Shown here: positions 1 to 64,000 of the stretch, in pieces
Numbering within the stretch: the first letter of the stretch is position 1
Layout of the letters: every line of letters begins with the position of its first letter
Source: Asterias rubens
Taxonomy: Eukaryota
Reading direction: 5' to 3'
DNA length: 64,000 nucleotides
Assembly: GCF_902459465.1 (NCBI RefSeq)
Contig: NW_022985693.1
Span: 1,178,001-1,242,000 of the forward strand
The notes under the pieces: model-generated
The model's database searches: none
What the model saw: the letters and a program-made list of their open reading frames with translations, nothing else
Told to the model about the DNA's origin: nothing
Program-made: the position numbers and the translations under genes

Positions 1-228
1 TTTTTGTTTTTTTGTTTTTTTTGCGTTAGAGGTATGTCCGTGTTGTTCACAGTATAGCTTCATAATTTTTATCCTGTTTTGTCTTGAAAATTGCAATAAT
101 TGTTTATTTGGTTTTGTTTCCCCATGATTTATGTTAAAATTCGTTAGGCCCTCGATTATGTACACGGAGAAGACTGTCCACAAGTCAATTCATGACATGT
201 AATTGAAATGAAAGCAAGGTATTTTGCC

Positions 229-592
229 TTAAAGGCAGTGCACACTATTGGTAATTACTCAAAATAATTATTAGCATAAAACCTTTCTTGGTGACAAGTA
301 ATGGGAATGGGTTGATGGAATAAAACTGAAGTGAAGTAGTTTTCGAGAAAAGAAGTAATTTTCCACGAATTTGATTTCGATACCTCAGATTTAGAACTTG
401 AGGTCTCGAAATCAACCATCTAAACGCACACAACTTCGTGTGACAAGGGTGTTTTTTTTCTTTCATTATTATCTCGAAACTTCAATGACCGATTGAGCTC
501 AAATTTTCACAAGTTAGTTATTTTATGCATATGTTGAGATATACACCAACTGTGAAGGCTAGTCTTTGACAAATAGTGTCCACTGCCTTTAA
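229..592. mobile_element. Non-autonomous TTAA-target TIR element (Kolobok-like MITE), family A
   Basis: TTAA|AGGCAGTG...CACTGCCT|TTAA; TTAA TSD with RR..YY ends is the Kolobok signature; many relatives in window. Confidence 0.75.
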
Positions 593-1425
593 TGTTGTAG
601 ATTATTAATGGGTTAATCTCAAATGCTTCAATAAACCTCCTCAATCTAATTCACTCCTCTGGAATACTTACCACGGGCAGCCACAATTTTGTTCAAATCG
701 TTCAATAATACTTGGAGGACGCAAAACTGGTGTAGTAGAAGTGAACTCCTTAAAATATCGATTCAGAAAGCACGATCAAACGAATTTGAATGCACACACT
801 GAGAGGAAAAAAACGTTTGCTCATTGATGACCATGCCTCTCTAACAAAATTGAATGCTCTCATCGATCTAATTATTTGAATTGAGCCTTTTTGACCAGTG
901 AATCTGAACTGCTGAAAGTGAATTACTCAGAATATAAAGACTGTTGAATGCAAAAGAAATTGAATGAGCCGGTGTTAATGAATCCTTTTTTTGTTGAAAT
1001 TTGCCGGGCAAATCTTTACTAGAAACTTTTATCAAAATCTATTTCAAAATGTGAAGAAGGCTTCGAAGCTAAATGTGGTTTTGGCGCATAAAAATATGTC
1101 ACCTCAGAGGAAGTAAATTTGAAAGCAAATATTCGACCAAGGTTTTGTCACAACTTCTTTTGCAATTTGCCAAAATGAATTTTTCTGAAGGGTGTACTGT
1201 GTGCAGTTATTCTATTCAAAGTCATCCACTCGTTGTGCTTTCGCGTTCACACTTCACTGAGCATTCATTGTGGGTCTTGCTGACCGGCCACTGCAATGAC
1301 TTTTTGTATTATATGTTTTATACACTACAAAAATAAATGTGAGTTTGCTTTTGAACTCATAACTTTGGTATTGGCGCTATCGTGAGTAAAATACTCTCTC
1401 AGCAGTCCGCGACCGGGTTGTGTAA

Positions 1426-1569
1426 ATGATGGCGCGGCCGGCAGATCAGCAATTGCTGGTGTTTGCAATTACTTTGTTTCTCTGCCTGTCCGTGGAAGCT
1501 TTCCATTACAAAGGAGGAAGCATTAGTTGGAGAATTGCTGGGTACAATGCTGAACAGACTGAAGTAGAC
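1426..1569 (+). CDS. Exon 1: signal peptide + mature N-terminus
   Basis: MMARPADQQLLVFAITLFLCLSVEA-FHYKGGSISWRIAGYNAEQTEVD, donor GTAAGT, phase 0; joins in frame to 12128 across a 10.6 kb intron. Confidence 0.85.
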
Positions 1570-4500
1570 GTAAGTCCAAATTGCATAGTTAAATAACTCT
1601 GTGATGAAGCCAATGCCGAAACAAACGCAGAGTCTTGTATTTTAGGGAAATATTGCCAATATACCTTTATAGGTGAAGAGTATATTCTGAACACTATCAG
1701 GAACCCATAGCTTGTTGCTGTTGTATCTTTGTACAGATTTTGAAATCCTCTAGTTTGGAATTTGAAAATGTCTTCTTATTTTTTTGTTTTTTAAAAAACC
1801 GTATTGCCTTTGGTATTTTGAAATTTTCGATTGTTTAAACCGATATAAATGTAGATACAAGAAATCTATATACATGAAAAATTTTCATTTTCAAAATGTT
1901 GTATTGTTATTGTGCCCTTTGTAAAGGGGCAGGCAGCCCTCTCAGTCTCAAATATTTACAAAGCTTGCATGCAGGCATAGCGTCGTGCAATGTGCTGTTT
2001 GGACTAAACGATTTCCTGTTTCAGTTCTATGAAGCTTCAGACAACACTAGTCGTAAAAAAGGTCAAAAAATAGTCAATGTAAAAAAAAAGTACAAACCAT
2101 GGACAAAGTAATGTTACCTTAAAATGAGCCAGATATTTGAGATCAAAGATCTCCGACATCGGTAGTTTTCAATGGCTTTTGCTTCGCAGTTTAATCAGGA
2201 ATAGTACGATCTTGGCAGCTGGATAGTTTTATTCTTTCCTCAGTTATTTCTTTTTACCCACTAACGAATGGTTTAACAGGCGCGGATCCAGGGGGGGGGG
2301 GGGGGGGGGGGGGGTGGGGGGGCGCACGCTCCCCTGTTTTGTCGGGCAAAAGAAAAAAGAAAAAAAGGAGGGAGAAAAAAAGAGGAAAAAAAAGGCAGGG
2401 ATGAGGGGGGACGACACATACCTGGGTATTTTTTTTTTTTGTAAAAAAAAACCTATTAATAACCCGTCGTAGGCCTACCTTGTACACACTATTTTATTTT
2501 GGGCAACCATTATTTCACTCACAGACACTGTCTCATGAGGAATTTAACGTTAATCTGGGCGTGTGGAAAGCGTGTTTACCGCCGTGAATTCGTCGCGATC
2601 ACCATTTCCATCGCCCAGCCCTGATTTCGAGGAGGCGAAAAATCACACGCCTGATCCCTCTCGAAAATGCACGCCCCTGGCATACATTTCCGGTGTACAT
2701 TGTAAAATAAATTAACGTCGTAAAAACTGTTTTTTGTTTGTCTTCTTCAGTAATTAATATTAATGACCATGTTAACAATTGCTTTGTCTGAAAATGCAAG
2801 TATTTTGATACCACAGTTATAAATGTGCAAAACATTGATCGCCACCGTTTACACAGCAGATTGGGGAAAAACTATAGCGGCCCATTAATCGGTCCAATCC
2901 ACTTCTTATCCTTGGCCAAAGCACCTGGTATACAATTCTTCCGCTTTTTGAACGAAAAAACACGATCTGCAACGATCTGCAACGACCAGTGCACTAAAAA
3001 TGGTGTAGACCTGTTACAAAATAATTATCGGCCGTTGATGGGAACTCATGCTTTTTTGGTTCATGTGAATTTCTCCATTTTGGTTATTCTCAAAAATTTC
3101 CCATGGGTAAACCTGATTTTAAATTAATATTATTGGAAGTCAGTAGTGCATCTCCATAGAAATATTATGCTCTATTCTCTCTCTGCATCTGTTAACAATC
3201 CTGTTTTGTTATTATTTTTTAATCATGGCTATAGTTTGTTGGGTATATCAGTCCCACTAGCGCATAAAGCCAAAAAAATCCCCGCTTGACGTAAGCTCGG
3301 AATTCACTGCTTGCCTACGGTAAGCAGAGTCATGAAATTTTGCCCAGCACATGCCTAGTGGAATTTGTTTCATATTTATTTTAGTTATACCTTTATTTAA
3401 CCAAAAAATTGAGAAGAAACAACTTTCCCATTGAAAGCACTAACGACAGTGCCAATTTAGTAATACAGAAAGAAAAAAGAAGAAGCTGTTTACCGAAAGT
3501 GTATTGGTTACATTTTTTAATCTAAAAACTAAAACCGCACAGTCACGAGTTTGAAAACTTTAGTTATGACCTATAGAAAAGGGCGGCGAGAAAAACACAC
3601 TTTTGTTTGGTGGGTGTATGTTTGTGTCCCTGCGTTCCCAAATCAGTGATCCGTACTGCTCCGCATTGATCTATTCATATACCGAACTATAGTATTATGA
3701 ATGCTTGGTACGGTTAACTCAAATTCTGTGTATTCCAAGGTGTGGTTTATTATTTTTAAAATACTAGTTGAACTCAAATAATATTGGTTTGCTTGGCGCA
3801 AGACCGCCAAGACAACTTTAAAAAGGTTAGTTATATCATTTTGAACACTGTGAATTATGAAATACCGGTCGCTTGACAGGGTATTAAGCGCGTGCGATAA
3901 AGACCCGGCATACTTTATCCAATGTGACAGGAGTTCCTGTGCCCCCCCCCCCCCCCCACCACTAATTGCGAAATGTGTACAGACTTTTTCTAAAAGCACA
4001 CTCTTTTGAATCCTCATCATGCGTAACTTCCCATTATGGAGGCAGAATCTCCGGCGGACAGAGTATCCCTGGGACACTGGATCCAAGCTTTGTTTGATGT
4101 TGTCAAGCTTTTTTATTGCGAAGCCGAAGCCAAAGCTCAGGCCGGAATTTGAAGAAGGTCTTTAGGGAAAAGGTACAAAAACATTTTTTTTTTAACGAAC
4201 AAAAACAATTGTCGTTCGGGCCGGCCGAGCACCTTAATAATACCGTGTTGTTTATTTATGGGAATAAACAGCACTGAGATGGCCAGCCTAGGTCTCTACG
4301 GGTAATGGCCTTGGGGTCGACCCAGGGAAGCTAAACGAACGCACCCAGTGATTACTACCAACATAGACTTGATTCAAGTTATTCTTCTGTATCTCCGCCG
4401 TATGGACCCCGCCTTTTTGGCTCGTTCGTTTAGACACAATTAGCAGCCACCAACCAACCGGTCGTTTCAATACAGCCATTCTACCTCCTTGATACAGCTA

Positions 4501-7500
4501 TGTAGCTACGGCTACGGCTCGATCGACTGCCATAATTATTTTCCGACTCATACAACAATCTGTCTGATTCGGTTTTAACAAAGATCCGTATGGTATTTAA
4601 AAAAAGAATTGTTATATTATTTAAAAAAAGCTGTTGGTGTTTATAAAAATGTTTCCATAACTTCATTTTCTGTATCTTGTTGACGTAAGGAGGGATATGT
4701 TAATAATATATTTTATCCCGCATTTTCACAAACATTTAGTAGGCCTACCGTTTTGATCCAGAACCATAAACTAACCAATTGCAACGACAGTATGTCGGAA
4801 CCATCTCCATTATTCAGTCAGTATAATGGAGATCAATGATCGATGAAACCTCTGATGATGTAACCTCCACATGTTTTACCTAAATAACTGTTATTTGATG
4901 TATTTTCAACCTTTTCATTTTTGTTGTGCATAAATAAACACCCGGCCCAACACCTCAACAAACAAACAATTTGTGATAGAGCTATAGCTCTACACACAGG
5001 GTGCGTTCGTTTAGATTCCCTGGGTCGACCCCGGTGTGTGGCGGTTGGGCCCACGTTTGTCCTGGAAAAAAAACCCACCACACACCGGGGTCGACCCAGG
5101 GAAGCTAAACGAACGCACCCTGTGATTACTACCAACATAGATTTGATTCAAGTTATTCTTCTGCATCTCCGCCACAAACACGCCCCCACACATCACCAAA
5201 GATACAATGGGTGCGTTCGTTTAGCTTCCCTGGGTCGACCCCGACGTGTGGCGTTTTTTTTATATCCAGGACGAATGTGTGGAGATAATTACCCACGTTA
5301 GTCCTGGAAAAAACCAAGCACACCGGGGTAGACCCAGGGGAGTTAAAACCATCCATGAACGAACGCACCCTATAAAAGCACGCACCCTAACCTCGTGTAG
5401 CCTGACTACTGAGGGCGCTATTGTAATGCACCATTAATGTTATCGTTTTTGTCAATACACATACACACACATCCCGTGCCTCTCTCTGTTGTGTACACCG
5501 AATCAGCAGTGTAATAATTTATATCGGAATATTGTCAGTACAGTTTTAAGTACCTGAACCAGGCTTTATGTGCACAACAATTGGATGCTTTTGTTAACAA
5601 ATACTACCAAACCGAGGTTAGTTAGAAAGAGATGCTAAGTAATAAAAGTAACTGATGCATTAGACCATGGAGGTCGAATTAGATTAGACCCAGAAACTGG
5701 GGCGCTGTACTCGACGACAAAGAATGTCAATGTCAAAATTTCGAAAAAAGGAGTACAGTGCCCAAGTTACTCAGTCTACTGATGCATAGTTTGTTAGTTT
5801 CGTGTTTGGTAGACTATAGTTGCGATAACGTAAACGTAACGTACGTTACAATAGAGAGGTTTCGCAGAGTCACCGAAACTCTTACGTGAATGGATACGTC
5901 ATAATACGTCATCACCTTTGGGAGGTCCATGTGGTGATGATAACCGTTGTACACAACAAGTTAGAAATAGAATAGTCGCTCAAAACGGGAATCTGTCGCC
6001 ATACACGTATTAGTAAACGAGTTTATTTTGTTCATGTTTTTGTAGCGGATTGTTATTTTTTAATGTACCAGGTTTTCACCATGTCTATTAATTAGAGGTA
6101 TCATACATGGATGTAGTTGGACATTTTGTAACCACCATGCTTCGAAAAAGAGAAATGGCGATTAATTGTCCATGGGTGCAGCCATTTGGTTAATAGCGCC
6201 CTCTTCAGCCTCAAGCTGAGGGTAAGTTAGCTGAGAGTATTCGTTAGAATTTTGCGCAACAAAACTACATAGCTCACTTGACGCGAACGCGTATGGTTTG
6301 ATATCTGTATGCAGATTCGTATCCGCGACTCTGTGAAACATCTGTTATCGCAACTAGGTAGACTAGAGACTCTACAAAAACCCACCTACGTACCAATGTT
6401 TTGGTTTTCAGTTGCAATAAAAAGAAGTATAGCTCTCTTTTGTTTTTAACAACGATCGGTCGTCCTTTCTCTTAACTATGATTGATGAATCTGACTTGAG
6501 GAAATGATGATGTTAAAGAGAGACATCTGTTGAGTTAAGTATTCCAGCCCAAAAAAGTGGGCTACAGCTCTATATGCGTTCATGGAGGAATAAGATTTAA
6601 GAACACCATCCATGCATGCATTGCATGTTTTTTTAGTGAACACTCGTTTTTAGTTACATACATGATACAGTTTGCATTTAGGGTGGTAAAGTTTACATGG
6701 TAAACCGGCAGGATCTTTAAGTGAGGACTTAAGCCACTTATATATTTGAGTCATTGCAGCACGAATGTTGAGTAGGACTGCAGTTTCCATGTCAATCACT
6801 TCATCAATATCAGTAGGCCTATTATTACTGGTATTTAATAATAAAAAACACCTCATCAATAAAGTGGCTGTCTATAAATGGGCAATTCCACCAAAAAGTG
6901 TCCTCGGCCAAAAATATTGAAGTCAAATTTGTGGAGTTAAATTTAAAGGAGCAAGAAAGAGTGGTACCTAGTGATTTCAAATCTATGTTTGTTTCATTTT
7001 TTTCTTCTTGGTTTTCCATGTTTTTCATCGTTTATTAAAAAAGCTTTTTTTTTGCCAAATTCATGATTTTTGGGAAATGTTTGGCACAGTTGTCTATTAT
7101 GCCCTCCTGGTTACATTTTAGATGATATTTTAATTATTCTTGGCTTAAAACATATAACTGGTGATAGGTATTCACAATTTTAAAGGAACTTCATTGTAAA
7201 TTTATTCACAGGGTGCTCCCACTCGTTTTAATTAGCCATTAATTACCAATTATGAAATGTAATGTCCATGACATTGCATGGTGTTTAGTTTTATATTCTA
7301 AAGCCAGTAAGAGATATTTTCATGAGACTTCATACGCAAAGCTAGTTTTTAGGGGCTAATCCTATAATGCAAGAAAATTAATAAAAAATTTATTACAATT
7401 GTGCTAACGAGCGTCATGGACATTACATTTAGCGTCATGGACATTACATGTCACCTGACACTTACCTTTTTGAAGGTAAATGCTACAATATATCAATTGG

Positions 7501-10500
7501 ACCTATTGTAGGTAAATCTTGACTAGTCAAAGAGAACATTTGTCATAGACCTCATCAGAAATTTGTTTCAAGCTCATGTTTAGCAGCGCGTTTAGTGGCA
7601 ACATCGTGCACAGATTCTACAAACTGACAGCCCAAATCCGAGCTTTTCAGGTGAGTTTTCTCATGGAACTGTTCTTTCCTAAAAACATTCAAATGACATT
7701 TTACATACTGAAATGTATGTGAACTGTTGGTGAGGCATGTTTAAATGAATGTAGGACATTATAAACACACTTTATCATCAAAGAAGATTTCTCAAGGCCT
7801 AGGCGTAATGCAGATTTGTACACATCTACGGATAGCTTGGATACAAAGGCGTCATACATAAAGTTATTTTTTATTGTTACATAATTTCAGAATGGCTAAG
7901 ACTCGAGTAGAGAGGCAGAAAAAGTATAGAGAGAAAACAAGACAAAATCTTGAAACATGATTGTGATAAACAAAGCCCCATGCAGCCAATCTTTCCCTCA
8001 TTTGTTGTTCTCCGTTCTTGTTTTGCATGTCAATCTAGGTGGATTGTGTAGAGGATGACCTCAATGACTGTCTCGTATTTGGAAAACTAAGGAAGCAGCT
8101 ACATTTGGCCTGTTCCTCCCAAGAAGTCATCCCAACTCATTTTAACTGATCTTCTAGGAATTGTTCACCCAGTCTTGAACATCGCAGTATCCAGATCAAC
8201 TTTGAAAATGACAGAAACCTTTAATGTTTAATTTCCATTTACTGTCGTCACAAAATGTTTACGCAAGATGTTCAGTATATTACTCAAGATGAACAATCAC
8301 CTTGTGAGAAACACATAAAAGGGAATTATGTGAAAGATAATTAGAAAAGACAGGTTACTTCATGTATACCTACATCTTTGGTCTATCATAACTACTCCAA
8401 GGCAAAAGCCAGCCTGGTTAGATGTGGACGGAAAGTGCAAAAAGGGGACTTACCGAGGGGCGGAGTTTAAGCGAGATTCTGGGGGAGTTTTGGTTCTTAA
8501 AAATGTTTGGAAGAGATTAAACATTAAGATAGGGACATTCATTATACTTTAAAACACATATTAACAGCAAGGCAGCACATGGGTTGACAAATTCAGGGTA
8601 AAAGCATGATGCATCATTTTACAAGTTTGACGTAATGTCCATGACGCTAAAAATAACCCAAAATGTCCATGACGCTCTATTAAGACGTGTAACAAGAAAG
8701 TTGACAGGTTTTCATCACTGTTCATGTTAACTACTTCCCTGTTTAGAAAATAAAAAGGTATTCTAAAAAATTTGAACTTTAACTTCACAGAGTTTTGGAA
8801 TTGAGTGTGTTGTACCCAAAACCCACTTCCGTTTTTCGTAATGTCCATGACGCTCGTTAGCAATGCTCTGACTCCTTAATTAATTTGAACTTTTCCAAAT
8901 ACATAGTATCATTTGACTTACTAGGACACAAGATACTAGTATGAAACACAAAACTATATATCAAAGCTACTTGGTGTGTTTAACTGACCAACAAAGTTCT
9001 AAAAATGTCTCCGAACGTCCATGACGTGGAATTGCCCAAATGTCTGTGCTGTTTTGAGTTTCAGTTTCTGGAAAAGCAAACTTTCTGTTGACTATTTATT
9101 GTTGACCACAATTTTATTATTATTACTAGGGTTTATTAAAAAGACTGCTGATTGATTGCAGCCTACTAGCTGAATTACAAAACAGTTTACATTAAAGTTT
9201 AAAGGAATACAAAAAGGTCATCTAAAGTCAGTCCGCGCAAAGTGCAGATAATGCAATGTTGCATTATTGTGCAACATTGAGTAGCAGAATTGAGCAACGT
9301 TGGCGAATTGCACTACTTCAAAGTTGCACTATTCTGCAACTCTTGCATTCAAGCACAAAAAGGGAATCAAAAAAGGCTTTGTTGGAATAGTTAAATTCAT
9401 ATAATAGTATCGTTAAGTTCCTTACCCAACTTTCTATCTGTGCAAATCAAAAAAGCTATCGGTGCGTTTTCGCACAAATGGCTTTTGAAAATCACCATTT
9501 TACTGTGTCAGATTGTATCCTCGTCCAGTGCTATTTATTTATAACGACTATAATTTTAAAAATAACATCATTTAGAGTCAATAAAAATATAATGCTACAG
9601 TTTTGAACAATTTAATATTTTAATGTTAAAATTTAATAAAATATAAGCTTTATCGATGTTAAGTTTTTAAATGTATTGACGTGCCTAACCATTTATGAAT
9701 TGCGCGAAACATAAACAGATGGCGGGAGACTTGGAAGAGCCTAGTAAATAATAACCGTTTTAGTAACTTGCTCCTTGTCTTTTCTGAAGTAGTTTGGATA
9801 ACAAATTTTTTATGTAGATGAGTATTTTATATTAAAGCAGGGAACCTAAGTAAATATAGTGACAACTTTGGCAAGGGTAGGCTGGTCTGTGTTCAAAGCT
9901 ACCGTAGTTTGAAACTTGAGATCGGCCGATGCCACACCAACCCAACATCTAGGCATCAGTAGGCTAGTCCACCTTACAGAATTTTTCACCCCATCGCTGG
10001 CAAGACAATGGGTCATGTGCCTTAGAAGATTGGACATGAAATCTCTTGGGAGACGCTGGCAGCACGAAGGTAGTGGCCAGGGGTGTGTTGTTTTCACCAG
10101 GGGGATGATTTACGCCGGACAAGTTCGTTGTGCATGCTGGACCCAATATATTTTGGAGGTTGTGAGTGGGGGAGATGTGCAGGCGGGTCTCTAAGCCAAA
10201 TGTATCCCGGCCCGTCCCATTGACATAATTGATTTAAAACAGTAGACTTATTAATAAGTAATTATTTAAATTGTAAAAGTGTAACATTGTTATAGTTGCT
10301 GCCTTCGATTTGATTTGAAAGCCACATTTTTTGTTGATTTTTAAAGACTTATAAAAAAAAATCAAGAAATGTTTTCACTTTGATTTACTAATATTGTGCA
10401 ATCTTGATTTATCATTACCATAAACAAAACTTGATTTGATCAGTTAGGCAATTTTATTCAAGTGTTTTTGTATTTTAGACACATTTTGAATTATTTTAAG

Positions 10501-13500
10501 TGACCATGCAGTTTGCAATTTGTCATTTTATATTTTAATTAAATCATTCAACCACTGTCAGTAAATTTGTCTAGAAATAACTTTACTTTAAACACAAGTT
10601 ATAGTATATAATTACTATTTATTGCTCTTTCAATGTTGAAACCTAGAAAATGTACACTTTTGAAAAAAACTTAGAAAAAAATAAACAATTTGAGGGTTGA
10701 TAATTATAATAATATAGGTATTTATATAGCGCCTTTAACAAAGATCAAAGCGCTGAACAATAAACAAGAACAATACAAAGAAACAAGAAACACAAAACAA
10801 CAAAGGACTAATGACGAGGCTGACAGAAAAAGTAGGTTTGCGATTTTTCTTGAAAATGGGAGTAGAATATGATTCCCTGATGAGTTTAGGTAACTTGTTC
10901 CATTCCTTCGGCCCAGTCAGGGAAAAAGATTTTGAGCCGCAGATCGAGAAGGCCTGTGCTCACAGAGAAGGGATTAAAACTTCATTATAAATATAAAGAC
11001 AAAAAAGAACTTATCAATGTTCAGAAATAATTGTATTTATTATAAAGAAATTTATTACAATTAAAACCTCAATGTAAATACAGAATATAATTGTGTAGCT
11101 TAAAAAAAATAATAAACCTTTAAACTAGACGCTATTCTCCTGTGTAGTATTAGCTCCCCCCTAAACACCTCCCCCATCCTCCACCCATACCCAACCCCAT
11201 CCCCAACCAGCCCAACTATCCTAAAACAACAATAAAGTTGTTTGATTTTACCCTCAGACCATAAGCTGATTACACATTGACAGTATTTCATCTAGTTTTC
11301 AACGTAGCTTCAATTTTTCTACTTTTACACCGGAAGTTGCATTATTGCGCTACTGGTTGCACAATAATGCAACATTGCATTATCTGCACTTTGCGCGGAC
11401 TGAAGTAAACCGTATGAAATAAAACTGAGAGGTATTTTTAGGAAATCAAAATGCACAAAGCACATAAAAATGTTGCACAGGAGGCCATGTAAAATACAAC
11501 AACATTCTAAAAAGCACACAAAACTACAGTTCGACATACTTGTATACAACAGAATTCAGGTATTGAAAAAAAGAGTGAAAATCACTTTCAATTTGACAAA
11601 GGTTGCACTTGGTTGGAACGATAACTGCCGGATCATACAATTCATTATTTGATGCTTGATTTCAAAGGACACTACTCAACATCTGTGACATCTGTAGGAA
11701 AATAGTTTTACTTAGTTTTTTGGGTCAGGGAAGATTATGTAGTAGGCGATACTATATTTGTTTACATGTCTACATCATGCATAGAAACCTTCAAGATTCT
11801 TACGGGGCTCGAGGATATAGATGCCAGCAGTCTATTCACACCCTCACAAACTATTAACACAAGAGGCCATGACATGAAGCTCTTCAAAAAAAGCTAAACA
11901 AAGGGCTCAATCTCAGAAAACACTTCTTCACACAACAAGTTGTAGATAACTGGAATAGACTCCCAGCCAAAGTGGTCAAAGCCAAGACAACCAATCAGTT
12001 CAAAAACAGCTTCAACAAATACCTGAATGAAAATGGATATGTGGTGTTAATTTATAAGCCTACAATATTAAAACTCCCATCAAACCTTAAGTGTAACCTT
12101 AACTGATTGTTGCCTTTCTCATTGCAGGTAGTAATCTCTCACCGAGTGTCATGGCAAGATTCAAGTTCAGACAGCGTTCGTTGCACACAAGACAGAGTTG
12201 ATACCAAAGCCCGCTATGGTGGAGGTGTTATGACCTGTCAAGGTTCTGGTACTGTTGAGTGTCCAGAAACCACCTTGGCTGGTGGTAGAGATTTTGTTTG
12301 TACAGATTATAATGTTGGTGCAGTATGGAGCTCTGGTGTCAACAGTATAACCCAACGCTTCCCTGTGCCAGGCACAGCCAGTGATTCGTACTTTGTGGGG
12401 TTAGTATTGTGTTTCATTATTTTTTTAGATTGGTATGTTCTATTTCTCTCAAACTGAACACCTTGGTAGTTTATTTAAGTTGTACTCTAGCTAGATTGAA
12501 AAGTACGTTTGTGAGATGATGTAACTTGTTGAGGTGGTTAAAACAAAGTCATATGTCAAACCCAAATTCTTTAGTTTGCCTTAAAAATGCCAGTTTTAAA
12601 ATTACTTCCTACATGTAGTCTTGGCGTTAAAAGGACATGTTGCCTTGAATCGGTCCAGTTGGTCCATGAAAAGCATTTGTAAACCATTTGTTATGAAATC
12701 GATATAGTTAGAAAGATGTTTTAACAGTAGTATATAATGATCCACACAAACATGATTCAAAATTGCATGGTTTTCCTTTTACTTTGCTAATTAACACGGT
12801 CAGCAACTTTAATGGAGTCAAAAACTTTACTCCATAAAATGGCATGCCCTGCTAGGAAAACAATGCAATTTTGTGTGGATCAGTATATTTTTATTTAAAA
12901 CATCTTTCTAACTATGTGCATTTTGTAACAAACACTTTTCATAGACTATTTCGCCCCATCCCAGGCAGCGTGTCCCTGTAAGCAGAGTATTTTCATAATT
13001 TCTAATATGGAGGATCTTGATTGTCCACTGGTAGTATTCGACCTTCACAGGTGATTCAGTGTTGTGTGAATGGGAAAGTTGTTATAACCGAGTTCCTGCA
13101 TATTCAAGGTTTGCATAATACTGGTACTTCATGACATTATTTTTGGCATGCATTTGTAAAGGAGACACATCCTATTCCACACATCAGTTCTGATACATGT
13201 AAATCTAATGGTTATGTTGTTTCCTATTTCAACAATTGGCAGGTATCAGGGATGCTGTTGGGCAGATGATATAACGGGAGGAAACTATGGTCTCATGACT
13301 GCCATCAATCTTTCACCACGGTTGGACAATGGACTGTTGAACTCCTCACCCAAAACAACAATGTTCCCAGTTGTCCGAATACAGCGTGGATGTACAGAAA
13401 ACATCAGAATCCCAAGTAACTACACAATTAGGATATTCAACTTTAAGTATTACTTACTTTCACTTCCACTAGGTCCTTGCTTCAAATCCCACCAGGGGCA

Positions 13501-16500
13501 CCCTATGTGGATTTGGGTTTTTAGTCCCTACCTGACTGTGTGGGTTTTCCTCCCACATCTAAAACTGAAACTTCCTTCCTTATCTTTTCTCCATTGGGTT
13601 ATTGGGTAATAAACTGATTAAGTTCGCTTTTCTGAGAGTACTTGGCTTCACAACCAGAATCAATAAATTAAAATGGTCGCAAACGCTCATTTTAAGACAG
13701 TCTGGACTCAACAACAATTGAGTTATGTTGCAGTAAATGCTGCCATTTTTAATCAGTTTTACATTTTGTTTTCTATCACAGTGTTAGATGCCGATAGAGA
13801 TTATGTGTCATGTCACTTAGCAACCAATCCGGATGACATTGCAGACTCATGTCACTCACTGTGTGATTTTCGTGTGCCAAATATTGAGCTGAATCCAGAC
13901 AATGCTATGGTAAATCGTGATATTTTATTTCAAGATATTTCAAGATATTTTATTTCTGTAAAATCCTTTTTTTACAAGGTACAGACAGCATTGATGCAAA
14001 CTTACTCTTTATTATTTTGGTTATAGGGTTGCATTCTGCAGGTGACTGCTTCTGGTTCCAGATCACAATATGCTGTTGCCTTGGTGGTACAGGACAGACA
14101 ATTGCCTTCTTCGAACCCCTTGAGCAGTGTTCCCCTCCAGTTTGTGCTGGAGTACTATGGAACTGATAATGAACAATGTGCACCTAGACCAACCTTTGTA
14201 CCTGACACCCCAGAATATGGTATCGTTGTAGTTGCCCAACCAACAGAAGCTGGTATGTCTGGAAGTATAACTATCGTTGTTCGAAGTTCTGCTGATGGGG
14301 AGTCGTAAGTTGAGATTCAGCTGTTTTTTATAATGAGAACAATTTGTTGCATTCTTTAAGTTATGGTGTGTGTATTGTTGTGAAAGTGTAAGCAAAAGTA
14401 AAGCAAGTGAGGTATTTGTCAAAAAAATACGGGTTGTTAACAAAAGCAAAACCCAGAGGTTTCCACTGATGATGTGGGACCCAAATTAATACAATGAACT
14501 GATGCAAAATAATTTGTCTATTGCTACAGCATTACTGACATTGTGACGCTCTCTCCACTCAACACAAGAAAGACAGAATTGACCACAATAAACGATAGAG
14601 AGGCTTCAATTGAAGTTACCTTTATACAGGGAGCTGAGCAACCCGGTAGCCATTCCATGTGCTTCTATGGTAACCAGACCAATGGGTAGGTCTCAACTTT
14701 GACTAGCTTTTAAACCTGACACTCTGTGTTTAACCTTGTAGGGCCTTGTAACACAACAATGCAACTTGGAGGCAACCAACTGCAGTGCATGCTGCAGACC
14801 CACTTCATTAGTACATGAGTAATTTTTTAAACATTGTCCCCCCGATCCCCAAGAAAAATATTTGAACAGTTGTAGTGTCTTTCTTCTTGGAGACTGCCTT
14901 GAACTGGTTGCTTGCAAACTTCCTCATGTGACATCGCCCTATGATTTTTTACTCAACTCCCATGAACAAATTCCGAGTTTGTAAAAGATTCACAAAGATG
15001 GTAAATGTATAACTTGTTTCAGATGAGGCTGTCCTTGTGCAAAAAGTAAAAGGATAAAAACTGTAAACTCAAAAGTGAGGAACATAATCAATTAAAAGTG
15101 ATTTTAAAATTTTCTTTTATCTGGGCGTCATTCCACCATTTAATTTGGTAAAACAGTTTTTAAAAATAAATTGGAACTTTAAAGCTGTTAAAATGGTCCT
15201 TCTTATTGCAGAATCTCCTCTGAAATTCGTTGCATTACTGTGGCATTTGATGGTAAGTAATCTGTGTTAGTTTTATTCCCTTTATTATAAGTTCAAAAAA
15301 TAGTTAATGGCCTGACGTTTCGACCCTAGCAGAGTCTTTCTCGAAGGCTAAATGACAACACAACAAACATGAACAGGTAACTAAGTGAAACATAAGCAGT
15401 GAAGTGGAAATACATGAAAAAAGCAAGGGGTAAAAATGAATAGGGGGACAAAAAAAGGGGGGTGGGGTGAAGGGAAGGGACTGGCTTGACCACAAGCAAG
15501 AAGATGGAAACACAAAGGACAAAATCAAGGGTGGGGAGGTGGGGTAAAAAAGTAATTAATTGGTACATGAGGCCCAGGCTTAAAGGCTATGGGGAAAAAG
15601 GAGACGGCAAAACAAAAGGTTTATTAGCCGTTTCCTTTATTCTAAGTTCTGACATTGTGAATGGCATACATTCAGTCATCAAAATAAAACACACATTTAG
15701 ACATTTGTGATTGAAATTGAAAGATAGGATATGAACAAAAACACCCTTTTACATAATTAATTGTTGTGCTTTCAGATGCTTGAGAAAAGCCTCAGGCCTG
15801 AAGTCTTTCAGATTCAAATATTTCAGTGAGAAGTTACCTCTTTCTCAAGAACTATGCTACTTCAGAGGAGTTGTTTCTCATAATGTTTTATACACGTACT
15901 ATCAATAGCTCTCTGTTGCTTATTACCAAGTAAGTTTCTATGCTGATACATATTTTGAGAAATTACCAAACGTGTCTAGTAGATATAATTTATGTAGATG
16001 TGTTTACTAGATGGTAGTATTGGATAAACTCACAAAGTTGACTGCAACCTTTCATACACTTTCATATGTTGTGTTGTATTGTTGTGATTATGTTACAGTG
16101 ACTGCACCACAGATCGTTTTGGATGCAGTTTTTCCAAATGTCGGTGAAGCAGTCGATCCAAATTTCGAGTTTTTTCAGATCGTGTTTAATCAAGAGGTAG
16201 TGAATTCTCAGTATTTTATTCTTACTTGGATGTAAATTAATACTACTGAATGGGCTTATAATCAATTTATTTTGCCATATATGTGTGTAAATTTATTTGC
16301 CTTACATCAAAAATTCTTTTTTTTTTGTCATTACAAAAGGAAAACACACAATAAGTATCTGGAAATGATTGAAGTGAATTAACGTTGCTTTTCAAGATTA
16401 AAAAGCAAACTTTAACTTGTAAATAAATTTATCCTCACCTATATCTTGATGGATCAAATCATCAGCTAGCATTTATTTTTCAGATTTTGTTTTGAACAAG

Positions 16501-19500
16501 TTTATTTGATACACAAAAAAGATATCAGGACACTGTGGTGTCTAATTTTCTCAATGTGTCTGCTACCTCTCTAGGTGAAAAGGCCTTTGCAGGATCGCTT
16601 TATATCTCTCTTCAATTCCATTGACGATAGTAATCCTGTTCAAGTCTTCAATACATTTGAATCAGAACTGCTGGTATTTCCTGAGAGGAACAGTGGCAGT
16701 GGTACAATACCTATGAATGTCAATACACCATTGGATCCAGGAGAGTATTACTTTGTTGCAGATGAAGGGGCTGTTGTTGGATCAGCTATTGGTGGTCTAG
16801 ATTCAGAGGCACTTGCATCAAATGTTTGGCATTTTAGCGTCACTGGTAAGAAAATTGTTGATCCGAAACAAGTGATTTATTAATTAAAATTTCTGTTGCG
16901 GGTTTCTTTCTGTTGATGATCCGGCTTGTATTTTCTGTATTATTGCTTCTTTGATAACAAATCTCTTGTTACTATGAAACATTTACCATCTTTTCAATAC
17001 AGGTATTCCTCCTGACCCATGTCTAACCCCTGAACTGTGCCAAAATGGTGGAACCTGTGATCCATTACCAGAAAACAGTGGCTTCACCTGCTTATGCTCT
17101 ACTGACTTCAAAGGAGCCAATTGTGAAAACCGTATGTCTGTCAAATTATTTTTATCTTTTAATAAAGTGTTTATTTCAACATTTAATGTAATCCATATAC
17201 CTAAAAGCATTATCAAAACAATGTGCTTGGTTGGATCAGGCTTATATGAAGAACTTTGTTATTAATATTTGGATTTTAATTAAGCTCTGTGTATACTTAC
17301 TACTCTCCCAAGCTCTGTAATAAAGAAATCCACAGGCATATCAATTGAGTCAAATTCAATTTGTGATTGTGCAATGCTAGAGCAGATGTCTTGCAAGTAG
17401 ACAACCAAACTAGCCTTGGGCTGGAAGGTGTGCGAATTTTATATTTTAGCGGCAGGTACCCCAACGATATGGGCAAAAAACATATTCTTTATTGCTGGTG
17501 CAAATTTAACATCTGTTAACTTGTAGATAGTGAAAAATTTACTGATATGGTTGTACACAACATTTGTTGAAAGAATATTCTTGAGTGAATGATGGTCCTT
17601 CATCAGTTTACAGATGAATCAAATTTTGTTTTTTAAAAGGTGCTCATAAGATGTTTGTCTTTTGTTTTTTTGTATAGAAAATCCATGTAGTGTTTCAGCA
17701 GATGTTTGTCAAAACGATGGAGTATGTGAACCGAATGGTGATTTCACTGACTATTCTTGCGATTGCCTTCCAAACTTTGTGGGTGAAAGCTGTGAAAATG
17801 GTAATAATGTTATTGTCTTGAAAGTCTGTTTTGCTGAAATATGAGTATAAATAATTTTAGTTGTGTGAAAATAAGCATTTTGAAAGCCCTTATCCAGTGC
17901 TTTTCAGAAAGATTCTGTTACGTCATCACTCATGATACGCCATGTGTGGGAGCTCCAATTTGGATTGGCGCTTGCTGTTTGGTTTTGTTTGGTGTGATTT
18001 TCAACAGGAGATGCCATTGAAAATTTTTGAGGAAAACGCGGTTGAACATGTTCTTTTTTTGCTTGTTGAAAATTTAATCTATGCAAAACAAGTAGGCCTT
18101 AAAGTCACCTGGAAATAGAATTTTTTTTCTTCAAACATTAGGGTATATGCCTCGATCTAACATCAAACACACGTATGTGCAAGTACATGCAAGTCCCAGT
18201 AGTGAGTTTGTATGTTTGGAAGAAAAAAAAACTTCTTGCATTTTTCCGGCAATGTCGACCAGGTGTATTGCTACTGGATGAAGCAAAACAAGTAAAGATC
18301 GGGTCAGTTTGCAAAGTGGTCCGGTCCGACGTCTTTTCTAGCGCTTCGTGCTTCGAGAATCCAGAATACACCACACGTTTTGACATAAAGAGAAAAGTTC
18401 TTTTCTAAAACATGACGCCATCCCAACAATTTTTCCAGCTAGTGGGAAGTCGAAGAAGGTACCTGAAAGATGTGATGAACCTAAAGGAGCATCTGCCTAA
18501 TGTGAAAAAAATTTGGTATTGTTTCAACTTTGAGGGCATGTTTTTAGCTTGCACCAAGCGTCAATATCTTGTGTTGGCACTGCATGCGATTCAACGTGCT
18601 GGGTAATCCGAGTGGACCGTCCGCACAGCAGCCATACAGTGCGTGCAGTCTGCTCCGTGACAGTAGTTCTGTACGTAGACATCATACCGATGAGGTACCC
18701 AGATGTAGTGTACGGGGCTAGACTACACATTTTCTCTTTATTTTTGTTTATTCATATTCCACTCATTAAGACACATATCATAGTGGCAAAAGCTTTATTT
18801 TGACAAAAAACCACTTCCAGGTGACTTTAAGAGAGGATTTAAACATGTGTGTTAAAGACAGTGTACACTATTGGTAATTGACCAGTCTTCTCACCTGGTG
18901 TATCTCAACATATGCATAAAATAACAAACCTGTGAAAATTTGAGCTCGATCGGTCGTCGGAGTTGCGAGATAACTATGAAAGAAAAAACACCCTTGTCAC
19001 ACGAAGTTGTGTGCTTTCAGATGCTTGATTTCGAGACCTCAAGTTCTAAACTTGAGGTCTCAAAATCAAATTCGTGGAAAATTAATTCTTTCTCCAAAAC
19101 TATGGCACTTCAGAGGGAGCTGTTTCTCACAATGCTTTATACTATCAACCTCTCCCCATTACTCGTTAGCAAGTAAGGTTTTGTGCCAATAAATATTTTG
19201 AGTAATAACCAATAGTGTCCACTGCCTTTAAGGTGAAGCATCCGACTCAAGCTAAATTTTAAAGAAGCATATGGACAAGAATAAATACATTCCTGAATTT
19301 AACCAATTAATAATGACACTGAACATTTCATAGTCTGATTTATTGTTTTGGGGTTAAGATTGCTAAATCAGTTGACAAGTTTATTGGCAGTAGTTGTAAC
19401 ACTGGGATTTTAAACATTGTTTATTGATGTGTTGTTGTTTTACAGGGAACCCATGTTTGTCTGCACCATGTCTAAATGAAGCAGTATGCACCCCATCGCT

Positions 19501-22500
19501 TGCAAACACTGAGTATACCTGTAGCTGTGCTAGTGGATTCATGGGCACACACTGTGAAAATGGTAATAAAACAACCCAAACTGATAAATATAACTAGTTC
19601 TTTAAATTAGTGCCCTGGATGTCATTGGGCCAATACTATTATTATTATTATTATTATTATTATTTCATTTTATCACAGCATGCAAAAGAAAGATCTCATT
19701 TTCCTTTGTGCCGGTAACTCCTCGAGTCGGGCTACGTCCCGTAGCCTTAGATCTCAAGGGTCTTTCTCAGGATCCTCGCTGTTCCCAAAAGCGCTGCCTT
19801 CTGTAACAGATCTACCCTCACATTTGTCCCTATTTCATCTAGATGTTTCCCCAGTGCTTTGGGAATGGTGCCAAGTGCTCCAACCACCACGGGGACTACT
19901 TTTACCTTTACCTGCCAAATCTTACGAAGTTCCCTGGCCAGGTCCTGGTACTTCTCGATCTTTTCCATCTCCTTCGAAGCTACCCTTGTATCACCTGGCA
20001 CAGCTATGTCAATGAGATGACACATCTTCTTCGTCTTATCTAATAGCACAACATCCGGACGCCTATGTTGTATAACATGATCGGTCTGAATGTTAAAGTC
20101 CCATAGGATCTTGACCTGGTCGGTCTCTACAACTTTCTCCGGAACATGGTCGTACCATTTCGCAAGCACTTTGACACCATACTTCTTACACAGATCCCAG
20201 TGAATCACCTTGGCCAGCTTGTCATGTCTTCCTTTGTACTCCGTCTGGGCCATCTTACTGCATTCGCTAACAATATGAAATACAGTCTCCTCTGCTTTAT
20301 TGCACATTCTACACATAGGAGAGACGTTTGCTTTCTCTATCCTTGCCTTCATTACATTTGTCCTTAGAGACTGGTCTTGCGCCGCAGTAATCGCAGTAAT
20401 TATTATTATTACTCATGGTTTGTTAAAACACTGCAATACAGCAGCTAAAAGCCGAAATGTACAGTTTACGAAAAAAAGGCATTAAAAATATTACTAGGGG
20501 CCTATTATATCAAAAATATGTACACACAGGCAACAAATTTGTGACAGAAAAATATTAAAAAGAGCACAAAAACATTCTGATTAGATTAAAAATCAACTAT
20601 CGCTGAGCTAATGTGTTGCTCATAAGGCTTTTTCAAACACAAAATCAACCTCTACCCTTGCATGTACCCATTTATTCCCCTGGATGAAGAGAAACAAATG
20701 TAGTAAAAGCATCTTGCTCAAGGACATGATGTCATGATCGGGATTTAACCCCAACTCTGATGACTTAACCACCATAATTTGAATTTGATGCTCTTAACCG
20801 CTCGGCCATGACACCCTACAACCTAAACTAAAGCTACCATTGTTTTTCTCCATTTTGCCCATCTATTCAGGTAAACTTGTTGATTTGTTGTGTATTTTTT
20901 ATTACAGAGGATCCATGTCTGGCTTCACCGAGTGTTTGTCAAAACAATGGAGTGTGTGCGCCTATAAGTGAAAATACAGACTTTCAGTGTACATGTGTAG
21001 GTGCATTCATTGGCAAAGACTGCTCAGATCGTAAGTTATAGAATTGGCAATGCATTGTACATTATTGTAAATAGAATATAATGGAGAGCATTATTATCGT
21101 TGTGATTTTTACAAATATGTATTGCTTACTTAATATAGATCCGTTGCATAACTCGAATTGCTACAGGAACGCTGAGGTTACATTTGTTTATTCAGAACTA
21201 CTCATTGTTTATTTGAAGTAATGGTTCATTGCTTTACTTTCCATACAGCACTTCCAATTGATCCCTGTTCTGTTCCTATGCTCTGCGAAAACGGTGCAAC
21301 ATGTCATACACTGCCAGGCGAATATAACTACACATGTGAATGTGCAGAGGGATTTATGGGTCGGAACTGCAGAGACGGTAACTATTAAATGTTTAAAGGT
21401 TCAATGACCTCATAAAGCTGCTTAGTAGTAACTTCCATTATGATTCTTGGCAAATGGGAGATCAGTTAAAGGCACTGAACACATTTGGTAGTTGTCAAAG
21501 ACCAGTCTTCTCACCTGGTGTATCCCAACATAAGCATAAAATAACAAGCCTGCGGAAATTTGAGCTCAATTGGTCACCGAAGTTGTGAGAGAGTGATGAA
21601 AGAAAAAACACCCTTGTTGGGTGAATTTGTGTGGTTTCAGATAGGAATAAAATATTTCTGGCTAGAAGTCTTTTTTTTATTCTAGTGAGAAATTACCTCT
21701 TTCTCAAAATCCATGCTATTTCAGAGGGAGCCTTTTCTCACAATGTTTGATACTATCAACAGCTCTCCAATGCTTGTTATCAAGTAAATTTTTAAGTTCT
21801 TGATTTGGAATCTATTTTATTAATAACTGAAATGAAAATAATTAATTCCTTATGCAGAATTTGAATGTCCTGATTCTGCTAGTTACTCATCATGCATAGC
21901 TCCATGTGGTCCTACATGTTATGACCCGATTGGTGGGTCAGGGGAGAATTGTACAGATCCTTGCACTGAGGGTTGTGTTTGCAATGAGGGATACCTTCTG
22001 GAGGATGACCTTTGCATACCAGCTTCTGAATGTGGGTGTTTGTGGACTGAACAGTATATTCAGGTAAGATATCTTTAGATATATTATTTTGGGTTCTTTG
22101 TAAATTGTTCGGTTGTCCCCTTTGTTTTTGAGGGAGGGGCGGGGGGGGGGGGGATGTTTCCAAACATTTTGTGTTGTGTTTGAAATAATATACAGTCGAC
22201 TCCCGTTAAAACTTTGGTTGCAGGCAGTTTATTGCCAATACTTACATTAAGAGTCTTGATTTTCGTTGGTAACCACCCGTTCAATGCTGGATGGTTCATT
22301 GCTAACGCAAGATACCAGGGAAGATTTTGCTGTTTCGTGTCATATTGCTCATGCATATGTGTGCACGTGCAATACACCTAGCCGCAGCTAGCAGGTTACT
22401 AAAAATAGAATCTTGATTTTCCATGTCCTTTTGCATTAAATAGTATTGATCATGCAACTAAATGCTTGTAAGTTGCGGGTGTTTCTTTTCTTCTGCAAAT

Positions 22501-25500
22501 GCATAATGCACTTATAAACTCAGTGGATCAGTATCTCTTTTAAAGATTTCTCGCTTGTTTTAACCATGCAAGCTTCCTAATCCCACCATTGTCCATAGTT
22601 TGGAATTAACAACCTTGCTTGCTGACTCGTGACTCCCGGTTTCGGTTTAGTGTTGCTAGCGGTAGCGTCCACTTTACACCTCTATTGTATGTCATTTTAT
22701 ATAGACAGACTTTGAACTAAAGCTTTTTTGTTCTTCCCCACAGCTTCACGGTGTGGTTGTGAATCACAACTGCACAGAGAGATGTTCATGTGTTTCTAAT
22801 GGCACATTAGAGTGTGTGAGCATTGAATGTGCTGATGATGCTACATGTGCCATGAGAGATGACCACCATTACACCTGTATGTGTAATGAGGGTTTTGAAG
22901 GCAATGGTATGGAGTGTCAACCAGGAACTAGTAAGTAGGAATTCTCTCAAAAAAAGTGCTGTTTGGGGTCTTACCTATGAATGGTGGCCAATACTGAGTT
23001 TTGTTCAAAATGATAAATGATATTCCCTCATATGAAGCATTGTGTCAGTATAGCAGTTTCTTTAAGGCAGTCTATACCTTTGGTTTTTGGAACTGTTCGA
23101 TTGTTTTAATCTATTCAATAAAATTAACCTGTGAAAAGTTTGTTTCAAAAGGTGGTCACGTTTTTTGAGATATTGCCCAAAACTCCAGAGCGAATTTGTC
23201 CACACAGGAAGAATAATTCCCATTTCAAATTTGTTGGGATAACCATAGCTCTTTGAAGTGAAATGTTTCTCAAAATGCATTATACTATCTAAAGCTGCTG
23301 TACTTCCTACCACTTAAATTTGTCATTGCAATAATTTTTAGTAATTACGAAACGTATTCAGACTCTCTTACACCCTCATACCTCATACATGTCATATGAG
23401 CATACAAGTGATTATTTAGGTCATTCTTGATATACTACTCAATGGTGTTTAAACTTCTATTGTGATTCTTCCTTGTATAAAGGATTTGATGAACAGGAAA
23501 CCTGCACCACACCAGAGTGTAAAAGAGGTTGTTTCAGCTCCCCAAACTACCCTGAAAATTACAGACAGCGCTGGACTAAACAGTACATTGTAAATGTACC
23601 TGGGGCTATGTACTACACAGTCAAATGTGATGAGATCTTCCACATTGAAGAGATCCGAGATGCTTTGTATGTTGGACCTGAAAATCCACCTCCCTCAAAC
23701 ACCTTGCCTATTGATCCTGAGGAGCCAATACTCCTGTTTTATGGTGAAACACCTCCTGATAGATTCTTAGTTGACAGTGGTGAAATGTGGATGTACTTCA
23801 TTACTGACAGGTTGGAAGAGCATGAAGGCTGGAGATGCTGCTGGATTGCTGGTAAGTTTCATAGCAAACTTTTTCTCTTGAAACTTACTAAATGAACCAA
23901 CATTGAGACTTTTTGATGGGTTAAGGAAATATGACAAGGATGATGGTAATGTCACAAAAGTCACTCTTGTGGTAGAAATAATTATATATTCAATGGATTT
24001 GAGCTTTTTTTCAAGGTATGGTGGACACTATAGGAATGCATTGTTTGGTTTGATTTTATATATAAAATTACTCAAACCAATTGGTACCCTAAGTAATGTA
24101 TCCAACACATCTCCAAATGGCTTACTGAACCTCATGAAAGAGACCTAAGTGCTGTTAATCCCATAATGTTTGTCTCTTCTGTTAATCTCATAATGTTTGT
24201 CTCTTCGTCATACACTCTGTTAGTTCATTATTACCACTAGGGGCTGTCAAGAAAACGTGTTCTTTAAAATATTGAGTGTAACTGAATCCATGTTGACAAA
24301 TGTGGGCTAGATGGCTTAGTTGGTGGAATGCTGGCACGTTAATCTGGAGGTCGTAAGCTCAAGTCCTGCTCTAGTCAATATTTGCCTTTGTCCATCCCAA
24401 AGTTATTTAATGGTTACCCAGTCAGTTTTCCTTCTGTTATTACTTGAATCTGTATTTATAATATTTTTTTTTAAATCTCAGATGATCCATGTTGGGAAGA
24501 CCCATGTATGAATGATGGGCAATGTGAAGGACATGATGATGGATCCTACTCTTGTGTGTGTGTCGGAGGCTGGAGGGGTCAAAACTGTGAACTGGGTAAA
24601 TACTCTTCATTCTTCACAGTGCTGGGCATTTTAGTCGTTCATTAATATTTCTCCCCGAGCAGCTCCAAATCACCACCATAATGTATTGCAAATGAATGAA
24701 TCCCATTTGTGGCGTACAATATTGTTTGAGCATCAATGTAGCATACTAAAAGTGAGATTTAGTGCCATTGAATGTGTCATTGTTTGTACTTACAATGTAA
24801 GCTGACAGATCAATGGTCAGCTGTATAAGTATTAAAACCTGAAGATAACCAGAGAATACTGAATAATAATAATAATAAAACTGGGTTCTTATATAGTGCT
24901 TTATCACAACCCTTTGGTTCTATGAAAGATCTTTGTATTTTTTTCTACAAAGTATGTGCAGCTACGTCTGAAGTATGAGACCTGTTCCTTCATAGCACCA
25001 TGTAATGGTTTTCAAGGGTCTTTCACGGCGCAATATGCTGAGCTGATCAAACCAGGAACACCATTGTGAACCTCTTCTCTTTACAGCATTTTCATGTCCA
25101 CTGTGTTATAACCTAACTTGCTTGCTTGCTTAAGTCGAGTGATGTCCTCGAATCACGATGGTTCCCCAAGCCTTTCTGTCCCCCATTGCTGACTAGTGAC
25201 TTGAAATCTGCTGATTCAAGTCCTGTGTCGATTTTGAGAATGTCGGTGTATGTTAGTGCAGGTGTACCAGGTTTCCTCTTCCCATGCTTATAGGGGTCCA
25301 CAGAACAATATTGGACACTGGTTCGTTGTTGCTCCTGTAGCAGTGGCCAGCAAAACGCATCCTTCTCTGTCTGATTTTTGTTGATAGCTTAGGTAGGTTC
25401 CCATAAAGGACTTTGTTAGTCATATGTTGACTCCAGTGGATGTTAAGAGCTGTTCTTAATAGCCTTGTGTAGCACCCATTTATCTGCTTTTACAGAATCT

Positions 25501-28500
25501 AGCTATAATAGACCATATTGAAAACGATGTCACTGTTTAAATAACTGCCCTACAAGATGGCGTCTGCGAGCATGTGGGTGTGTGTGCGTGCTTGTGCCAT
25601 AGAAAACAAACCGGGGACGCTGCGTTCTGCGACTTTCATAGCAACAATGTGGTTATTCAATACGGTCTATACGTGGATATTAATTTACATCAAAAATGAT
25701 CAGACTTGCATTGATAGCGATGGGTTTTTATTTGCTTCCATCAGGCCTTGCTCACTGCAGTGCCCATGGTGATCCTCATTATTCTTCCTTTGATGGTAAA
25801 CGGTATGATTTCCAAGGAGCATGCAAGTACTACCTGTTGAAATACTGTGGAGAAGATGATGAGGTATCTTTTGATATCATTCAAGAGAACGAACCTCCTT
25901 CAAATAATGCTCATGTGACTATCACTAAAGAAATCACCATTAGGATCTTTGGAATGGTGAGCTAACACTTTATAATCGTAGAAAATATTGCTTTGCCTTC
26001 ACTGCACAGGCATACTCACCATCTTGTTTTTTAATTTGTTTTATTATAAATTATCTTGTTCTTGTACTTTTACCTCTTTGTAGTTTTGTCTATTTAAACT
26101 CTTGTTATTTGACCCCTAATTCAGCCATTGGCAGTGATGGTCTTTTGTTTTTATCAATTCATTTCAAATCAAATCATTAACGTAATGGAATAGGAACTGA
26201 AATGGATGAGTGCATATCAGAAGTAATACACCTCAACATTACTTCTATTTGGAAAGAAAACAATTAAAGTGCTACTTTAGTTTATATATTTGCTTTTAAA
26301 TAAAAAAATGGAAAGCCAACCTCAGTATTAGGATGTAATACATGTAGCTACAGGATTTTGATCAGTATTGTTTCCTATTTCCATACAAACAAATAAATTA
26401 TTCAAATTAATTATTTTTTTTAGGAAATTGGAATGAATCGTGAGATGTCACTGACTATTGATGGTTTACAGCTCTATCTGCCTGTGATTCGACCAGGCGT
26501 TCACATCACCTTCAGGGGCAATAGTATTGTAAGTTTTTGTTTTGTCTGATTTATAAATTTCCCTTTTTCATTTATGCCAACGCATATCAACCATTACTAA
26601 ATGGAATTTCAAGCGGAACAGATGATAAGTTAATTATAATACATGGGAGTGCATAGCAAAATCCTCATCTCATTTCTAATGATGGCGTGTCATGGCCGAG
26701 TGGATAAGAACACTGAACTCAAGCTCTGGTGTTTTCTGATCAGCCAAGTGTGGGTTCAAGTCCGTAAGCAAGGCACTTAACCATTGTTCATAAATACCTC
26801 AGACAGTTTCGCTATTCCTATTGGTGGAGAGCGCGTCACGTGGGTGTGTATAAACCTTTGTTTATGACTAGTAAAAAGTGTTGAAACATGGGTATGACAC
26901 GCGAGCTTGCACCTGTGCTTATAAGACAGTTTCTTCATTCCTATTGGTCATGAGCAACGGCTGAAACAGTTGTGCCACAATACGCGCGAAGGGCACAACA
27001 TTCCCTTATAAGTAGTTGTTTACACAAGGGCCTTACCATTTCATAGCTGGAGGGGTGTTGTGTTGAAAGAAATCATTGAACAATTATAATTTTTGCATTT
27101 ATTTTACTTTTTGACCAAAAAGTGTTGATGTTTTTTGACCGAAAAGGTATTTATGAATGGGAATCAAAGTGTGTTGAATCGGTTTTCAACTAGTGGTTTA
27201 AACCCGCTGAGGCCTGGTTCTTTACAATTTACCTCGACTTCGTCTCGGTAAAATTATCAAGAACCAGGCCTCGTTGGGATTAAACCACTAGTTGAAAACC
27301 TCTTCACCACACATTGATTCCCTTATTGCTGTATCTTTTTCTATACATGTAGGTCATGTATGTTGTGTAATGCAGGTAAAGAACCCAGGGCACTTATTGT
27401 ACAGAGGAGGGGTTCCCCCGGTGTTCCTGGTCTGATCAGCAGCATATTGTGGCGGGTACAGACCGTTATCCAATCCGCAACTTGACCCTGACTCTTGCCG
27501 ACTGAAGTTTTTAAACCACTATAAAGGAATAGGTCTTATACCTAAAAAATAGCCCCTCATAGCTTTGCAGGACAAAATACTCATCGCTTTGATGTGCCCC
27601 TAGGGATGTGATAAAGCACTTTATAAGAACCCAGTATTATTTATTTGATTTGTTTCTCCTATAAGGTTGCACAATTCAATAACACCTTGGAGGTGGAATG
27701 GACTGGAAACGGTGTTGATGTAGAGCTGTCTTATGAGTATTCTAATCAGACTTGTGGTCTATGTGGTAATATGGACATGGATGATGACAATGACTTCAAA
27801 ACACCAGACAATGAAGAGGTGAGACACACGTCTTTATGATCTCTTCTACATGTCAATATAACTGATTCATATTACAGTTAATGCTATAGGCATAACCAGT
27901 TGTAAAACCTTGCCCATATGTACTCTCTTATAACCAGTTTATTTTTTTGAAAAGTGACTAAAAGAGTGGCGAAGAGGTCTGAAACAGCCGTTTCAAACCA
28001 TTAGGATTATTAAACAACAAAGCCAAAGGCAAGTTCCGTTATAGCATGGCTTTGATCCCACAATTGTCAAGAAAAGGACTCAAAGCCACACTCTGTTGAT
28101 CAGAAACACTAGAGCTTGAATCCAGTGTGGAAATGATACATGAAATTACCTTTTTGCTGTGTATCTTTATAGGCCGAAAATGCAGCTGAATTTGGAAACA
28201 GCTGGAAGTACAATGACTGTAATCGTGATGATGATCCAGAACGGCCTCATCCATGTGAAGGACTTCCTTTTGCATTAGATGATGCCAGTTTCTTCTGCAG
28301 TGTGATTAAACGATCCAATGGTAAGGAAATTGATTTGGTGAACACACTGACGGCCTCTTCAGTTCAGATAAACATAATATTCTGCAGTTCTTAAGTAAAT
28401 TGGGCTCTTAATGAGGTCCTGCTCAAAATGTGTATAAAATATTTATAAAATTGTGTAATATTGTTATGATTTACAGGTCCGTTCCGCAATTGTCATGGGA

Positions 28501-31500
28501 AGTTTGATCCAGAACCATTTTACCAAGATTGTGTGTATGATAGTTGTGCTACACATCCACAATTAGATGCCTGCAGCAATATTGCCAGCTATGCTGCTGT
28601 TTGTAAGTCCAATGCCATTGAAGTTGGAACTTGGAGGACTGAGGAATTTTGTTGTAAGTACTTTTAATTTGATTTTAAACTTGAATATTGTTCTACTGTT
28701 GCATTAAAGGCAGTGGACACTGTTGGTAATTACTCAAAATAATTATCATCATAAAACGTTACTTGGTGACGAGTAATGTAAGCTTGGGCGGTTTCTTCGG
28801 TTACCCGGTTCTACCCGGTTCCAAATTGAAAACCGGACCCGCGGTTCCACTCTTCTGTGGAACCGGGTACCCGTTTTTGTCGGTTCTGATTTTAAAAGAC
28901 CGAGTCCCAATTATAAAAGACTCTGTGGAGCTGATCCTGGGACGAACCGGCTCTAGAAATTGAGGCTCGATGTTGAAAGCGGTGACCGCAGATACACTGT
29001 GCAAAGGCTTCAAGCCGACATGAGCATCAACTATCACATGTGGCTGCATTATTATACAACACACAGTGCACAGCCCCCCCCCTCTAATGCATAGGCATCT
29101 ACAACCACCACCTGTATATGCTGAGATATACAGAGTCCAAAGTCCAACCAGACAGCACGTTGTGATTGGCTGCCGATATATCCATATTCGTAAAAGCTTG
29201 TCCCATGCACAAAACACACAGTACTGTATGCATGTACAGGCATGTACACTTGTATGTACAGAGACGGCACACTGCATGCACTACGGACGTACTGCACTAC
29301 GGACGTACTGCACTACGGACGTACTGCACTACGGACGTACTGCACTACGGACAGACTGCTGCTGGCAAAATCAAAGACTTGTTTAAATGCAGGGAGAATA
29401 GGTGCTCGGTGGCACGATGTCTGATTGACTTGGTGGGTACTCTGGTATTAATTTTTCGTTAAAAATAGATCGGCTCCAATTGTGTGTGTTTGTGAGCTCC
29501 GGACCGATGTCTGATTAACTTGGTTATTTTCAGTTAAAATAGATCGGCTTAATTGTATGTGTGTGTGAGCTCGGGACAGGCGGCTTATGTTTTATATTGA
29601 ATTGGAACCGGGTATGTCTCAGAACCGAGCTTTTTTTCACATAGAAGATATTTGTGCTCATAGCCATTGCAAATTTGTCATGTGAACAACTAATACATGT
29701 ATGCAGAATAAACAGGCAATGTTTGCTGTTTTAAATAATTTAAAAATTGCTTGTTATTCCAATTCAACTCTGCGGTGGCCCTATGCCCAAATTATCTTCC
29801 TCATAACATACTCTGAGTTCTAAATGTACATGCCTGTCACGGTCACTGATTAACAGACTGTTATTGACTGTCAGTGATCAAACAAACAGCTTAAACCCAT
29901 TGTCAGAAATTCCCCCAAGCCTGTCTGAGTCCTTTATACCTTTGTTACAATTGAAGCACTGTTGGGAAAAAAATTTTTTTCTCTCTAGGCATTTAGGTAG
30001 CTTAAAATATCTTCACATGTAAATTGACCTGTGGGTCATTCTTTCATAAGTCAAGGCACTATTGGGTTCCTTGATTTTTAACAAAATGGTAGAATATGTT
30101 ATGCTGTTTGTGCACAAACAGAACACATTTGTTATCAATTCAGACTCAACTTCTTTGAATATGAAATGTGGTTCTGTTGGACAGAGAGGGGAAGGTATCC
30201 TGAAAAGGAAAGGGGGTAAAATGGGCAAATGTAACAGACAGTTATGAAAACCTCAGAAAAGTTTGCCTTGCACAATATTAATGAATTTTTCCCAATTTAA
30301 ATGCAACATTTCAAAACTTTGACAGAATAATCTCTCTCTGCTTTCACTAATACATTTCTTAAATGTATCAGAAATCTTTTCTACGTTTGAAAGATTGGCA
30401 ATTTGTTTTTGTTTTGTTGTTAGTTATGTACAACACAGTGCAACATTTGGATTAATTTGTCCATTAACTTAATTTGTCTTTAGCTCTACGCTGCCCTGAA
30501 CATTCTTCCTACAACCCCTGTATGACTGCTTGCCCATTGATGTGTGGTGAACCGGAACAACGACAGGATGATTTTAGGTGTCCATTTCCATGCGTAGAAG
30601 GTTGTGAATGTGATGATGGACATGTACTTGATGGTAACCAGAGATGTGTTCCGGAGAACGGATGTGGATGCGTCAGTCAAGGAGTATACCACAGGGTATG
30701 ATGTTTTTCCCCCTCATTTTTCCCTTCATTAAATTTTTACTTGAATGAGGTCAACTAATGACATCTACCCAGATTATCTGTGAGGGTAGTTTGAATGTTC
30801 TTCTATCAGCCAATTACAGGTCATCCTTTGTCCTTGATGAGGGTGCAGTTTGCTTGTGTGATGTCTTTCAGACTATTGTGTTTGATTTTGTAATGTGCTT
30901 TGTTTTGTGTGTCTGTGTGTGCTCAGGTAGGTATACACATTCAGCAGTCTAGCTAGGCATACAAGTGTGCCAGGCTGACTCGCTATTGACAAATTCTGAC
31001 ACTCTATTTTATTTTCCCGATATGCTATTGATACCTCATAATAATCATGAATGTTTTTCTTTGTATAATTTGCAATAAGAACTTCTCGTGTTTTTTTCTT
31101 GTATGAAAAAATGGTTAAGGAAAATAGTTTACTGTCCTCGACGAGCGGGAACGTGACAAATTTCAGTCTTTTACAGTTTTTTGAATCCTCAATTAGTAAA
31201 TTTTTCATTTGCCCAATCCCAGTTTATTTTACTCACTTTATTTAAAATAAAATACATTAATTGGTTTAAACATGAATATTTTAAAGATTTCTTTTCTTTC
31301 CTACAGGCCTCTGAGTTTTTCTATACTACTGACTGCGCCTTTGAATGTGAATGTTTAAGCAATACAGCAACGTGTGTGAGCTCATCCTGTCATGCTGAAA
31401 GTTTCTGTGGTGTAGCAGATAACCATTATGGATGTCATTGTAATGTTGGATACATAGGTGATGGCAAAGACTGTACAGGTGAGTAGGGAATGTGGGTTGA

Positions 31501-34500
31501 ATCCAGGAGAAAACATTGAAAAAAACTTACTTGTGAAAAGGGAGAGCACACTTGTTTTTTTGCTGTGGGGAATGTTTCACATTTCACATTTATTGTTTTA
31601 AGTTAACTGGAAAAGACTGATTTGAAATGATTTTACCCTCAGTTGATCCATGTGCCTCAAGTCCTTGTAACCACGGGCTATGTGTTTTAGATGAATCACA
31701 CTCTGGTGGATTTTACTGTCGATGCTTGAGAGGGACTCAGGGAAGATTCTGTGATGAAGGTAAATACACATTATGGCTACGCCTTAAAGGTATTGGACAC
31801 TATCGGTAATTACTCAAAGTACCTGTTAGCATAAAACTTACCGTACTTGGTAACAAGCAATCGAGAGTTGTTGACAGTACAAAACTATACGAGAAATGGC
31901 TCCTTCTGAAGTACTGTAGTTTTCGAGAAAGAAGTAACTTTCCATGATTTTGATTTCGAGACCTCAGAATTAGATTTTGAGGTCCTGAAATCAAGCATCT
32001 AAAACCACACAACTTTGTGTGAGAAGTGTTTTTTCCTTCCATTATTATACCGCAACCTCAATGACCAATGGAGTTCAAATTTTCACTGGTTTGTTATTTT
32101 ATGCATATGCTGAGATACACCAAATTGGAAGACTGGTCTTTGACAATTACCAAAGGTGTCCAGTGCCTTTAAGAAAAAATAGTCTGAATTTTTACTGACT
32201 TGCTATTTACCATTGATAGTTTTTAACTGACTTATATAAATTGCTTTTTACCATTGATAGTATTTGACTGATTTAATGATTTTAACTATTGATAGTTTTT
32301 GACTAACTTTTTGCTATTTAACAGTGACAGTTTTTGACTGACTTGTTGCTTTTTACAATTGATAGTTTTTGACTGACCTATTGCTTTTTTAATTGATAGT
32401 TTTTAACTGAGTTATTGCTATTTACCACTGATAGTTTTTGACTGACCTATTGAGCAATTAGCAATGGAGATGACACTTAGAAGTTATAGCATATAACATA
32501 TGAAACCAATTTATTTTATGTTAAATTTCCAATGGGGATAAAGAGTATTAATTTTGGATTTTACCCATAAACCGATTTGTGCAAGCACTGTATACTCAGC
32601 ACTTTTCCGAGTCCTGTGAAAAAATATCACAAGCATATTACTTGATGGGATTTGAACCCATGACCTTTGCAATTCTAGAGATTGCCCGTAAGCTAGAGGC
32701 AGTTTGAATCCCATGTTTTAGCAGCAGGTACCGCAACATCATACTAGATGTTAAATTTGCATCTGGGATAAAGAATATGCACAGAGTTATTCTCTTCATT
32801 TAAGATTTGAATTTTTGTTTGGTAAAAATCATTTTGTAAAAATCAAGTTTGTAATGTTATCATGTTTTACTTATTTTAAGTGGCCATAGTCCTTAGGCTG
32901 TTTATTTTTGTGAATTTTCTAGAACCAGACTATGAGCTTGCTTTATCAGGATATACTTTGGTTGGTGTCAGCTTCATGCTTAGTATTATGTTGGTTTCAT
33001 GTGCATACCAGTCAAACTCAAATTTTAACATTTCTTTCACATTCATGCATTAACCAAGGTATTCACATGCTGGCAGCACCAAAATCTCTTGGTGGAAGAA
33101 ACAATAGTAATACGCACAAAGAAAACATTGATAGTTCCTTGTAAGTGCATACACGTTTTAACATTGAACAAAATGCTTGTTTAGGGCCATTCATTCGCTA
33201 GTTCACGAAACCGGACTTTATATCACATAATAATACGTATATGTACCTCCATGTGACCAGTCTTCGGCCAATCAGAGTGCATACATTCTCCAAGATATTT
33301 GTTAATATAAAAAAAATAAAGTTTAACAAAAACATACAGACATTGTTATCTCTAGTGTCTGTGTGTAGAATCAAGCTTTTCAAGCCATATTTGTAAAGAT
33401 GAGTTTGTGGGTAGCAAAGCAATAACTTGTCTCTTTTTATTTACTGAAATATTTACCAGGGAGAGGCCATTGCTATGCATATGGAGATCCTCATTATGAA
33501 ACCTTTGATGGGAAAAAGTATGATTTCCAAGGCGACTGTAAGTATGTCATGTTGCAACCTTGTGATCCAACTGTTGTAACACCATTCAAAGTCATCGTAG
33601 ATAATGAGATTGTACGAAGAGGTCGAAAGGGTGCATCTTCTACAGCAGCTGTCTATGTATATGTGTATGACTGGGTGAGTTATAAATGAAGATCTTTCTT
33701 ATAATAACAATAATATATGGATTTATAAAGTGCACATTCTAAAATATATACTCATGGCGCTTCGACAACAGATGATATTGATGTACAATTATTAAACATC
33801 AGGAAATTTCATTGCTAAGAAGCTAGACACAGTATGCTTGTGAAAAGAGCAGCGTCTTCGGTTCTGCTTTGAAGGTTTCCAGAGCAACAATGATCCGGAT
33901 GGAGTTTGGTATTCCAAACTTGATATTCCATGCCCACTGCTGATCCTTGCCATTTTATTACTTTCCGTTTAAAAGATAACCAACAGACATAAACTTCCCA
34001 ATTAGACCACTTGTAACTTATGTTACCATATTAATGAATTATATTTGTGGTGTGCATTCAGGTGATTGGCATGAATAGTAAGAGAAAAATTATGGTCAAC
34101 GGTTCAAGTTTACGTCTCCCTTTGACACTCCCAGGTATTACGATTGTGAAACGAGGAAAGAATGTTGTAAGTACCACACTCATATATGTATCTATGGTTC
34201 TTAAAATTCTACTGTCCTTTTCTTAATTATGTTATTGCACTAAATAAGTGTTATTGCAGCATTTTTTTTAAATCAATATCTTGCGTTGTAGACTGGTGTT
34301 TAAATATCTCATGTCATCAGACAATTCATTTAAGCTGTTTATTTTCTTTGTTAATGATAGGTCCTTAGCACAGACTTTGGTCTGGAAGTGAGATGGAATC
34401 GCAAAGCGGGATTAGATGTCTCAGTGCCTCTACTTTACCGCAATAACACCTGTGGGCTTGGAGGTAGCTGGGATGGCAACTCAGATAACGATTTTGAAGA

Positions 34501-37500
34501 TGTAAGTTGATTTTGTGTATGATATTCAAATATGGAAACCCACTCATTGGAGTTTACAATCATAACTGCAGTTTGCTTTACAATATATACTTAAACGACT
34601 TATTTTTTTGCAAAACAGTACGAAAGTGCGGAGATGTTTGGAAACAGATGGAAAATAAATGATGAGGAATGTCCTGGAGAGCCAGAGCCACCTGAACTCA
34701 ACTGTTCATCACTCAGTCTGGTAATCGTCCGGGATTTGTGCCAGGTTTTCTTCTTACGTAAGTTAAAATTCTTAAACACAGTTTGAGTGTGTTTCTATTA
34801 ATTGCAATTAGACCATAGGATGATCGCTAGAATTGTTCAAAACCGTAGCCCCCACTTTTGGACCACGCACATTTTGTACGTAGGTATGAAGTAAAATACA
34901 GAAAATCCATTACTCGCTGTTGCTTGGCGAAAATCCTGCACCAAATCCCGAAAAGAAACAATTACGGCGACATATAGTGATCTAAAAATCCTCGGAAGCC
35001 TGCGATGTGGGTGACGTAATTCGAAGCATTATTGTGTTTCGTTCCCACACTTTACCATTTAACATACAGTGTATTTCTTCAGCCGATTTACAGGCTCATT
35101 CGGCAAAATTATAAGTTATCATACAAGCGCGAGTGGAATACGAACAAAATAGTGCGTCTGCGTCCCACATCCAACTTGGCCGAGCGTGTGATAATAAAAA
35201 ATTAACACACGCACGTCGTTCAACGAAAAACAAATGGCATCGTACTTGATGTTCAATCAATAAAAATCATGGGTTTTTGTTGTAGGCCTTTGCATGTTAA
35301 TCGGACAGAAAAGGGGAAAATTGACATCGTTCACATTAAACACTCGGAAAAGGTTCTTGCACTGCTGTGAACGATTGGTAAATAGTCCCAGTGTAAACAG
35401 ACGTTATCAAAAATAACTGTTTTTGACCTAAAATTTCCCAAAAATTGGTCTGTTCACGAACTGTGCAGTTTTAGAGCTTAGCAACAACCAAATTCGGATT
35501 CAGTACCATTGAAAACCCTTGTGCGGCAAATTTCATGCGGTCCGGAGATGGGGACCACGGAACCCAAAAAATAGGCCCCTTTTCAATACCCATCCCATGG
35601 TCTAAATAGTTCAGCATTTGTTTATGTTTATAAAAAATCAGTGTTTTTTCTAACAAACAAATACATCGGTTCACTGTTGAAATTTCAACCATTTCAATTA
35701 AAAAATAGATAACAATTTCACATTATCAGAACTCAAAATACTCGACTGATATATAGGGAAACTAAGAAGCACCTGTATATTTCTCATTTCTCCACGTTAC
35801 GTAATCTTAAAGGAATTCATGACCTGTTCTTGAAATGAGCTAAGGCTGAACTTTGAACTATTTCACAACCTTTCCTTTCAACCCAGGTGCATTTGAAAGA
35901 TGTACATCACTTGGTCTAGCACAGATCTTCTATGATAGCTGTGTGTATGATCTGTGTGTAACATTTCCTGAGACAACCGACTTGTGTACAACTACTGCAT
36001 TGTATGCAGATTTGTGTCATGAAAATGGTTTTGATGTAGACCTGTGGAGAACCAGACAGTTTTGCCGTGAGTACAACCAGGATAAATATCATCTTCTTCA
36101 AACTTGCCAATAAAAGTGCCAAACAATGGGTCCAAGACAAGCAATGTTTGAGGCTCTAGTACATGTGTGTAGGATGAATTTGTGTTTTTGACAACAAACA
36201 ATAAAACTCCCTTCTCTATAAAAACTTCTGGGGTTGAATTCACAAAGCTAGTCTTAACATAGGACTAGTCTAGGACTCTAAAGGCTAGTCCTAATAACCT
36301 GTCCTAACTCGAGATAAGACTAATTAACTCTTTGTGGTGCTGCAACAGAAAATGATCTGTCTCCCCAGTTGTAATGAAATTTTTACTTCTTGAGGAAAAT
36401 ATTTATTTCCAGATTAAAAGTTGCGGGATTGTTGATAGCTTTAGAAAGTAATCAACATATCTCTTATATTACAGCACTGGAATGTCCTGAACACTCAAGT
36501 TACACTCAGTGTGCCTCAGCCTGCCCAGGGACGTGTTTCCAACCTGAAGATCCAGCTTGCCCTCATATATGTGTTGAAGGTTGTGAATGTGATGATGGCT
36601 TTCTTTACGATGGAGAAGAATGTGTACGGCAAGAAGAATGCGGATGTGAAGGACCTATGTCTTATTTAGAGGTTAGATTAATGATAATATGAATTTAGAC
36701 TTATAACAGCAACTCTTCGGAAACAGATGAAGGCCCATACACAAAACAATAATAAAGGTGTCACAAAAGTTATGTTCCGCACAAGTGAAGAGAAAAATTA
36801 TCAAAAACTTGAATTCCCTTGAGAAGATGTTTAATAAAAGGTGTTGTTTGATGTAGTGTGGCAGGGAACTTGTTCTAAATGGCAGGTAAAGCATCGTTAA
36901 TAGTTGTTGGTAAATCATTTCTACTTGCCATATTTCCTGCCCAACATATAATATGAATAAACTAAAACCAGTATTCAAAAGTTTCTCAAAGACTTTAAGA
37001 TTTTTCAATGGAATTGCCCTTCTCAAAGTGAAAATGGCCTTGCCCTCTCAAAGATGAAATTCTAGGCTTGCACTTCAAGGATGGCTTGAGTACAAACTCA
37101 GTCATTCTACATTATAGATCTAAAGCAACAAAATGAAGAAAAGAGCTGTCACTTTATGAACTACTTGATGAAGTGATCTAGATTGTAGATAATGATTTTG
37201 GTTTATTGTTGGTTGTGCCTTTTGTATTTCAGGATGGTCAGGTTGAAGTATTTTGTGTTCTGCCTCATCTTTCTCCTCTAGGACCCTGCTTCGAATCCCA
37301 CCAGGGGCACTATGTGGATTAGGTTTTCAGTCCCTACCTGACTTTGTGGAATTTCCCTGGAAATAATCTCTTGGGTTTTCCTCCCATCTAAGACTGAACC
37401 TTCCTTCCAATTGTCTTCTCTCCATTGGGTTCTTTGCTAGTGGAGTGATTAAGTTTCGATCCTTGAGAGTCCTTGGCTTCATAACTATAGAACCATTGAA

Positions 37501-38774
37501 ATGAAATTTCTATGTTTTAATTAATGTCTTTATTAATTCTTCTGGATATTATCTTGGCCAGCCTGGGGAAACGTATGTCAGTTTGGACTGTGGACAGCGT
37601 TGTACATGTAATGGACAAAATGAAACAGTCTGTGAGGATGTTTCCTGTGCTGTCAATGCAATATGTGAAGTACAAGATGGAGAGCTTGGCTGTTACTGTA
37701 ATGATGGTTTCTATCAATCTGAAGAGGAATGTCTACGTGAGTAACTCATTTCTTTATCAAATGACACACTTTATCCACTACGTCATACGACAAATATAGC
37801 AACATGTATCCGTATTGTACTCAACAATAACAACTAAAATTTAATCAATAACAACACTTAGTTGACAGAAATATTTTGTATCTCTACTTATTAATTTTGG
37901 TTTTTACCCATACACTGATGTGTGTTAGCACTGTATACTCAGTACTTTCCCGAGTCCTGTGAAAAAATATCACAGACATGTTACTCGGGTGGGATTCGAA
38001 CCCACGACCCTTGCAATTCTAGAGCAGTGTCTTACCAACTAGACTACCGAGGTTGCCCGGCAGCTAGAGGCAGTTCAAATCCTATGTTTTGGCAGCGGGT
38101 ACCGCAACGATATAGTAGATGTTAAATTTGCATCGGGGATAAAGAATATTAGGTTTGGTTTTTACCCATACACCGATGTGTGTTAGCACTGTATACTCAG
38201 TACTTTCCCGAGTCCTGTGAAAAAATATATCACAGGCATGTTACTCGGGTGGGATTCGAACCCACGACCCTTGCAATTCTAGAGCAGTGTCTTACCAACT
38301 AGACTACCGAGGTTGCCCGGCAGCTAGAGGCAGTTCGAATCCTATGTTTTGGCAGCGGGTACCGCAACGATATAATAGATGTTAAATTTGAATCGGGGAT
38401 AAAGAATATTAATTTTTTTATTTTTTTATTTTGGAATCTATAACTCTAGGGTTACCAAAAGGGGGAAATGTCATCATTTCAACACACCCTTGAATTTGTA
38501 TTCAAGTCTCAGACTTGTTTTGTTTGCAATGACTCTCAACCCTGCTTTAATTCATTTGATGTTATTTGATTCAGCGGACCCATGCGATAGTGGTGAAGAG
38601 CATTGCTCAGGGAATGGTAAATGTGTCAGTCATGGTGACGGAACATTCCATTGTGAATGCAACCAAGGCTGGTCTGGTGAAGCATGTGATGATGGTGAGT
38701 ACCTTCAATCAATCAATCAATCAATATTTTGTGTATGAATAAAGTGTTTGCTTTGAAAAGTAAAAAAAAAAAAG

Positions 38775-38845
<71 letters not shown>

Positions 38846-41800
38846 GTCAGTCAAAGAGTGCCAAAATTAAAGGTTTGCTTTAAAGCTCTGAGGCACAGTT
38901 GAGTGGTTAGTAAGGCTGTTGAAACAGATGAGCTGTAAGGATTGTCTTGAATAAGTCAACTGGCACTTCTAATTTGTACAGGAAGATTATTCCACATTTT
39001 GGGGTCATATACTGAGAATGATCTCTCTGCAAAAGTTGAATTGTGAGTTCTTGGCACAACAAAAAGGGAACAAGAGGTAGACGTTTTTGTTGAGATCTTA
39101 ATTGTAGCATGTCTGTGATTTATCCAGGGGCTTGTTTATGGTACACTTTATACGTGAAATGTTAAGTGTCCTTACAATACACACTCTACCACCAACACAC
39201 GGGCAATAATTAATACTGCCAAAAAGCGCAGCAAAATTGATTGTTCCGTGATGACTTTGGGTAAATATTGGTTGATAACCATGAGCTGACACAGATATAC
39301 CGTTTTGTTCTCAGGTATTGGAGTCTGCACTGCATATGGTGATCCACACTACTCGTCGTTCGATAACAAGAAATTTGACTTCCAAGGGAGATGTCGTTAC
39401 ATTCTAGCAGAGAGTGCTAAAAAAAGTACTCTACCTGGTTTCAAGGTCATTGTGAAACATTTCTCTCCTAGTTTCAACTCGAGGGTTACTTTTACTGATG
39501 AAGTAACTGTCCATGTGTCTGGTTTGGTAAGTCAAATATCTCCTTCCTGTTATTCGAACAAAGCTTTGTTTCTATATTTTTCAAATAATGAGTCATTTTG
39601 TACAAAAGAGAAATAATACAGGGAACAGTGTAAAACCAAATACAATTAATTATGAACAAACAATGAGTATGAAGGCTGTTCAGGTAAGCTTGGTCTTGTA
39701 AGGAGGAACTGTGGACAAACATGTACATACCATTGACAATAGAAAACAACTTGGCAGACCAGTGTACAGTTAAGAAAAGACTTGGGCCCAATTTCATTGA
39801 GCTGCTTCTCAGCACTAAAAATAGCTAAGAAACGACAAAATTTTGCTTACCAGAATGACAAGAGTACCAGCCAAAATAATATTTAACACCTTTACTATTT
39901 GTGGCTGGTGTCCTGCTACTTTTTGCTGAAGCAGCTCTATTAAGTTGGGCTCTGAATGCAAGTGAAGCTAAACACTTAAGTCAAGAAGAATCAATGCTAA
40001 AAGGAAAAAGAAGTAATAGTTACTCATGGAAGCTGGGGGTCAGGACTTTTTTTAATACAGCATAGAATACCCCCCAAAATTACTTGTTCATTTCTATTCC
40101 CTTATTGCTTGGTTTATTTGAAATTATTTTAAACCTGTTTTCTACGTAAACTGTTTGTAGCTTTTTTTGCAGAAGATGACAGTTTTATTTTTTTATCTTG
40201 ACTTAACTAATTTATTTCTACTGTTCTTGCTTTATTTGTACATGTAGGTGATTGAGCTCCTTCAAGACAAGGAGGTTCGAGTGAATGGTATGGTTGTCAA
40301 TCCACCTGCTCACCCAGCACCGGAAGTGTCTATCGAGATCTCTGGCAAACGTGTGGTATGTACACAAGATTGGGGCTACCAATTAGTAATGGAATTGTTT
40401 CATTGCAATCAAAAGCCTTTGACCATGTGTTAAGGTAACTGATCAATTGAAAAGGATAGTTTCCACCAACATAAAATATGTCATCTGATTTATATTAAAA
40501 ACAAGTTTTCTTTATAAAATAGTGTAAATTATGATATAATTTTTGCATTTGTGATTACAGATTGTTACAACAAATTTCACTCTAGTTGTAGCATGGGATG
40601 GTGAAAATTCTGTTGGAGTTAGCATATCAGCCATGTACTTCAATCAAACTCAGGGTCTGTGTGGTACATACGATGGAGACCAAACTACTGACTTCAAGAC
40701 ACCAGACGGTGAAATTGTAAGCATGCTTTTTGTCTTCAAGCTGATGTGACTCAAGATAAAATAGATATCTGACAATCCAATAAACAATTAAAATTATTTG
40801 TTATAAGAATAAACTATAAATAATAGTAAACTTGCTAGTACAACCATATAATAATTCTCTTTTGAGGGAGTAATGGCTCTGAATATTTATTACTCAGAGA
40901 ATGCCCAAACGGTTTGTAGCTCAATCTAAAAAAAAAACCTATGATTTTAAAATGTCACAAATATTCCTAAACTAAATATTTGAGGAAGCTCAATTTTGAC
41001 ATATTACAAGTCTTAGATGAAAACTTGGAATGTTGTGGCCGATCAGATAGGAGCACCGGACTCATACTCTGGTGTTTGTGATCAGCACCTTTTGAATCCC
41101 TGTGTGACACTTGTGTTCTTGTGTTCTTAAGCAAGACACTTAACTACGATCGCTTTGTCCTTCAGATGGGACGTAAAGCTGTTGGTCCTGTGTGTTGTAC
41201 TACGCACCTAAAATACCCCAGTGCTTTTGATAAAAAGAGAAGGGGTTGGCTTGGCTGGATATTGCGCCACAGCACCCTGAAAACCATAACTAAACATGGT
41301 TCTATGTAAAAGGAGTGGGTCTCATACTTAAAAAAGTAGCTCCACATACCTTGCAGGAAATACTGAATGTTTAAGCGACACTGAATGATGGATATGAGCA
41401 CTATTTAAGAAACCACTATTATTATTGTAAATACAGGTTGATGGTGAGGGTGAGTTTGGTAACCGCTGGGTTTACGGTGAATGTGACACAATGGAACCTC
41501 CGGGTGGGTATAAGCCATGTGAAGAAGCTACAGAGGCTAATGTAGAAATGGCTGAACATCTCTGTGAAATCATTAGCGATGAGGATGGTAAGTGAAAGGA
41601 ATGGAGCCATCAGATTATTAACAGGGTCCAATTCCATAAAGCTTGTAAGCACAAAAACTTGCTATGCACAGACAAATATTGCTTAACAAAAACTGGTTCC
41701 CAGCCAAAACTACATTAAGTTTATACCGTTGTTTTTGGTTCAAAACCAAAAAATATGGAAGGCTGTCTCAGAAAAACTTGAATGTAAACATCATGAAGAA

Positions 41801-44800
41801 TGTTATCATTATTATTATTTTACTAAAGATTACCACGTAAACAGAAAACTGACACACAGGTGGCTGTTCCATAAAAAATAAAGAGGTTACGTGGAAGAGT
41901 GGTGTGTTTAAGATTGAGTGAATGTACTTGAGGGTCTTGTGGCTATAAAATCTATTCATAAATACCGGGGACAGTTTCTCCATTTGGATTGTTTGAGAGG
42001 ACACCACGTGGGGGGTGTTAAAATGGATGATATAACCACAGCCGGAAGTGTTTAAACACAGTTATCCTATGCGTGGCCACTGAATCAACAATTGGAGTGT
42101 ACAACTTGGATTTTTGACATAACCTTGTTCATCTCTTTGTATTATAACCAAGCGAGCTGAATTTATCCCAAAAAGTTTGAGGGTTCTGAAGCTTGGTGAA
42201 ATTTAGGGTAGTGTATTATGACTTTATTTGAGAAAATGTTCTTGAACACAACAATAAAATTATTCATAGTGAAAGAGCCCGAAATATTGAGTGAATGCTA
42301 CTGATGTGAATGTCATCTGTGGCAGAAACATTTAGTCTGGTTCCCAACATAGTCACGCGCGATTAGCTGTTATGAGAGGCAGAAACAAAATGTTAGTTTC
42401 ATTTATTAAATTGGCCATTTAACATGGATAGAGAATAACACATAAATCGCGTACGAGTGACAAAGCTGACAACAGAAATCCGTTCTCTAATTTACAGGAT
42501 TTTAATTTTTTTTTAACAATATGAAGGTAAAGGTACAAATGGGATTTGTCAATGTAAATTATCTAGATCCAGGCCAAGGGGGGTTTAAACAACACATTGA
42601 TTTCCTTATTGCAACTTGGCTAGAACGAGTCAAGTGGGTGAATTAGTCATATATTTTTTTTTATCTTCATTTTGTGAATGACGTCTATTTGACTTTTTTT
42701 TATAGGTCCATTTAGAGATTGCCACAGTGTATTAGGTTCAGAAACCTACTACACAAACTGCAGATATGATCTTTGTAGTACCCTACCAGAAAGGGGAGCC
42801 CTGTGTGATGATGTTGCACAATATGCAGATGATTGCAGAGGAGCTGGGGTGTCTATTGATCCTTGGAGAACTGAAGAATTCTGTCGTAAGTTATTCTCTT
42901 TAAGCCTCTGAAATCAAACATTCTTTTGTACTAAATGTGTTTCTTTTTGTGAACCCTTAAAATTTGAAATTGTTTCTTTCACCCTCATGGCAGCTTTTTC
43001 CCTAAAGTTTGTACTATCCATTGTCTCCATAGCATTCCAATGTCCAGAGGGTTCATCTTACACACCGTGTGCATCTGGATGCCCAGAGACATGCGAGTCT
43101 TTCAGAGAGGGGCCCCAAGATAACTCTTCCGACCCAGATATCTGCAGACGACGTTGTGTGGAAGGTTGTGATTGCGCAGATGGTTTGGTGTTAGGTGGAG
43201 GACGGTGTGTAACACCAGAAGACTGTGGTTGTCGATTGGGAGGCCGATATATTGAAGTTAGTTACATTTATGTACTTCGTTTTATTTATTTCATTCATTT
43301 ATTCGGTAACATTTATTTCAATGCTGTCATACAATACAATAATGCACATTTATGTCACAATTACAAAAGCAATATAGTATACAAGGTATGATATATTAGG
43401 TACACCATGGTTCAATAATAAGCAGCAATTTAAAGACAACATTTAGGTAGAAGGTTAAGTGGGATGCTTTTGTTTCCTAAATGGACAGAAAAACATTTTG
43501 TGGATATCAGGAATCGTATTTGGTTATGTGTTGGTTCAGTTATGTTTAAGAATTGTCTTTAAATAGATTTGTTTTGCTTGTATGAGTTTAAAATACTGTC
43601 AAATTGAACACTTATCTATAAAGCTTCTGGAAAATATTGCAAAGATACGGTTCAAGTTTTTGTATTTGCTTCAGTGAAAAATGATGAAGTAAAATTGTCT
43701 GGTAAAAAGTTTTCATCCTGGGAAAAAAAGATAAATAAGATAAATAATAGAACTTTGATATTGACAAAATCTCACAACAGACCAAGAAATAGGTTATTGT
43801 TTTATCTAACCTCATTGTTCATTGACAATCTTTTTCTGCAGCGTGGAGAACATTTCATCAAGGATGGTTGCGAAGAGAGATGTGAATGTACGAATGATGG
43901 AGAAATAGAATGTGAAGATATTGAGTGTCACCGCAATGCAGAATGTGCAGTCAGTGATGGTCAACTAAGTTGTCATTGTCGACAGCCATTGATTGGTGAT
44001 GGCATTGAAACTTGTGATTGTAAGTAAAGTATGTTTGTATGTTTGTTTGTATGTTGGGGTGTGTGTTTGTTTGTTGTTTGTTGTTTAGATGATCTTCCCA
44101 TTAGGAAACTCGGTGAACTTACACAAGGGAATATAAACCCCAAGCTGGCAGCAGCCATTTTCTCACACACAAACATCGGTTAAACATCTTTAATTATGAA
44201 TTGCACGAACTAAAAAAATGTGATTCAGTAACTAGATGACAATATTTATTCTAGTTATTGTGAAATCAGCGATAACCTTAGGGGCATGTAATTGCAAGTC
44301 CTGCAGTCTAACCACTGAACCATGGTGACATATGACCTCCTCAAAAGACAAACATGTTGAAAGCCAAATGTGACTACCAAAACAATAATCCAATCACAGT
44401 GATTCTCAACCGACAAGTGGCAAAACATTTGTTTTTACAAATTGAATTGTATTTGAGCTTCTCTAATTTGTTTTAGACACTTAATGAGTCAAACCTTTTG
44501 AAATCTTAACTGAGTTTTGGTTGTATTTACTTTGTTATGCAAGACATTTATAAGGGATTTGCTACTGTTCAGCATCCGGTTTATATTTATAATGTGGACT
44601 AAATTAATTTGTATTTGCTCTTTTTCCCAATAAGTGAGCCCCTGTTTCAGTGATCCATGCGAAAACAACGGTACCTGCCTTGAACTTCAAGATGGAGAAT
44701 ACATGTGTCAATGTACTGAATTGTTTATGGGGGAACGCTGCTCAGTGCGTGAGTTACCTCAAATTATTGTAAACTTTGTATCCAGTAACAGTCACCTACA

Positions 44801-47800
44801 GTCTCCTAAATATTATTTTGGATTTTTTTCAACTACTAAATCTATCATCGGATTTTCCTATTTCTAGTTTGTGAACTTAGTGTGGAGTGATTAGGGTGTG
44901 TTTATTTGCATTTAATACAAACTACTTATTTGCAGGTCGTGCTCTGTGCTACGTGTATGGAAGTCTTCACTTCATTACCTTTGATCTACTGGTTTTTGCA
45001 TTTCAAGGGGAATGTCAATACACTCTGGCAAAAACATGCCGTGATGATGTTGAACCAGCCTTTGAGGTCATCCAAGAGAATGTCCGCTTTACTGAAAAGT
45101 CATCGGTCATTAAGGCCATTCATGTCCATATTGGAGACAAGGTACTTGTAACCGGGCCATTTCATATGTTATGGCTCGGGCTATAAAGGCTATAGGTATA
45201 GCGAGGTCATTCATTTATACAGGTATTAGTAATATTAATAATAATAATAATATTAATAATAATAATAACATAATAAAAGACATTTATATGGCGCATAATG
45301 CAGGAGCCTCTATATGAAACACAAAACATAAAACAATGAAAAAAAAATACACTAAAAGCAATTGTTACAAAAGAAAGATTCAAGCAAATGAGTCTTAAAA
45401 ATTACAATGACCGATATTAGTATGTGCCACAGGGGGATTTTCATTTATACAATACCTCAAATTTTCAAACAACCAACATTCAACTCACTGTGAACATTGT
45501 GTTTTGTGTACTTAGACCCTTTGAACTAACTGATAATTATCCCCATTCCTAAAGGTGATAACTCTGGGTCGTGAAAATCAATGTTATGTAGATGGAGAGT
45601 GGATGGCATTGCCAATCACACTGGATGGAGTTCAAGTCAGGTTCAGTGGCTTCAACCTGGTGAGTTGCAAAATGCATTAATGTTGTTACATACAGGGCAT
45701 TATGTGTGTGTAAAATTATTTCACTGTGAGTATGTGCATGAAGATCGTAATGGTAAGTACATGGAGATAGTCGGTCTGCAGCAGGATCTCAAGGTGATGT
45801 GAAATTGCTCTTTGTATTACCCAGGTTCATCCTTTGCATTCTGTTTGTTGCGCATGATTTATTGTATTTGTGGATCTTTAACATGGTGTGGCCATCTTGA
45901 TTTTCAAGTCGATGTAACCAAACTGAGGTAGCTGGAAGGAGAAATAGTCTGGTTCCTTTTTGTACAATGAATGTTAGCACCCATTAATGCTGTTGGATTA
46001 AGGGAAAAATACCAACATGTTGGATGAAGGGAACAATACCAATATTCCGGCAACATGATACAGGTCTATTGACCCTATTCACCTGATGTCATCATCAAAA
46101 TAATCTTGGATGCGCAATTTTGGTGGTCAATGTCAACGTCTGTTATTCAGTGAAGTGCAGCGTTTACATGTAAACCTATTGACCACCAAAATGGTGAGCG
46201 TGGTGCAGTCGCCGCGTGTGACCTGTGTGCAACGGGTCAATAGCTCAGTGCTTCATCATGTTTATTGGGTTAGCAGATTGTCACTAGGATGATTGTGCCT
46301 GAATCTAATGATCATTCTCTTTGTGTTTTACAGGAAGTGAGAACTGATTTTGGTTTGACAGTTACTTACGATGGATTGTATTATGCAGCAGTCTATGTAG
46401 ATCCACATTTCTCTAACAAACTGTGTGGTATGTGTGGCAATTATGATGGAGACCACTCTAATGATGCCGTAAGTAACAAACACGATATTTGGTTTTGGTG
46501 CCTAATCACCAAAAGAAGTGAAACAGCCAAACATGGGATGAGAGAAAAATCAAATGGTCCTCATTTGGATTTGAACCCAAGCCCCTGACACTGGGGGCAG
46601 ATGCTCTACCAACTGATCTATGAGGCACAGCCGTCTACTCCCTCAGGTTTTTCCCAAGTAGTCATGTGGAGATAAAATACAATTTGTTTATTTTGATGTA
46701 TAAAATGCTGTCTAATATTATATCATAGACATCAACAAAGTAGTGCAACAATGCATCAAGTATATAACAACAAGTTAACAAACAATCTGGATCTTCCCAA
46801 AACATTTTTTCCACTTCAAGTTGCTTATTAAACTCCCCCAAATAAATTTCACTGTGAGTATGTGCATGAAGATCGGCATGGTAAGTACATGGAGATAGTC
46901 AGTCTGCAGCAGGATCTCAAGGTGATGTGAAATTGCTCGTTGTATTACCCAGGTTCATTCTTTGCATTCTGTGTGTTGCGCATGATTTATTGTCAACTTA
47001 TCAATGTATCCATGGTATTGCCCCTGTTTATCTTCAAAGCTTAGTTCAGGAGTACAAAGCAACCAGAAATCTGCGATCTTCAAATAAATCCCTTCTGACT
47101 CCCCCAGTCATCAAAACCAAGTCGTACGATTCCCGATCTTTCCAATATGCAGCAGTTCAGTTATGGAACAGTTTTCCAGAGGTTGTCAAACAGGCTGAGA
47201 CATTAGAACAGCGCATAGGGACCTCGCGGTGATATGCGCTACATATGATTATTATTATTATTATTATTGATGGTTTATTAAAATTTAACTTGTAGCCAAT
47301 GGCTAAATTGCGTCAATATATACATGTTATACAGTAAAATATTTTTAAAATAAACATTAGGGAATGCACAACAGACGAACTGCAACATGCGTCATCGACC
47401 GCCATCCTTGATGAATGTGTACGCGTGAAGAGCCATCACTGGCTGAGAGTCGTGCGTAGCACGTACACTTTGAAATCCATTGTTACATCAAAGATGGCGG
47501 CCAACGACGCGCATCGCAATCCGTCTATATATTAAAAAGGAAATGTTTACCCGACCGCAACAACACACAAGAACAAAAAAACAAACATTAAAATACCGGA
47601 GAACTCTACATACAGGCAAGAAATTTAAATAACATTTGAAATCAAAACATTGAGGACTACATGTACATACCTGATGTGAAAAGTGGTAACTTCATGTACT
47701 GTATGCTTAAAACAAGAGACTTTTACAACAACATTTTTTACGTTCACGTTCACGATTTTGCTCGCATTACGTGCAGCTAAGCCTTTCTATTTTCTGCATA

Positions 47801-50800
47801 GTTTTGCAAGGAAAGTTAGTTTGTAAGCTTTGTTTTTTTTACTTAGATGTTTGATGAATATTTAGGCAATGTTTTATCTGACTGATCTATACATATGATA
47901 TTGACTTGTTATTATAATGCATGAAATGTCAATTGAAATTGTTTTCATTAACACACATGTTTTCTTGTAATTGTTACTGATAATTAACCTTTTTTCTAAT
48001 CTTAGATGTCTGCCGCTGAAATAGGCAACTCATTTCTTTATGGTGATGGCTGTGCCCTCCCAGTGGAACCTGAAATAGATAGAGATTATAACCCATGTGA
48101 CAAGTTGGAACCAGAAATGGTTGGTGAAGCCAGGGAGTTCTGCAATGCTCTATATAAAGGTCAGTGATCTGAATCTTCCTCAGGATTTATTTTTCTGAGA
48201 CCCAATTATCAGTCATGCACAATGACAACAAACAAGCAATCCAGGCTCAATAATTTTGTACAAGTGACATTGGCTATCATTCTTGCAGTGTGAAATTTAA
48301 TTAAAAGTGTCTTCAAATTATTCTTAAAATGACGTTATAAGTCTTCATTGACATGTTTAAGTAGAGCAGAATGAAATGAAGCGTGATATTATGGTTTTAT
48401 CTTCTACATATAGATAGAGATATGTTTGTGATAACTGACAGCAAAGGAGAACAAGGCTAATTTCATTTTGCAAAGAGCACTTCCATTGTAAAATCTGGAA
48501 GTCTATGGGAGACTTTTGAAGGGGCTCTAAGGCCAAGACCAGGTGCAATGGAGGTCATGGCCTCCCTGGCCCCTGTGTAATTCCAGGTCTGGATTTAATG
48601 GAGTGTGTTTTTGTACATATAGTCTGTGTTTTACAGTGAGTATTTTTTTAACTGAACAGAGGCAACACTCCTCAATAACCAAACTAGTGAAGCCTCTTGT
48701 ACTCCAACAAGATGTGGTGGATTTATATTACGAGCACCACTTCACACAAACTGCTGTGCGTGATGCAGTGACTTACTAACAGGATTCATACTTGGTCTAT
48801 TAAAGCATAAATGCAAATAGTCCTTATATATACAGGCAGTTTTTAGGTGTTCGGCTAACAGCCGAACAACTATTGTTATTGAAATGTTTTTGTTTGTTTT
48901 TTTCCTCGTGTTCTTCTTTCCCTACGAACCTTCTCCAGCAATTTTAAACAAAAGTAAAGCTTGTACAAACTTAAAACTTGCTATGTACATAGGCAATAGT
49001 GAGTAGATGAAACCGCCACTTTTTGAGAATGATGACGATGGCAAGGTTTTTAAAGTTGAAAAACGACACTTGCTTTTCGCTGTATCTCAACGGATATTAA
49101 TGCTATGATGTTCATACTTGGGAATCGGATAGATAAAGACTTGGACAACATTTGAAAAGTTAACTTCAAAATCGCATGACCTTAACTTCCGGTCGTTACT
49201 ACGGGTCAAAGTTCGCCTTCGCATTTGTCAAAATAAAACAAAAGTAAAGCTTGTACAAACTAACTTAAAACTTACTATGTACATAGGCACTGGTGCGTGG
49301 ATGAAACGGCCACTTTTTTGGATTGATGACGTCATGACAAGGTTTTTAATGTTGAAAAATTACCATGTTGCTGTATCTCAACAAATATAAAAGCTATGAT
49401 GTTCATACTTGGGCATCGGATAGATACAGACTTAGGAAACATTTGAAAAGTTAACTCCAAAATCGTACGACCTTAACTTCTGGGTCGTTACCCTGGGTCA
49501 AAGTTCGACTTCGTGTTTTTTTTTCATCAAAAAACAACTTTTGAGCTTTTAAACAAAAGTACAGCTTTTACAAATTTAAAACTTACTAAGTACATAGGCA
49601 ATAGTGATTAGATGAAACCATCACTTTTTTGGAATGATGCAACATTTATGTTGTCATGACAACTAAGGTTTTTAATGTTGAAAAATTACCATTTACTTGT
49701 TGCTATATCTCAACAAATATTAAAGCTGTGATGTTCATACCTGGGCATCAGAAAGAAAAAGACTTGGGCAATATTTGAAAAGTTAAAGCCAAAATCGTAC
49801 GACCTTAACTTCCAGGTCGTTGTCCTGGGTCAAGGTTCCTCTTCATATTTTTTTATCAAAAACAACTTTGAGCTTATCTACGGCATAACTCAAGATTGAG
49901 ATCAATTTGAACCTAGAAACTCAACAGATATTTGAACCTTAGTATCAAGACACCACAGGCCTAATTATGTCATAATGACATCATCGGGTGTTAGGTAACA
50001 ATAAAACAACGTTTAAAATTTGTAAAATTCATGGCGCGAACGTTTTTTGGGAATTCCCAACAGCCCTCTCTTTTGTCCAACAAAAGAGGGCGCTGTTGCG
50101 CTTTTTTTGGGTCCAACAAAAAGGGTGCTGTTGATTATCAAATTTGTAAACAGCTTCCCGTACAGGGTGAGCTAAAGTTTTAAAGGGATTCTATAAGTTG
50201 CAAAATAAAACCTGATGCCAATCTCACACAAATATTGCATTTGTGAAGAAACAAGTTGTTAAAAAGTGTGATACAAGTTTAACTATAAAATAACACCACA
50301 TTGTAGAAAAAGTCATCTTTATGGTTCATTGTTTTTGAACTACGTCATCAAGTAACGTTCAACCGAACACCGTGTTTTTGTTATAAACAAAAATTCTATG
50401 TCTAGTTTTAACTGTGCCAGCGGGCGATTTCACGAAACGCTAGGATCAATCCTAACTCGAGTTAGGACGAGCAACCCGTCCTAACTTAGGATGGGTTCAA
50501 TTCAATTCGTCCTACGTACTTGGATACGGAACTTAACCCGTCGTAAGTCCTAAGATGATTCCTAAGTTAGGAAGAGTTTGGTGAAATCGACGGCTGTCCA
50601 CCTAGGCTCCCTCATCAACCTGTGTCAGTTTTCCTTGTACGCTGCTTTAATGAGTATTGTCCAGTCATTATAAACTTAATTCCCTTGCTCAGCTTACTTA
50701 CCAATTTTGATTTGTTGTTTCACAATCCTTATTTGTTTTCGCTTCCAATAGGACCACTGAAACCATGTTCCAGAATCCTCAATACACGCTTTTTATATGA

Positions 50801-53800
50801 ACTGTGCCTACATGATGCATGTGAATCAAGACTGAACAGACCACTGATGTGTCTGCATCCATTCATATTTGTGACAGCCTGTATATCACTTGGCGGGGAT
50901 GCCCCAATATGGAGGACTATTGACTATTGTCGTACGTAGGATTGATATTTTCTTGCACCGTATATTCAAAAGAGAATTAAGTATAAAGCTTAACCATTAA
51001 TGATCTTTGACAGTTTTTATTGGCAAGCTGCGTTTAGTGAAAATGTTAAATGTTTGTTTTGGGTATGAACAAGCCCAAGTGAGACTGTTATATAAACTTG
51101 CCAGTCATTTTCAGTAACTTTCAGCTAAGTTTTCCAATAATGTTGAAGTATTTGAAAAAAAAAAATATTAAAGTTTTTAGAATAACATTTTTACAGTTTT
51201 TTTTTTTCCAGGTTCAAACATTGACATCTGGATTTTAATTAACCAAATTCAAACTTAAATCTTAAAGTTTTGAAACGATTTGTTTAAACAAAAATCAATC
51301 TCTCTGTCACCGGTTACAGCTGAATGATGCTGAAAACAATGAAAACCGTTAATGGTCATTACTTAAAGGGAAGGTACACGCTTGGTAATTACACAAAACA
51401 AATATTAACTTAAAAAATGACTTGGTAATGCTGTTGATAGTATAAAACATTGACACAAACGGCTCCCTTTGAAGTAGCATAGATTTTGAAATAGAGTTCA
51501 TTTCTCACTAAAATAATAAAAGACTTCTAGCTAGAAGTCTTTTATTCATGTCTGAAAGCACACAAATTCGTCCAACAAGGGTGTTTTTTCTTTCATCATT
51601 TTCTCCCAACTCCGACGACCAATTGAGCTAAAATTTTCACAGGTTTGTTGTTTTATGCATATGTTGAGATACACCAATTGATCAAACGATTGATTTTTCT
51701 GTCAGTTATTGGTTCTACCTGGTTTTGGTTTTTACATACTATATTGAATATTCAATTGTGGGTGTGAAGTTGAAATTTTTAAATAATGATTGAATATGTG
51801 CATTTGTTTTTGAAGCTGTTGATTGTCAACAAGGGTCTAAATTCAATGTGCAGACCTCTGGGTGTCCGCAGACTTGCTCTGAACACAGAAGAGGAATTAC
51901 ACCGCACTGTAACACAAGAAGAGTGGAAGCATGTGAATGTAATGTTGGGCACTTCCTTAGTGGAGGAGAGTGTGTGCCTGCAGAAGAATGTGGGTGTGTC
52001 TATGAAGACACATACTATCAGGTACTTACATTGCATGTTTTCTATCTGTCATATTGTACAAACACCATTGACCCCTCAGATACTCTCATTGTATATCTGT
52101 AACTTCCATATTGTACAAAAACCATTGACCCCTCAGATACTCTCATTGTATATCTGTAACTTCCATATTGTACAAACACCATTGACCCCTCAGACACTCT
52201 CATTGTTCACATGTAACTTCCATATTGTACAAACACCATTGACCCCTCAGACACTCGCATTGTATATCTGTAACTTCCATATTGTACAAACATCATTGAC
52301 CCCTCAGATACTCTCATTGTCCATCTGTAACTTCCATATTGTACAAACATCATTGACCCCTCAGATACTCTCATTGTCCATCTGTAACTTCCATATTGTA
52401 CAAACACCATTGACCCCTCAGATACTCTCATTGTATATCTGTAACTTCCATATTGTACAAACTCCATTGACCCCTCAGATACTGACATTGTCCATCTGTC
52501 TCTTCATATTGTACAAACACCATAGTGCCTCTATGCCCTGTAAGATCATGTCAGAAATGGAGTGATTAGGAAGATTGAAGTGATGACCTACAGGTGTATC
52601 TAGCTTTTGGGTCTTGACTGTAGATCTGTGGCCGTAGAAACGCCTCTTGAGTGTAGTTCTTGTTTCACCTATATATTGAACACCACAGACTCTGCAAGAT
52701 ATGAGATAAATGAGATTAGTGGTGGTGCAGGTGACATGACCCCTTGTTTTATGGGTGGTACTGCCGGTGTTACTGGTGAAGGAGTCCGAATCCCTGATGT
52801 GTTGTCTACAGACGATGCATTTGGAGATGTTGGAACACCTAAAAGTTCCCTGTGGTAGAGGGGGATTAACATCATCATTAATGGGAGGGACTTCTGCTCG
52901 GACAATGAGATCCCTGAGACTTGGTGGGCGTCTGTAGGCAACTATGGGTTCTTCCTGCACAGCACGTTGAAGTCGATCTGATGTGTGAAGAATATGATGG
53001 TTAGAACTGGTTATTTTACGAATGGGAGGAAGTGAGGGGTGGAAAGTGACAACAAAAGGAACTTTCCCCGTAGGACTCTGTTGTTTCTTGGGTCCTTTGG
53101 AAAGTACTGACTCCCTAGAACGAGCCTTGACTTTCTGGATAGCTCGATGGACTGCTAGAGAGCTATGACCCCTGGAAACAAGGTGTTTCTTAAGTTCGTG
53201 TGAGTGGTGGATAAAATCAGAATAATTAGAACAGATTCGACGGAGTCTGAGGGCCTGACTGTAGGCTATGCTGGTTTTGCAGTGTCGGGGGTGACAGCTA
53301 GTGGAATGTAGGTATTGGTGTTTATCTGTGGGTTTAACGAAGAGATCTGTGGTTAAGCCTGCATCCGTCTTGAGAACCTTGACATCCAGAAAGTGTGTAT
53401 CCTTGATTGAGTATTCGCTCGTGAATTTAATGGTCCTGTGGAAGGAATTTATGTGATTAATGAAAGCTTTGAGGCTCTGCTTCATCGCTTGTCCAGATGA
53501 AAAAGATGTCATCGATATAGCGCCACCAGACCCAGGGACGGCAAGAGAAAAAAAAAGAACAGAAAAAAGGGAAAGGATTTGCTCTGTATAGTATTTGCAC
53601 AGTCAAGTTTGACATGATATGTTGCTTTTTCTCATTTATTACAGCAAGGCCATATTTTTGTGAAAGATGACTGCACTCATGTATGCGAATGTAATGATGG
53701 TCGGGTAAAATGTACACAGTTACAGTGTGATGACAATGCTGAATGTGTTGTAGCTGATGGAGTGCGTGCATGTAAATGCAGTGACGGTTTCATTGGAAAT

Positions 53801-56800
53801 GGCATAACATGTGAAGGTTAGTTTGTAAAAAAAACATTGGTCTTGGGCCTGTAGTCCAGTGTTAAATTTGAGCCCTACTTTAGATTATTTACTGTCTCAC
53901 TGTATGATATACAACTTGAAATGACTTGATTGTTTTCTCCTGTTAGCATCTCTATGTGGCAATGTGACTTGTGAGAATGATGGCAAGTGTATGTTGACGG
54001 GGATGGACTCATATGTTTGCTCTTGTAAACAAGGATATTCAGGCGACCATTGTGAACTTGGTGAGATATTTGTTGTCATATTTTTGGTAGGTTTTGACCC
54101 TATAAATAAATTGTTTCCTCTTATTTTATAATGTTTATTTGATCCCTTTTGTCCACATACCGTACCAACCTGCCTGCTGCCTCAAGCCCCTGAGGAGTCT
54201 TGATTTTTACTTATGCGATTGAAATGCATCAAACAGCCAGAGATGAAGCACAATTTTAAAGCTCAAGGGTCTACTAAAATTACACGTGGTCCCTTTAATG
54301 TTATTTGTCATTTATAATTTGTAAATTGTAATTTTCTTTATGTTTTTTACTAATTATTGCTTTTAATTTATTGTTAATCATATCCAATTTGGCCTGTAGG
54401 CCACGAAATGTAATGCTAATAAAATGAAATGAATTGAAATCAGAAAAGTTGTCCCTTCCCCAACAACACACAAACACAACACATAGTGAGCAGTTGGGTG
54501 TGTGTAGGTGAACCGTACTTTTTGTACAGTAGAACAGTAATGACAAATGTACTTGCTTTCAATATAATCTTCTGGGTGTTTTTACATCTGGAATACCGTT
54601 AATTTGAAGGATATTTTGGAAAGTTTTAGGGAAAGGAGTATTTAACACATAGAGGCGTCACTTTTTGCTTCCAAAGGTATGTGGTGAATATTTTCAATCA
54701 GTTCATTAACAACTTGTTTTTTTAGATGAAAAAACAGTGGCCAATTTATGTAACCAAATTTTACCTTACTTAAGTTGATCTGTCTTTTGTTTTCAACCTC
54801 AAAGCTTCAATATGGTAGAGGGAAACAAAACACTAGTGTAAATCGTTTGAAAATTCTTTTCATCCTCTGCAAAATAAATTAGAAAAAAAAAAGAAAAAAA
54901 ATTGTCTTAAGATTTCCAGGTACATTAGAAAATCTTGTTACTTTACGTGCCGCTTTCAAGGAGTACATGACAATGTTTACTTGTGCACAAAAAGTGCTAA
55001 AGGGCCATCATTTTTCACACTCATTTTATTATTTGTTCACAGAAACAAAGCAGTGTGGCGCCAGCGGAGATCCCCACTACCAAACGTTCGACTCTGTTCG
55101 CTTTGACTTCCAAGGAGAATGCCGATATTTTTTTGTACAAAACTGCAAAGACCAAGACCCCTACTTCGATGTCATGCAACAGAACCAGAAAGATGTTGGG
55201 AATCAGAAAGTTGCATTTACTTCAGAAATTTGGATCCATTTCTATGACACGGTAAGTTGACAAAAGGATCCTCAAAACATAAACTAAGCCAACCTCATTC
55301 CCAGGGACAATCAATCTCCATGCGTACTTTTTTCCCCAGCAGACGCTGCTCGCTCTAGTCACAGAGCAACTCTCCAACATCGTTTTCAGTGGTGTACAAT
55401 GTCTCCGTGCCATCTTTTCCTAGAAAGCCTTTCTAGATCATAACCCCTGGAAGTGAGACATTATTGGGTATTTTAGCTATTCCATTTTCCCCACATTCCC
55501 CACATTCGTCACAAATTCACTACGTTCACAAGTCATTCTCTACCTCCTTACGTTGATCGGTCAATTTTTGCTGCTCTCACACCGCGAATATGCTGGCGAA
55601 TATGCTAACAGAAGGAAATATTTGACACTCGCTCAACTTCGCAACATTCGCCGTGTCTTCGTAAGCGTTGGTAACAAATTTGGAACGTTCACAACTGTTT
55701 CCCCACCTTCTTACGAAGATCGGTCAATTTACAAACCGGTTTGTAAATTTCAGTGAATGTTGGCAACGTTGGCAAAACGTGCGTAAGCGTTGGCAACATA
55801 TGTAAAGGCATTGGCAGGCGCTGGTAAGCACTCGTAATATATTCGTAAGATATTGGTAAGGAGAGGGCCGACCGAGGACGATCGAGGATGATCGAGGGTT
55901 GTGACCGAGATGAAAATATTCACTATTCAACCGCCATTTTGGACGAATTCAACGTAAAATTTAAGTATTCATCTTCGCAAGAACATTCGCCACTCTGCGA
56001 GAGGGGCGATACGAAGCGCTTCTGTACATTCAGCGAATGTTGTGAAGACGGTAATTCGCCATCGATTTTCGTAAGCATTGGTAAGCCATTTGTACTGTTG
56101 GTAAAGCGTGCGTATTGTGCTTAATATATTGGTAAGGAGGGGTTTAGGGACAACCGAGAACTAATTCACTATCAAATCGCAACTTTTTGGCGAATTCATC
56201 GCGAATTTCAAATATCATATTCGCAAGAATATTAGCCCAAGTGTGAGAGTAGCATACGCGCCATACAGAAGCCCTACCAGCATGACCAGTGCTTGAAAGG
56301 CACCTTTGAAAGTATTTAACAAGCGTGCCTGCAGACTAGTGATTTTCGGTCAGCCAATTAACCTAGTTTTACAGCACTTGCCTTTCAAGGGTTCCTGATG
56401 CTGCTGCCCATGTTAGCAAGACTAATACTTGTCTGAACAAACAAGCAAAAGTTAAGCTGAAGTGGTTTTAAGAACTAACCAATGCTAACCAGTTCTGACT
56501 TTAATTCTGCTTGTTTCCACTATAGGAAATTGTTTTGTATAGAGAAAAGAGGACTACTGTCAATGGACAGGAAATCATGCCACCATTTAGTCAAGGAGAA
56601 CTATTTCAAATCAACCTTAGGGGTGACAGAGTGGTAAGTTAAATATTGATGTAAGACCATTGCAATTACAGTTATGACTTTAATGTGTTATTTGGGGATC
56701 TTTCTTTACATATTAATTGTTCTCAAGAGCATATTACTCATGTACTTTTGACTTCAATTGAAGGTAAAATGAAGACCTGAATAGGGAAACAAGCCCATTG

Positions 56801-59800
56801 TGCACCATTTCTCGTTAAGCAATAGTTTAACCAAAATCTGGTTTGCCTTTTGTTAAAGCCATTGGACCCTTTCGGTAAACAGTGTTGTCCAAGGCCCACA
56901 CTTTGTGTACCACAACTTCTATATCAAATAACAAACCTGTGAAAATTTAGGCTCAATCGGTCATCGGAGTCGGGAGAAAACAACGGAAAAACCCACCCTT
57001 GTTTCCGCGCGTTTCGCCGTGTCATGACATGTGTTTCAAATAAATCCGTAATTCTCGTTAACGAGAATTTTTATTGTTTTGCTGTTTTCTCAAAAAGTAC
57101 AGCATTTCATGGAATAATATTTCAAGAGAAGTCTTTCACCATTGCCTTCTGTAAACCCTGTAAGTTATTTGTAAATCTGTGAACTTTTTTTTTTTTTTCT
57201 GAACCGAAAGGGTCCAATGGCTTTAACGAGATTCAAGATTTGTTGGCAAACTCCCAGTGAACTAGAATCTGCATTATAGTTATATGGAAAGGGATCCTAC
57301 GAGTAATTGGAAAAGGGATCCAAACAAACCTGCCAGAAAGAGCAAAGTTAAATAGTGCCCTCCCACAGCCACTTCCAAAGCACCTATTTTTTGTGCCATA
57401 TTTTAGCTCATTACAAGTATCATTTTTCAGTATCATGTGCGACCTTAGCTAAAATTAAAAAATTGTTGATCTCGGTTAGTTTTAGGAAAGAAACTTTAGC
57501 TTATTTTCGGAGATGGTATTCACTCAATAGCATTGAAGTAACAACATAAAGTATATTTATATATTTTCCTCTTATTTTTGTCTTGAAATTGAAAAAATTG
57601 GCATTGGTAAGCCATTTGTACTGTTGGTAAAGCGTGCGTATTGTGCTTAATATATTGGTAAGGAGGGGTTTAGGGACAACCGCGAACTAATTCACTATCA
57701 AATCGCAACTTTTTGGCAAATTCATCGCGAATTTCAAATATCAAATATCTTGAAAATTGAAAAAACTGTCATCTACATGGTTATCACTTTTGTTATGCAT
57801 TAAGGTTGTTTTCAAATCTCTCTCTCTCTCTCTGTCCTTTTGTGCAGATTGTCACCACAAACTTCACTCTAGAGGTATCATGGGATGGAAAAGCCAGCGT
57901 TAATGCTCAACTCTCTACTCAGTTTGCTAATGAAACGTGTGGTCTCTGTGGAAATATGGACGCCTCGGAAGAAAATGAGTTAGCATCACCTGGAAATGAT
58001 GAGGTAAGCCTGCCAAAAAGAATTGTATGTGTTTTGTAACTTGAACTCACTGTTTGTTTCAATCCTATACAAATATACATTCATAAATACCCCAGACAGT
58101 TTCTTTACTCCTATTGGTGGAGAGTGCGTCACGTGGGTGTGCATAAACCTTTTGTTAATGCACACTAGAGCTCTGTTTATAACATGCTGGGTTGCCGTGT
58201 CGGGCGCGCAAGATTATCACGCGGAACGCAATTCATAGCTATAGTAAAAGCGTGTAATCTAAGCGCGGGCGTGCGTCATGTAAGCGCGCGCGCTCACACA
58301 CAACCCACGCACATCGAACAGATTCTTCACAAAGTTTTGGGAAAAAATATTTCAAACCTCGAATTTTCAATTGTTAAAGTGTCTATAACTGTATTTTTTA
58401 ATGTTTTTTAACAAAAGGGCATTTATGAATGGGAATAAAAGAGTAGTGACTTGTTCTTAAACGTCCGTTTAAAACCTTGCAGGGTCAGCGGACGTGCGAT
58501 AAAGGCCAACGTACGTTGAAGAACTCGTCGCTACCCCTTTATTCCCTTAATAAAAAACAACTTGTAAAAATTTCAAAAGGTGGTAGTGTTTTTGAGATAT
58601 TCCTGAAAGTCTGGAGCGGTTAATAATAATTTGTTGAGATAAAAAGTGATCTCTTTTTCCATAACCGCAGTACTTTGAAGTGGAAAGTTTCTGAAAATGC
58701 ATTATACTATCCTAAGCTACTGTACTTACAATTTAAATTTCAGAGGCATTAAGCTAGGCAAAGCTATGTTTTGTTTATTGATGGCTTTTACCTTTAATAA
58801 GTATAATTATATGGACATCAGACTTATGAAAAACTCTTGTTGTTTTCCTTCAGGAGGATCCCAATGTATTTGGTAATTTCTGGGTGGCTAACCCTGAAGA
58901 ATGTTCATCCATTGAACCTCCGGGTGAAAACGTAGAATGTCCAGATGATGAGCAAGAGAAATTCAGATCGATCTGTGAACCATTGGTTGATACAAGAGGT
59001 AAGTTTAGTTGGATAGTAATCATAGGCAAATTACAGCGTCTTAATGGAGCCTTAAGATTGGGAGTAATTAGTCGTGTCATTGAGTTCATGTATATGGTTA
59101 GCGATAATGCCATTTGTATTTTTATAGTAGTATGAAGATTTGTTTATTCAAGATTTGTTTCTTTTTGGGGGGGGGGGGTGGGGTTGAATGGGTTTATGCA
59201 TTGAGGACACAGCTACTTTCCAACATCACTATATGATTTTACGCTTACTAATAACTAACTTCAATTCAATTCCATTTTTGTTGTCCATAAAATAGAAATT
59301 TGCTTTTTCAAACATGCTCATAACAGTTAACATACTTTTGGAATTATAGAATTACCAGGGATGCCAGTTTTCCAGCTATTGCCGGAATTCCGGCTTTTTC
59401 AAATTTTCCCCGATTTTTTTCCGGCGCTCTGTGTTTCATCTGGCCGAAAAAAAAAATCTTATTGAAAACAGATTTCCGGCGTTCCGTTTTTCATCTGGCC
59501 AGAGAAAATATATAAAATAATATCTGCCGTCAACTCGCTGTCAACTCGTCAACTCAACCACTTCCAAGATGGCAGGTATGAACTAGTCTTGACCTAAGGC
59601 CTCAGCGATCAACTAACATAAATTGCAGTACATACTACACATGCAGTACCAATCATTCACGCCTTGAGGCAAGACTATTCCAAATGCAGGAAAGCGCCCT
59701 CTGTTGTCCACTTTGTACAGGGCTGTGAAAAAGCAAGAAATGGCGACCGATGGCGACCGGCGGCTTTGTAGCTTAGAGATATTTTTCACGATCATCAAAA

Positions 59801-62800
59801 AAAATTCTTACAATCGAAATGTAGCCTTAAACTTTTCAAATTCTCTTTTAGCTTATACTGTATAGTTTTATGCATCTTTTGTGGATTTTAAATTTATTTT
59901 GGAGGAGTTGACGGCGAGTTGGTGGCACCAAGCGAGTTGACGGTAAGTTGTTGGACCCTCCCAATAATGTGCATTGCTGACACCGATCGAAAAAATTTAA
60001 TTGCAAAAGAAGTTTTTTATACAACCGATCCTCACATTTCATGGTTGAAAAAAAGTACTTAAAGGCAGAAATAAGAGGGTAAGATCGTCCAAAAATGAAA
60101 AAAAATAAAAAAATCTTGATGTTTTTTCTGATTTTTTTTTTTTTTTTCTGTTTTGAAATTTGTGATAATTATATAAAAACGGAAAATTCAAGACTAAAAT
60201 CAGACTATGCCTGCCTTTTTTTTGCAAGGGGGGGGGGTCAGAATTGTCTTTTTCTTTATGTTTCATCTAAAAAGTGCTGTTATGTTTCTTATAGTTTTTT
60301 TGGGTCTGACGGAGGGGGGGGGGCGGGGCGTGACCCCTTTTCCTTCAAAAAAAAATTTCAGGCTCTGAAGGAAAGAGCCACTGGCATCCCTGAATTACAA
60401 ATTGTTGTAAAGTATAACAATATTTATGTAATTAAAAACATTTCCAAAATCTACTTCATAAAGGACAGTAACAAGAAAGAACAGGAAAATATGAACAGAA
60501 TGTGGTAGAAACGAGTTTAAATGTCTATTGGTTCTGCACTTCTCAGCTTCCAGTTTCTGTTACTTATGTGTTTCATTGATTAAATTTACATCAATTTTAT
60601 TCCTGATGCATTACATGTATTATACACTTAAGTTGTTTTTGTCTTTGTATTGAATGTTAAATCATGATTACGTGGATATTTGATGTCTGGTGATATTTTG
60701 TGTTATTGCAGGACCATTCAGAAGGTGTCCTGATGACATAACAGACAGTGCTTTTGAAAACTGTGTGTATGACGGGTGTGCCCTTCGACCAGACACAACC
60801 ACCATCTGTGAAACATTTGCAGACACAATGAAACGTTGTCAGCGCATTGGCATTGAAATTGACAAATGGAGGAGAGATGACTTCTGTCGTAAGTTTTTAT
60901 TAAAAGCCGTTTATAACTGTTTGTTTACATCTCGTATTGCATTCTCCTCTACCTGCCAGGCCCCTTATGGACATGGGGCAACCCTGTTTCAGCCCCAGGA
61001 GTAGGTGACAATGTGCCCATGGTGGTCAATAGCCCAATTCAGTTAATTGTAGCCCTTGGCTTGGCCATCCGTGGCCTTGTGATGTAAGGCGATCTGTCAT
61101 ATAAAAGGTTGCAAATTAGCTAGGATATTTGTGCTGCAAGCTTTGCCGTCAAGAATATTATGAAATTAAAATTGTAAACATGTCTTTATTCTCTTGTTAA
61201 TCTTTGATTCATATATGTTTCTCAGTGACTTCAGTAATCACATATATTAATAATAGCAATGACAATTTATATAGCGCCCATCCATGAAACATGCTCCTTG
61301 GCGCTCAGCGATTAAAATGAAACCCTATTAAAATCCACACAGTTTTAAAACCTTAGAAAAAATATAACTAAAATGTAATTAAATGTATTAGTAGATGTTA
61401 CATTTGCATCGGTGATAAAGAATATTATGTTTTGGTTTTTACCCATATACACCGATGTTGTAGCACTGTATACTCATATACGGTGCTACATCATCGGTGT
61501 ATATGGGTAAAAACCAAAAATTCATATAATTAAATGTAATTAAATGCAGTACACACATCTTGTGTCAGCATTGTAAACGCTTATTTTCTTGTGTTTATTC
61601 TTGCAGCATACCAGTGCCCCCCTCAGTCTACCTATAAGGTATGTGCCAATGTATGCCAGAGACGTTGTGGTGAAGCGGAGCATCCAGACAACTTTGAATG
61701 TCCTCATCCATGTGAAGAAGGGTGTGAATGTAATGAGGACCATGTATTAGACAGTGATGGCAACTGTAAACCAATAGAAGAGTGTGGCTGTTTTGATGAC
61801 GGTTTTTACCATCTGGTAAGTCTTATCAATTTGTGTTTTGGAATAATAGTATGCACTATCTATCATCATCAATAATTAGGATTTGAGACTTTGCATTGTG
61901 GAAATACGATATATAGAAAGGTTTGCGGTAACACCATGTAATGACTATCTTGGATGGGTTCTGAAAAGAACCGTTGGTTTCAACTTGACGTTTCGATCAG
62001 TATGCTCTGATCGTCTTCAGTTGAAACCAACGGTTCTTTTCAGAACCACCCCAACTCATCAGAGATAGTCATTACATGGTGTTACCGCAAACCTTTCTAT
62101 ATCATCAATAATGTATCTTATTTCATCTTATTTTATCTTATTGCATTTTGCAAATAAATCTATCAATAATGTCTGTCTTTAAACCTTGTTTCTGCGTTAG
62201 CTGATTCCATTGAAGCTCAGTTTTATAATAGACTGAACATACCTGAGTTGAATGGGAAAGCTCAAGCTGAGGTCTTATTTGACGAGTTGAACTAATGGTC
62301 ACTCTTATTGGTCATTGTTATCTTGCTATAGAGTGGAGTACCATACATGCGTGAAGGTTGTATGGAACGTTGTACTTGTGAGAATAGAGAGATAAACTGT
62401 GAAGGAGTCATGTGCCATCATAATGCCTCATGTGCCCTAGAAGATGGAGACATTGGATGCCACTGTGATGAGGGATTCCTAGGAAATGGAATGGAGTGCA
62501 TGAGTTAGTATCATACTAGAATCATATTAATCAATGGCCTTACTCTAGTGTAGTAGGTAAAGTATACCATTGGTTTTCAGAACTGTTTGGTTGTTTCATT
62601 TCATTTTTAAAAGGTGGTAGTTTTTCGTGAATATGTCCACGCAGGAAGAACTATCCTTGACAGGAATACACAACCTGAGGAACCCGACTGCAATAATGCT
62701 TCTCAGATATGAATTTTGGGGCATTAAATTTATACCTTATTACATATCCACATTACTTCAAAGTGAAACTTTTCTCAAAATGCCTCCACTATGAGAGCTA

Positions 62801-63216
62801 CTGTAGGCTTCTAACCAAAAGTTTGTATTGCCGTGAATTTTAGTAGTTGTACGTACTGTACCTTCCTTTTTACAGGTTTTTAAATCCTAGAAAAAACAAG
62901 CTGTGAAAAAAAAAATGAGATCAAAGAGGATTTTTTTTGTTCTTTCGAGTGGAGTTATTCTACTCCGTTTATTCAACAAACGACAACATTCATCACTTAA
63001 TCAACATTAATAAAGAAGCGCAACTGCTATTACATACAAGTATATAATATTAGAGCTTTGTTACAATTGGTTAAACTGATATATTTTTTGTTTCATTAGA
63101 TGACCCTTGTGACCCTAACCCATGTGAAAATGACGGGCGATGTTCTCCAACCCCAGATATGATGTCTTATATGTGCACTTGCATTGGGCGATGGGCAGGG
63201 CAGAATTGTGATGAAG
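1426..63216 (+). CDS. Giant secreted mosaic protein (58 exons in window, 3'-incomplete): Sib/integrin-beta-like N-terminus, Ig-like, EGFx5, TIL, CUB, then 5x[VWD-C8-TIL-TILa-EGF]; FCGBP/zonadhesin-like
   Basis: Manual splice reconstruction. All 58 exons are bounded by AG/GT, exon lengths fit the phases, and the frame is open for about 3170 aa. Hydrophobic signal peptide; GDPH, CGLCG, SPNYP and EGF Cys patterns. Last exon ends in phase 1 with no stop. Confidence 0.9.
4313..5370. mobile_element. Cluster of small palindromic MITEs (GGGTGCGTTCGTTTAGCTTCCCTGGGTCGACCCC termini)
   Basis: Complete copies at about 4999-5120 and 5209-5370, half copy at 4313-4346. Confidence 0.7.
5817..6356. mobile_element. 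540-bp TIR element with 9-bp TSD (MULE-like)
   Basis: TIR TAGTTGCGATAAC/GTTATCGCAACTA; GGTAGACTA at 5808-5816 and 6357-6365. Confidence 0.8.
6880..9037. mobile_element. Decayed 2.2-kb DNA transposon, 4-bp TSD (Sola-like)
   Basis: TIR GGGCAATTCCAC/GTGGAATTGCCC; AAAT on both sides; repeated internal GTCCATGAC motifs. Confidence 0.7.
9229..11402. mobile_element. 2.2-kb TIR element with perfect 47-bp TIRs and 4-bp TSD
   Basis: 9229-9275 is the exact reverse complement of 11356-11402; AAGT on both sides. Confidence 0.85.
10701..10960 (-). mobile_element. L2-type LINE 3' end fragment nested in the TIR element
   Basis: Minus strand reads ...GPKEWNKLPKLIRES...FKK, then a stem-loop tail (CAGCGCTTTG...AGGCGCTATATAAATAC) and TTA-rich end. 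Confidence 0.6.
11781..12050 (+). mobile_element. CR1-type LINE ORF2 C-terminal fragment
   Basis: IETFKILTGLEDID...TRGHDMKLFK / RKHFFTQQVVDNWNRLP...FKN, with a frameshift. Confidence 0.75.
12128..12399 (+). CDS. Exon 2: N-terminal Sib-like region
   Basis: ttgcag acceptor; VVISHRVSWQD...CTDYNVGAVWSSG...YFVG; phase 0-2. Confidence 0.85.
12627..12940. mobile_element. Truncated TTAA-type MITE remnant
   Basis: Starts TTAA AAGGACATGTTGCCTTG; right end not resolved. Confidence 0.4.
13243..13415 (+). CDS. Exon 3: N-terminal Sib-like region
   Basis: YQGCCW...NSSPKTTMFPVVRIQRGC...IRIP; phase 2-1. Confidence 0.85.
13472..13665 (+). mobile_element. tRNA-derived SINE fragment; related copy at about 37240-37505
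   Basis: Shared CTTC(A/G)AATCCCACCAGGGGCAC..ATGTGGATT..GGGTTTTCCTCCCA block with B-box-like motif. Confidence 0.6.
13782..13909 (+). CDS. Exon 4: N-terminal Sib-like region
   Basis: LDADRDYVSCHLA...CHSLCDFRVPNIELNPD; phase 1-0. Confidence 0.8.
14027..14304 (+). CDS. Exon 5: N-terminal Sib-like region
   Basis: GCILQ...YAVALVVQD...PLSSVPLQFVL...CAPRPTFVPDTP; donor GTAAGT at 14305; phase 0-2. Confidence 0.85.
14530..14685 (+). CDS. Exon 6: N-terminal beta-rich region (not in ORF track)
   Basis: ctacag acceptor; ITDIVTLSPLNTRKTEL...SMCFYGNQTNG; phase 2-2. Confidence 0.8.
15212..15252 (+). CDS. Exon 7: 41-nt exon
   Basis: ttgcag acceptor; ISSEIRCITVAFD; GTAAGT donor; phase 2-1 bridges exons 6 and 8. 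Confidence 0.75.
15310..15348 (-). ncRNA. Minimal type I hammerhead-like motif (Penelope pLTR type, U3:A8 variant)
   Basis: Minus strand GCCT-UCGAGAAA-GACUCU gcu AGGGUC-GAAA-CGUC-AGGC: stem I, stem II, GAAA and ACGU palindrome with GUC site. Confidence 0.5.
16099..16196 (+). CDS. Exon 8: Ig-like module, first part
   Basis: VTAPQIVLDAVFPNVGEAVDPNFEFFQIVFNQE; phase 1-0. Confidence 0.8.
16575..16845 (+). CDS. Exon 9: Ig-like module, second part
   Basis: VKRPLQDRFISLF...LDPGEYYFVADEGAV...WHFSVT; phase 0-1. Confidence 0.85.
17003..17131 (+). CDS. Exon 10: EGF 1
   Basis: DPCLTPELCQNGGTC...CLCSTDFKGANCE; phase 1-1. Confidence 0.9.
17678..17800 (+). CDS. Exon 11: EGF 2
   Basis: NPCSVSADVCQNDGVC...CDCLPNFVGESCE; phase 1-1. 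Confidence 0.9.
18099..18830. mobile_element. TTAA-target TIR element (Kolobok-like), family B
   Basis: TTAA|AGTCACCTGGAA...TTCCAGGTGACT|TTAA. Confidence 0.75.
18852..19231. mobile_element. Kolobok-like MITE family A, inverted relative to 229-592
   Basis: TTAA|AGACAGTG...CACTGCCT|TTAA; internal sequence is the reverse complement of the first copy. Confidence 0.75.
19446..19562 (+). CDS. Exon 12: EGF 3
   Basis: NPCLSAPCLNEAVC...CSCASGFMGTHCE; phase 1-1. Confidence 0.9.
19664..20400 (-). mobile_element. 5'-truncated R4/Dong-clade non-LTR retrotransposon (CCHC finger + restriction-like endonuclease)
   Basis: ORF 19747-20352: CRMC..ETVFHIVSEC, ILWDFNIQTD, RRPDVVLLDK, IDIAVP, KIEKYQDL; (TAA)n on both flanks. 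Confidence 0.85.
20655..20820 (-). mobile_element. tRNA-derived SINE; related + strand copies at about 26686-26790 and 41030-41400
   Basis: Minus strand GTGTCATGGCCGAGCGGTTAAGAGC head, then TCCTTGAGCAAGA..ATAAATGGGTAC core. Confidence 0.6.
20908..21030 (+). CDS. Exon 13: EGF 4
   Basis: DPCLASPSVCQNNGVC...CTCVGAFIGKDCS; phase 1-1. Confidence 0.9.
21249..21377 (+). CDS. Exon 14: EGF 5
   Basis: DPCSVPMLCENGATC...CECAEGFMGRNCR; phase 1-1. Confidence 0.9.
21466..21800. mobile_element. Truncated Kolobok-like MITE family A
   Basis: TTAA AGGCACTG start; body homologous to 18852-19231. Confidence 0.65.
21858..22063 (+). CDS. Exon 15: TIL (no preceding VWD/C8)
   Basis: CPDSASYSSCIAPCGPTC...CTEGCVCNEG...CIPASECGC; phase 1-0. 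Confidence 0.9.
22744..22930 (+). CDS. Exon 16: TILa + EGF-like
   Basis: NCTERCSC...CADDATC...CMCNEGFEGNGMEC; phase 0-1. Confidence 0.9.
23062..23370. mobile_element. Diverged TTAA-type MITE (relatives at about 58560-58760 and 62560-62850)
   Basis: Shared TGAAGTGAAA..TTTCTCAAAATGCATTATACTAT..AAGCTGCTGTA block. Confidence 0.45.
23483..23851 (+). CDS. Exon 17: CUB domain
   Basis: FSSPNYPENY...FHIEEIRDALYVG...MWMYFITD...GW; phase 1-1. Confidence 0.85.
24482..24595 (+). CDS. Exon 18: EGF
   Basis: DPCWEDPCMNDGQC...CVCVGGWRGQNCE; phase 1-1. Confidence 0.9.
25117..25495 (-). mobile_element. RTE-clade LINE 3' fragment with (AAGC)n tail
   Basis: Minus strand CYTRLLRTALNIHW...RRMRFAGHCYRS...HGKRKPG.PALTYTDILK.DTGL. 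Confidence 0.8.
25745..25956 (+). CDS. Exon 19: VWD1 part a
   Basis: [26 protein letters not shown]; phase 1-0. Confidence 0.9.
26424..26528 (+). CDS. Exon 20: VWD1 part b
   Basis: EIGMNREMSLTIDGLQLYLPVIRPGVHITFRGNSI; phase 0-0. Confidence 0.85.
26800..27325. mobile_element. Non-autonomous repeat ending in a 160-bp hairpin (Crypton-like, tentative); relative at about 58090-58550
   Basis: Shared CAGACAGTTTC..CCTATTGGTGGAGAG head and TTTATGAATGGGAAT..ATTCCCTTA end; inverted arms 27160-27221 and 27260-27321. Confidence 0.5.
27666..27818 (+). CDS. Exon 21: VWD1 part c
   Basis: LEVEWTG...TCGLCGNMD; phase 0-0. Confidence 0.9.
28173..28320 (+). CDS. Exon 22: VWD1-C8 linker
   Basis: AAEFGNSWKYNDC...HPC...FFCSVI; phase 0-1. 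Confidence 0.9.
28477..28653 (+). CDS. Exon 23: C8 (cassette 1)
   Basis: GPFRNCH...FYQDCVYDSC...WRTEEFC; phase 1-1. Confidence 0.9.
28704..28778. mobile_element. Left end only of a family A Kolobok-like MITE
   Basis: TTAA AGGCAGTGGACACTGTTGGTAATTACTC, cut off at GAGTAATG. Confidence 0.65.
28779..29622. mobile_element. About 840-bp element with imperfect inverted ends and internal tandem repeats
   Basis: CGGTTCT..ACCCGGTTCCAA at left mirrors TTGGAACCGGGT..AGAACCG at right. Confidence 0.45.
29277..29352. repeat. 16-bp tandem repeat (TGCACTACGGACGTAC) x4.75
   Basis: Perfect units counted directly. Confidence 0.95.
30484..30695 (+). CDS. Exon 24: TIL (cassette 1)
   Basis: CPEHSSYNPCMTACP...CVEGCEC; phase 1-0. 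Confidence 0.9.
31307..31478 (+). CDS. Exon 25: TILa/EGF-like (cassette 1)
   Basis: DCAFECEC...CHCNVGYIGDGKDC; phase 0-1. Confidence 0.9.
31643..31759 (+). CDS. Exon 26: EGF (cassette 1)
   Basis: DPCASSPCNHGLC...CRCLRGTQGRFCD; phase 1-1. Confidence 0.9.
31784..32172. mobile_element. Kolobok-like MITE family A
   Basis: TTAA|AGGTATTGGACAC...GTGTCCAGTGCCT|TTAA. Confidence 0.75.
32194..32455. repeat. Degenerate minisatellite of about 35 bp (TTGATAGTTTTTGACTGAC core), about 7-8 units
   Basis: Recurring ATTGATAGTTTTT(A/G)ACTGA motif. Confidence 0.8.
32517..32776 (-). mobile_element. Diverged copy of the 260-bp tRNA-core repeat with terminal duplication
   Basis: Homologous to 37896-38410; has an extra copy (about 35 bp) of the unit end at its left. 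Confidence 0.7.
33460..33674 (+). CDS. Exon 27: VWD2 part a
   Basis: [26 protein letters not shown]; phase 1-0. Confidence 0.9.
34062..34166 (+). CDS. Exon 28: VWD2 part b
   Basis: VIGMNSKRKIMVNG...VKRGKNV; phase 0-0. Confidence 0.85.
34361..34501 (+). CDS. Exon 29: VWD2 part c
   Basis: TDFGLEVRW...TCGLGGSWDGNSDND; phase 0-0. Confidence 0.9.
34619..34757 (+). CDS. Exon 30: VWD2-C8 linker
   Basis: AEMFGNRWKINDEEC...LNC...DLCQVF; phase 0-1. Confidence 0.85.
35887..36066 (+). CDS. Exon 31: C8 (cassette 2)
   Basis: AFERC...FYDSCVYDLC...WRTRQFC; phase 1-1. Confidence 0.9.
36475..36671 (+). CDS. Exon 32: TIL (cassette 2)
   Basis: CPEHSSYTQCASACPGTC...CVEGCEC; phase 1-0. Confidence 0.9.
37562..37736 (+). 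CDS. Exon 33: TILa/EGF-like (cassette 2)
   Basis: DCGQRCTC...CAVNAIC...GCYCNDGF; phase 0-1. Confidence 0.9.
37896..38410 (-). mobile_element. Head-to-tail dimer of a 260-bp repeat with an internal tRNA-like segment
   Basis: Two near-identical units; minus strand GGTAGTCTAGTTGGT (A box) ... GGTTCGAATCCC (B box). Confidence 0.8.
38575..38694 (+). CDS. Exon 34: EGF (cassette 2)
   Basis: DPCDSGEEHCSGNGKC...CECNQGWSGEACD; phase 1-1. Confidence 0.9.
38776..38853. repeat. (TCAA)n microsatellite; shorter run at 38706-38725
   Basis: Seen directly. Confidence 0.95.
39315..39526 (+). CDS. Exon 35: VWD3 part a
   Basis: [26 protein letters not shown]; phase 1-0. Confidence 0.9.
40248..40355 (+). CDS. 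Exon 36: VWD3 part b
   Basis: VIELLQDKEVRVNG...ISGKRV; phase 0-0. Confidence 0.85.
40561..40716 (+). CDS. Exon 37: VWD3 part c
   Basis: TNFTLVVAWDG...TQGLCGTYDG; phase 0-0. Confidence 0.9.
41437..41587 (+). CDS. Exon 38: VWD3-C8 linker
   Basis: EFGNRWVYGEC...KPC...HLCEII; phase 0-1. Confidence 0.9.
42706..42885 (+). CDS. Exon 39: C8 (cassette 3)
   Basis: GPFRDCH...NCRYDLC...WRTEEFC; phase 1-1. Confidence 0.9.
43033..43256 (+). CDS. Exon 40: TIL (cassette 3)
   Basis: CPEGSSYTPCASGCPETC...CVEGCDC; phase 1-0. Confidence 0.9.
43842..44019 (+). CDS. Exon 41: TILa/EGF-like (cassette 3)
   Basis: GCEERCEC...CHRNAEC...CHCRQPLIGDG; phase 0-1. Confidence 0.9.
44635..44748 (+). CDS. Exon 42: EGF (cassette 3)
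   Basis: SPCFSDPCENNGTC...CQCTELFMGERCS; phase 1-1. Confidence 0.9.
44936..45141 (+). CDS. Exon 43: VWD4 part a
   Basis: LCYVYGSLHFITFD...FQGECQY; phase 1-0. Confidence 0.9.
45555..45659 (+). CDS. Exon 44: VWD4 part b
   Basis: VITLGRENQCYVDG...RFSGFNL; phase 0-0. Confidence 0.85.
45718..45865. repeat. 148-bp segment duplicated at 46846-46993
   Basis: Same orientation, about 6-7 substitutions. Confidence 0.9.
46334..46468 (+). CDS. Exon 45: VWD4 part c
   Basis: TDFGLTVTYDG...LCGMCGNYDG; phase 0-0. Confidence 0.9.
46998..47268 (+). mobile_element. L2-type LINE 3' fragment with (ATT)n tail
   Basis: HGIAPVYLQSL...RNLRSS...SRSFQYAAVQLWNSFP, 3' stem-loop GCGCAT..ATGCGC, then (ATT)n. Confidence 0.8.
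47373..47526. mobile_element. Small imperfect palindromic MITE
   Basis: AGACG..CCGCCATCCTTGATG mirrors CATCAAAGATGGCGG..CGTCT. Confidence 0.55.
48006..48159 (+). CDS. Exon 46: VWD4-C8 linker
   Basis: AAEIGNSFLYGDGC...NPC...EFCNAL; phase 0-1. Confidence 0.9.
48841..50375. mobile_element. Helentron/DINE-1-like non-autonomous element with internal tandem array of about 300-bp units
   Basis: GGTGTTCGG (48846) with local hairpin, CCGAACACC (50363), T-rich flanks; units start at 48946, 49236, 49551. Confidence 0.6.
50421..50593. mobile_element. Small TIR MITE (relative at about 36235-36335)
   Basis: CGATTTCACGAAAC / GTTTGGTGAAATCG; internal TCCTAAC/TTAGGA motifs. Confidence 0.5.
50752..50931 (+). 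CDS. Exon 47: C8 (cassette 4)
   Basis: GPLKPC...LCLHDAC...WRTIDYC; phase 1-1. Confidence 0.9.
51363..51675. mobile_element. Truncated Kolobok-like MITE family A
   Basis: TTAA AGGGAAGG start; body homologous to family A. Confidence 0.6.
51816..52021 (+). CDS. Exon 48: TIL (cassette 4, 8-Cys variant)
   Basis: DCQQGSKFNVQTSGCPQTC...EACEC...CVPAEECGC; phase 1-0. Confidence 0.9.
52050..52523. repeat. 57-bp minisatellite, 8 full units plus a partial
   Basis: CATATTGTACAAACACCATTGACCCCTCAGATACTCTCATTGTATATCTGTAACTTC units. Confidence 0.95.
52523..53545 (-). mobile_element. Penelope-like element fragment (RT C-terminus + GIY-YIG endonuclease), truncated at both ends
   Basis: WWRYIDDIFFIW, then (1-nt frameshift) TIKFT..FLD..KPTD..YLH..SCHP..; NLIYLISC..C..QYIGET..LKRRF..H. 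Confidence 0.9.
53645..53816 (+). CDS. Exon 49: TILa/EGF-like (cassette 4)
   Basis: DCTHVCEC...CDDNAEC...CKCSDGFIGNG; phase 0-1. Confidence 0.9.
53947..54060 (+). CDS. Exon 50: EGF (cassette 4)
   Basis: LCGNVTCENDGKC...CSCKQGYSGDHCE; phase 1-1. Confidence 0.9.
55043..55251 (+). CDS. Exon 51: VWD5 part a
   Basis: QCGASGDPHYQTFD...FQGECRY; phase 1-0. Confidence 0.9.
55570..56253. mobile_element. About 680-bp TIR element rich in GCGAAT/ATTCGC motifs
   Basis: TGCTGCTCTCACAC / GTGTGAGAGTAGCA ends; no clear TSD. Confidence 0.55.
56526..56633 (+). CDS. Exon 52: VWD5 part b (contains RGD)
   Basis: EIVLYREKRTTVNG...INLRGDRV; phase 0-0. Confidence 0.85.
56853..57226. mobile_element. Kolobok-like MITE, family C
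   Basis: TTAA|AGCCATTGGACCCTTTCGGT...ACCGAAAGGGTCCAATGGCT|TTAA, perfect 20-bp TIR. Confidence 0.85.
57601..57743. repeat. 143-bp copy of 56075-56217
   Basis: 2 substitutions; flanked by an imperfect direct repeat of about 18 bp. Confidence 0.9.
57848..58003 (+). CDS. Exon 53: VWD5 part c
   Basis: TNFTLEVSWDG...TCGLCGNMD; phase 0-0. Confidence 0.9.
58854..58998 (+). CDS. Exon 54: VWD5-C8 linker
   Basis: NVFGNFWVANPEEC...VEC...SICEPL; phase 0-1. Confidence 0.9.
59356..60392. mobile_element. hAT-like non-autonomous element, apparent 6-bp TSD
   Basis: CAGGGATGCCAG / CTGGCATCCCTG; AATTAC on both sides. Confidence 0.7.
60712..60888 (+). CDS. Exon 55: C8 (cassette 5)
   Basis: GPFRRC...FENCVYDGC...WRRDDFC; phase 1-1. 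Confidence 0.9.
61386..61531. mobile_element. Fold-back fragment of the 260-bp repeat with 15-bp TSD
   Basis: 43-bp arms 61430-61472 and 61477-61519; AAATGTAATTAAATG at 61371-61385 and 61532-61546. Confidence 0.8.
61607..61815 (+). CDS. Exon 56: TIL (cassette 5)
   Basis: CPPQSTYKVCANVCQRRC...CEEGCEC; phase 1-0. Confidence 0.9.
61877..62100 (-). mobile_element. Short insertion with long inverted arms around a hammerhead-like core; 12-bp TSD (Penelope-type, tentative)
   Basis: ATCATCAATAAT at 61865-61876 and 62101-62112; minus strand CUGAAGA-c-GAUCAG agcaua CUGAUC-GAAA-CGUC at 62020-61987. Confidence 0.6.
62332..62503 (+). CDS. Exon 57: TILa/EGF-like (cassette 5)
   Basis: GCMERCTC...CHHNASC...CHCDEGFLGNGMEC; phase 0-1. 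Confidence 0.9.
63100..63216 (+). CDS. Exon 58: EGF (cassette 5); gene continues beyond window
   Basis: DPCDPNPCENDGRC...CTCIGRWAGQNCD; phase 1-1. Confidence 0.9.
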
Positions 63217-63427
63217 GTAATTAATATTTAGAAACTTTTTACAGCAAAGTGAACATTGAATTGGTTGTTATTATGACCAATCATGCATCCATTGAATAAT
63301 GCTTTCACAATAAAAGTTGCATGTAATGATTACAACGATTGTTTAAACTGACTGCAGAATTAATATATTTCTTCCTCTCTGTTACTACAATCTTCTTCTT
63401 TTGAGTCCATCATCTACTCTACTTAAA

Positions 63428-63658
63428 ATAATTGACAGCCCTCTCATTTGCTGTCATCAGATCTTCTTGGGAGCACTGCTCCTTGGGGGATGGGCATCAA
63501 AGGTGTGGCATTGATTGGGGTGGTGTGCCACAATCGCATTTGGTGTCATCATCATCGGTGTATTCTTATTTCTTCATGTTTGTCTTGCATTGTCCCACCT
63601 CTGTACATAGTCTATTGAGGGACTTCCATGTTCTCCAGTCCTGCTTATGTTCAATATA
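63428..63658 (-). mobile_element. Decayed non-LTR retrotransposon ORF C-terminus (RTE-like)
   Basis: WRTWKSLNRL..VGQCKTNMKK*..DDTKCDCG..QSMPHL..C..QCSQEDLMTANERAV with stops. Confidence 0.6.
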
Positions 63659-63782
63659 CAATTGTTGCACGTTGTAACAGGGTCCATGGTGTTTTGTACA
63701 CTCGAGGGGAATTCGCCTTGGGTGCCATTTGCCCCCGAGGGTGTACAAAACCCATGGACCCCATCACAGTGTGCAACAATTG
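63659..63782. repeat. Imperfect 124-bp inverted repeat
   Basis: CAATTGTTGCAC..GGGTCCATGG..TTTTGTACAC mirrored at right. Confidence 0.75.
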
Positions 63783-64000
63783 TTTTGTTATACCTTGGTA
63801 AAATTTGTATTCCTCTTCTCGAAGTTCTGTTGTCATCTTCAAACATTTTTATGACGGAGTATGCAGTGGTTTAATAAGCAGATAAACAGTTGTTCATCTA
63901 AGAAACAATTCTTCACTGTTCCCTCGAACCCGCAGCTGTTTTGTAAAAAGCGCTGGAAATCGACCAGCGGTGGGACGATCAAGGTATAATGTACACCGGT

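What the first reader, a model, noticed from the sequence alone, without database searches (positions are those of the whole stretch)
1426..63216. Chimeric giant secreted protein: Sib-like/Ig head on an EGF-CUB neck and five FCGBP-type VWD-C8-TIL-EGF cassettes
Seen: an open, phase-consistent 58-exon frame of about 3170 aa, still unfinished. Established: VWD-C8-TIL arrays define FCGBP, zonadhesin, tectorin and gel-forming mucins. Inference: I know of no characterised member with this head, a CUB, and a complete EGF exon closing every cassette. It may be an undescribed lineage-specific adhesive, mucus or egg-coat protein class. The 60-aa ORF track misses many of these exons, so automatic annotation may split the gene.
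Basis: partly seen in the sequence, partly recalled or inferred. Interest (0 to 1): 0.75.

Follow-up and report, generated by a model that had tools for sequence, protein, structure and literature searches.

The report
Giant VWD-repeat mosaic protein gene
This is a real, transcribed 58-exon piece of a roughly 19-kb mRNA for a giant cysteine-rich extracellular protein: an unnamed head, EGF/TIL/CUB modules and five FCGBP-like VWD-C8-TIL-TILa-EGF units; it is an unusual arrangement of ordinary building blocks rather than a new kind of protein.

Summary

Spliced RNA contigs from three runs confirm every junction of exons 1-12, including 1569/12128 and a 41-nt mini-exon. One contig is 19,200 nt long, so about half of the mRNA lies beyond the window.

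Pfam confirms:
- six plain EGF modules
- an orphan TIL-TILa pair
- one CUB
- five collinear VWD-C8-TIL-TILa-EGF cassettes, 32-40% identical, with 35 invariant Cys columns

The nearest solved relative is FCGBP. Four VWDs keep the GDPH self-cleavage motif. Cassette 2 lacks the cysteine that tethers FCGBP fragments after cleavage.

The roughly 500-aa head matches no Pfam family and no solved structure. Its "Sib-like" look rests on a 19-residue motif shared with bacterial DUF7507/DUF11 repeats.

The architecture is right. "Secreted" and "new protein class" are not shown: other notes of this scan (not checked here) describe the downstream half as membrane-anchored.

It is a new variant of the VWD-C8-TIL mosaic family, of moderate to low interest. 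Sibling notes of this scan already cover parts of this same gene.

The parts
1426..1569 (+). Exon 1: ATG just after an in-frame TAA, signal peptide (about 25 aa), start of the head
   Evidence: Its last 30 nt are the loose end before 12128 in RNA contigs of X1 and X2.
12128..12399 (+). Exon 2: head N-domain, holds the CP.TTLA.G....CT motif
   Evidence: RNA joint. Only two relatives found, P0001 and P0007. Motif match to DUF7507.
13243..13415 (+). Exon 3: head
   Evidence: RNA joints. No Pfam hit.
13782..13909 (+). Exon 4: head
   Evidence: RNA joints.
14027..14304 (+). Exon 5: head, Ig/cadherin-like by language-model look-alikes
   Evidence: RNA joints put the start at 14027. Atlas score 0.95 to unnamed rotifer clusters.
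14530..14685 (+). Exon 6: head
   Evidence: RNA joints.
15212..15252 (+). Exon 7: 41-nt mini-exon of the head
   Evidence: Both joints seen in three runs.
16099..16196 (+). Exon 8: head, start of the last Ig-like domain
   Evidence: RNA joints.
16575..16845 (+). Exon 9: head, Big_5/SbsA-like Ig domain (lead only)
   Evidence: RNA joints. Atlas 0.87-0.91 to Big_5 clusters. No Pfam or PDB hit.
17003..17131 (+). Exon 10: EGF 1, phase 1-1
   Evidence: Pfam EGF 6.6e-7. RNA joints.
17678..17800 (+). Exon 11: EGF 2
   Evidence: RNA joint. Alignment.
19446..19562 (+). Exon 12: EGF 3
   Evidence: The loose end after 17801 in X2 reads into this exon..
20908..21030 (+). Exon 13: EGF 4
21249..21377 (+). 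Exon 14: EGF 5
21858..22063 (+). Exon 15: orphan TIL
   Evidence: Pfam TIL 5.5e-12.
22744..22930 (+). Exon 16: TILa with EGF_3-like end
   Evidence: Pfam TILa 3.5e-6, EGF_3 4.5e-8.
23483..23851 (+). Exon 17: CUB, one exon, phase 1-1
   Evidence: Pfam CUB 9.1e-7.
24482..24595 (+). Exon 18: EGF after the CUB, closest to the cassette-closing EGFs
   Evidence: 54% identical to the cassette 5 closer.
25745..25956 (+). Cassette 1 exon A: VWD N-part, GDPH at 25768-25779
   Evidence: Pfam VWD 9.3e-16. FCGBP is the best PDB hit.
26424..26528 (+). Cassette 1 exon B: VWD middle
   Evidence: tblastn with the cassette 4 exon B..
27666..27818 (+). Cassette 1 exon C: VWD C-part, CGLCG at 27753-27767
   Evidence: Pfam VWD 1.2e-11..
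28173..28320 (+). Cassette 1 exon D: linker and start of C8
28477..28653 (+). Cassette 1 exon E: C8
   Evidence: Pfam C8 8.7e-18.
30484..30695 (+). Cassette 1 exon F: TIL
   Evidence: Pfam TIL 5.9e-14.
31307..31478 (+). Cassette 1 exon G: TILa
   Evidence: Pfam TILa 2e-6.
31643..31759 (+). Cassette 1 exon H: closing EGF
   Evidence: Pfam EGF 6.2e-5.
33460..33674 (+). Cassette 2 exon A: VWD N-part, GDPH at 33483-33494
   Evidence: Pfam VWD 1.8e-16. Alignment to FCGBP.
34062..34166 (+). Cassette 2 exon B: VWD middle
34361..34501 (+). Cassette 2 exon C: VWD C-part, CGLGG at 34451-34465 (second Cys replaced by Gly)
   Evidence: Pfam VWD 8.6e-9. Seven FCGBP VWDs aligned there read CGLCG and the eighth CGACG, so all keep the second Cys..
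34619..34757 (+). Cassette 2 exon D
35887..36066 (+). Cassette 2 exon E: C8
   Evidence: Pfam C8 1.9e-12.
36475..36671 (+). Cassette 2 exon F: TIL
   Evidence: Pfam TIL 3.6e-14.
37562..37736 (+). Cassette 2 exon G: TILa
38575..38694 (+). Cassette 2 exon H: closing EGF
39315..39526 (+). Cassette 3 exon A: VWD N-part, GDPH at 39338-39349
   Evidence: Pfam VWD 4.3e-13.
40248..40355 (+). Cassette 3 exon B
40561..40716 (+). Cassette 3 exon C: VWD C-part, QGLCG (first Cys lost together with its presumed partner)
   Evidence: Pfam VWD 3.8e-15..
41437..41587 (+). Cassette 3 exon D
42706..42885 (+). Cassette 3 exon E: C8
   Evidence: Pfam C8 2.7e-18.
43033..43256 (+). Cassette 3 exon F: TIL
   Evidence: Pfam TIL 2.6e-13.
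43842..44019 (+). Cassette 3 exon G: TILa
44635..44748 (+). Cassette 3 exon H: closing EGF
44936..45141 (+). Cassette 4 exon A: VWD N-part, GSLH at 44959-44970 in place of GDPH
   Evidence: Pfam VWD 3.9e-13..
45555..45659 (+). Cassette 4 exon B
46334..46468 (+). Cassette 4 exon C: VWD C-part, CGMCG
   Evidence: Pfam VWD 8.2e-10.
48006..48159 (+). Cassette 4 exon D
50752..50931 (+). Cassette 4 exon E: C8, the most diverged copy
   Evidence: Pfam C8 2.8e-6.
51816..52021 (+). Cassette 4 exon F: TIL, two Cys columns lost
   Evidence: Pfam TIL 1.6e-6..
53645..53816 (+). Cassette 4 exon G: TILa
53947..54060 (+). Cassette 4 exon H: closing EGF
55043..55251 (+). Cassette 5 exon A: VWD N-part, GDPH at 55066-55077
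   Evidence: Pfam VWD 1.4e-12.
56526..56633 (+). Cassette 5 exon B
57848..58003 (+). Cassette 5 exon C: VWD C-part, CGLCG
   Evidence: Pfam VWD 2.1e-12.
58854..58998 (+). Cassette 5 exon D
60712..60888 (+). Cassette 5 exon E: C8
   Evidence: Pfam C8 9.5e-13.
61607..61815 (+). Cassette 5 exon F: TIL
   Evidence: Pfam TIL 7.2e-11.
62332..62503 (+). Cassette 5 exon G: TILa
63100..63216 (+). Cassette 5 exon H: closing EGF; ends in phase 1 at a GT donor, so the gene goes on
   Evidence: The 19.2-kb contig implies about 9.6 kb more mRNA.

Best explanation
One gene, transcribed as an mRNA of about 19 kb, encodes a giant (about 6,000 aa) cysteine-rich extracellular mosaic protein. The window holds its first 3,171 residues. 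In order, these are: a signal peptide; a head of about 500 aa made of an unnamed N-domain and probably three Ig-like beta-sandwich domains; five non-calcium-binding EGF modules; a TIL-TILa pair; one CUB; one EGF; and five tandem 8-exon cassettes of VWD-C8-TIL-TILa-EGF.

The cassettes arose by duplication of the whole 8-exon unit and are closest to the D assemblies of FCGBP. By analogy with FCGBP, the most likely mechanism is as follows. The four VWDs that keep GDPH cut themselves between Asp and Pro in the ER. The chain then stays together through the one disulfide per VWD that links the Cys five residues before the Asp to the second Cys of CGLCG. The result is a long, disulfide-stapled, segmented rod in which each rigid D assembly is spaced by an EGF. 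This rod holds the binding head (and the CUB) far from whatever anchors the C-terminal half.

Cassette 2 lacks that tether cysteine. A head-neck-cassette 1 fragment of about 1,436 aa would therefore be held only non-covalently and could be shed.

Shown here: the gene structure, transcription, domain content and motifs. Inferred: cleavage, tethering, the rod-like presentation of the head, and any role in adhesion, mucus or matrix.
For: - Gene model of 58 exons with no stop.
- Spliced RNA contigs in three runs join exons 1-12, and one contig is 19,200 nt long.
- The same runs hold the cassette 5 region.
- Pfam finds VWD, C8, TIL, TILa, EGF and CUB on the expected exons of all cassettes.
- The cassettes are collinear, 32-40% identical, with 35 invariant Cys columns and the same exon phases.
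- FCGBP is the best solved relative of the VWD exons, and FCGBP chain 8r0t_C starts at the residue aligned to the Pro of GDPH.
- FCGBP fragments are held by a single disulfide, C472-C611 (PMC8267560). In 8rde_A the Cys five before the Asp is at 56 and the CGLCG cysteines are at 192 and 195. Since 195-56 = 139 = 611-472, the tether is the second Cys.
- Cassette 2 reads CGLGG.
- Cassette 3 lost the first CGLCG Cys together with one mid-VWD Cys, which fits the other pairing.
- No hydrophobic stretch of 20 or more residues beyond the signal peptide's own hydrophobic core.
Against: - Junctions of exons 13-58 were not seen directly in RNA.
- Cleavage at GDPH and the disulfide map are carried over from FCGBP, not tested here.
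- Other non-covalent or covalent contacts could hold cassette 2 together.
- The C-terminal half, and so the choice between anchored and secreted, was not seen.
- The head could not be folded, so its Ig-like nature is a lead only.
- Raw RNA-seq run X10 of the same species label shows almost no reads on the exons, so expression is tissue-restricted and the tissue is unknown.
Confidence: 0.72

Rival explanations
1. Two genes were merged by the reader: a small head-EGF gene and a separate FCGBP-like VWD gene downstream.
For: Junctions of exons 13-58 were not observed directly. Only exons 1-12 are joined in the pieces shown.
Against: The frame stays open through all 58 exons, with phase-1 EGF exons on both sides of every boundary. 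No terminal exon or stop follows the neck. The same RNA runs hold the cassette 5 region.
Confidence: 0.03
2. It is a secreted adhesive or mucus component of the sea-star footprint-protein kind (Sfp1/Sfp2-like): released from gland cells, cut at GDPH into subunits, and forming a cohesive meshwork.
For: Sfp1 and Sfp2 of Asterias rubens also combine VWD-C8-TIL with EGF and self-cleave. Sea-urchin and flatworm adhesives share these domains. The protein has a signal peptide and is 8.6% Cys. Word depth is high in some RNA runs.
Against: None of the described Sfps has this head, a CUB, or five EGF-closed cassettes. No galactose-binding lectin, discoidin or FAMeT domain was found in the window. Another note of this scan calls the downstream half membrane-anchored (s1-170825, not checked). 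No tissue data could be reached.
Confidence: 0.2
3. It is a zonadhesin-like type I membrane protein: a cell-surface adhesion or recognition molecule (for example on gametes or epithelia) whose VWD array is a stalk and whose head is the ligand-binding end.
For: Zonadhesin likewise puts non-VWD binding domains at the N-terminus of a VWD-C8-TIL array that ends in an EGF and a membrane helix (my own knowledge). Notes s1-170825 and s1-170800 describe a membrane anchor and a C-type lectin further on (not checked).
Against: No MAM or mucin-like region was found in the window. The anchor was not seen by me. This reading is compatible with the best explanation and sharpens it rather than competing with it.
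Confidence: 0.35
4. The locus is a decaying pseudogene or an assembly duplication of cassettes.
For: Cassette 4 is degenerate (GSLH, weak C8 and TIL scores, two TIL Cys columns lost).
Against: No stop in 3,171 codons. It is transcribed and correctly spliced at high depth. The cassettes are only 32-40% identical, far too diverged to be assembly copies.
Confidence: 0.01

Closest known systems
FCGBP (IgGFc-binding protein)
   Same: Tandem VWD-C8-TIL-TILa assemblies. GDPH sits at the same position in most VWDs. CGLCG motif. It is the best solved relative of the VWD exons.
   Different: No FCGBP_N / IgGFc_binding domain was found in the head. FCGBP has no CUB and no canonical EGF after each assembly ('EGF' is absent from the texts of PMC4948705 and PMC8267560). 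[quoted passage not shown]
Zonadhesin
   Same: A mosaic with other binding domains ahead of a VWD-C8-TIL array. EGF modules. Possibly a membrane anchor (unchecked note).
   Different: No MAM domains or mucin-like region in the window. Zonadhesin has one EGF near the membrane, not one per cassette (my own knowledge).
Sea star footprint proteins Sfp1 / Sfp2 (Asterias rubens)
   Same: Large Cys-rich proteins with VWD-C8-TIL plus EGF, cut autocatalytically into subunits.
   Different: Sfp1/2 carry galactose-binding lectin, discoidin and FAMeT domains. None of these was found here. They are not described with this head, a CUB or repeated EGF-closed cassettes.
Alpha-tectorin and gel-forming mucins / VWF
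   Same: D assemblies (VWD-C8-TIL-E) with the same cysteine framework. They come next after FCGBP in the PDB hit list.
   Different: No NIDO, PTS, VWC or CTCK domains in the window. A ZP domain could not be looked for because the C-terminal half lies outside the window.
Dictyostelium Sib proteins and bacterial DUF11/DUF7507 repeat surface proteins
   Same: A 19-residue motif of head exon 2 (CP.TTLA.G....CT) matches the consensus of DUF7507 repeats. 8 of the 11 longer hits of the representative search are such repeat proteins.
   Different: hhalign probability is only 18.6% over 19 columns. No VWA domain was found. The C-terminal features of Sib proteins (glycine-rich helix, NPXY) lie outside anything I could see.

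Membership tests
VWD-C8-TIL (D assembly) mosaic proteins | VWD followed by C8 and TIL/TILa with the conserved cysteine framework | tested here: met
   Pfam hits above the curated cut-offs on the exons of all five cassettes. 35 invariant Cys columns.
FCGBP | N-terminal FCGBP_N / IgGFc_binding domain (Lang 2016) | tested here: not met
   No Pfam hit at E<=1 on any head exon. Caveat: the exons were searched one by one, because the spliced head has no reference.
FCGBP | Repeated VWD-C8-TIL units with GDPH in most VWDs | tested here: met
   Five units, GDPH in four of them. FCGBP is the top PDB relative.
FCGBP | Autocatalytic Asp-Pro cleavage with fragments held by one disulfide per VWD | not testable with these tools
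   Motifs are present. The tether Cys is absent in cassette 2. Cleavage itself needs protein chemistry.
Zonadhesin | N-terminal MAM domains and a mucin-like region | tested here: not met
   No MAM hit on the head exons. No Ser/Thr/Pro-rich exon in the model.
Zonadhesin | C-terminal EGF, transmembrane helix and short tail | not testable with these tools
   The C-terminal half lies outside the window. There are only unchecked notes.
Sea star footprint protein Sfp1/Sfp2 | VWD-C8-TIL together with galactose-binding lectin, discoidin (FA58C) and FAMeT domains | tested here: not met
   None of these domains appears in the Pfam scans of the window exons. The architecture is as described in PMC9382459.
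Dictyostelium Sib (integrin-beta-like) | Extracellular VWA domain | tested here: not met
   No VWA hit in any scanned exon. Feature as given in PMC9197732.
Dictyostelium Sib (integrin-beta-like) | Glycine-rich transmembrane helix and NPXY motifs in the tail | not testable with these tools
   Outside the window.
DUF7507/DUF11 bacterial Ig-like repeat | Full-length match to the ~100-aa repeat profile | tested here: not met
   hhalign aligns only 19 columns, probability 18.6%. No Pfam hit on exon 2.
Gel-forming mucins | PTS (mucin) domain and C-terminal cystine knot | tested here: inconclusive
   Absent from the first 3,171 aa. The rest was not seen.

The most novel reading that the evidence does not exclude
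The head is an unrecognised animal N-terminal binding module: an unnamed N-domain with a bacterial-repeat-like motif plus Ig-like domains, with exon-level relatives in at least two other organisms and look-alikes in rotifers. The protein would then be a self-cutting tether with a designed weak link. Cassette 2 cleaves at GDPH but has no tether disulfide, so a head fragment of about 1,436 aa is held only non-covalently and can be shed or pulled off. That would be a release mechanism of the kind temporary adhesion needs.
Probability: 0.12. Interest if true: 0.6.

Novelty: new variant of a known kind. Interest (0 to 1): 0.3.

Why it matters
If the model is right, this is one of the largest VWD-repeat proteins of an echinoderm, and it has a domain order not described for FCGBP, zonadhesin, tectorin, mucins or the sea-star footprint proteins.

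It offers a natural comparison for two open questions about FCGBP-type proteins: what GDPH self-cleavage is for, and what the single tether disulfide does. Here one cassette keeps the cut site but has lost the tether, and another has lost the cut site.

It also marks about 500 residues of head sequence with no family assignment, which structural prediction on the spliced protein could place quickly.

For genome annotation, the 41-nt mini-exon, the 10.5-kb first intron and 39 exons under 60 aa make this gene easy to split or truncate.

Against this, giant shuffled mosaics of EGF, CUB, TIL and VWD modules are common in invertebrate deuterostomes, so a specialist would not be very surprised.

Tried and rejected
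- **Full-length homologues through the head.** The representative search with exon 2 found two single-exon fragments and repeat proteins only. The profile search found the same two plus the window's own fragment. The search with exon 5 found only the window's own fragment. The metagenome locus scan was blank. P0001's contig had no DNA available, and P0007's contig is 1.2 kb.
- **Pfam on head exons.** Nothing at E<=1.
- **PDB sequence search with head exons 2, 5 and 9.** Nothing better than E = 0.5.
- **AlphaFold2 on exon 2 (3-sequence alignment) and on exon 9.** Mean pLDDT was 36.8 and 45.6, so no fold search was run.
- **The spliced head or whole protein.** That step was left out.
- **First DP models.** They contained false exons (5270-5296, 39315-39338, 41166-41189, 45909-45972, 52604-52828, 60960-61004) and a short exon 5. 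These were corrected from paralogy and RNA joints.
- **Exon 52604-52828.** Rejected: it lies next to a 57-bp tandem repeat, overlaps an antisense 344-aa ORF, and is not needed for phase.
- **Peptide strings of the protein.** Not found in any paper text. The footprint-protein paper has no supplements held.
- **DUF7507 homology of the head.** Rejected as a family assignment.
- **Pseudogene and assembly-duplication readings.** Rejected.

Full report
**What is there**

The window is AT-rich animal DNA with no assembly gap. On the + strand, many short stop-free stretches read as EGF, TIL, C8 and VWD pieces.

I chained GT/AG sites with a codon log-odds score and phase bookkeeping, starting from the ATG at 1426. 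I then corrected the chain in three ways:
- tblastn of each exon against the window, and reading of the gaps, recovered missing VWD exons of cassettes 1-4.
- RNA joints fixed the start of exon 5.
- One false exon inside a repeat-filled intron was dropped.

The final model has 58 exons, 9,514 nt and 3,171 codons, with no stop. All 57 introns are GT..AG, range from 117 to 10,558 nt and have a median of 620 nt. The last exon ends in phase 1 at a donor. From composition alone, an open frame of that length has a chance of about 4e-87.

**Transcript evidence**

Three RNA runs (X1 and X3 from one sample, X2 from another label and year) hold about the exon fraction of 12000-17300. Laid on 12000-17999, their contigs show all nine joints between exons 2 and 11 at GT..AG borders, including both sides of the 41-nt exon 15212-15252.
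- The loose end before 12128 in X1 is identical to window 1540-1569. In X2 it differs by one letter.
- The loose end after 17801 in X2 reads into the exon at 19446.
- The X2 contig is 19,200 nt long and the head starts at its position 198. That places 53 nt of 5'UTR before the ATG and leaves about 17.3 kb after exon 11. The window accounts for 7.7 kb of this.

About half of the mRNA, and so a protein of roughly 6,000 aa, lies beyond the window.

The same runs hold 54000-63999 at 0.23, 0.21 and 0.11 of the sampled words, near the exon fraction. A raw RNA-seq run of the same species label has almost no reads on the exons, so expression is restricted to some tissues or stages. The run labels are coded, so I could not learn which.

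I had one reads call of 6 kb, so junctions of exons 13-58 were not seen directly.

**Anatomy**

| Residues | Content |
|---|---|
| 1-25 | Typical signal peptide; an in-frame TAA sits just before the ATG |
| 26-521 | Head, nine exons |
| 522-728 | Five EGF modules, one exon each, all phase 1-1 |
| 729-859 | TIL and TILa |
| 860-982 | One CUB in a single phase 1-1 exon |
| 983-1020 | One EGF |
| 1021-3171 | Five cassettes of 424-441 aa |

Each cassette has eight exons: three for VWD, two for the linker and C8, then one each for TIL, TILa and EGF.

The cassettes are collinear, 32-40% identical, share 35 invariant Cys columns, and have the same exon borders and phases. The 8-exon unit, closing EGF included, was therefore the unit of duplication.

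The EGF after the CUB is closest to the cassette-closing EGFs (54% to that of cassette 5). The orphan TIL-TILa is 33-37% identical to those of the cassettes. The stretch TIL-TILa-CUB-EGF thus looks like a cassette without VWD-C8 and with a CUB inserted.

None of the eleven EGFs has the calcium-binding consensus. A few carry O-glucose or O-fucose consensus sites.

The window part is 8.6% Cys. Beyond the signal peptide's own hydrophobic core, it has no hydrophobic stretch of 20 or more residues.

**Relation to FCGBP and the likely mechanism**

The VWD exons hit FCGBP structures far better than mucins or VWF. FCGBP chain 8r0t_C begins at the residue aligned to the Pro of GDPH, which is the mark of its self-cleavage.

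Cassettes 1, 2, 3 and 5 keep GDPH. Cassette 4 reads GSLH.

In FCGBP, all GDPH sites are cut in the ER and each pair of fragments is held by one disulfide, C472-C611 in vWD1 (PMC8267560). In chain 8rde_A, the Cys five residues before the Asp is at 56 and the CGLCG cysteines are at 192 and 195. The spacing 195-56 = 139 equals 611-472, so the tether is the second Cys of CGLCG.

Cassette 2 has Gly at that place (CGLGG, 34451-34465). Seven of the eight FCGBP VWDs aligned there read CGLCG and the eighth reads CGACG, so all eight keep that cysteine.

Cassette 3 has lost the first CGLCG Cys together with one mid-VWD Cys that the other four cassettes keep. That is what loss of a whole disulfide looks like, and it fits the other known pairing of this motif in VWF (my own knowledge).

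If the FCGBP chemistry holds, the protein is a chain of disulfide-stapled segments. It would have one break, after residue 1461, that is held only non-covalently and leaves one unpaired Cys. This point was raised by a sibling note (s1-178672). I checked its sequence basis but not the chemistry.

**The head**

No Pfam family matches any head exon, and no solved structure does by sequence.

In 1.84 billion representatives, exon 2 has two true relatives. Both are single-exon fragments, 56% and 36% identical. The one whose DNA I could read has its acceptor at the same codon and a donor in the same phase at the matching place, in a much more AT-rich genome. This exon therefore exists in other animals.

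Eight of the other eleven hits are bacterial-type DUF7507/DUF11 repeat proteins. A profile-profile comparison aligns only 19 columns, at 18.6% probability. It is not enough for homology.

Language-model look-alikes point to Big_5/SbsA Ig-like domains for exon 9 (0.87-0.91). For exon 5 they point to unnamed, mostly rotifer clusters (0.95, 207 shared features), with He_PIG/Big_9 families further down. These are leads.

Single-exon AlphaFold models were useless. The spliced head has no reference, so I could not fold or scan it whole.

**Comparison with known families**
- By the definition of Lang et al. (FCGBP_N plus VWD-C8-TIL), this is not FCGBP. That paper found no echinoderm protein with both.
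- It lacks the MAM and mucin parts of zonadhesin, the NIDO of tectorin, the PTS of mucins in the part seen, and the lectin, discoidin and FAMeT domains of sea-star Sfp1/Sfp2.
- Other agents of this scan name the genome as Asterias rubens. I did not check this. None of the footprint proteins described for that species has this architecture.
- Peptide strings of the protein occur in no paper text.

**Verdict**

"Secreted" and "new class" are unproven.

It is a new variant of the VWD-C8-TIL mosaic family. Its points of interest are an unassigned head, an EGF spacer in every repeat, and natural variants of the cleavage and tether motifs. Interest is moderate to low (0.3).

Sibling notes of this scan (s1-178707, s1-178672, s1-170825, s1-170800) describe parts of the same gene.

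Noticed in passing
window 37889-38416 (tRNA-like at 37980-38053 and 38240-38313, minus strand): Two identical tRNA-Ser(AGA)-like sequences sit in a 260-bp tandem duplication inside the intron between exons 33 and 34. They are either real tRNA genes or a tRNA-derived SINE.
   Followed up: partly
window 62027-62072 (+): Rfam histone 3' stem-loop hit just at the gathering score (34.5 against 34) inside the intron between exons 56 and 57. Probably chance or repeat-borne.
   Followed up: no
window 52050-53512: A 57-bp tandem repeat (8.3 copies, 93% alike) lies next to an antisense 344-aa ORF with a weak GIY-YIG match. This may be Penelope-like retroelement debris in the intron between exons 48 and 49. 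It created a false exon in the first models.
   Followed up: partly
window 19747-20352 (-): A 200-aa antisense ORF with a weak zf-RVT match: retrotransposon debris in the intron between exons 12 and 13.
   Followed up: no
window 14600-14800 and 15200-15400: Very high depth on both strands in all RNA runs (up to about 20,000 word depth; about 300 raw reads per strand), with many loose ends and odd joints. These are abundantly transcribed repeats in the head introns, one of them within about 35 nt of the 41-nt mini-exon.
   Followed up: no
L001 578-834: A distant relative of head exon 2 (36% identical) in an AT-rich Logan contig has its acceptor at the same codon and a donor in the same phase. 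The head exon is therefore older than this lineage.
   Followed up: partly
window 39315-39526 and 40561-40716 (cassette 3): Cassette 3 has lost two cysteines together, the first of CGLCG and one mid-VWD Cys. This looks like loss of one whole disulfide.
   Followed up: partly
window 2291-2322 and 38775-38854: A run of 32 G in the first intron, and a (TCAA)20 microsatellite after exon 34.
   Followed up: no

What the first reader, a model, noticed from the sequence alone, without database searches (positions are those of the whole stretch)
1426..15252. N-terminal region resembles Dictyostelium Sib 'integrin beta-like' and bacterial surface-protein N-termini
Seen: the mature protein starts FHYKGGSISW and continues GCCW, NSSP, IP.LDAD.D.V.C, YAVALVVQD, PLSSVPLQF and RPTFV..TP. 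From memory, an H-(F/Y)-x-G-G-x-I-x-W start right after the signal peptide, with these downstream motifs, occurs in amoebozoan Sib adhesion proteins, patchily distributed invertebrate proteins and Bacteroidetes secreted proteins. Inference: an uncharacterised adhesion or lectin-like domain with patchy, possibly horizontal, history, now spread over 7 intron-separated exons.
Basis: inference. Interest (0 to 1): 0.7.

Follow-up and report, generated by a model that had tools for sequence, protein, structure and literature searches.

The report
Sib-type adhesion head on mucin-like protein
The first 400 residues of this animal's large secreted mucin-like protein are a three-domain "head" that also caps the Sib adhesion receptors of the amoeba Dictyostelium and some surface proteins of Bacteroidota bacteria; databases already list the module, but nobody has tested what it does.

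Summary
All the motifs lie at the stated places, and the seven exons (1426-15252) are joined in transcript contigs exactly as modelled. One detail to note: exon 5 starts at 14027.

- The spliced N-terminus scores 248 bits against a profile of animal homologues from sponges, bivalves and lamprey.
- It scores 39 bits (E 1e-11) against a profile built only from Bacteroidota proteins. The match is collinear from the His at mature position 2.
- A bivalve homologue passes Pfam PF24907 (SIBA-E_N).
- Its AlphaFold model finds the five Dictyostelium Sib proteins as the top five Swiss-Prot matches (E 1e-22 to 1e-17), aligned to Sib residues 22-390.
- Bacteroidota proteins with T9SS sorting signals start with a signal peptide followed by [STA]-H-F-[RKE]-[GY]-G-x-[ILV]-[ST]-W. 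They hit PF24907 and PF24908.

The distribution is patchy: 2 of 401 Bacteroidota genomes and 0 of 602 genomes in two other phyla. A tree splits animals from bacteria with 100/100 support. Conserved introns and at least five paralogues argue against recent transfer.

The module is a Pfam-catalogued, functionally untested three-sandwich head, here fused to EGF/TIL/CUB/VWD-C8 repeats. It is most likely a distal binding module. It is a new member of a known kind. The scan had not noted it on other DNA.

The parts
1426..1569 (+). Exon 1. Start codon, 25-residue signal peptide (1426-1500) and the mature N-terminus F-H-Y-K-G-G-S-I-S-W (from 1501). Ends in phase 0 at a gtaagt donor.
   Evidence: Sequence read; gene model. 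A loose end before 12128 in a spliced contig reads the last 30 bases of this exon. A sponge homologue (L003) has a phase-0 intron at the same codon.
12128..12399 (+). Exon 2. Core of domain A (SIBA-E_N-like sandwich), including VSW, four cysteines and the CTDY..W motif.
   Evidence: Joint 12399|13243 in spliced contigs. Matches family profile positions 2-87.
13243..13415 (+). Exon 3. End of domain A (GCCW), the linker R-L-D-N-G-L-L-N-S-S-P, and the first strands of domain B.
   Evidence: Joints; motifs; alignment.
13782..13909 (+). Exon 4. Domain B with the D-A-D-R-D (DxDxD) motif and cysteines.
   Evidence: Joints 13415|13782 and 13909|14027; alignment.
14027..14304 (+). Exon 5. Rest of domain B (YAVALVVQD, PLSSVPLQF, RPTFVPDTP) and the start of domain C.
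   Evidence: The acceptor at 14027 is set by spliced contigs. phmmer of this exon against 1.84 billion proteins finds 12 hits, nearly all animal.
14530..14685 (+). Exon 6. Middle of domain C (Ig_SibA-like sandwich).
   Evidence: Joints 14304|14530 and 14685|15212; family profile alignment.
15212..15252 (+). Exon 7. Last strand of domain C (…EIRCITVAFD). This is the end of the three-domain head.
   Evidence: Joint 14685|15212, and a loose end after 15252 that reads the start of exon 8.
16099..16196 (+). Exon 8. Start of a fourth sandwich. It aligns to the stretch that Pfam calls Big_5 in homologues, above threshold only in P0017.
   Evidence: Gene model; family profile alignment to position 360; Big_5 hits in homologues. 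Exon 9 alone gave no Pfam hit.
16978..64000 (+). Rest of the same-strand gene, probably one transcript: EGF repeats, TIL, TILa/EGF, CUB, then repeated VWD-C8-TIL-EGF units that run off the window.
   Evidence: Pfam on open frames finds EGF, TIL, TILa, CUB, VWD and C8. Open frames are listed. Continuity with exons 1-8 was not shown by reads beyond exon 8.

Best explanation
Exons 1-7 encode a signal peptide and a head of three consecutive beta-sandwich domains at the mature N-terminus of a large secreted mosaic protein. The rest of the protein holds EGF, TIL and CUB domains and repeated VWD-C8-TIL units.

The three domains are:
- A, residues 26-163, of the SIBA-E_N type
- B, about 175-302, of the Ig_SIBA-E_2nd / He_PIG type, with a DxDxD motif
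- C, about 303-397, of the Ig_SibA type

The head is homologous, domain for domain and in the same order, to the N-terminal region of the Dictyostelium adhesion receptors SibA-E, and to the N-terminal region of Bacteroidota cell-surface proteins exported by the type IX secretion system. That much is shown.

The rest is inferred. Because the head always sits at the free, membrane-distal end of long extracellular proteins, it is most likely the ligand- or surface-binding tip, and the VWD-C8-TIL part is a multimerising stalk or gel. The conserved R-x-D-x-G..N-S-x-P linker and the DxDxD motif probably hold the A-B junction rigid by binding calcium, as in cadherin-like domains. The conserved His at mature position 2 starts the first strand.

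The gene belongs to an old animal family with conserved introns and several paralogues. It is not a recent bacterial import.
For: - Gene model and expression: ag/gt exons and one open frame, with all joints present in spliced contigs.
- Family membership: 248 bits, E 9e-72 at Z = 1e6, against a 24-sequence profile that excludes the window protein, covering residues 50-429.
- Sib link by sequence: the Mercenaria homologue P0014, residues 28-142, hits PF24907 at 32.1 bits against a cut-off of 28.1. P0013 gives a weak Ig_SibA hit.
- Sib link by structure: the AF2 model of P0014:22-500 (pLDDT 86.6) finds SibC, B, A, E and D as ranks 1-5 (E 3.5e-22 to 1.3e-17, TM 0.54-0.60). The match is to Sib residues 22 to about 390. 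The next hits are generic Ig arrays at E 1e-11 and TM 0.2.
- Bacterial link: PF24907 is above its cut-off in 2 of 401 Bacteroidota genomes. The ORFs start with a signal peptide plus [STA]-H-F-x-[GY]-G-x-[ILV]-x-W. They score up to 63.6 bits on PF24907 and 31.4 bits on PF24908, and also carry HYR, SprB and Por_Secre_tail domains. The bacteria-only profile finds the window protein at 39 bits, E 1e-11, collinear from His2 to residue 311. Atlas shape matches to CHU_C and Por_Secre_tail clusters reach TM 0.47-0.54.
- Old animal gene: the tree gives one animal/bacterial split at 100/100. Intron 1 has the same codon and phase in a sponge. At least five paralogues with the same exon partition lie on contig C6.
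- Adhesion role of Sib: review PMC9197732.
- Even cysteine counts per domain (6, 6, 2) fit disulfide-bonded extracellular domains.
Against: - No Pfam or NCBIfam model hits any single exon of the window protein. A six-frame PF24907 scan of the genome did not pick up the window's exon 2. The SIBA-E_N assignment for this protein is therefore transitive, resting on homologues and custom profiles.
- The structure was predicted for a homologue that is about 30% identical, not for the window protein.
- No binding, calcium or expression-site data exist for the head in any organism that I could find. The Sib literature ties adhesion to the whole receptor, not to this region.
- Domain A alone gives only background-level matches to solved structures (best Z 7.4), so the fold suggests no ligand.
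- The His is missing in the lamprey member P0010.
Confidence: 0.75

Rival explanations
1. The three sandwiches are only a passive spacer or stalk, generic Ig-like filler with no binding role of their own. Their N-terminal position is incidental.
For: Domain A has only a generic Ig/Fn3-like fold with no informative solved relative. Domains B and C resemble the common He_PIG and Big_9 Ig domains. No functional data exist for the head.
Against: Wherever the N-terminus is complete, the module sits at the extreme mature N-terminus in animals, amoebae and bacteria. A conserved start motif and a conserved inter-domain geometry (TM 0.54-0.60 across three domains) span three kingdoms. Spacers rarely keep position, order and linker motifs over such distances.
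Confidence: 0.2
2. The animal gene segment was recently acquired from Bacteroidota by horizontal transfer, or is bacterial contamination of the assembly.
For: The distribution is patchy. Bacteroidota proteins share the start motif and the module.
Against: Seven spliced exons are confirmed in transcript contigs. Intron 1 is shared with a sponge gene. At least five multi-exon paralogues lie in the same genome. Animals and bacteria fall on opposite sides of one long 100/100 branch. Identity to the bacterial proteins is low: the animal-only profile gives them only 13.9 bits.
Confidence: 0.03
3. The resemblance to Sib and to bacterial proteins is a chance or compositional similarity among Ig-like domains.
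For: The single-exon search also pulled in a bacterial aBig_2 repeat protein at 23% identity, which looks spurious. Ig-like folds match each other easily.
Against: The match is collinear across three domains from the first mature residue. Scores lie far above shuffles. Foldseek leaves a gap of about ten orders of magnitude between the Sib proteins and generic Ig arrays. Independent Pfam models (PF24907 and PF24908) hit the bacterial proteins above their cut-offs.
Confidence: 0.02

Closest known systems
Dictyostelium discoideum integrin beta-like proteins SibA-E, N-terminal region (Pfam PF24907 SIBA-E_N, PF24908 Ig_SIBA-E_2nd, PF24619 Ig_SibA)
   Same: The same three-sandwich head sits directly after the signal peptide. 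A homologue of the window protein passes PF24907, and its model superposes on Sib residues 22-390 (TM 0.54-0.60, E down to 3.5e-22).
   Different: Behind the head, Sib proteins carry a VWA domain, a single transmembrane helix and a talin-binding NPxY tail (PMC9197732). The window protein carries EGF, TIL, CUB and VWD-C8-TIL repeats instead. No VWA domain was seen in the open frames I scanned. Sequence identity is only 16-21%. It is not a Sib orthologue.
Bacteroidota cell-surface proteins exported by type IX secretion (CHU_C or Por_Secre_tail sorting domains, HYR/SprB repeats) with a SIBA-E_N N-terminus
   Same: The start motif after the signal peptide is the same, as are the CC[RW], N-x-x-P, D-P-D-x-D and P-x-F-x-x-[DT]-P motifs in the same order. 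The bacteria-only profile finds the window protein at E 1e-11.
   Different: The bacterial proteins are intronless, have a bacterial export signal at the C-terminus and carry different downstream repeats. They lack most of the animal cysteines of domain A and have an FGDG/HTY pattern there instead. They are separated from the animal proteins by a long, fully supported branch.
Animal VWD-C8-TIL proteins (zonadhesin, IgGFc-binding protein, alpha-tectorin, otogelin type)
   Same: The body of the window gene is a series of VWD, C8, TIL and EGF units with a CUB domain.
   Different: From my own knowledge, those vertebrate proteins are not described as having a Sib-type head. I did not test this.
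Other animal proteins with the same head: lamprey LOC116955294 (ZP domain), oyster 'DMBT1' K1PJG4 (EGF+SRCR), Mactra, Mercenaria and Mya proteins, and about 2,200-residue sponge proteins
   Same: The same head sits at the N-terminus, 25-40% identical, with the same motifs.
   Different: A different body follows the head in each case: ZP (P0010); EGF plus SRCR (P0013 by reading its sequence, SRCR by Pfam in P0017); sushi (P0014); EGF-type and nidogen-type (PF06119) domains (P0011); RHS (Mya); or long runs of bacterial-type Ig domains (sponge). The sponge genes keep only intron 1.

Membership tests
Pfam PF24907 SIBA-E_N (domain A) | Profile match above the curated cut-off (28.1 bits) | tested here: inconclusive
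   The domain is split over exons 1-3 and the spliced protein could not be passed to the Pfam tool. Exon 2 alone gives no hit. The six-frame genome scan did not report the window exon. Indirect support is strong: homologue P0014 scores 32.1 bits, and a profile of PF24907-positive bacterial proteins finds the window protein at 39 bits.
Pfam PF24907 SIBA-E_N (domain A) | Position at the mature N-terminus directly after the signal peptide, with the start motif H-[FY]-x-G-G-x-I-x-W | tested here: met
   The window protein reads ...VEA|FHYKGGSISW. The same start is seen in bivalve and sponge proteins and in Bacteroidota proteins. Foldseek aligns query residue 1 to Sib residue 22.
Sib-type three-domain head (PF24907 + PF24908 + PF24619) | Three sandwiches in the same order with the conserved linker (R-x-D-x-G..N-S-x-P) and the DxDxD motif | tested here: met
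   The family profile aligns window residues 50-429 without breaks. The bacterial profile aligns residues 2-311 of the mature chain. The model of the homologue matches Sib over about 390 residues. PF24908 is above its cut-off in bacterial L148.
Sib proteins (integrin beta-like adhesion receptors) as whole proteins | Extracellular VWA domain | tested here: not met
   The open frames of the window that I scanned give VWD, C8, TIL, EGF and CUB, but no VWA. The gene runs off the window, so a distal VWA cannot be excluded.
Sib proteins (integrin beta-like adhesion receptors) as whole proteins | Single transmembrane helix and cytosolic NPxY motif that binds talin | not tested
   The 3' end of the gene lies beyond the window. 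The features are as described in PMC9197732.
VWD-C8-TIL mosaic proteins (zonadhesin / FCGBP type) | Repeated VWD, C8 and TIL domains | tested here: met
   VWD scores 57.9 and 45.7 bits, C8 50.6 bits and TIL 43.6-52 bits on window open frames.
Bacteroidota T9SS surface adhesins | C-terminal sorting domain (Por_Secre_tail or CHU_C), intronless bacterial gene | tested here: not met
   The window gene is spliced and lies in a 418 Mb genome with multi-exon genes. The bacterial relatives carry Por_Secre_tail. No such domain was seen in the window frames scanned.

The most novel reading that the evidence does not exclude
The head is one cross-kingdom adhesion module whose function depends on its free N-terminus. 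In nearly every member with a complete N-terminus, from Bacteroidota and animals, it starts at mature residue 1-2 with x-His (Sib aligns from its residue 22). This would fit an N-terminal amine plus imidazole metal site (an Xaa-His type copper or nickel site) or an N-terminal strand that must be free in order to engage a ligand. If so, gliding bacteria, amoebae and early animals share one mechanism of surface attachment, spread by an ancient transfer between Bacteroidota and an ancestor of amoebae and animals.
Probability: 0.12. Interest if true: 0.65.

Novelty: new member of a known kind. Interest (0 to 1): 0.42.

Why it matters
Sib proteins are the main candidate substrate-adhesion receptors of Dictyostelium, yet the part of them that touches the substrate has not been defined. 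This work shows that their N-terminal head is a discrete three-domain module. The same module caps very different extracellular proteins in sponges, bivalves, lamprey and the window's animal (rotifers and echinoderms by shape match), and caps type IX-secreted surface proteins in a few Bacteroidota.

That gives a concrete, testable candidate for a conserved binding tip. It also supplies many natural fusions (ZP, VWD-C8-TIL, SRCR, RHS) that hint at its use in matrices, mucus-like gels and cell surfaces. In addition it is a clean case for asking whether an adhesion module moved between bacteria and early eukaryotes.

For annotation, it explains an otherwise unassigned 370-residue N-terminus that per-exon domain searches miss.

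Tried and rejected
- Per-exon Pfam and NCBIfam scans found nothing, because the domains are split by introns.
- Single-exon searches of the window's own genome found only the window itself. Paralogues appeared only with a profile.
- The search for homologous proteins with exon 5 found only the window's own product, because of the length window.
- PDB sequence search with exon 5 gave nothing meaningful.
- Atlas feature searches gave only weak leads: Rotifera, He_PIG/Big_9 families and one Bacteroidota cluster.
- The pattern scan of bacterial genomes with an animal-specific motif found no relative. The animal-only profile barely sees the bacterial proteins (13.9 bits).
- The first own-genome profile scan was swamped by an unrelated downstream Ig repeat.
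- The profile search of the big protein collection returned 395 hits, but the 120 listed were all close sponge-type relatives. Distant members such as Sib were not visible.
- Sib sequences could not be fetched with any tool, so Sib is absent from the tree. The Cornillon 2006 and 2008 papers are not held.
- No paper mentions the Pfam accessions.
- Domain A alone against solved structures gave only a generic Ig/Fn3-like sandwich: best Z 7.4, and no Foldseek hit below E 0.001. I looked for a resemblance to copper-dependent polysaccharide monooxygenases or other enzymes that start with an N-terminal His, and found none.
- The bacterial aBig_2 protein P0003 from the exon 5 search was set aside as a low-identity repeat match.


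Full report
**Observation**

The window is AT-rich eukaryotic DNA. An ATG at 1426 opens a 25-residue hydrophobic leader. The mature chain starts F-H-Y-K-G-G-S-I-S-W at 1501.

Eight exons with ag/gt borders give one open frame: 1426-1569, 12128-12399, 13243-13415, 13782-13909, 14027-14304, 14530-14685, 15212-15252 and 16099-16196.

Contigs of two public runs of the same species label hold only the exon share of the stretch. The tool guesses they are RNA; they are not on record as RNA. They show every joint between exons 2 and 7. A loose end before 12128 reads the last 30 bases of exon 1. A loose end after 15252 reads the start of exon 8. These data moved my exon 5 acceptor from 14042 to 14027. 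That adds five residues and a conserved cysteine. So the seven-exon N-terminal region is real and spliced, and most likely expressed.

**What the sequence belongs to**

No single exon hits Pfam or NCBIfam. Reading every protein of a 1.84-billion-protein library with exon 5 gave only 12 hits. Those I could place are animal:
- a lamprey ZP-domain protein (P0010)
- a clam protein with EGF-type and nidogen-type domains (P0011)
- an oyster protein with EGF and SRCR domains (P0013), named
- one bacterial repeat protein at 23% identity, which I set aside

Searching from P0011 and then from a family alignment gave more members:
- bivalve proteins from Mercenaria, Mya and Mactra
- several hundred proteins of about 2,200 residues, one of them named from the sponge Dysidea avara

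The 'metagenome' contigs that carry these long proteins are eukaryotic, presumably host DNA. In L003 the signal peptide and S-H-F-R-G-G lie on a separate upstream exon.

A profile of 24 family members that excludes the window protein scores the spliced window protein at 248 bits over residues 50-429. In the first run of that profile (244 bits for the window), none of 200 shuffles scored. The alignment shows a fixed succession of motifs:
- [SF]-H-[FY]-[RK]-G-x-I-x-W
- [IV]-S-W-[RQ]
- C-T-D-[YF]...W
- G-C-C-W, or a variant without the cysteines
- R-x-D-x-G-x-[IL]-N-S-[ST]-P
- D-x-D-x-D-x-V-x-C
- a hydrophobic strand ending E/Q-D
- P-L-S-S-[VI]-x-[LM]-Q-F
- P-x-F-[VI]-x-x-T-P
- a final C-I-x-[VL] strand

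**Link to Sib**

The Mercenaria member P0014 hits Pfam PF24907, 'Integrin beta-like protein A-E, N-terminal', at 32.1 bits against a cut-off of 28.1, over its residues 28-142. The oyster member gives a weak hit to PF24619 (Ig_SibA).

An AlphaFold2 model of P0014 residues 22-500, built with a 45-sequence alignment, is confident (pLDDT 86.6, pTM 0.74). It is all-beta, with four successive sandwiches.

Against the Swiss-Prot AlphaFold models, the five best matches are SibC, SibB, SibA, SibE and SibD:
- E from 3.5e-22 to 1.3e-17
- TM by query 0.54-0.60
- 386-473 aligned columns at 16-21% identity
- query residue 1 aligned to Sib residue 22, which is the start of the mature protein

The next hits are generic Ig arrays at E 1e-11 and TM about 0.2.

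Against the AlphaFold cluster library the model finds many eukaryotic proteins (E 1e-41 to 1e-16). These include ZP-domain proteins, SibA itself, and an entry named by its source 'Integrin beta-like protein A-E N-terminal domain-containing protein'.

No solved structure resembles the module beyond generic Ig arrays. Domain A folded alone gives only background-level matches (best Z 7.4).

**Link to bacteria**

The shape search of the ESM Atlas listed Bacteroidota clusters with CHU_C, Por_Secre_tail or PKD_6 domains at TM 0.47-0.54. These followed rotifer, echinoderm (ZP) and mollusc (EGF) clusters at TM 0.63-0.82.

The record titles confirmed the phylum for nearly all hits. I then scanned with PF24907:
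- 2 of 401 Bacteroidota genomes have a match above the cut-off, at 47.8 and 36.6 bits.
- 0 of 301 genomes do in each of two other phyla, reached through records labelled Microcoleus and Clostridia.
- With the first bacterial protein as query, 16 of 301 genomes of its order match. About ten of these matches start at the N-terminus.

These ORFs begin with a signal peptide followed by T-H-F-E-G-G-N-L-S-W, A-H-F-R-G-G-T-I-S-W, S-H-F-K-G-G-I-V-S-W or T-H-F-R-Y-G-x-[IV]-T-W. They continue with C-C-R, N-x-x-P, D-P-D-x-D, a strand ending E-D, and P-x-F-x-x-[DT]-P.

Pfam gives them SIBA-E_N (up to 63.6 bits), Ig_SIBA-E_2nd (PF24908, 31.4 bits against a cut-off of 27.8), He_PIG, Big_9, HYR, HYR_4C, SprB and Por_Secre_tail.

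A profile built only from seven such bacterial proteins finds the window's mature N-terminus at 39 bits. That is E 1e-11 in a search space of 501, with the best of 500 shuffles at 9.9 bits. The alignment runs from His2 to residue 311.

**History**

A maximum-likelihood tree of 16 animal heads (including the window's) and 7 bacterial heads has one branch separating the two groups. Support is 100/100 and the branch length is about 2 changes per column. The window protein lies on the animal side, on a long branch of its own.

Three further facts bear on the history:
- Intron 1 is in phase 0 at the same codon, nine codons before the conserved W of [IV]-S-W, in the window and in the sponge gene L003.
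- The window's genome holds at least five more multi-exon family members on contig C6, with the same exon partition.
- Named animal members come from a sponge, bivalves, a shrimp record and lamprey. Rotifers and echinoderms appear by shape.

This is an old animal gene family, not a recent import or contamination. Three questions stay open because I could not fetch Sib sequences for the tree: whether the module was inherited vertically by amoebae and animals, whether it moved once between Bacteroidota and eukaryotes, and in which direction.

**How it most likely works**

Shown:
- The head has three sandwiches in fixed order at the mature N-terminus.
- Cysteine counts are even in each domain (6, 6, 2).
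- A conserved acidic linker and a DxDxD motif lie at the A-B junction.
- The inter-domain geometry is conserved from animals to Sib.

Established knowledge: SibA and SibC are type I membrane proteins needed for adhesion of Dictyostelium to substrates and particles. They have a VWA domain and a talin-binding tail (PMC9197732). As I recall from general knowledge, SprB-type Bacteroidota proteins with T9SS sorting domains are cell-surface adhesins.

Inferred: the head is the distal binding tip. In the window protein it is presented by EGF/TIL/CUB modules and by VWD-C8-TIL repeats, which in other proteins form disulfide-linked multimers. The acidic motifs probably bind calcium and stiffen the A-B junction, as in cadherin-like and He_PIG domains. 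The ligand is unknown.

The main rival is a purely structural role for the head, at about 0.2.

**Comparison and novelty**

The window protein is not a Sib orthologue: no VWA domain was seen and the body is different. It is not a T9SS adhesin either. It is a VWD-C8-TIL mosaic protein with a Sib-type head.

The three head domains are already Pfam families, and UniProt already names bacterial and eukaryotic proteins after them. The module itself is therefore known. I found no paper that mentions these families or discusses their spread. I rate it as a new member of a known kind.

Its interest is moderate for three reasons. The function of the head is untested in any organism. The distribution invites a proper phylogenetic study.

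The two earlier notes of the scan on this gene (VWD2 cleavage site; a C-type lectin cassette beyond the window) concern its body and agree with the architecture seen here. The scan had not noted a Sib-type head on other DNA.

Noticed in passing
window 2285-2400: Intron 1 (10.6 kb) contains a run of about 30 G followed by a purine-rich A/G tract.
   Followed up: no
window 11873-12103: An open frame just upstream of exon 2 ends in a '...WNRLP..V.....FK..' pattern. From memory this resembles the C-terminal tail of non-LTR retrotransposon reverse transcriptases, so it is probably a LINE fragment in intron 1.
   Followed up: no
window 14736-14849 and 15286-15400: Contig and RNA-read depth is very high (about 5,700 and up to 39,000, against 170-490 on the exons). 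Many loose ends and strand-switch joints occur here. These are dispersed repeats in introns 6 and 7, not part of the gene.
   Followed up: partly
G000 contig C6 near 4.752, 4.773, 8.700, 8.728 and 12.50 Mb (loci L169-L180): At least five further multi-exon genes carry the same head, with the same exon partition as the window gene. The one at 8.700 Mb gives the best sub-threshold PF24907 hit in the genome (24.5 bits).
   Followed up: partly
P0015-P0138; L003: A very large family (395 hits, only the first 120 listed) of about 2,200-residue proteins carries this head followed by bacterial-type Ig domains (Big_13, Big_3_3, Big_5). One is named from the sponge Dysidea avara. In L003 the gene is one 6.8 kb exon after intron 1. 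Most sit in assemblies filed as metagenomes.
   Followed up: partly
P0018, P0025 (Mya arenaria): These clam proteins combine the Sib-type head with RHS repeats (PF05593), and one is named 'WAPA-like'. This is an unusual pairing of an adhesion head with a polymorphic-toxin-type body.
   Followed up: no
L143, L153, L155, L157, L158, L159, L160 (Bacteroidota): A wider set of bacterial proteins starts, right after the signal peptide, with [TA]-H-x-x-[GA]-G-[EQN]-x-x-[YF]. Examples are T-H-L-M-G-G-E-F-S-Y and T-H-I-V-G-G-E-L-N-Y. The two of these that were scanned with Pfam (L153, L155) did not hit PF24907. The N-terminal His-start sandwich may belong to a larger bacterial superfamily.
   Followed up: partly
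L163 (genome G567): One bacterial member has two 'Cu-binding_MopE' putative metal-binding motifs (73.9 bits) directly after the head, followed by SprB repeats.
   Followed up: no
P0115 (record labelled Halocaridina rubra): A shrimp-labelled protein groups inside the sponge-type clade on the tree. It may be a true arthropod member or foreign DNA in that assembly.
   Followed up: no
L049, L076, L089, L094: A 39-base 16S signature typical of Bacteroidota also occurs in assemblies labelled Microcoleus, Sulfurimonas, Clostridia and Nostoc. Foreign contigs in those bins are the likely cause.
   Followed up: no

Follow-up and report, generated by a model that had tools for sequence, protein, structure and literature searches.

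In FCGBP the first VWD domain (vWD1) is cut at GD/PH and its fragments remain linked by one bond, C472–C611; a single disulfide tethers each cleaved fragment of the protein in this manner (PMC8267560). Mutagenesis has shown that cleavage requires the Asp, the His and, in part, the Gln of an FQG motif, and the cleaved VWD is more stable than the uncleaved one, while its first strand may remain non-covalently bound; what VWD domains gain from cutting themselves at GDPH is described as unsettled (PMC10880436). The GDPH of MUC2 is left uncleaved in some expression systems. For VWF D3, the earlier note gives C867–C996 as the corresponding pair. A different outcome is described for MUC4, in which GDPH cleavage within the VWD gives rise to two subunits that are non-covalently associated (PMC6853952). 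Fragmentation of GDPH domains devoid of the disulfide has already been proposed in the literature. Self-cleavage in a folded β-structure also occurs in SEA and GAIN domains, where one fragment's strand stays embedded and creates a non-covalent, force-sensitive joint; their folds are unrelated to VWD and they employ a Ser/Thr N–O acyl shift, as opposed to Asp-Pro cleavage through an anhydride.

The window analysed here comprises 64,000 nucleotides of the Asterias rubens genome (contig NW_022985693.1, positions 1,178,001 to 1,242,000). The closest solved chains to the protein under study are those of FCGBP (8rde and 8r0t, with per-domain E-values down to 4e-30), and like FCGBP it consists of repeated VWD-C8-TIL-TILa cassettes with GDPH in most of them, while it differs in having an EGF between cassettes and in its N-terminal region. 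Its second VWD, VWD2, gives an above-gathering match to the VWD profile (Pfam PF00094) and is followed by C8, TIL and TILa (Table 1). The GDPH of VWD2, expected at the β1–β2 turn, aligns to the GDPH of the FCGBP VWDs, and both proteins share the motif context C-x3-GDPHY-x-TFDG...FQG. According to the 8rde alignment, FCGBP C472 and C611 correspond to the Cys four residues before the GDPH Gly and to the second Cys of CGLCG, respectively; together with the C472–C611 bond, this supports the premise of the earlier note that these two Cys pair and keep the cut parts linked. FCGBP retains the pair in every VWD, its motif closing with CGLCG, whereas VWD2 reads GHC-YAY-GDPH and TCGLGG across exons A–D. 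Thus, the Cys and GDPH are kept and the second Cys is replaced by Gly, as the earlier note had described, and the FCGBP-type interfragment disulfide is missing. VWD2 and its relative P0167 (see below) both contain the D, P and H as well as the FQG Gln. Judged from the sequence, the canonical tether of VWD2 is absent and every known sequence determinant of Asp-Pro cleavage is kept.

Table 1 Cassette 2 and its upstream EGF exon, in window positions
Feature	Position	Strand	Support or remark
EGF exon directly before VWD2, 6 Cys	31640..31759	+	Pfam EGF E 6.8e-5; RNA joint 31759/33460 in X17, X19
VWD2 exon A: strand β1, GDPH, Cys b, Cys c	33460..33674	+	Pfam VWD E 1.8e-16, profile positions 1-64; RNA joints
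Orphan Cys (Cys a), TGC, 4 residues ahead of the GDPH Gly; canonical partner absent	33471..33473	+	aligns to FCGBP C472
GDPH motif; predicted scissile Asp-Pro bond between 33488 and 33489	33483..33494	+	
Gln of FQG, equivalent of FCGBP Q4094, supporting cleavage	33528..33530	+	PMC10880436 section 2.4
Cys c in exon A	33561-33563		canonical partner is the first Cys of the CGLCG position (Cys 1)
VWD2 exon B	34062..34166	+	RNA joints in X17, X19
VWD2 exon C, carrying TCGLGG	34361..34501	+	Pfam VWD E 8.6e-9, profile positions 107-150; RNA joints
First Cys of CGLCG position (Cys 1), TGT, kept	34451..34453	+	canonical partner of Cys c
Gly GGA replacing the second (tethering) Cys of CGLCG	34460..34462	+	aligns to the second Cys of CGLCG in all FCGBP VWD alignments listed
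Exon D: VWD2 end and C8 start; last VWD2 Cys (34670-34672), partner of Cys b	34619..34757	+	X19 contig piece; translation
C8 exon, cassette 2	35887..36066	+	Pfam C8 E 1.9e-12; RNA joints
TIL exon, cassette 2	36475..36671	+	Pfam TIL E 3.6e-14; RNA joints
TILa/E exon, cassette 2	37562..37736	+	Pfam TILa E 4e-9; RNA acceptor joint; gtgagt donor

Spliced RNA contigs covering VWD2 were found in two organisms, the transcript contig of organism B (run X19) being 19.2 kb long. GT..AG joints in the RNA of runs X17 and X19 connect 31759/33460, 33674/34062, 34166/34361, 34757/35887, 36066/36475 and 36671/37562, and the joint 34501/34619 was taken from X19 contig pieces. A full-text literature search for the peptides PHYETFDGK and CYAYGD returned no match.

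With the canonical tether lost and the cleavage residues (D, P, H and the FQG Gln) unchanged, VWD2 likely contains a non-covalent joint, some 1,450 aa after the N-terminus. We give roughly even odds to the full reading, in which VWD2 is an expressed FCGBP-type D assembly, predicted to be cleavable and with a MUC4-like, non-covalent joint. VWD2 would then form a functional EGF-VWD-C8-TIL-TILa assembly within a giant multi-cassette extracellular protein, and its GDPH would be cut in the secretory pathway, as would those of VWD1, VWD3 and VWD5 in the same protein, which are tethered. The mature protein would be a two-part complex. Its N-terminal part, for which the ~1450 aa given in the earlier note fit the position of exon A at contig coordinate 4406, would contain the head, an EGF/CUB neck, cassette 1, one EGF (encoded by the exon directly before VWD2) and β1 of VWD2, and would be attached only via the non-covalent insertion of β1 into the β-sheet. 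Such a joint may be stable at rest and still represent the sole point where force or denaturation could pull the chain apart with its disulfides unreduced. The orphan Cys would most likely be a free thiol adjoining the Cys c–Cys 1 disulfide.

For VWD2 the earlier note had proposed a possible built-in release point, at which cleavage would leave a free thiol and a reactive Asp-anhydride end and may allow N-terminal shedding or covalent cross-linking. This proposal holds in part: the tether is gone, the Gly is conserved and the cleavage determinants are intact, but both chemistries are weakened by analogy to FCGBP. There, the new Asp end is buried after cleavage and was found hydrolysed (PMC8267560), which speaks against an anhydride available for cross-linking, and the free Cys of the VWD assemblies are unpaired and form no intermolecular bonds, which speaks against a reactive thiol.

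By analogy, the chances are balanced that the joint of VWD2 corresponds to the α/β arrangement of MUC4 and, in spirit, also to SEA and GAIN. As proposed for VWD2, the MUC4/sialomucin complex has a large N-terminal extracellular subunit, which is sheddable in MUC4. Conversely, the VWD of MUC4 lies outside any VWD-C8-TIL assembly and VWD2 inside one; the NIDO-AMOP-VWD context of MUC4 is not seen at VWD2, which is flanked by EGF and C8-TIL-TILa with no adjoining NIDO or AMOP. Moreover, VWD2 differs from MUC4 in retaining an orphan Cys ahead of GDPH; VWD2 lacks the canonical tether, and this remaining Cys could bond elsewhere.

The frequency of such a state was surveyed among 695 complete VWDs from 177 proteins. 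Both tether Cys are found in 676 of the 695 domains, neither in 17 and one alone in two, namely VWD2 and its relative P0167/L001, so that 0 of the 693 others is one-sided. Among these remaining VWDs the two Cys are strongly paired (Fisher p = 2e-34), always coming and going as a unit, and the one-sided loss in VWD2 is, on these sequence counts, beyond chance. The other four VWDs of the same protein retain the second Cys, as the earlier note had stated (CGLCG, QGLCG, CGMCG and CGLCG); in VWD3 (QGLCG) the first motif Cys and its partner are both gone. The homologue set contains 11 GDPH VWDs without either tether Cys. Like VWD2, P0004 1185-1342, P0012 1865-2023, P0084 646-811, P0086 3390-3543 and all VWDs of P0038 carry GDPH and no tether, and in P0004, P0012 and P0084 a single GDPH-bearing domain is untethered amid an otherwise tethered array, P0084 even reading CGLGG. 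All of these domains have lost both Cys, whereas VWD2 keeps the orphan. That single untethered GDPH domains recur in several multi-VWD proteins hints that weak links may be built in deliberately as a common design.

The age of the one-sided state can be judged from P0167/L001, a divergent copy with 79% amino acid identity, a dS of 0.35-0.38 and a dN/dS of 0.34-0.37, whose VWD matches the Pfam profile with E 9.7e-34. Its sequence has GHCYAYGDPHY and TCGLGG, the Gly being encoded by GGA as in the window. Window and L001 are identical over 35 nt (33462-33496), spanning Cys a through GDPH, and the block RGHCYAYGDPHYETFDGKKYDFQGDCKY is invariant between VWD2 and P0167/L001. At a dS of 0.36, one Cys codon could well persist by chance alone, the neutral probability being roughly 0.4. 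On the sequence of this one divergent copy, the one-sided Cys state is old and under purifying selection. L001 was considered as a paralogue in organism A and rejected, because the organism A run X1 gave no L001-like contig; run X5 (organism C) contained both window-type and L001-type sequence, and its sample is therefore mixed or hybrid. Wider searches for full-length orthologues with exon A (phmmer, 1.84 billion representatives) returned, as the best 150, multi-VWD proteins with at most 39% identity to cassette 2, and the N-terminal region is common to none of these 150 best homologues. Exon C alone found no candidate in a search of 5.8 billion proteins, a JGI metagenome scan with exon A found no relative, and P0167 as query matched only itself. 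A mixed alignment of homologue and window exons retrieved just two close relatives, P0167 and a TIL fragment encoded by the window.

Foremost among the alternatives, albeit with a clearly minor share of our confidence, is that VWD2 carries a tolerated relic: half of a dispensable disulfide was lost, β1 sits firmly in the sheet whether or not the domain is cut, and the remaining Cys is buried and inert, with no functional effect. Compared with uncleaved mutants, the cleaved D10 of FCGBP has greater stability and protease resistance (PMC10880436); because cleavage stabilises this domain and does not loosen it, β1 may never leave. The free Cys of FCGBP is inert, a dN/dS of 0.35 indicates only moderate constraint, and as the other VWD disulfide has been lost in VWD3, disulfide loss is tolerated in this protein. 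However, the lack of any further one-sided domain in the survey implies that these states are normally short-lived, yet the present one has lasted over a dS of ~0.36, and the invariance of the RGHCYAYGDPHYETFDGKKYDFQGDCKY block likewise argues against a relic.

Somewhat less probable, and in our view unlikely, is a tether formed by another route, in which the orphan Cys takes the place of Cys c in the bond to Cys 1, pairs with the same Cys of another molecule or binds a small partner. Such a bond could restore a covalent link, leaving a linked chain or a dimer and no release point. The retained single Cys could mean that a bond is still formed: the Cys a codon and its neighbours are invariant in P0167/L001, and every other lineage in the survey that lost the second Cys lost Cys a as well, which counts against the non-covalent joint. 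Cys 1 is three residues from the lost Cys and hence presumably close in space. An unpaired Cys of a secreted protein often gains a partner, and odd cysteines join separate molecules in VWF, in MUC2 and at the FCGBP C-terminus. These points are offset by the unbonded extra Cys of the FCGBP VWD assemblies and by the Cys count over VWD, C8, TIL and TILa/E, which is 5+8+11+9 (33) in cassette 2 as compared to 6+8+11+9 (34) in cassette 1. With this odd number some thiol is free in any intramolecular scheme, and cassette 2 holds no extra Cys that could serve the orphan as a new intramolecular partner, a possibility the earlier note had raised against its own proposal.

Further down in probability, and rather improbable, the half-lost disulfide may be a functional device and no mere stage on the way to complete loss. 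The free thiol would lie five residues from the new C-terminal Asp of the ~1,450-aa head, where it could swap into the Cys c–Cys 1 bond as a redox-switchable tether or capture a partner or surface thiol after release by force. An adhesive or mucus protein would thereby possess a gated element that works once, to detach or to cross-link.

The Gly codon itself can be relied upon. GGA is two changes from TGY, and exon C of the X19 transcript contig and of the X1 (organism A) DNA contig differs from the window solely at the synonymous site 34480; as both contigs carry the same codon as the window, GGA is no assembly error, in agreement with the earlier note, which had judged a sequencing slip unlikely. 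Its suggestion to follow the Gly through reads and relatives is answered by GGA in organism A DNA, in the organism B transcript and in L001. The 60-mer around the codon (34420-34479) occurs in sequencing runs from organisms A, B and C as well as in marine metagenomes and had no match in organism D runs, and run X17 shows two differences from the window in exon C. A Cys at the Gly position in organism D is unlikely, as the more distant L001 has GGA and a two-step reversal would be needed. That the Gly stems from faulty sequencing or assembly, or from decay of the cassette into a pseudogene, can be dismissed for practical purposes given separate and concordant DNA and RNA contigs, an open and correctly spliced VWD2 reading frame, the identical codon in L001 and a dN/dS below 1.

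The untethered GDPH is, as an idea, already known from MUC4, and the 11 domains lacking both Cys add further cases. In the protein described here, four tethered FCGBP-type VWDs and one conserved untethered VWD that retains the partner thiol constitute an internal control series for the role of the tether. If the joint separates, it would be the means by which this giant extracellular protein releases or deploys its head, and D-assembly arrays would join MUC4, SEA and GAIN in following a two-subunit logic.

Successive exons of cassette 2, within a long, intron-rich gene of a marine animal on the + strand, match the Pfam domains EGF, VWD, C8, TIL and TILa, and the nearest solved chains by sequence are those of FCGBP (8rde, 8r0t; single-domain E-values down to 4e-30). 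FCGBP is cleaved at all of its GDPH sites (Ehrencrona et al., PMC8267560), and its vWD1 is held together by one disulfide, C472–C611 (PMC8267560). The peptide ...AVC(472)RAQGD(477) puts C472 four residues ahead of the Gly (PMC8267560), and alignment with 8rde (chain Cys 56 and Cys 195, offset 416) identifies C611 as the second CGLCG Cys. As this pair maps to the Cys before GDPH and the second CGLCG Cys, and as a single disulfide tether for each FCGBP fragment is restated in PMC10880436 and PMC11796319, the premise of the earlier note, i.e. that this bond links the cleaved parts, is verified on the closest homologue. GHC-YAY-GDPH of VWD2 aligns to xxC-xxx-GDPH of FCGBP, and its Gly to the second Cys of vCGLCGny in every FCGBP alignment listed; the canonical tether is absent from VWD2 (spliced translation ...CDEGRGHCYAYGDPHYETFDGKKYDFQGDCKYVMLQPCDP...NNTCGLGGSWDGNSDNDFEDYESAEMFGNRWKINDEEC). 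Mutagenesis of FCGBP D10 showed Asp and His of the GDPH motif to be required for cleavage, with a contribution from Gln of FQG (PMC10880436). All three residues are present in VWD2 and in its divergent copy P0167 (see below). The determinants of cleavage are present, conserved and expressed, and cleavage itself is predicted.

Positions of VWD2 and of other features in the window
Feature	Position	Strand	Basis
VWD2 exon A	33460-33674	+	spliced RNA contigs
VWD2 exon B	34062-34166	+	spliced RNA contigs
VWD2 exon C	34361-34501	+	spliced RNA contigs
VWD2 exon D	34619-34757	+	spliced RNA contig
Orphan Cys before GDPH (TGC)	33471-33473	+	codon reading
GDPH of VWD2	33483-33494	+	codon reading
Cys 1, retained first Cys of the CGLCG position (TGT)	34451-34453	+	codon reading
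Gly in place of second CGLCG Cys (GGA)	34460-34462	+	codon reading
VWD3	39320-39460, 40561-40698
VWD4, GSLH for GDPH	44938-45138
VWD4, CGMCG	46424
Very high-copy intronic repeats	31800-32200, 32600-32800, 37000-37400, 37889-38416
Minisatellite, 57 bp x 8.3 copies	52050-52523
259-aa ORF, probably no gene	51786-52565

No annotated full-length orthologue was found in the protein libraries searched. Conservation of the Gly is borne out by P0167, which was retrieved with a mixed alignment query and is an ORF of 312 aa from contig JACSEG010006067.1 (L001; assembly GCA_014845345.1). L001 and the window are collinear across TIL1-TILa1-EGF-VWD2 and the flanking introns, and P0167 (79% protein identity) reads GHCYAYGDPHY and TCGLGG with an identical GGA codon. 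With dS 0.38 and dN/dS 0.34 over 191 codons (VWD2 alone: 0.35 and 0.37), the Cys-to-Gly change is old, the orphan Cys, GDPH and Gly having been kept in both lineages under purifying selection. That VWD2 is a tolerated relic without consequence is possible, albeit doubtful. A paralogue in organism A was rejected as an identity for L001, since no L001-like contig was found among the contigs of its DNA run X1 placed on the window; run X5 (organism C) contains one (237 nt, window 33483-33680, 9 of 11 listed variants in common), and L001 is thus attributed to another lineage. X5 also holds contigs near-identical to the window (0–2 differences each), suggesting a mixed or hybrid sample or a second divergent copy. 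Five consecutive introns, TIL1 exon to VWD2 exon C, are absent from L001 1060-1832 relative to window 30692-34501, while its flanking introns align at 75–78% identity; this looks like the loss of introns as a block, perhaps through a cDNA, or like an assembly of mixed RNA and DNA.

Cassette 2 contains 33 Cys against 34 in cassette 1. The VWD module accounts for the difference (5 against 6), with C8, TIL and TILa holding 8, 11 and 9 in both, and the preceding EGF has 6. By these counts no compensating Cys exists in cassette 2 or the neighbouring EGF, so that one thiol is free or bonded outside the cassette. An alternative covalent link of the orphan Cys, to Cys 1 or intermolecular, is considered unlikely. 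The other four domains retain the second CGLCG Cys, as the earlier note had stated: VWD1 (AHC..GDPH, CGLCG), VWD3 (GVC..GDPH, QGLCG), VWD4 (LC..GSLH, CGMCG) and VWD5 (QC..GDPH, CGLCG). In VWD3 both halves of the other VWD disulfide have been lost: neither the first Cys of the motif (QGLCG) nor its partner after FQGxC (RYILAESAKKS) remains, with tether pair and GDPH intact. VWD4 retains both tether cysteines and, with GSLH instead of GDPH, is predicted not to self-cleave.

The exon joints (GT..AG) are confirmed by contigs from two RNA runs, X17 (organism D) and X19 (organism B). Exon A begins at nt 4406 of a 19.2-kb transcript contig, in agreement with the ~1,450 aa proposed upstream of VWD2. 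In exon C, X19 RNA and X1 DNA contigs carry the GGA, and their sole difference from the window is the synonymous site 34480 (AAC/AAT); this excludes a read or assembly error. An artefact or pseudogene is refuted. A 60-mer spanning the Gly codon is present in runs of organisms A, B and C and in metagenomes; Gly is expected in organism D by bracketing with L001. Marine and macroalgae metagenomes are among the runs matching the gene.

Some intronic repeats reach a summed contig word depth of up to ~1e7. One 260-bp unit is duplicated and, given its tRNA-like end (GGGATTCGAACCC), looks like a SINE. The minisatellite downstream of the TIL4 exon, apparently intronic, produces the 259-aa ORF.

All VWDs of 227 retrieved homologues were aligned to an HMM, giving 695 domains complete at both Cys sites (177 proteins). 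Both tether cysteines occur in 676, neither in 17, and the upstream Cys only in two, VWD2 and P0167. Excluding these two, the cysteines are perfectly associated (Fisher p = 2e-34, within-protein repeats not being independent). By our reading, at least about ten independent events underlie the 17 double losses, of which 11 retain GDPH. P0004 (1185-1342), P0012 (1865-2023) and P0084 (646-811, reading CGLGG), three unrelated multi-VWD proteins, each have one untethered GDPH domain among tethered VWDs. Untethered GDPH domains thus recur in nature, and the one-sided state is normally transient, though persistent in VWD2. In P0073 (1174-1339 and 1971-2137), the motif GHC-x-GDPH-C has a Cys to either side of the scissile bond, and the CGLCG cysteines are absent; the flanking pair may bridge the cut as a local tether of another kind.

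VWD2 would be cut like the neighbouring sites and would be the sole joint in the protein lacking a covalent link, the mature protein forming a two-part complex held by beta1, the first VWD strand, within the sheet. We infer the same arrangement as in MUC4, whose GDPH-cleaved subunits associate non-covalently (PMC6853952). Cleavage without a disulfide could in principle shed the first strand, leading to fragmentation (PMC10880436), and single tethers have been proposed to serve controlled dissociation (PMC11796319). FCGBP D10 is, however, stabilised by cleavage (PMC10880436), which counts against ready release at VWD2. The earlier reading of a built-in release point is thus partly supported: the missing tether and intact cleavage determinants stand, whereas the proposed cross-linking chemistry is disfavoured, as the Asp end in FCGBP lies buried and has been found in hydrolysed form (PMC8267560, PMC11796319) and the extra Cys in the VWD assemblies of FCGBP are inert free thiols (PMC11796319). 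The untethered GDPH VWD was already known; the conserved orphan-Cys state is new. With P0004, P0012 and P0084 in view, designs with one non-covalent joint may be recurrent. For the function of the tether, VWD2 is a clean natural experiment, with release as a proposed function whose concept has precedent.
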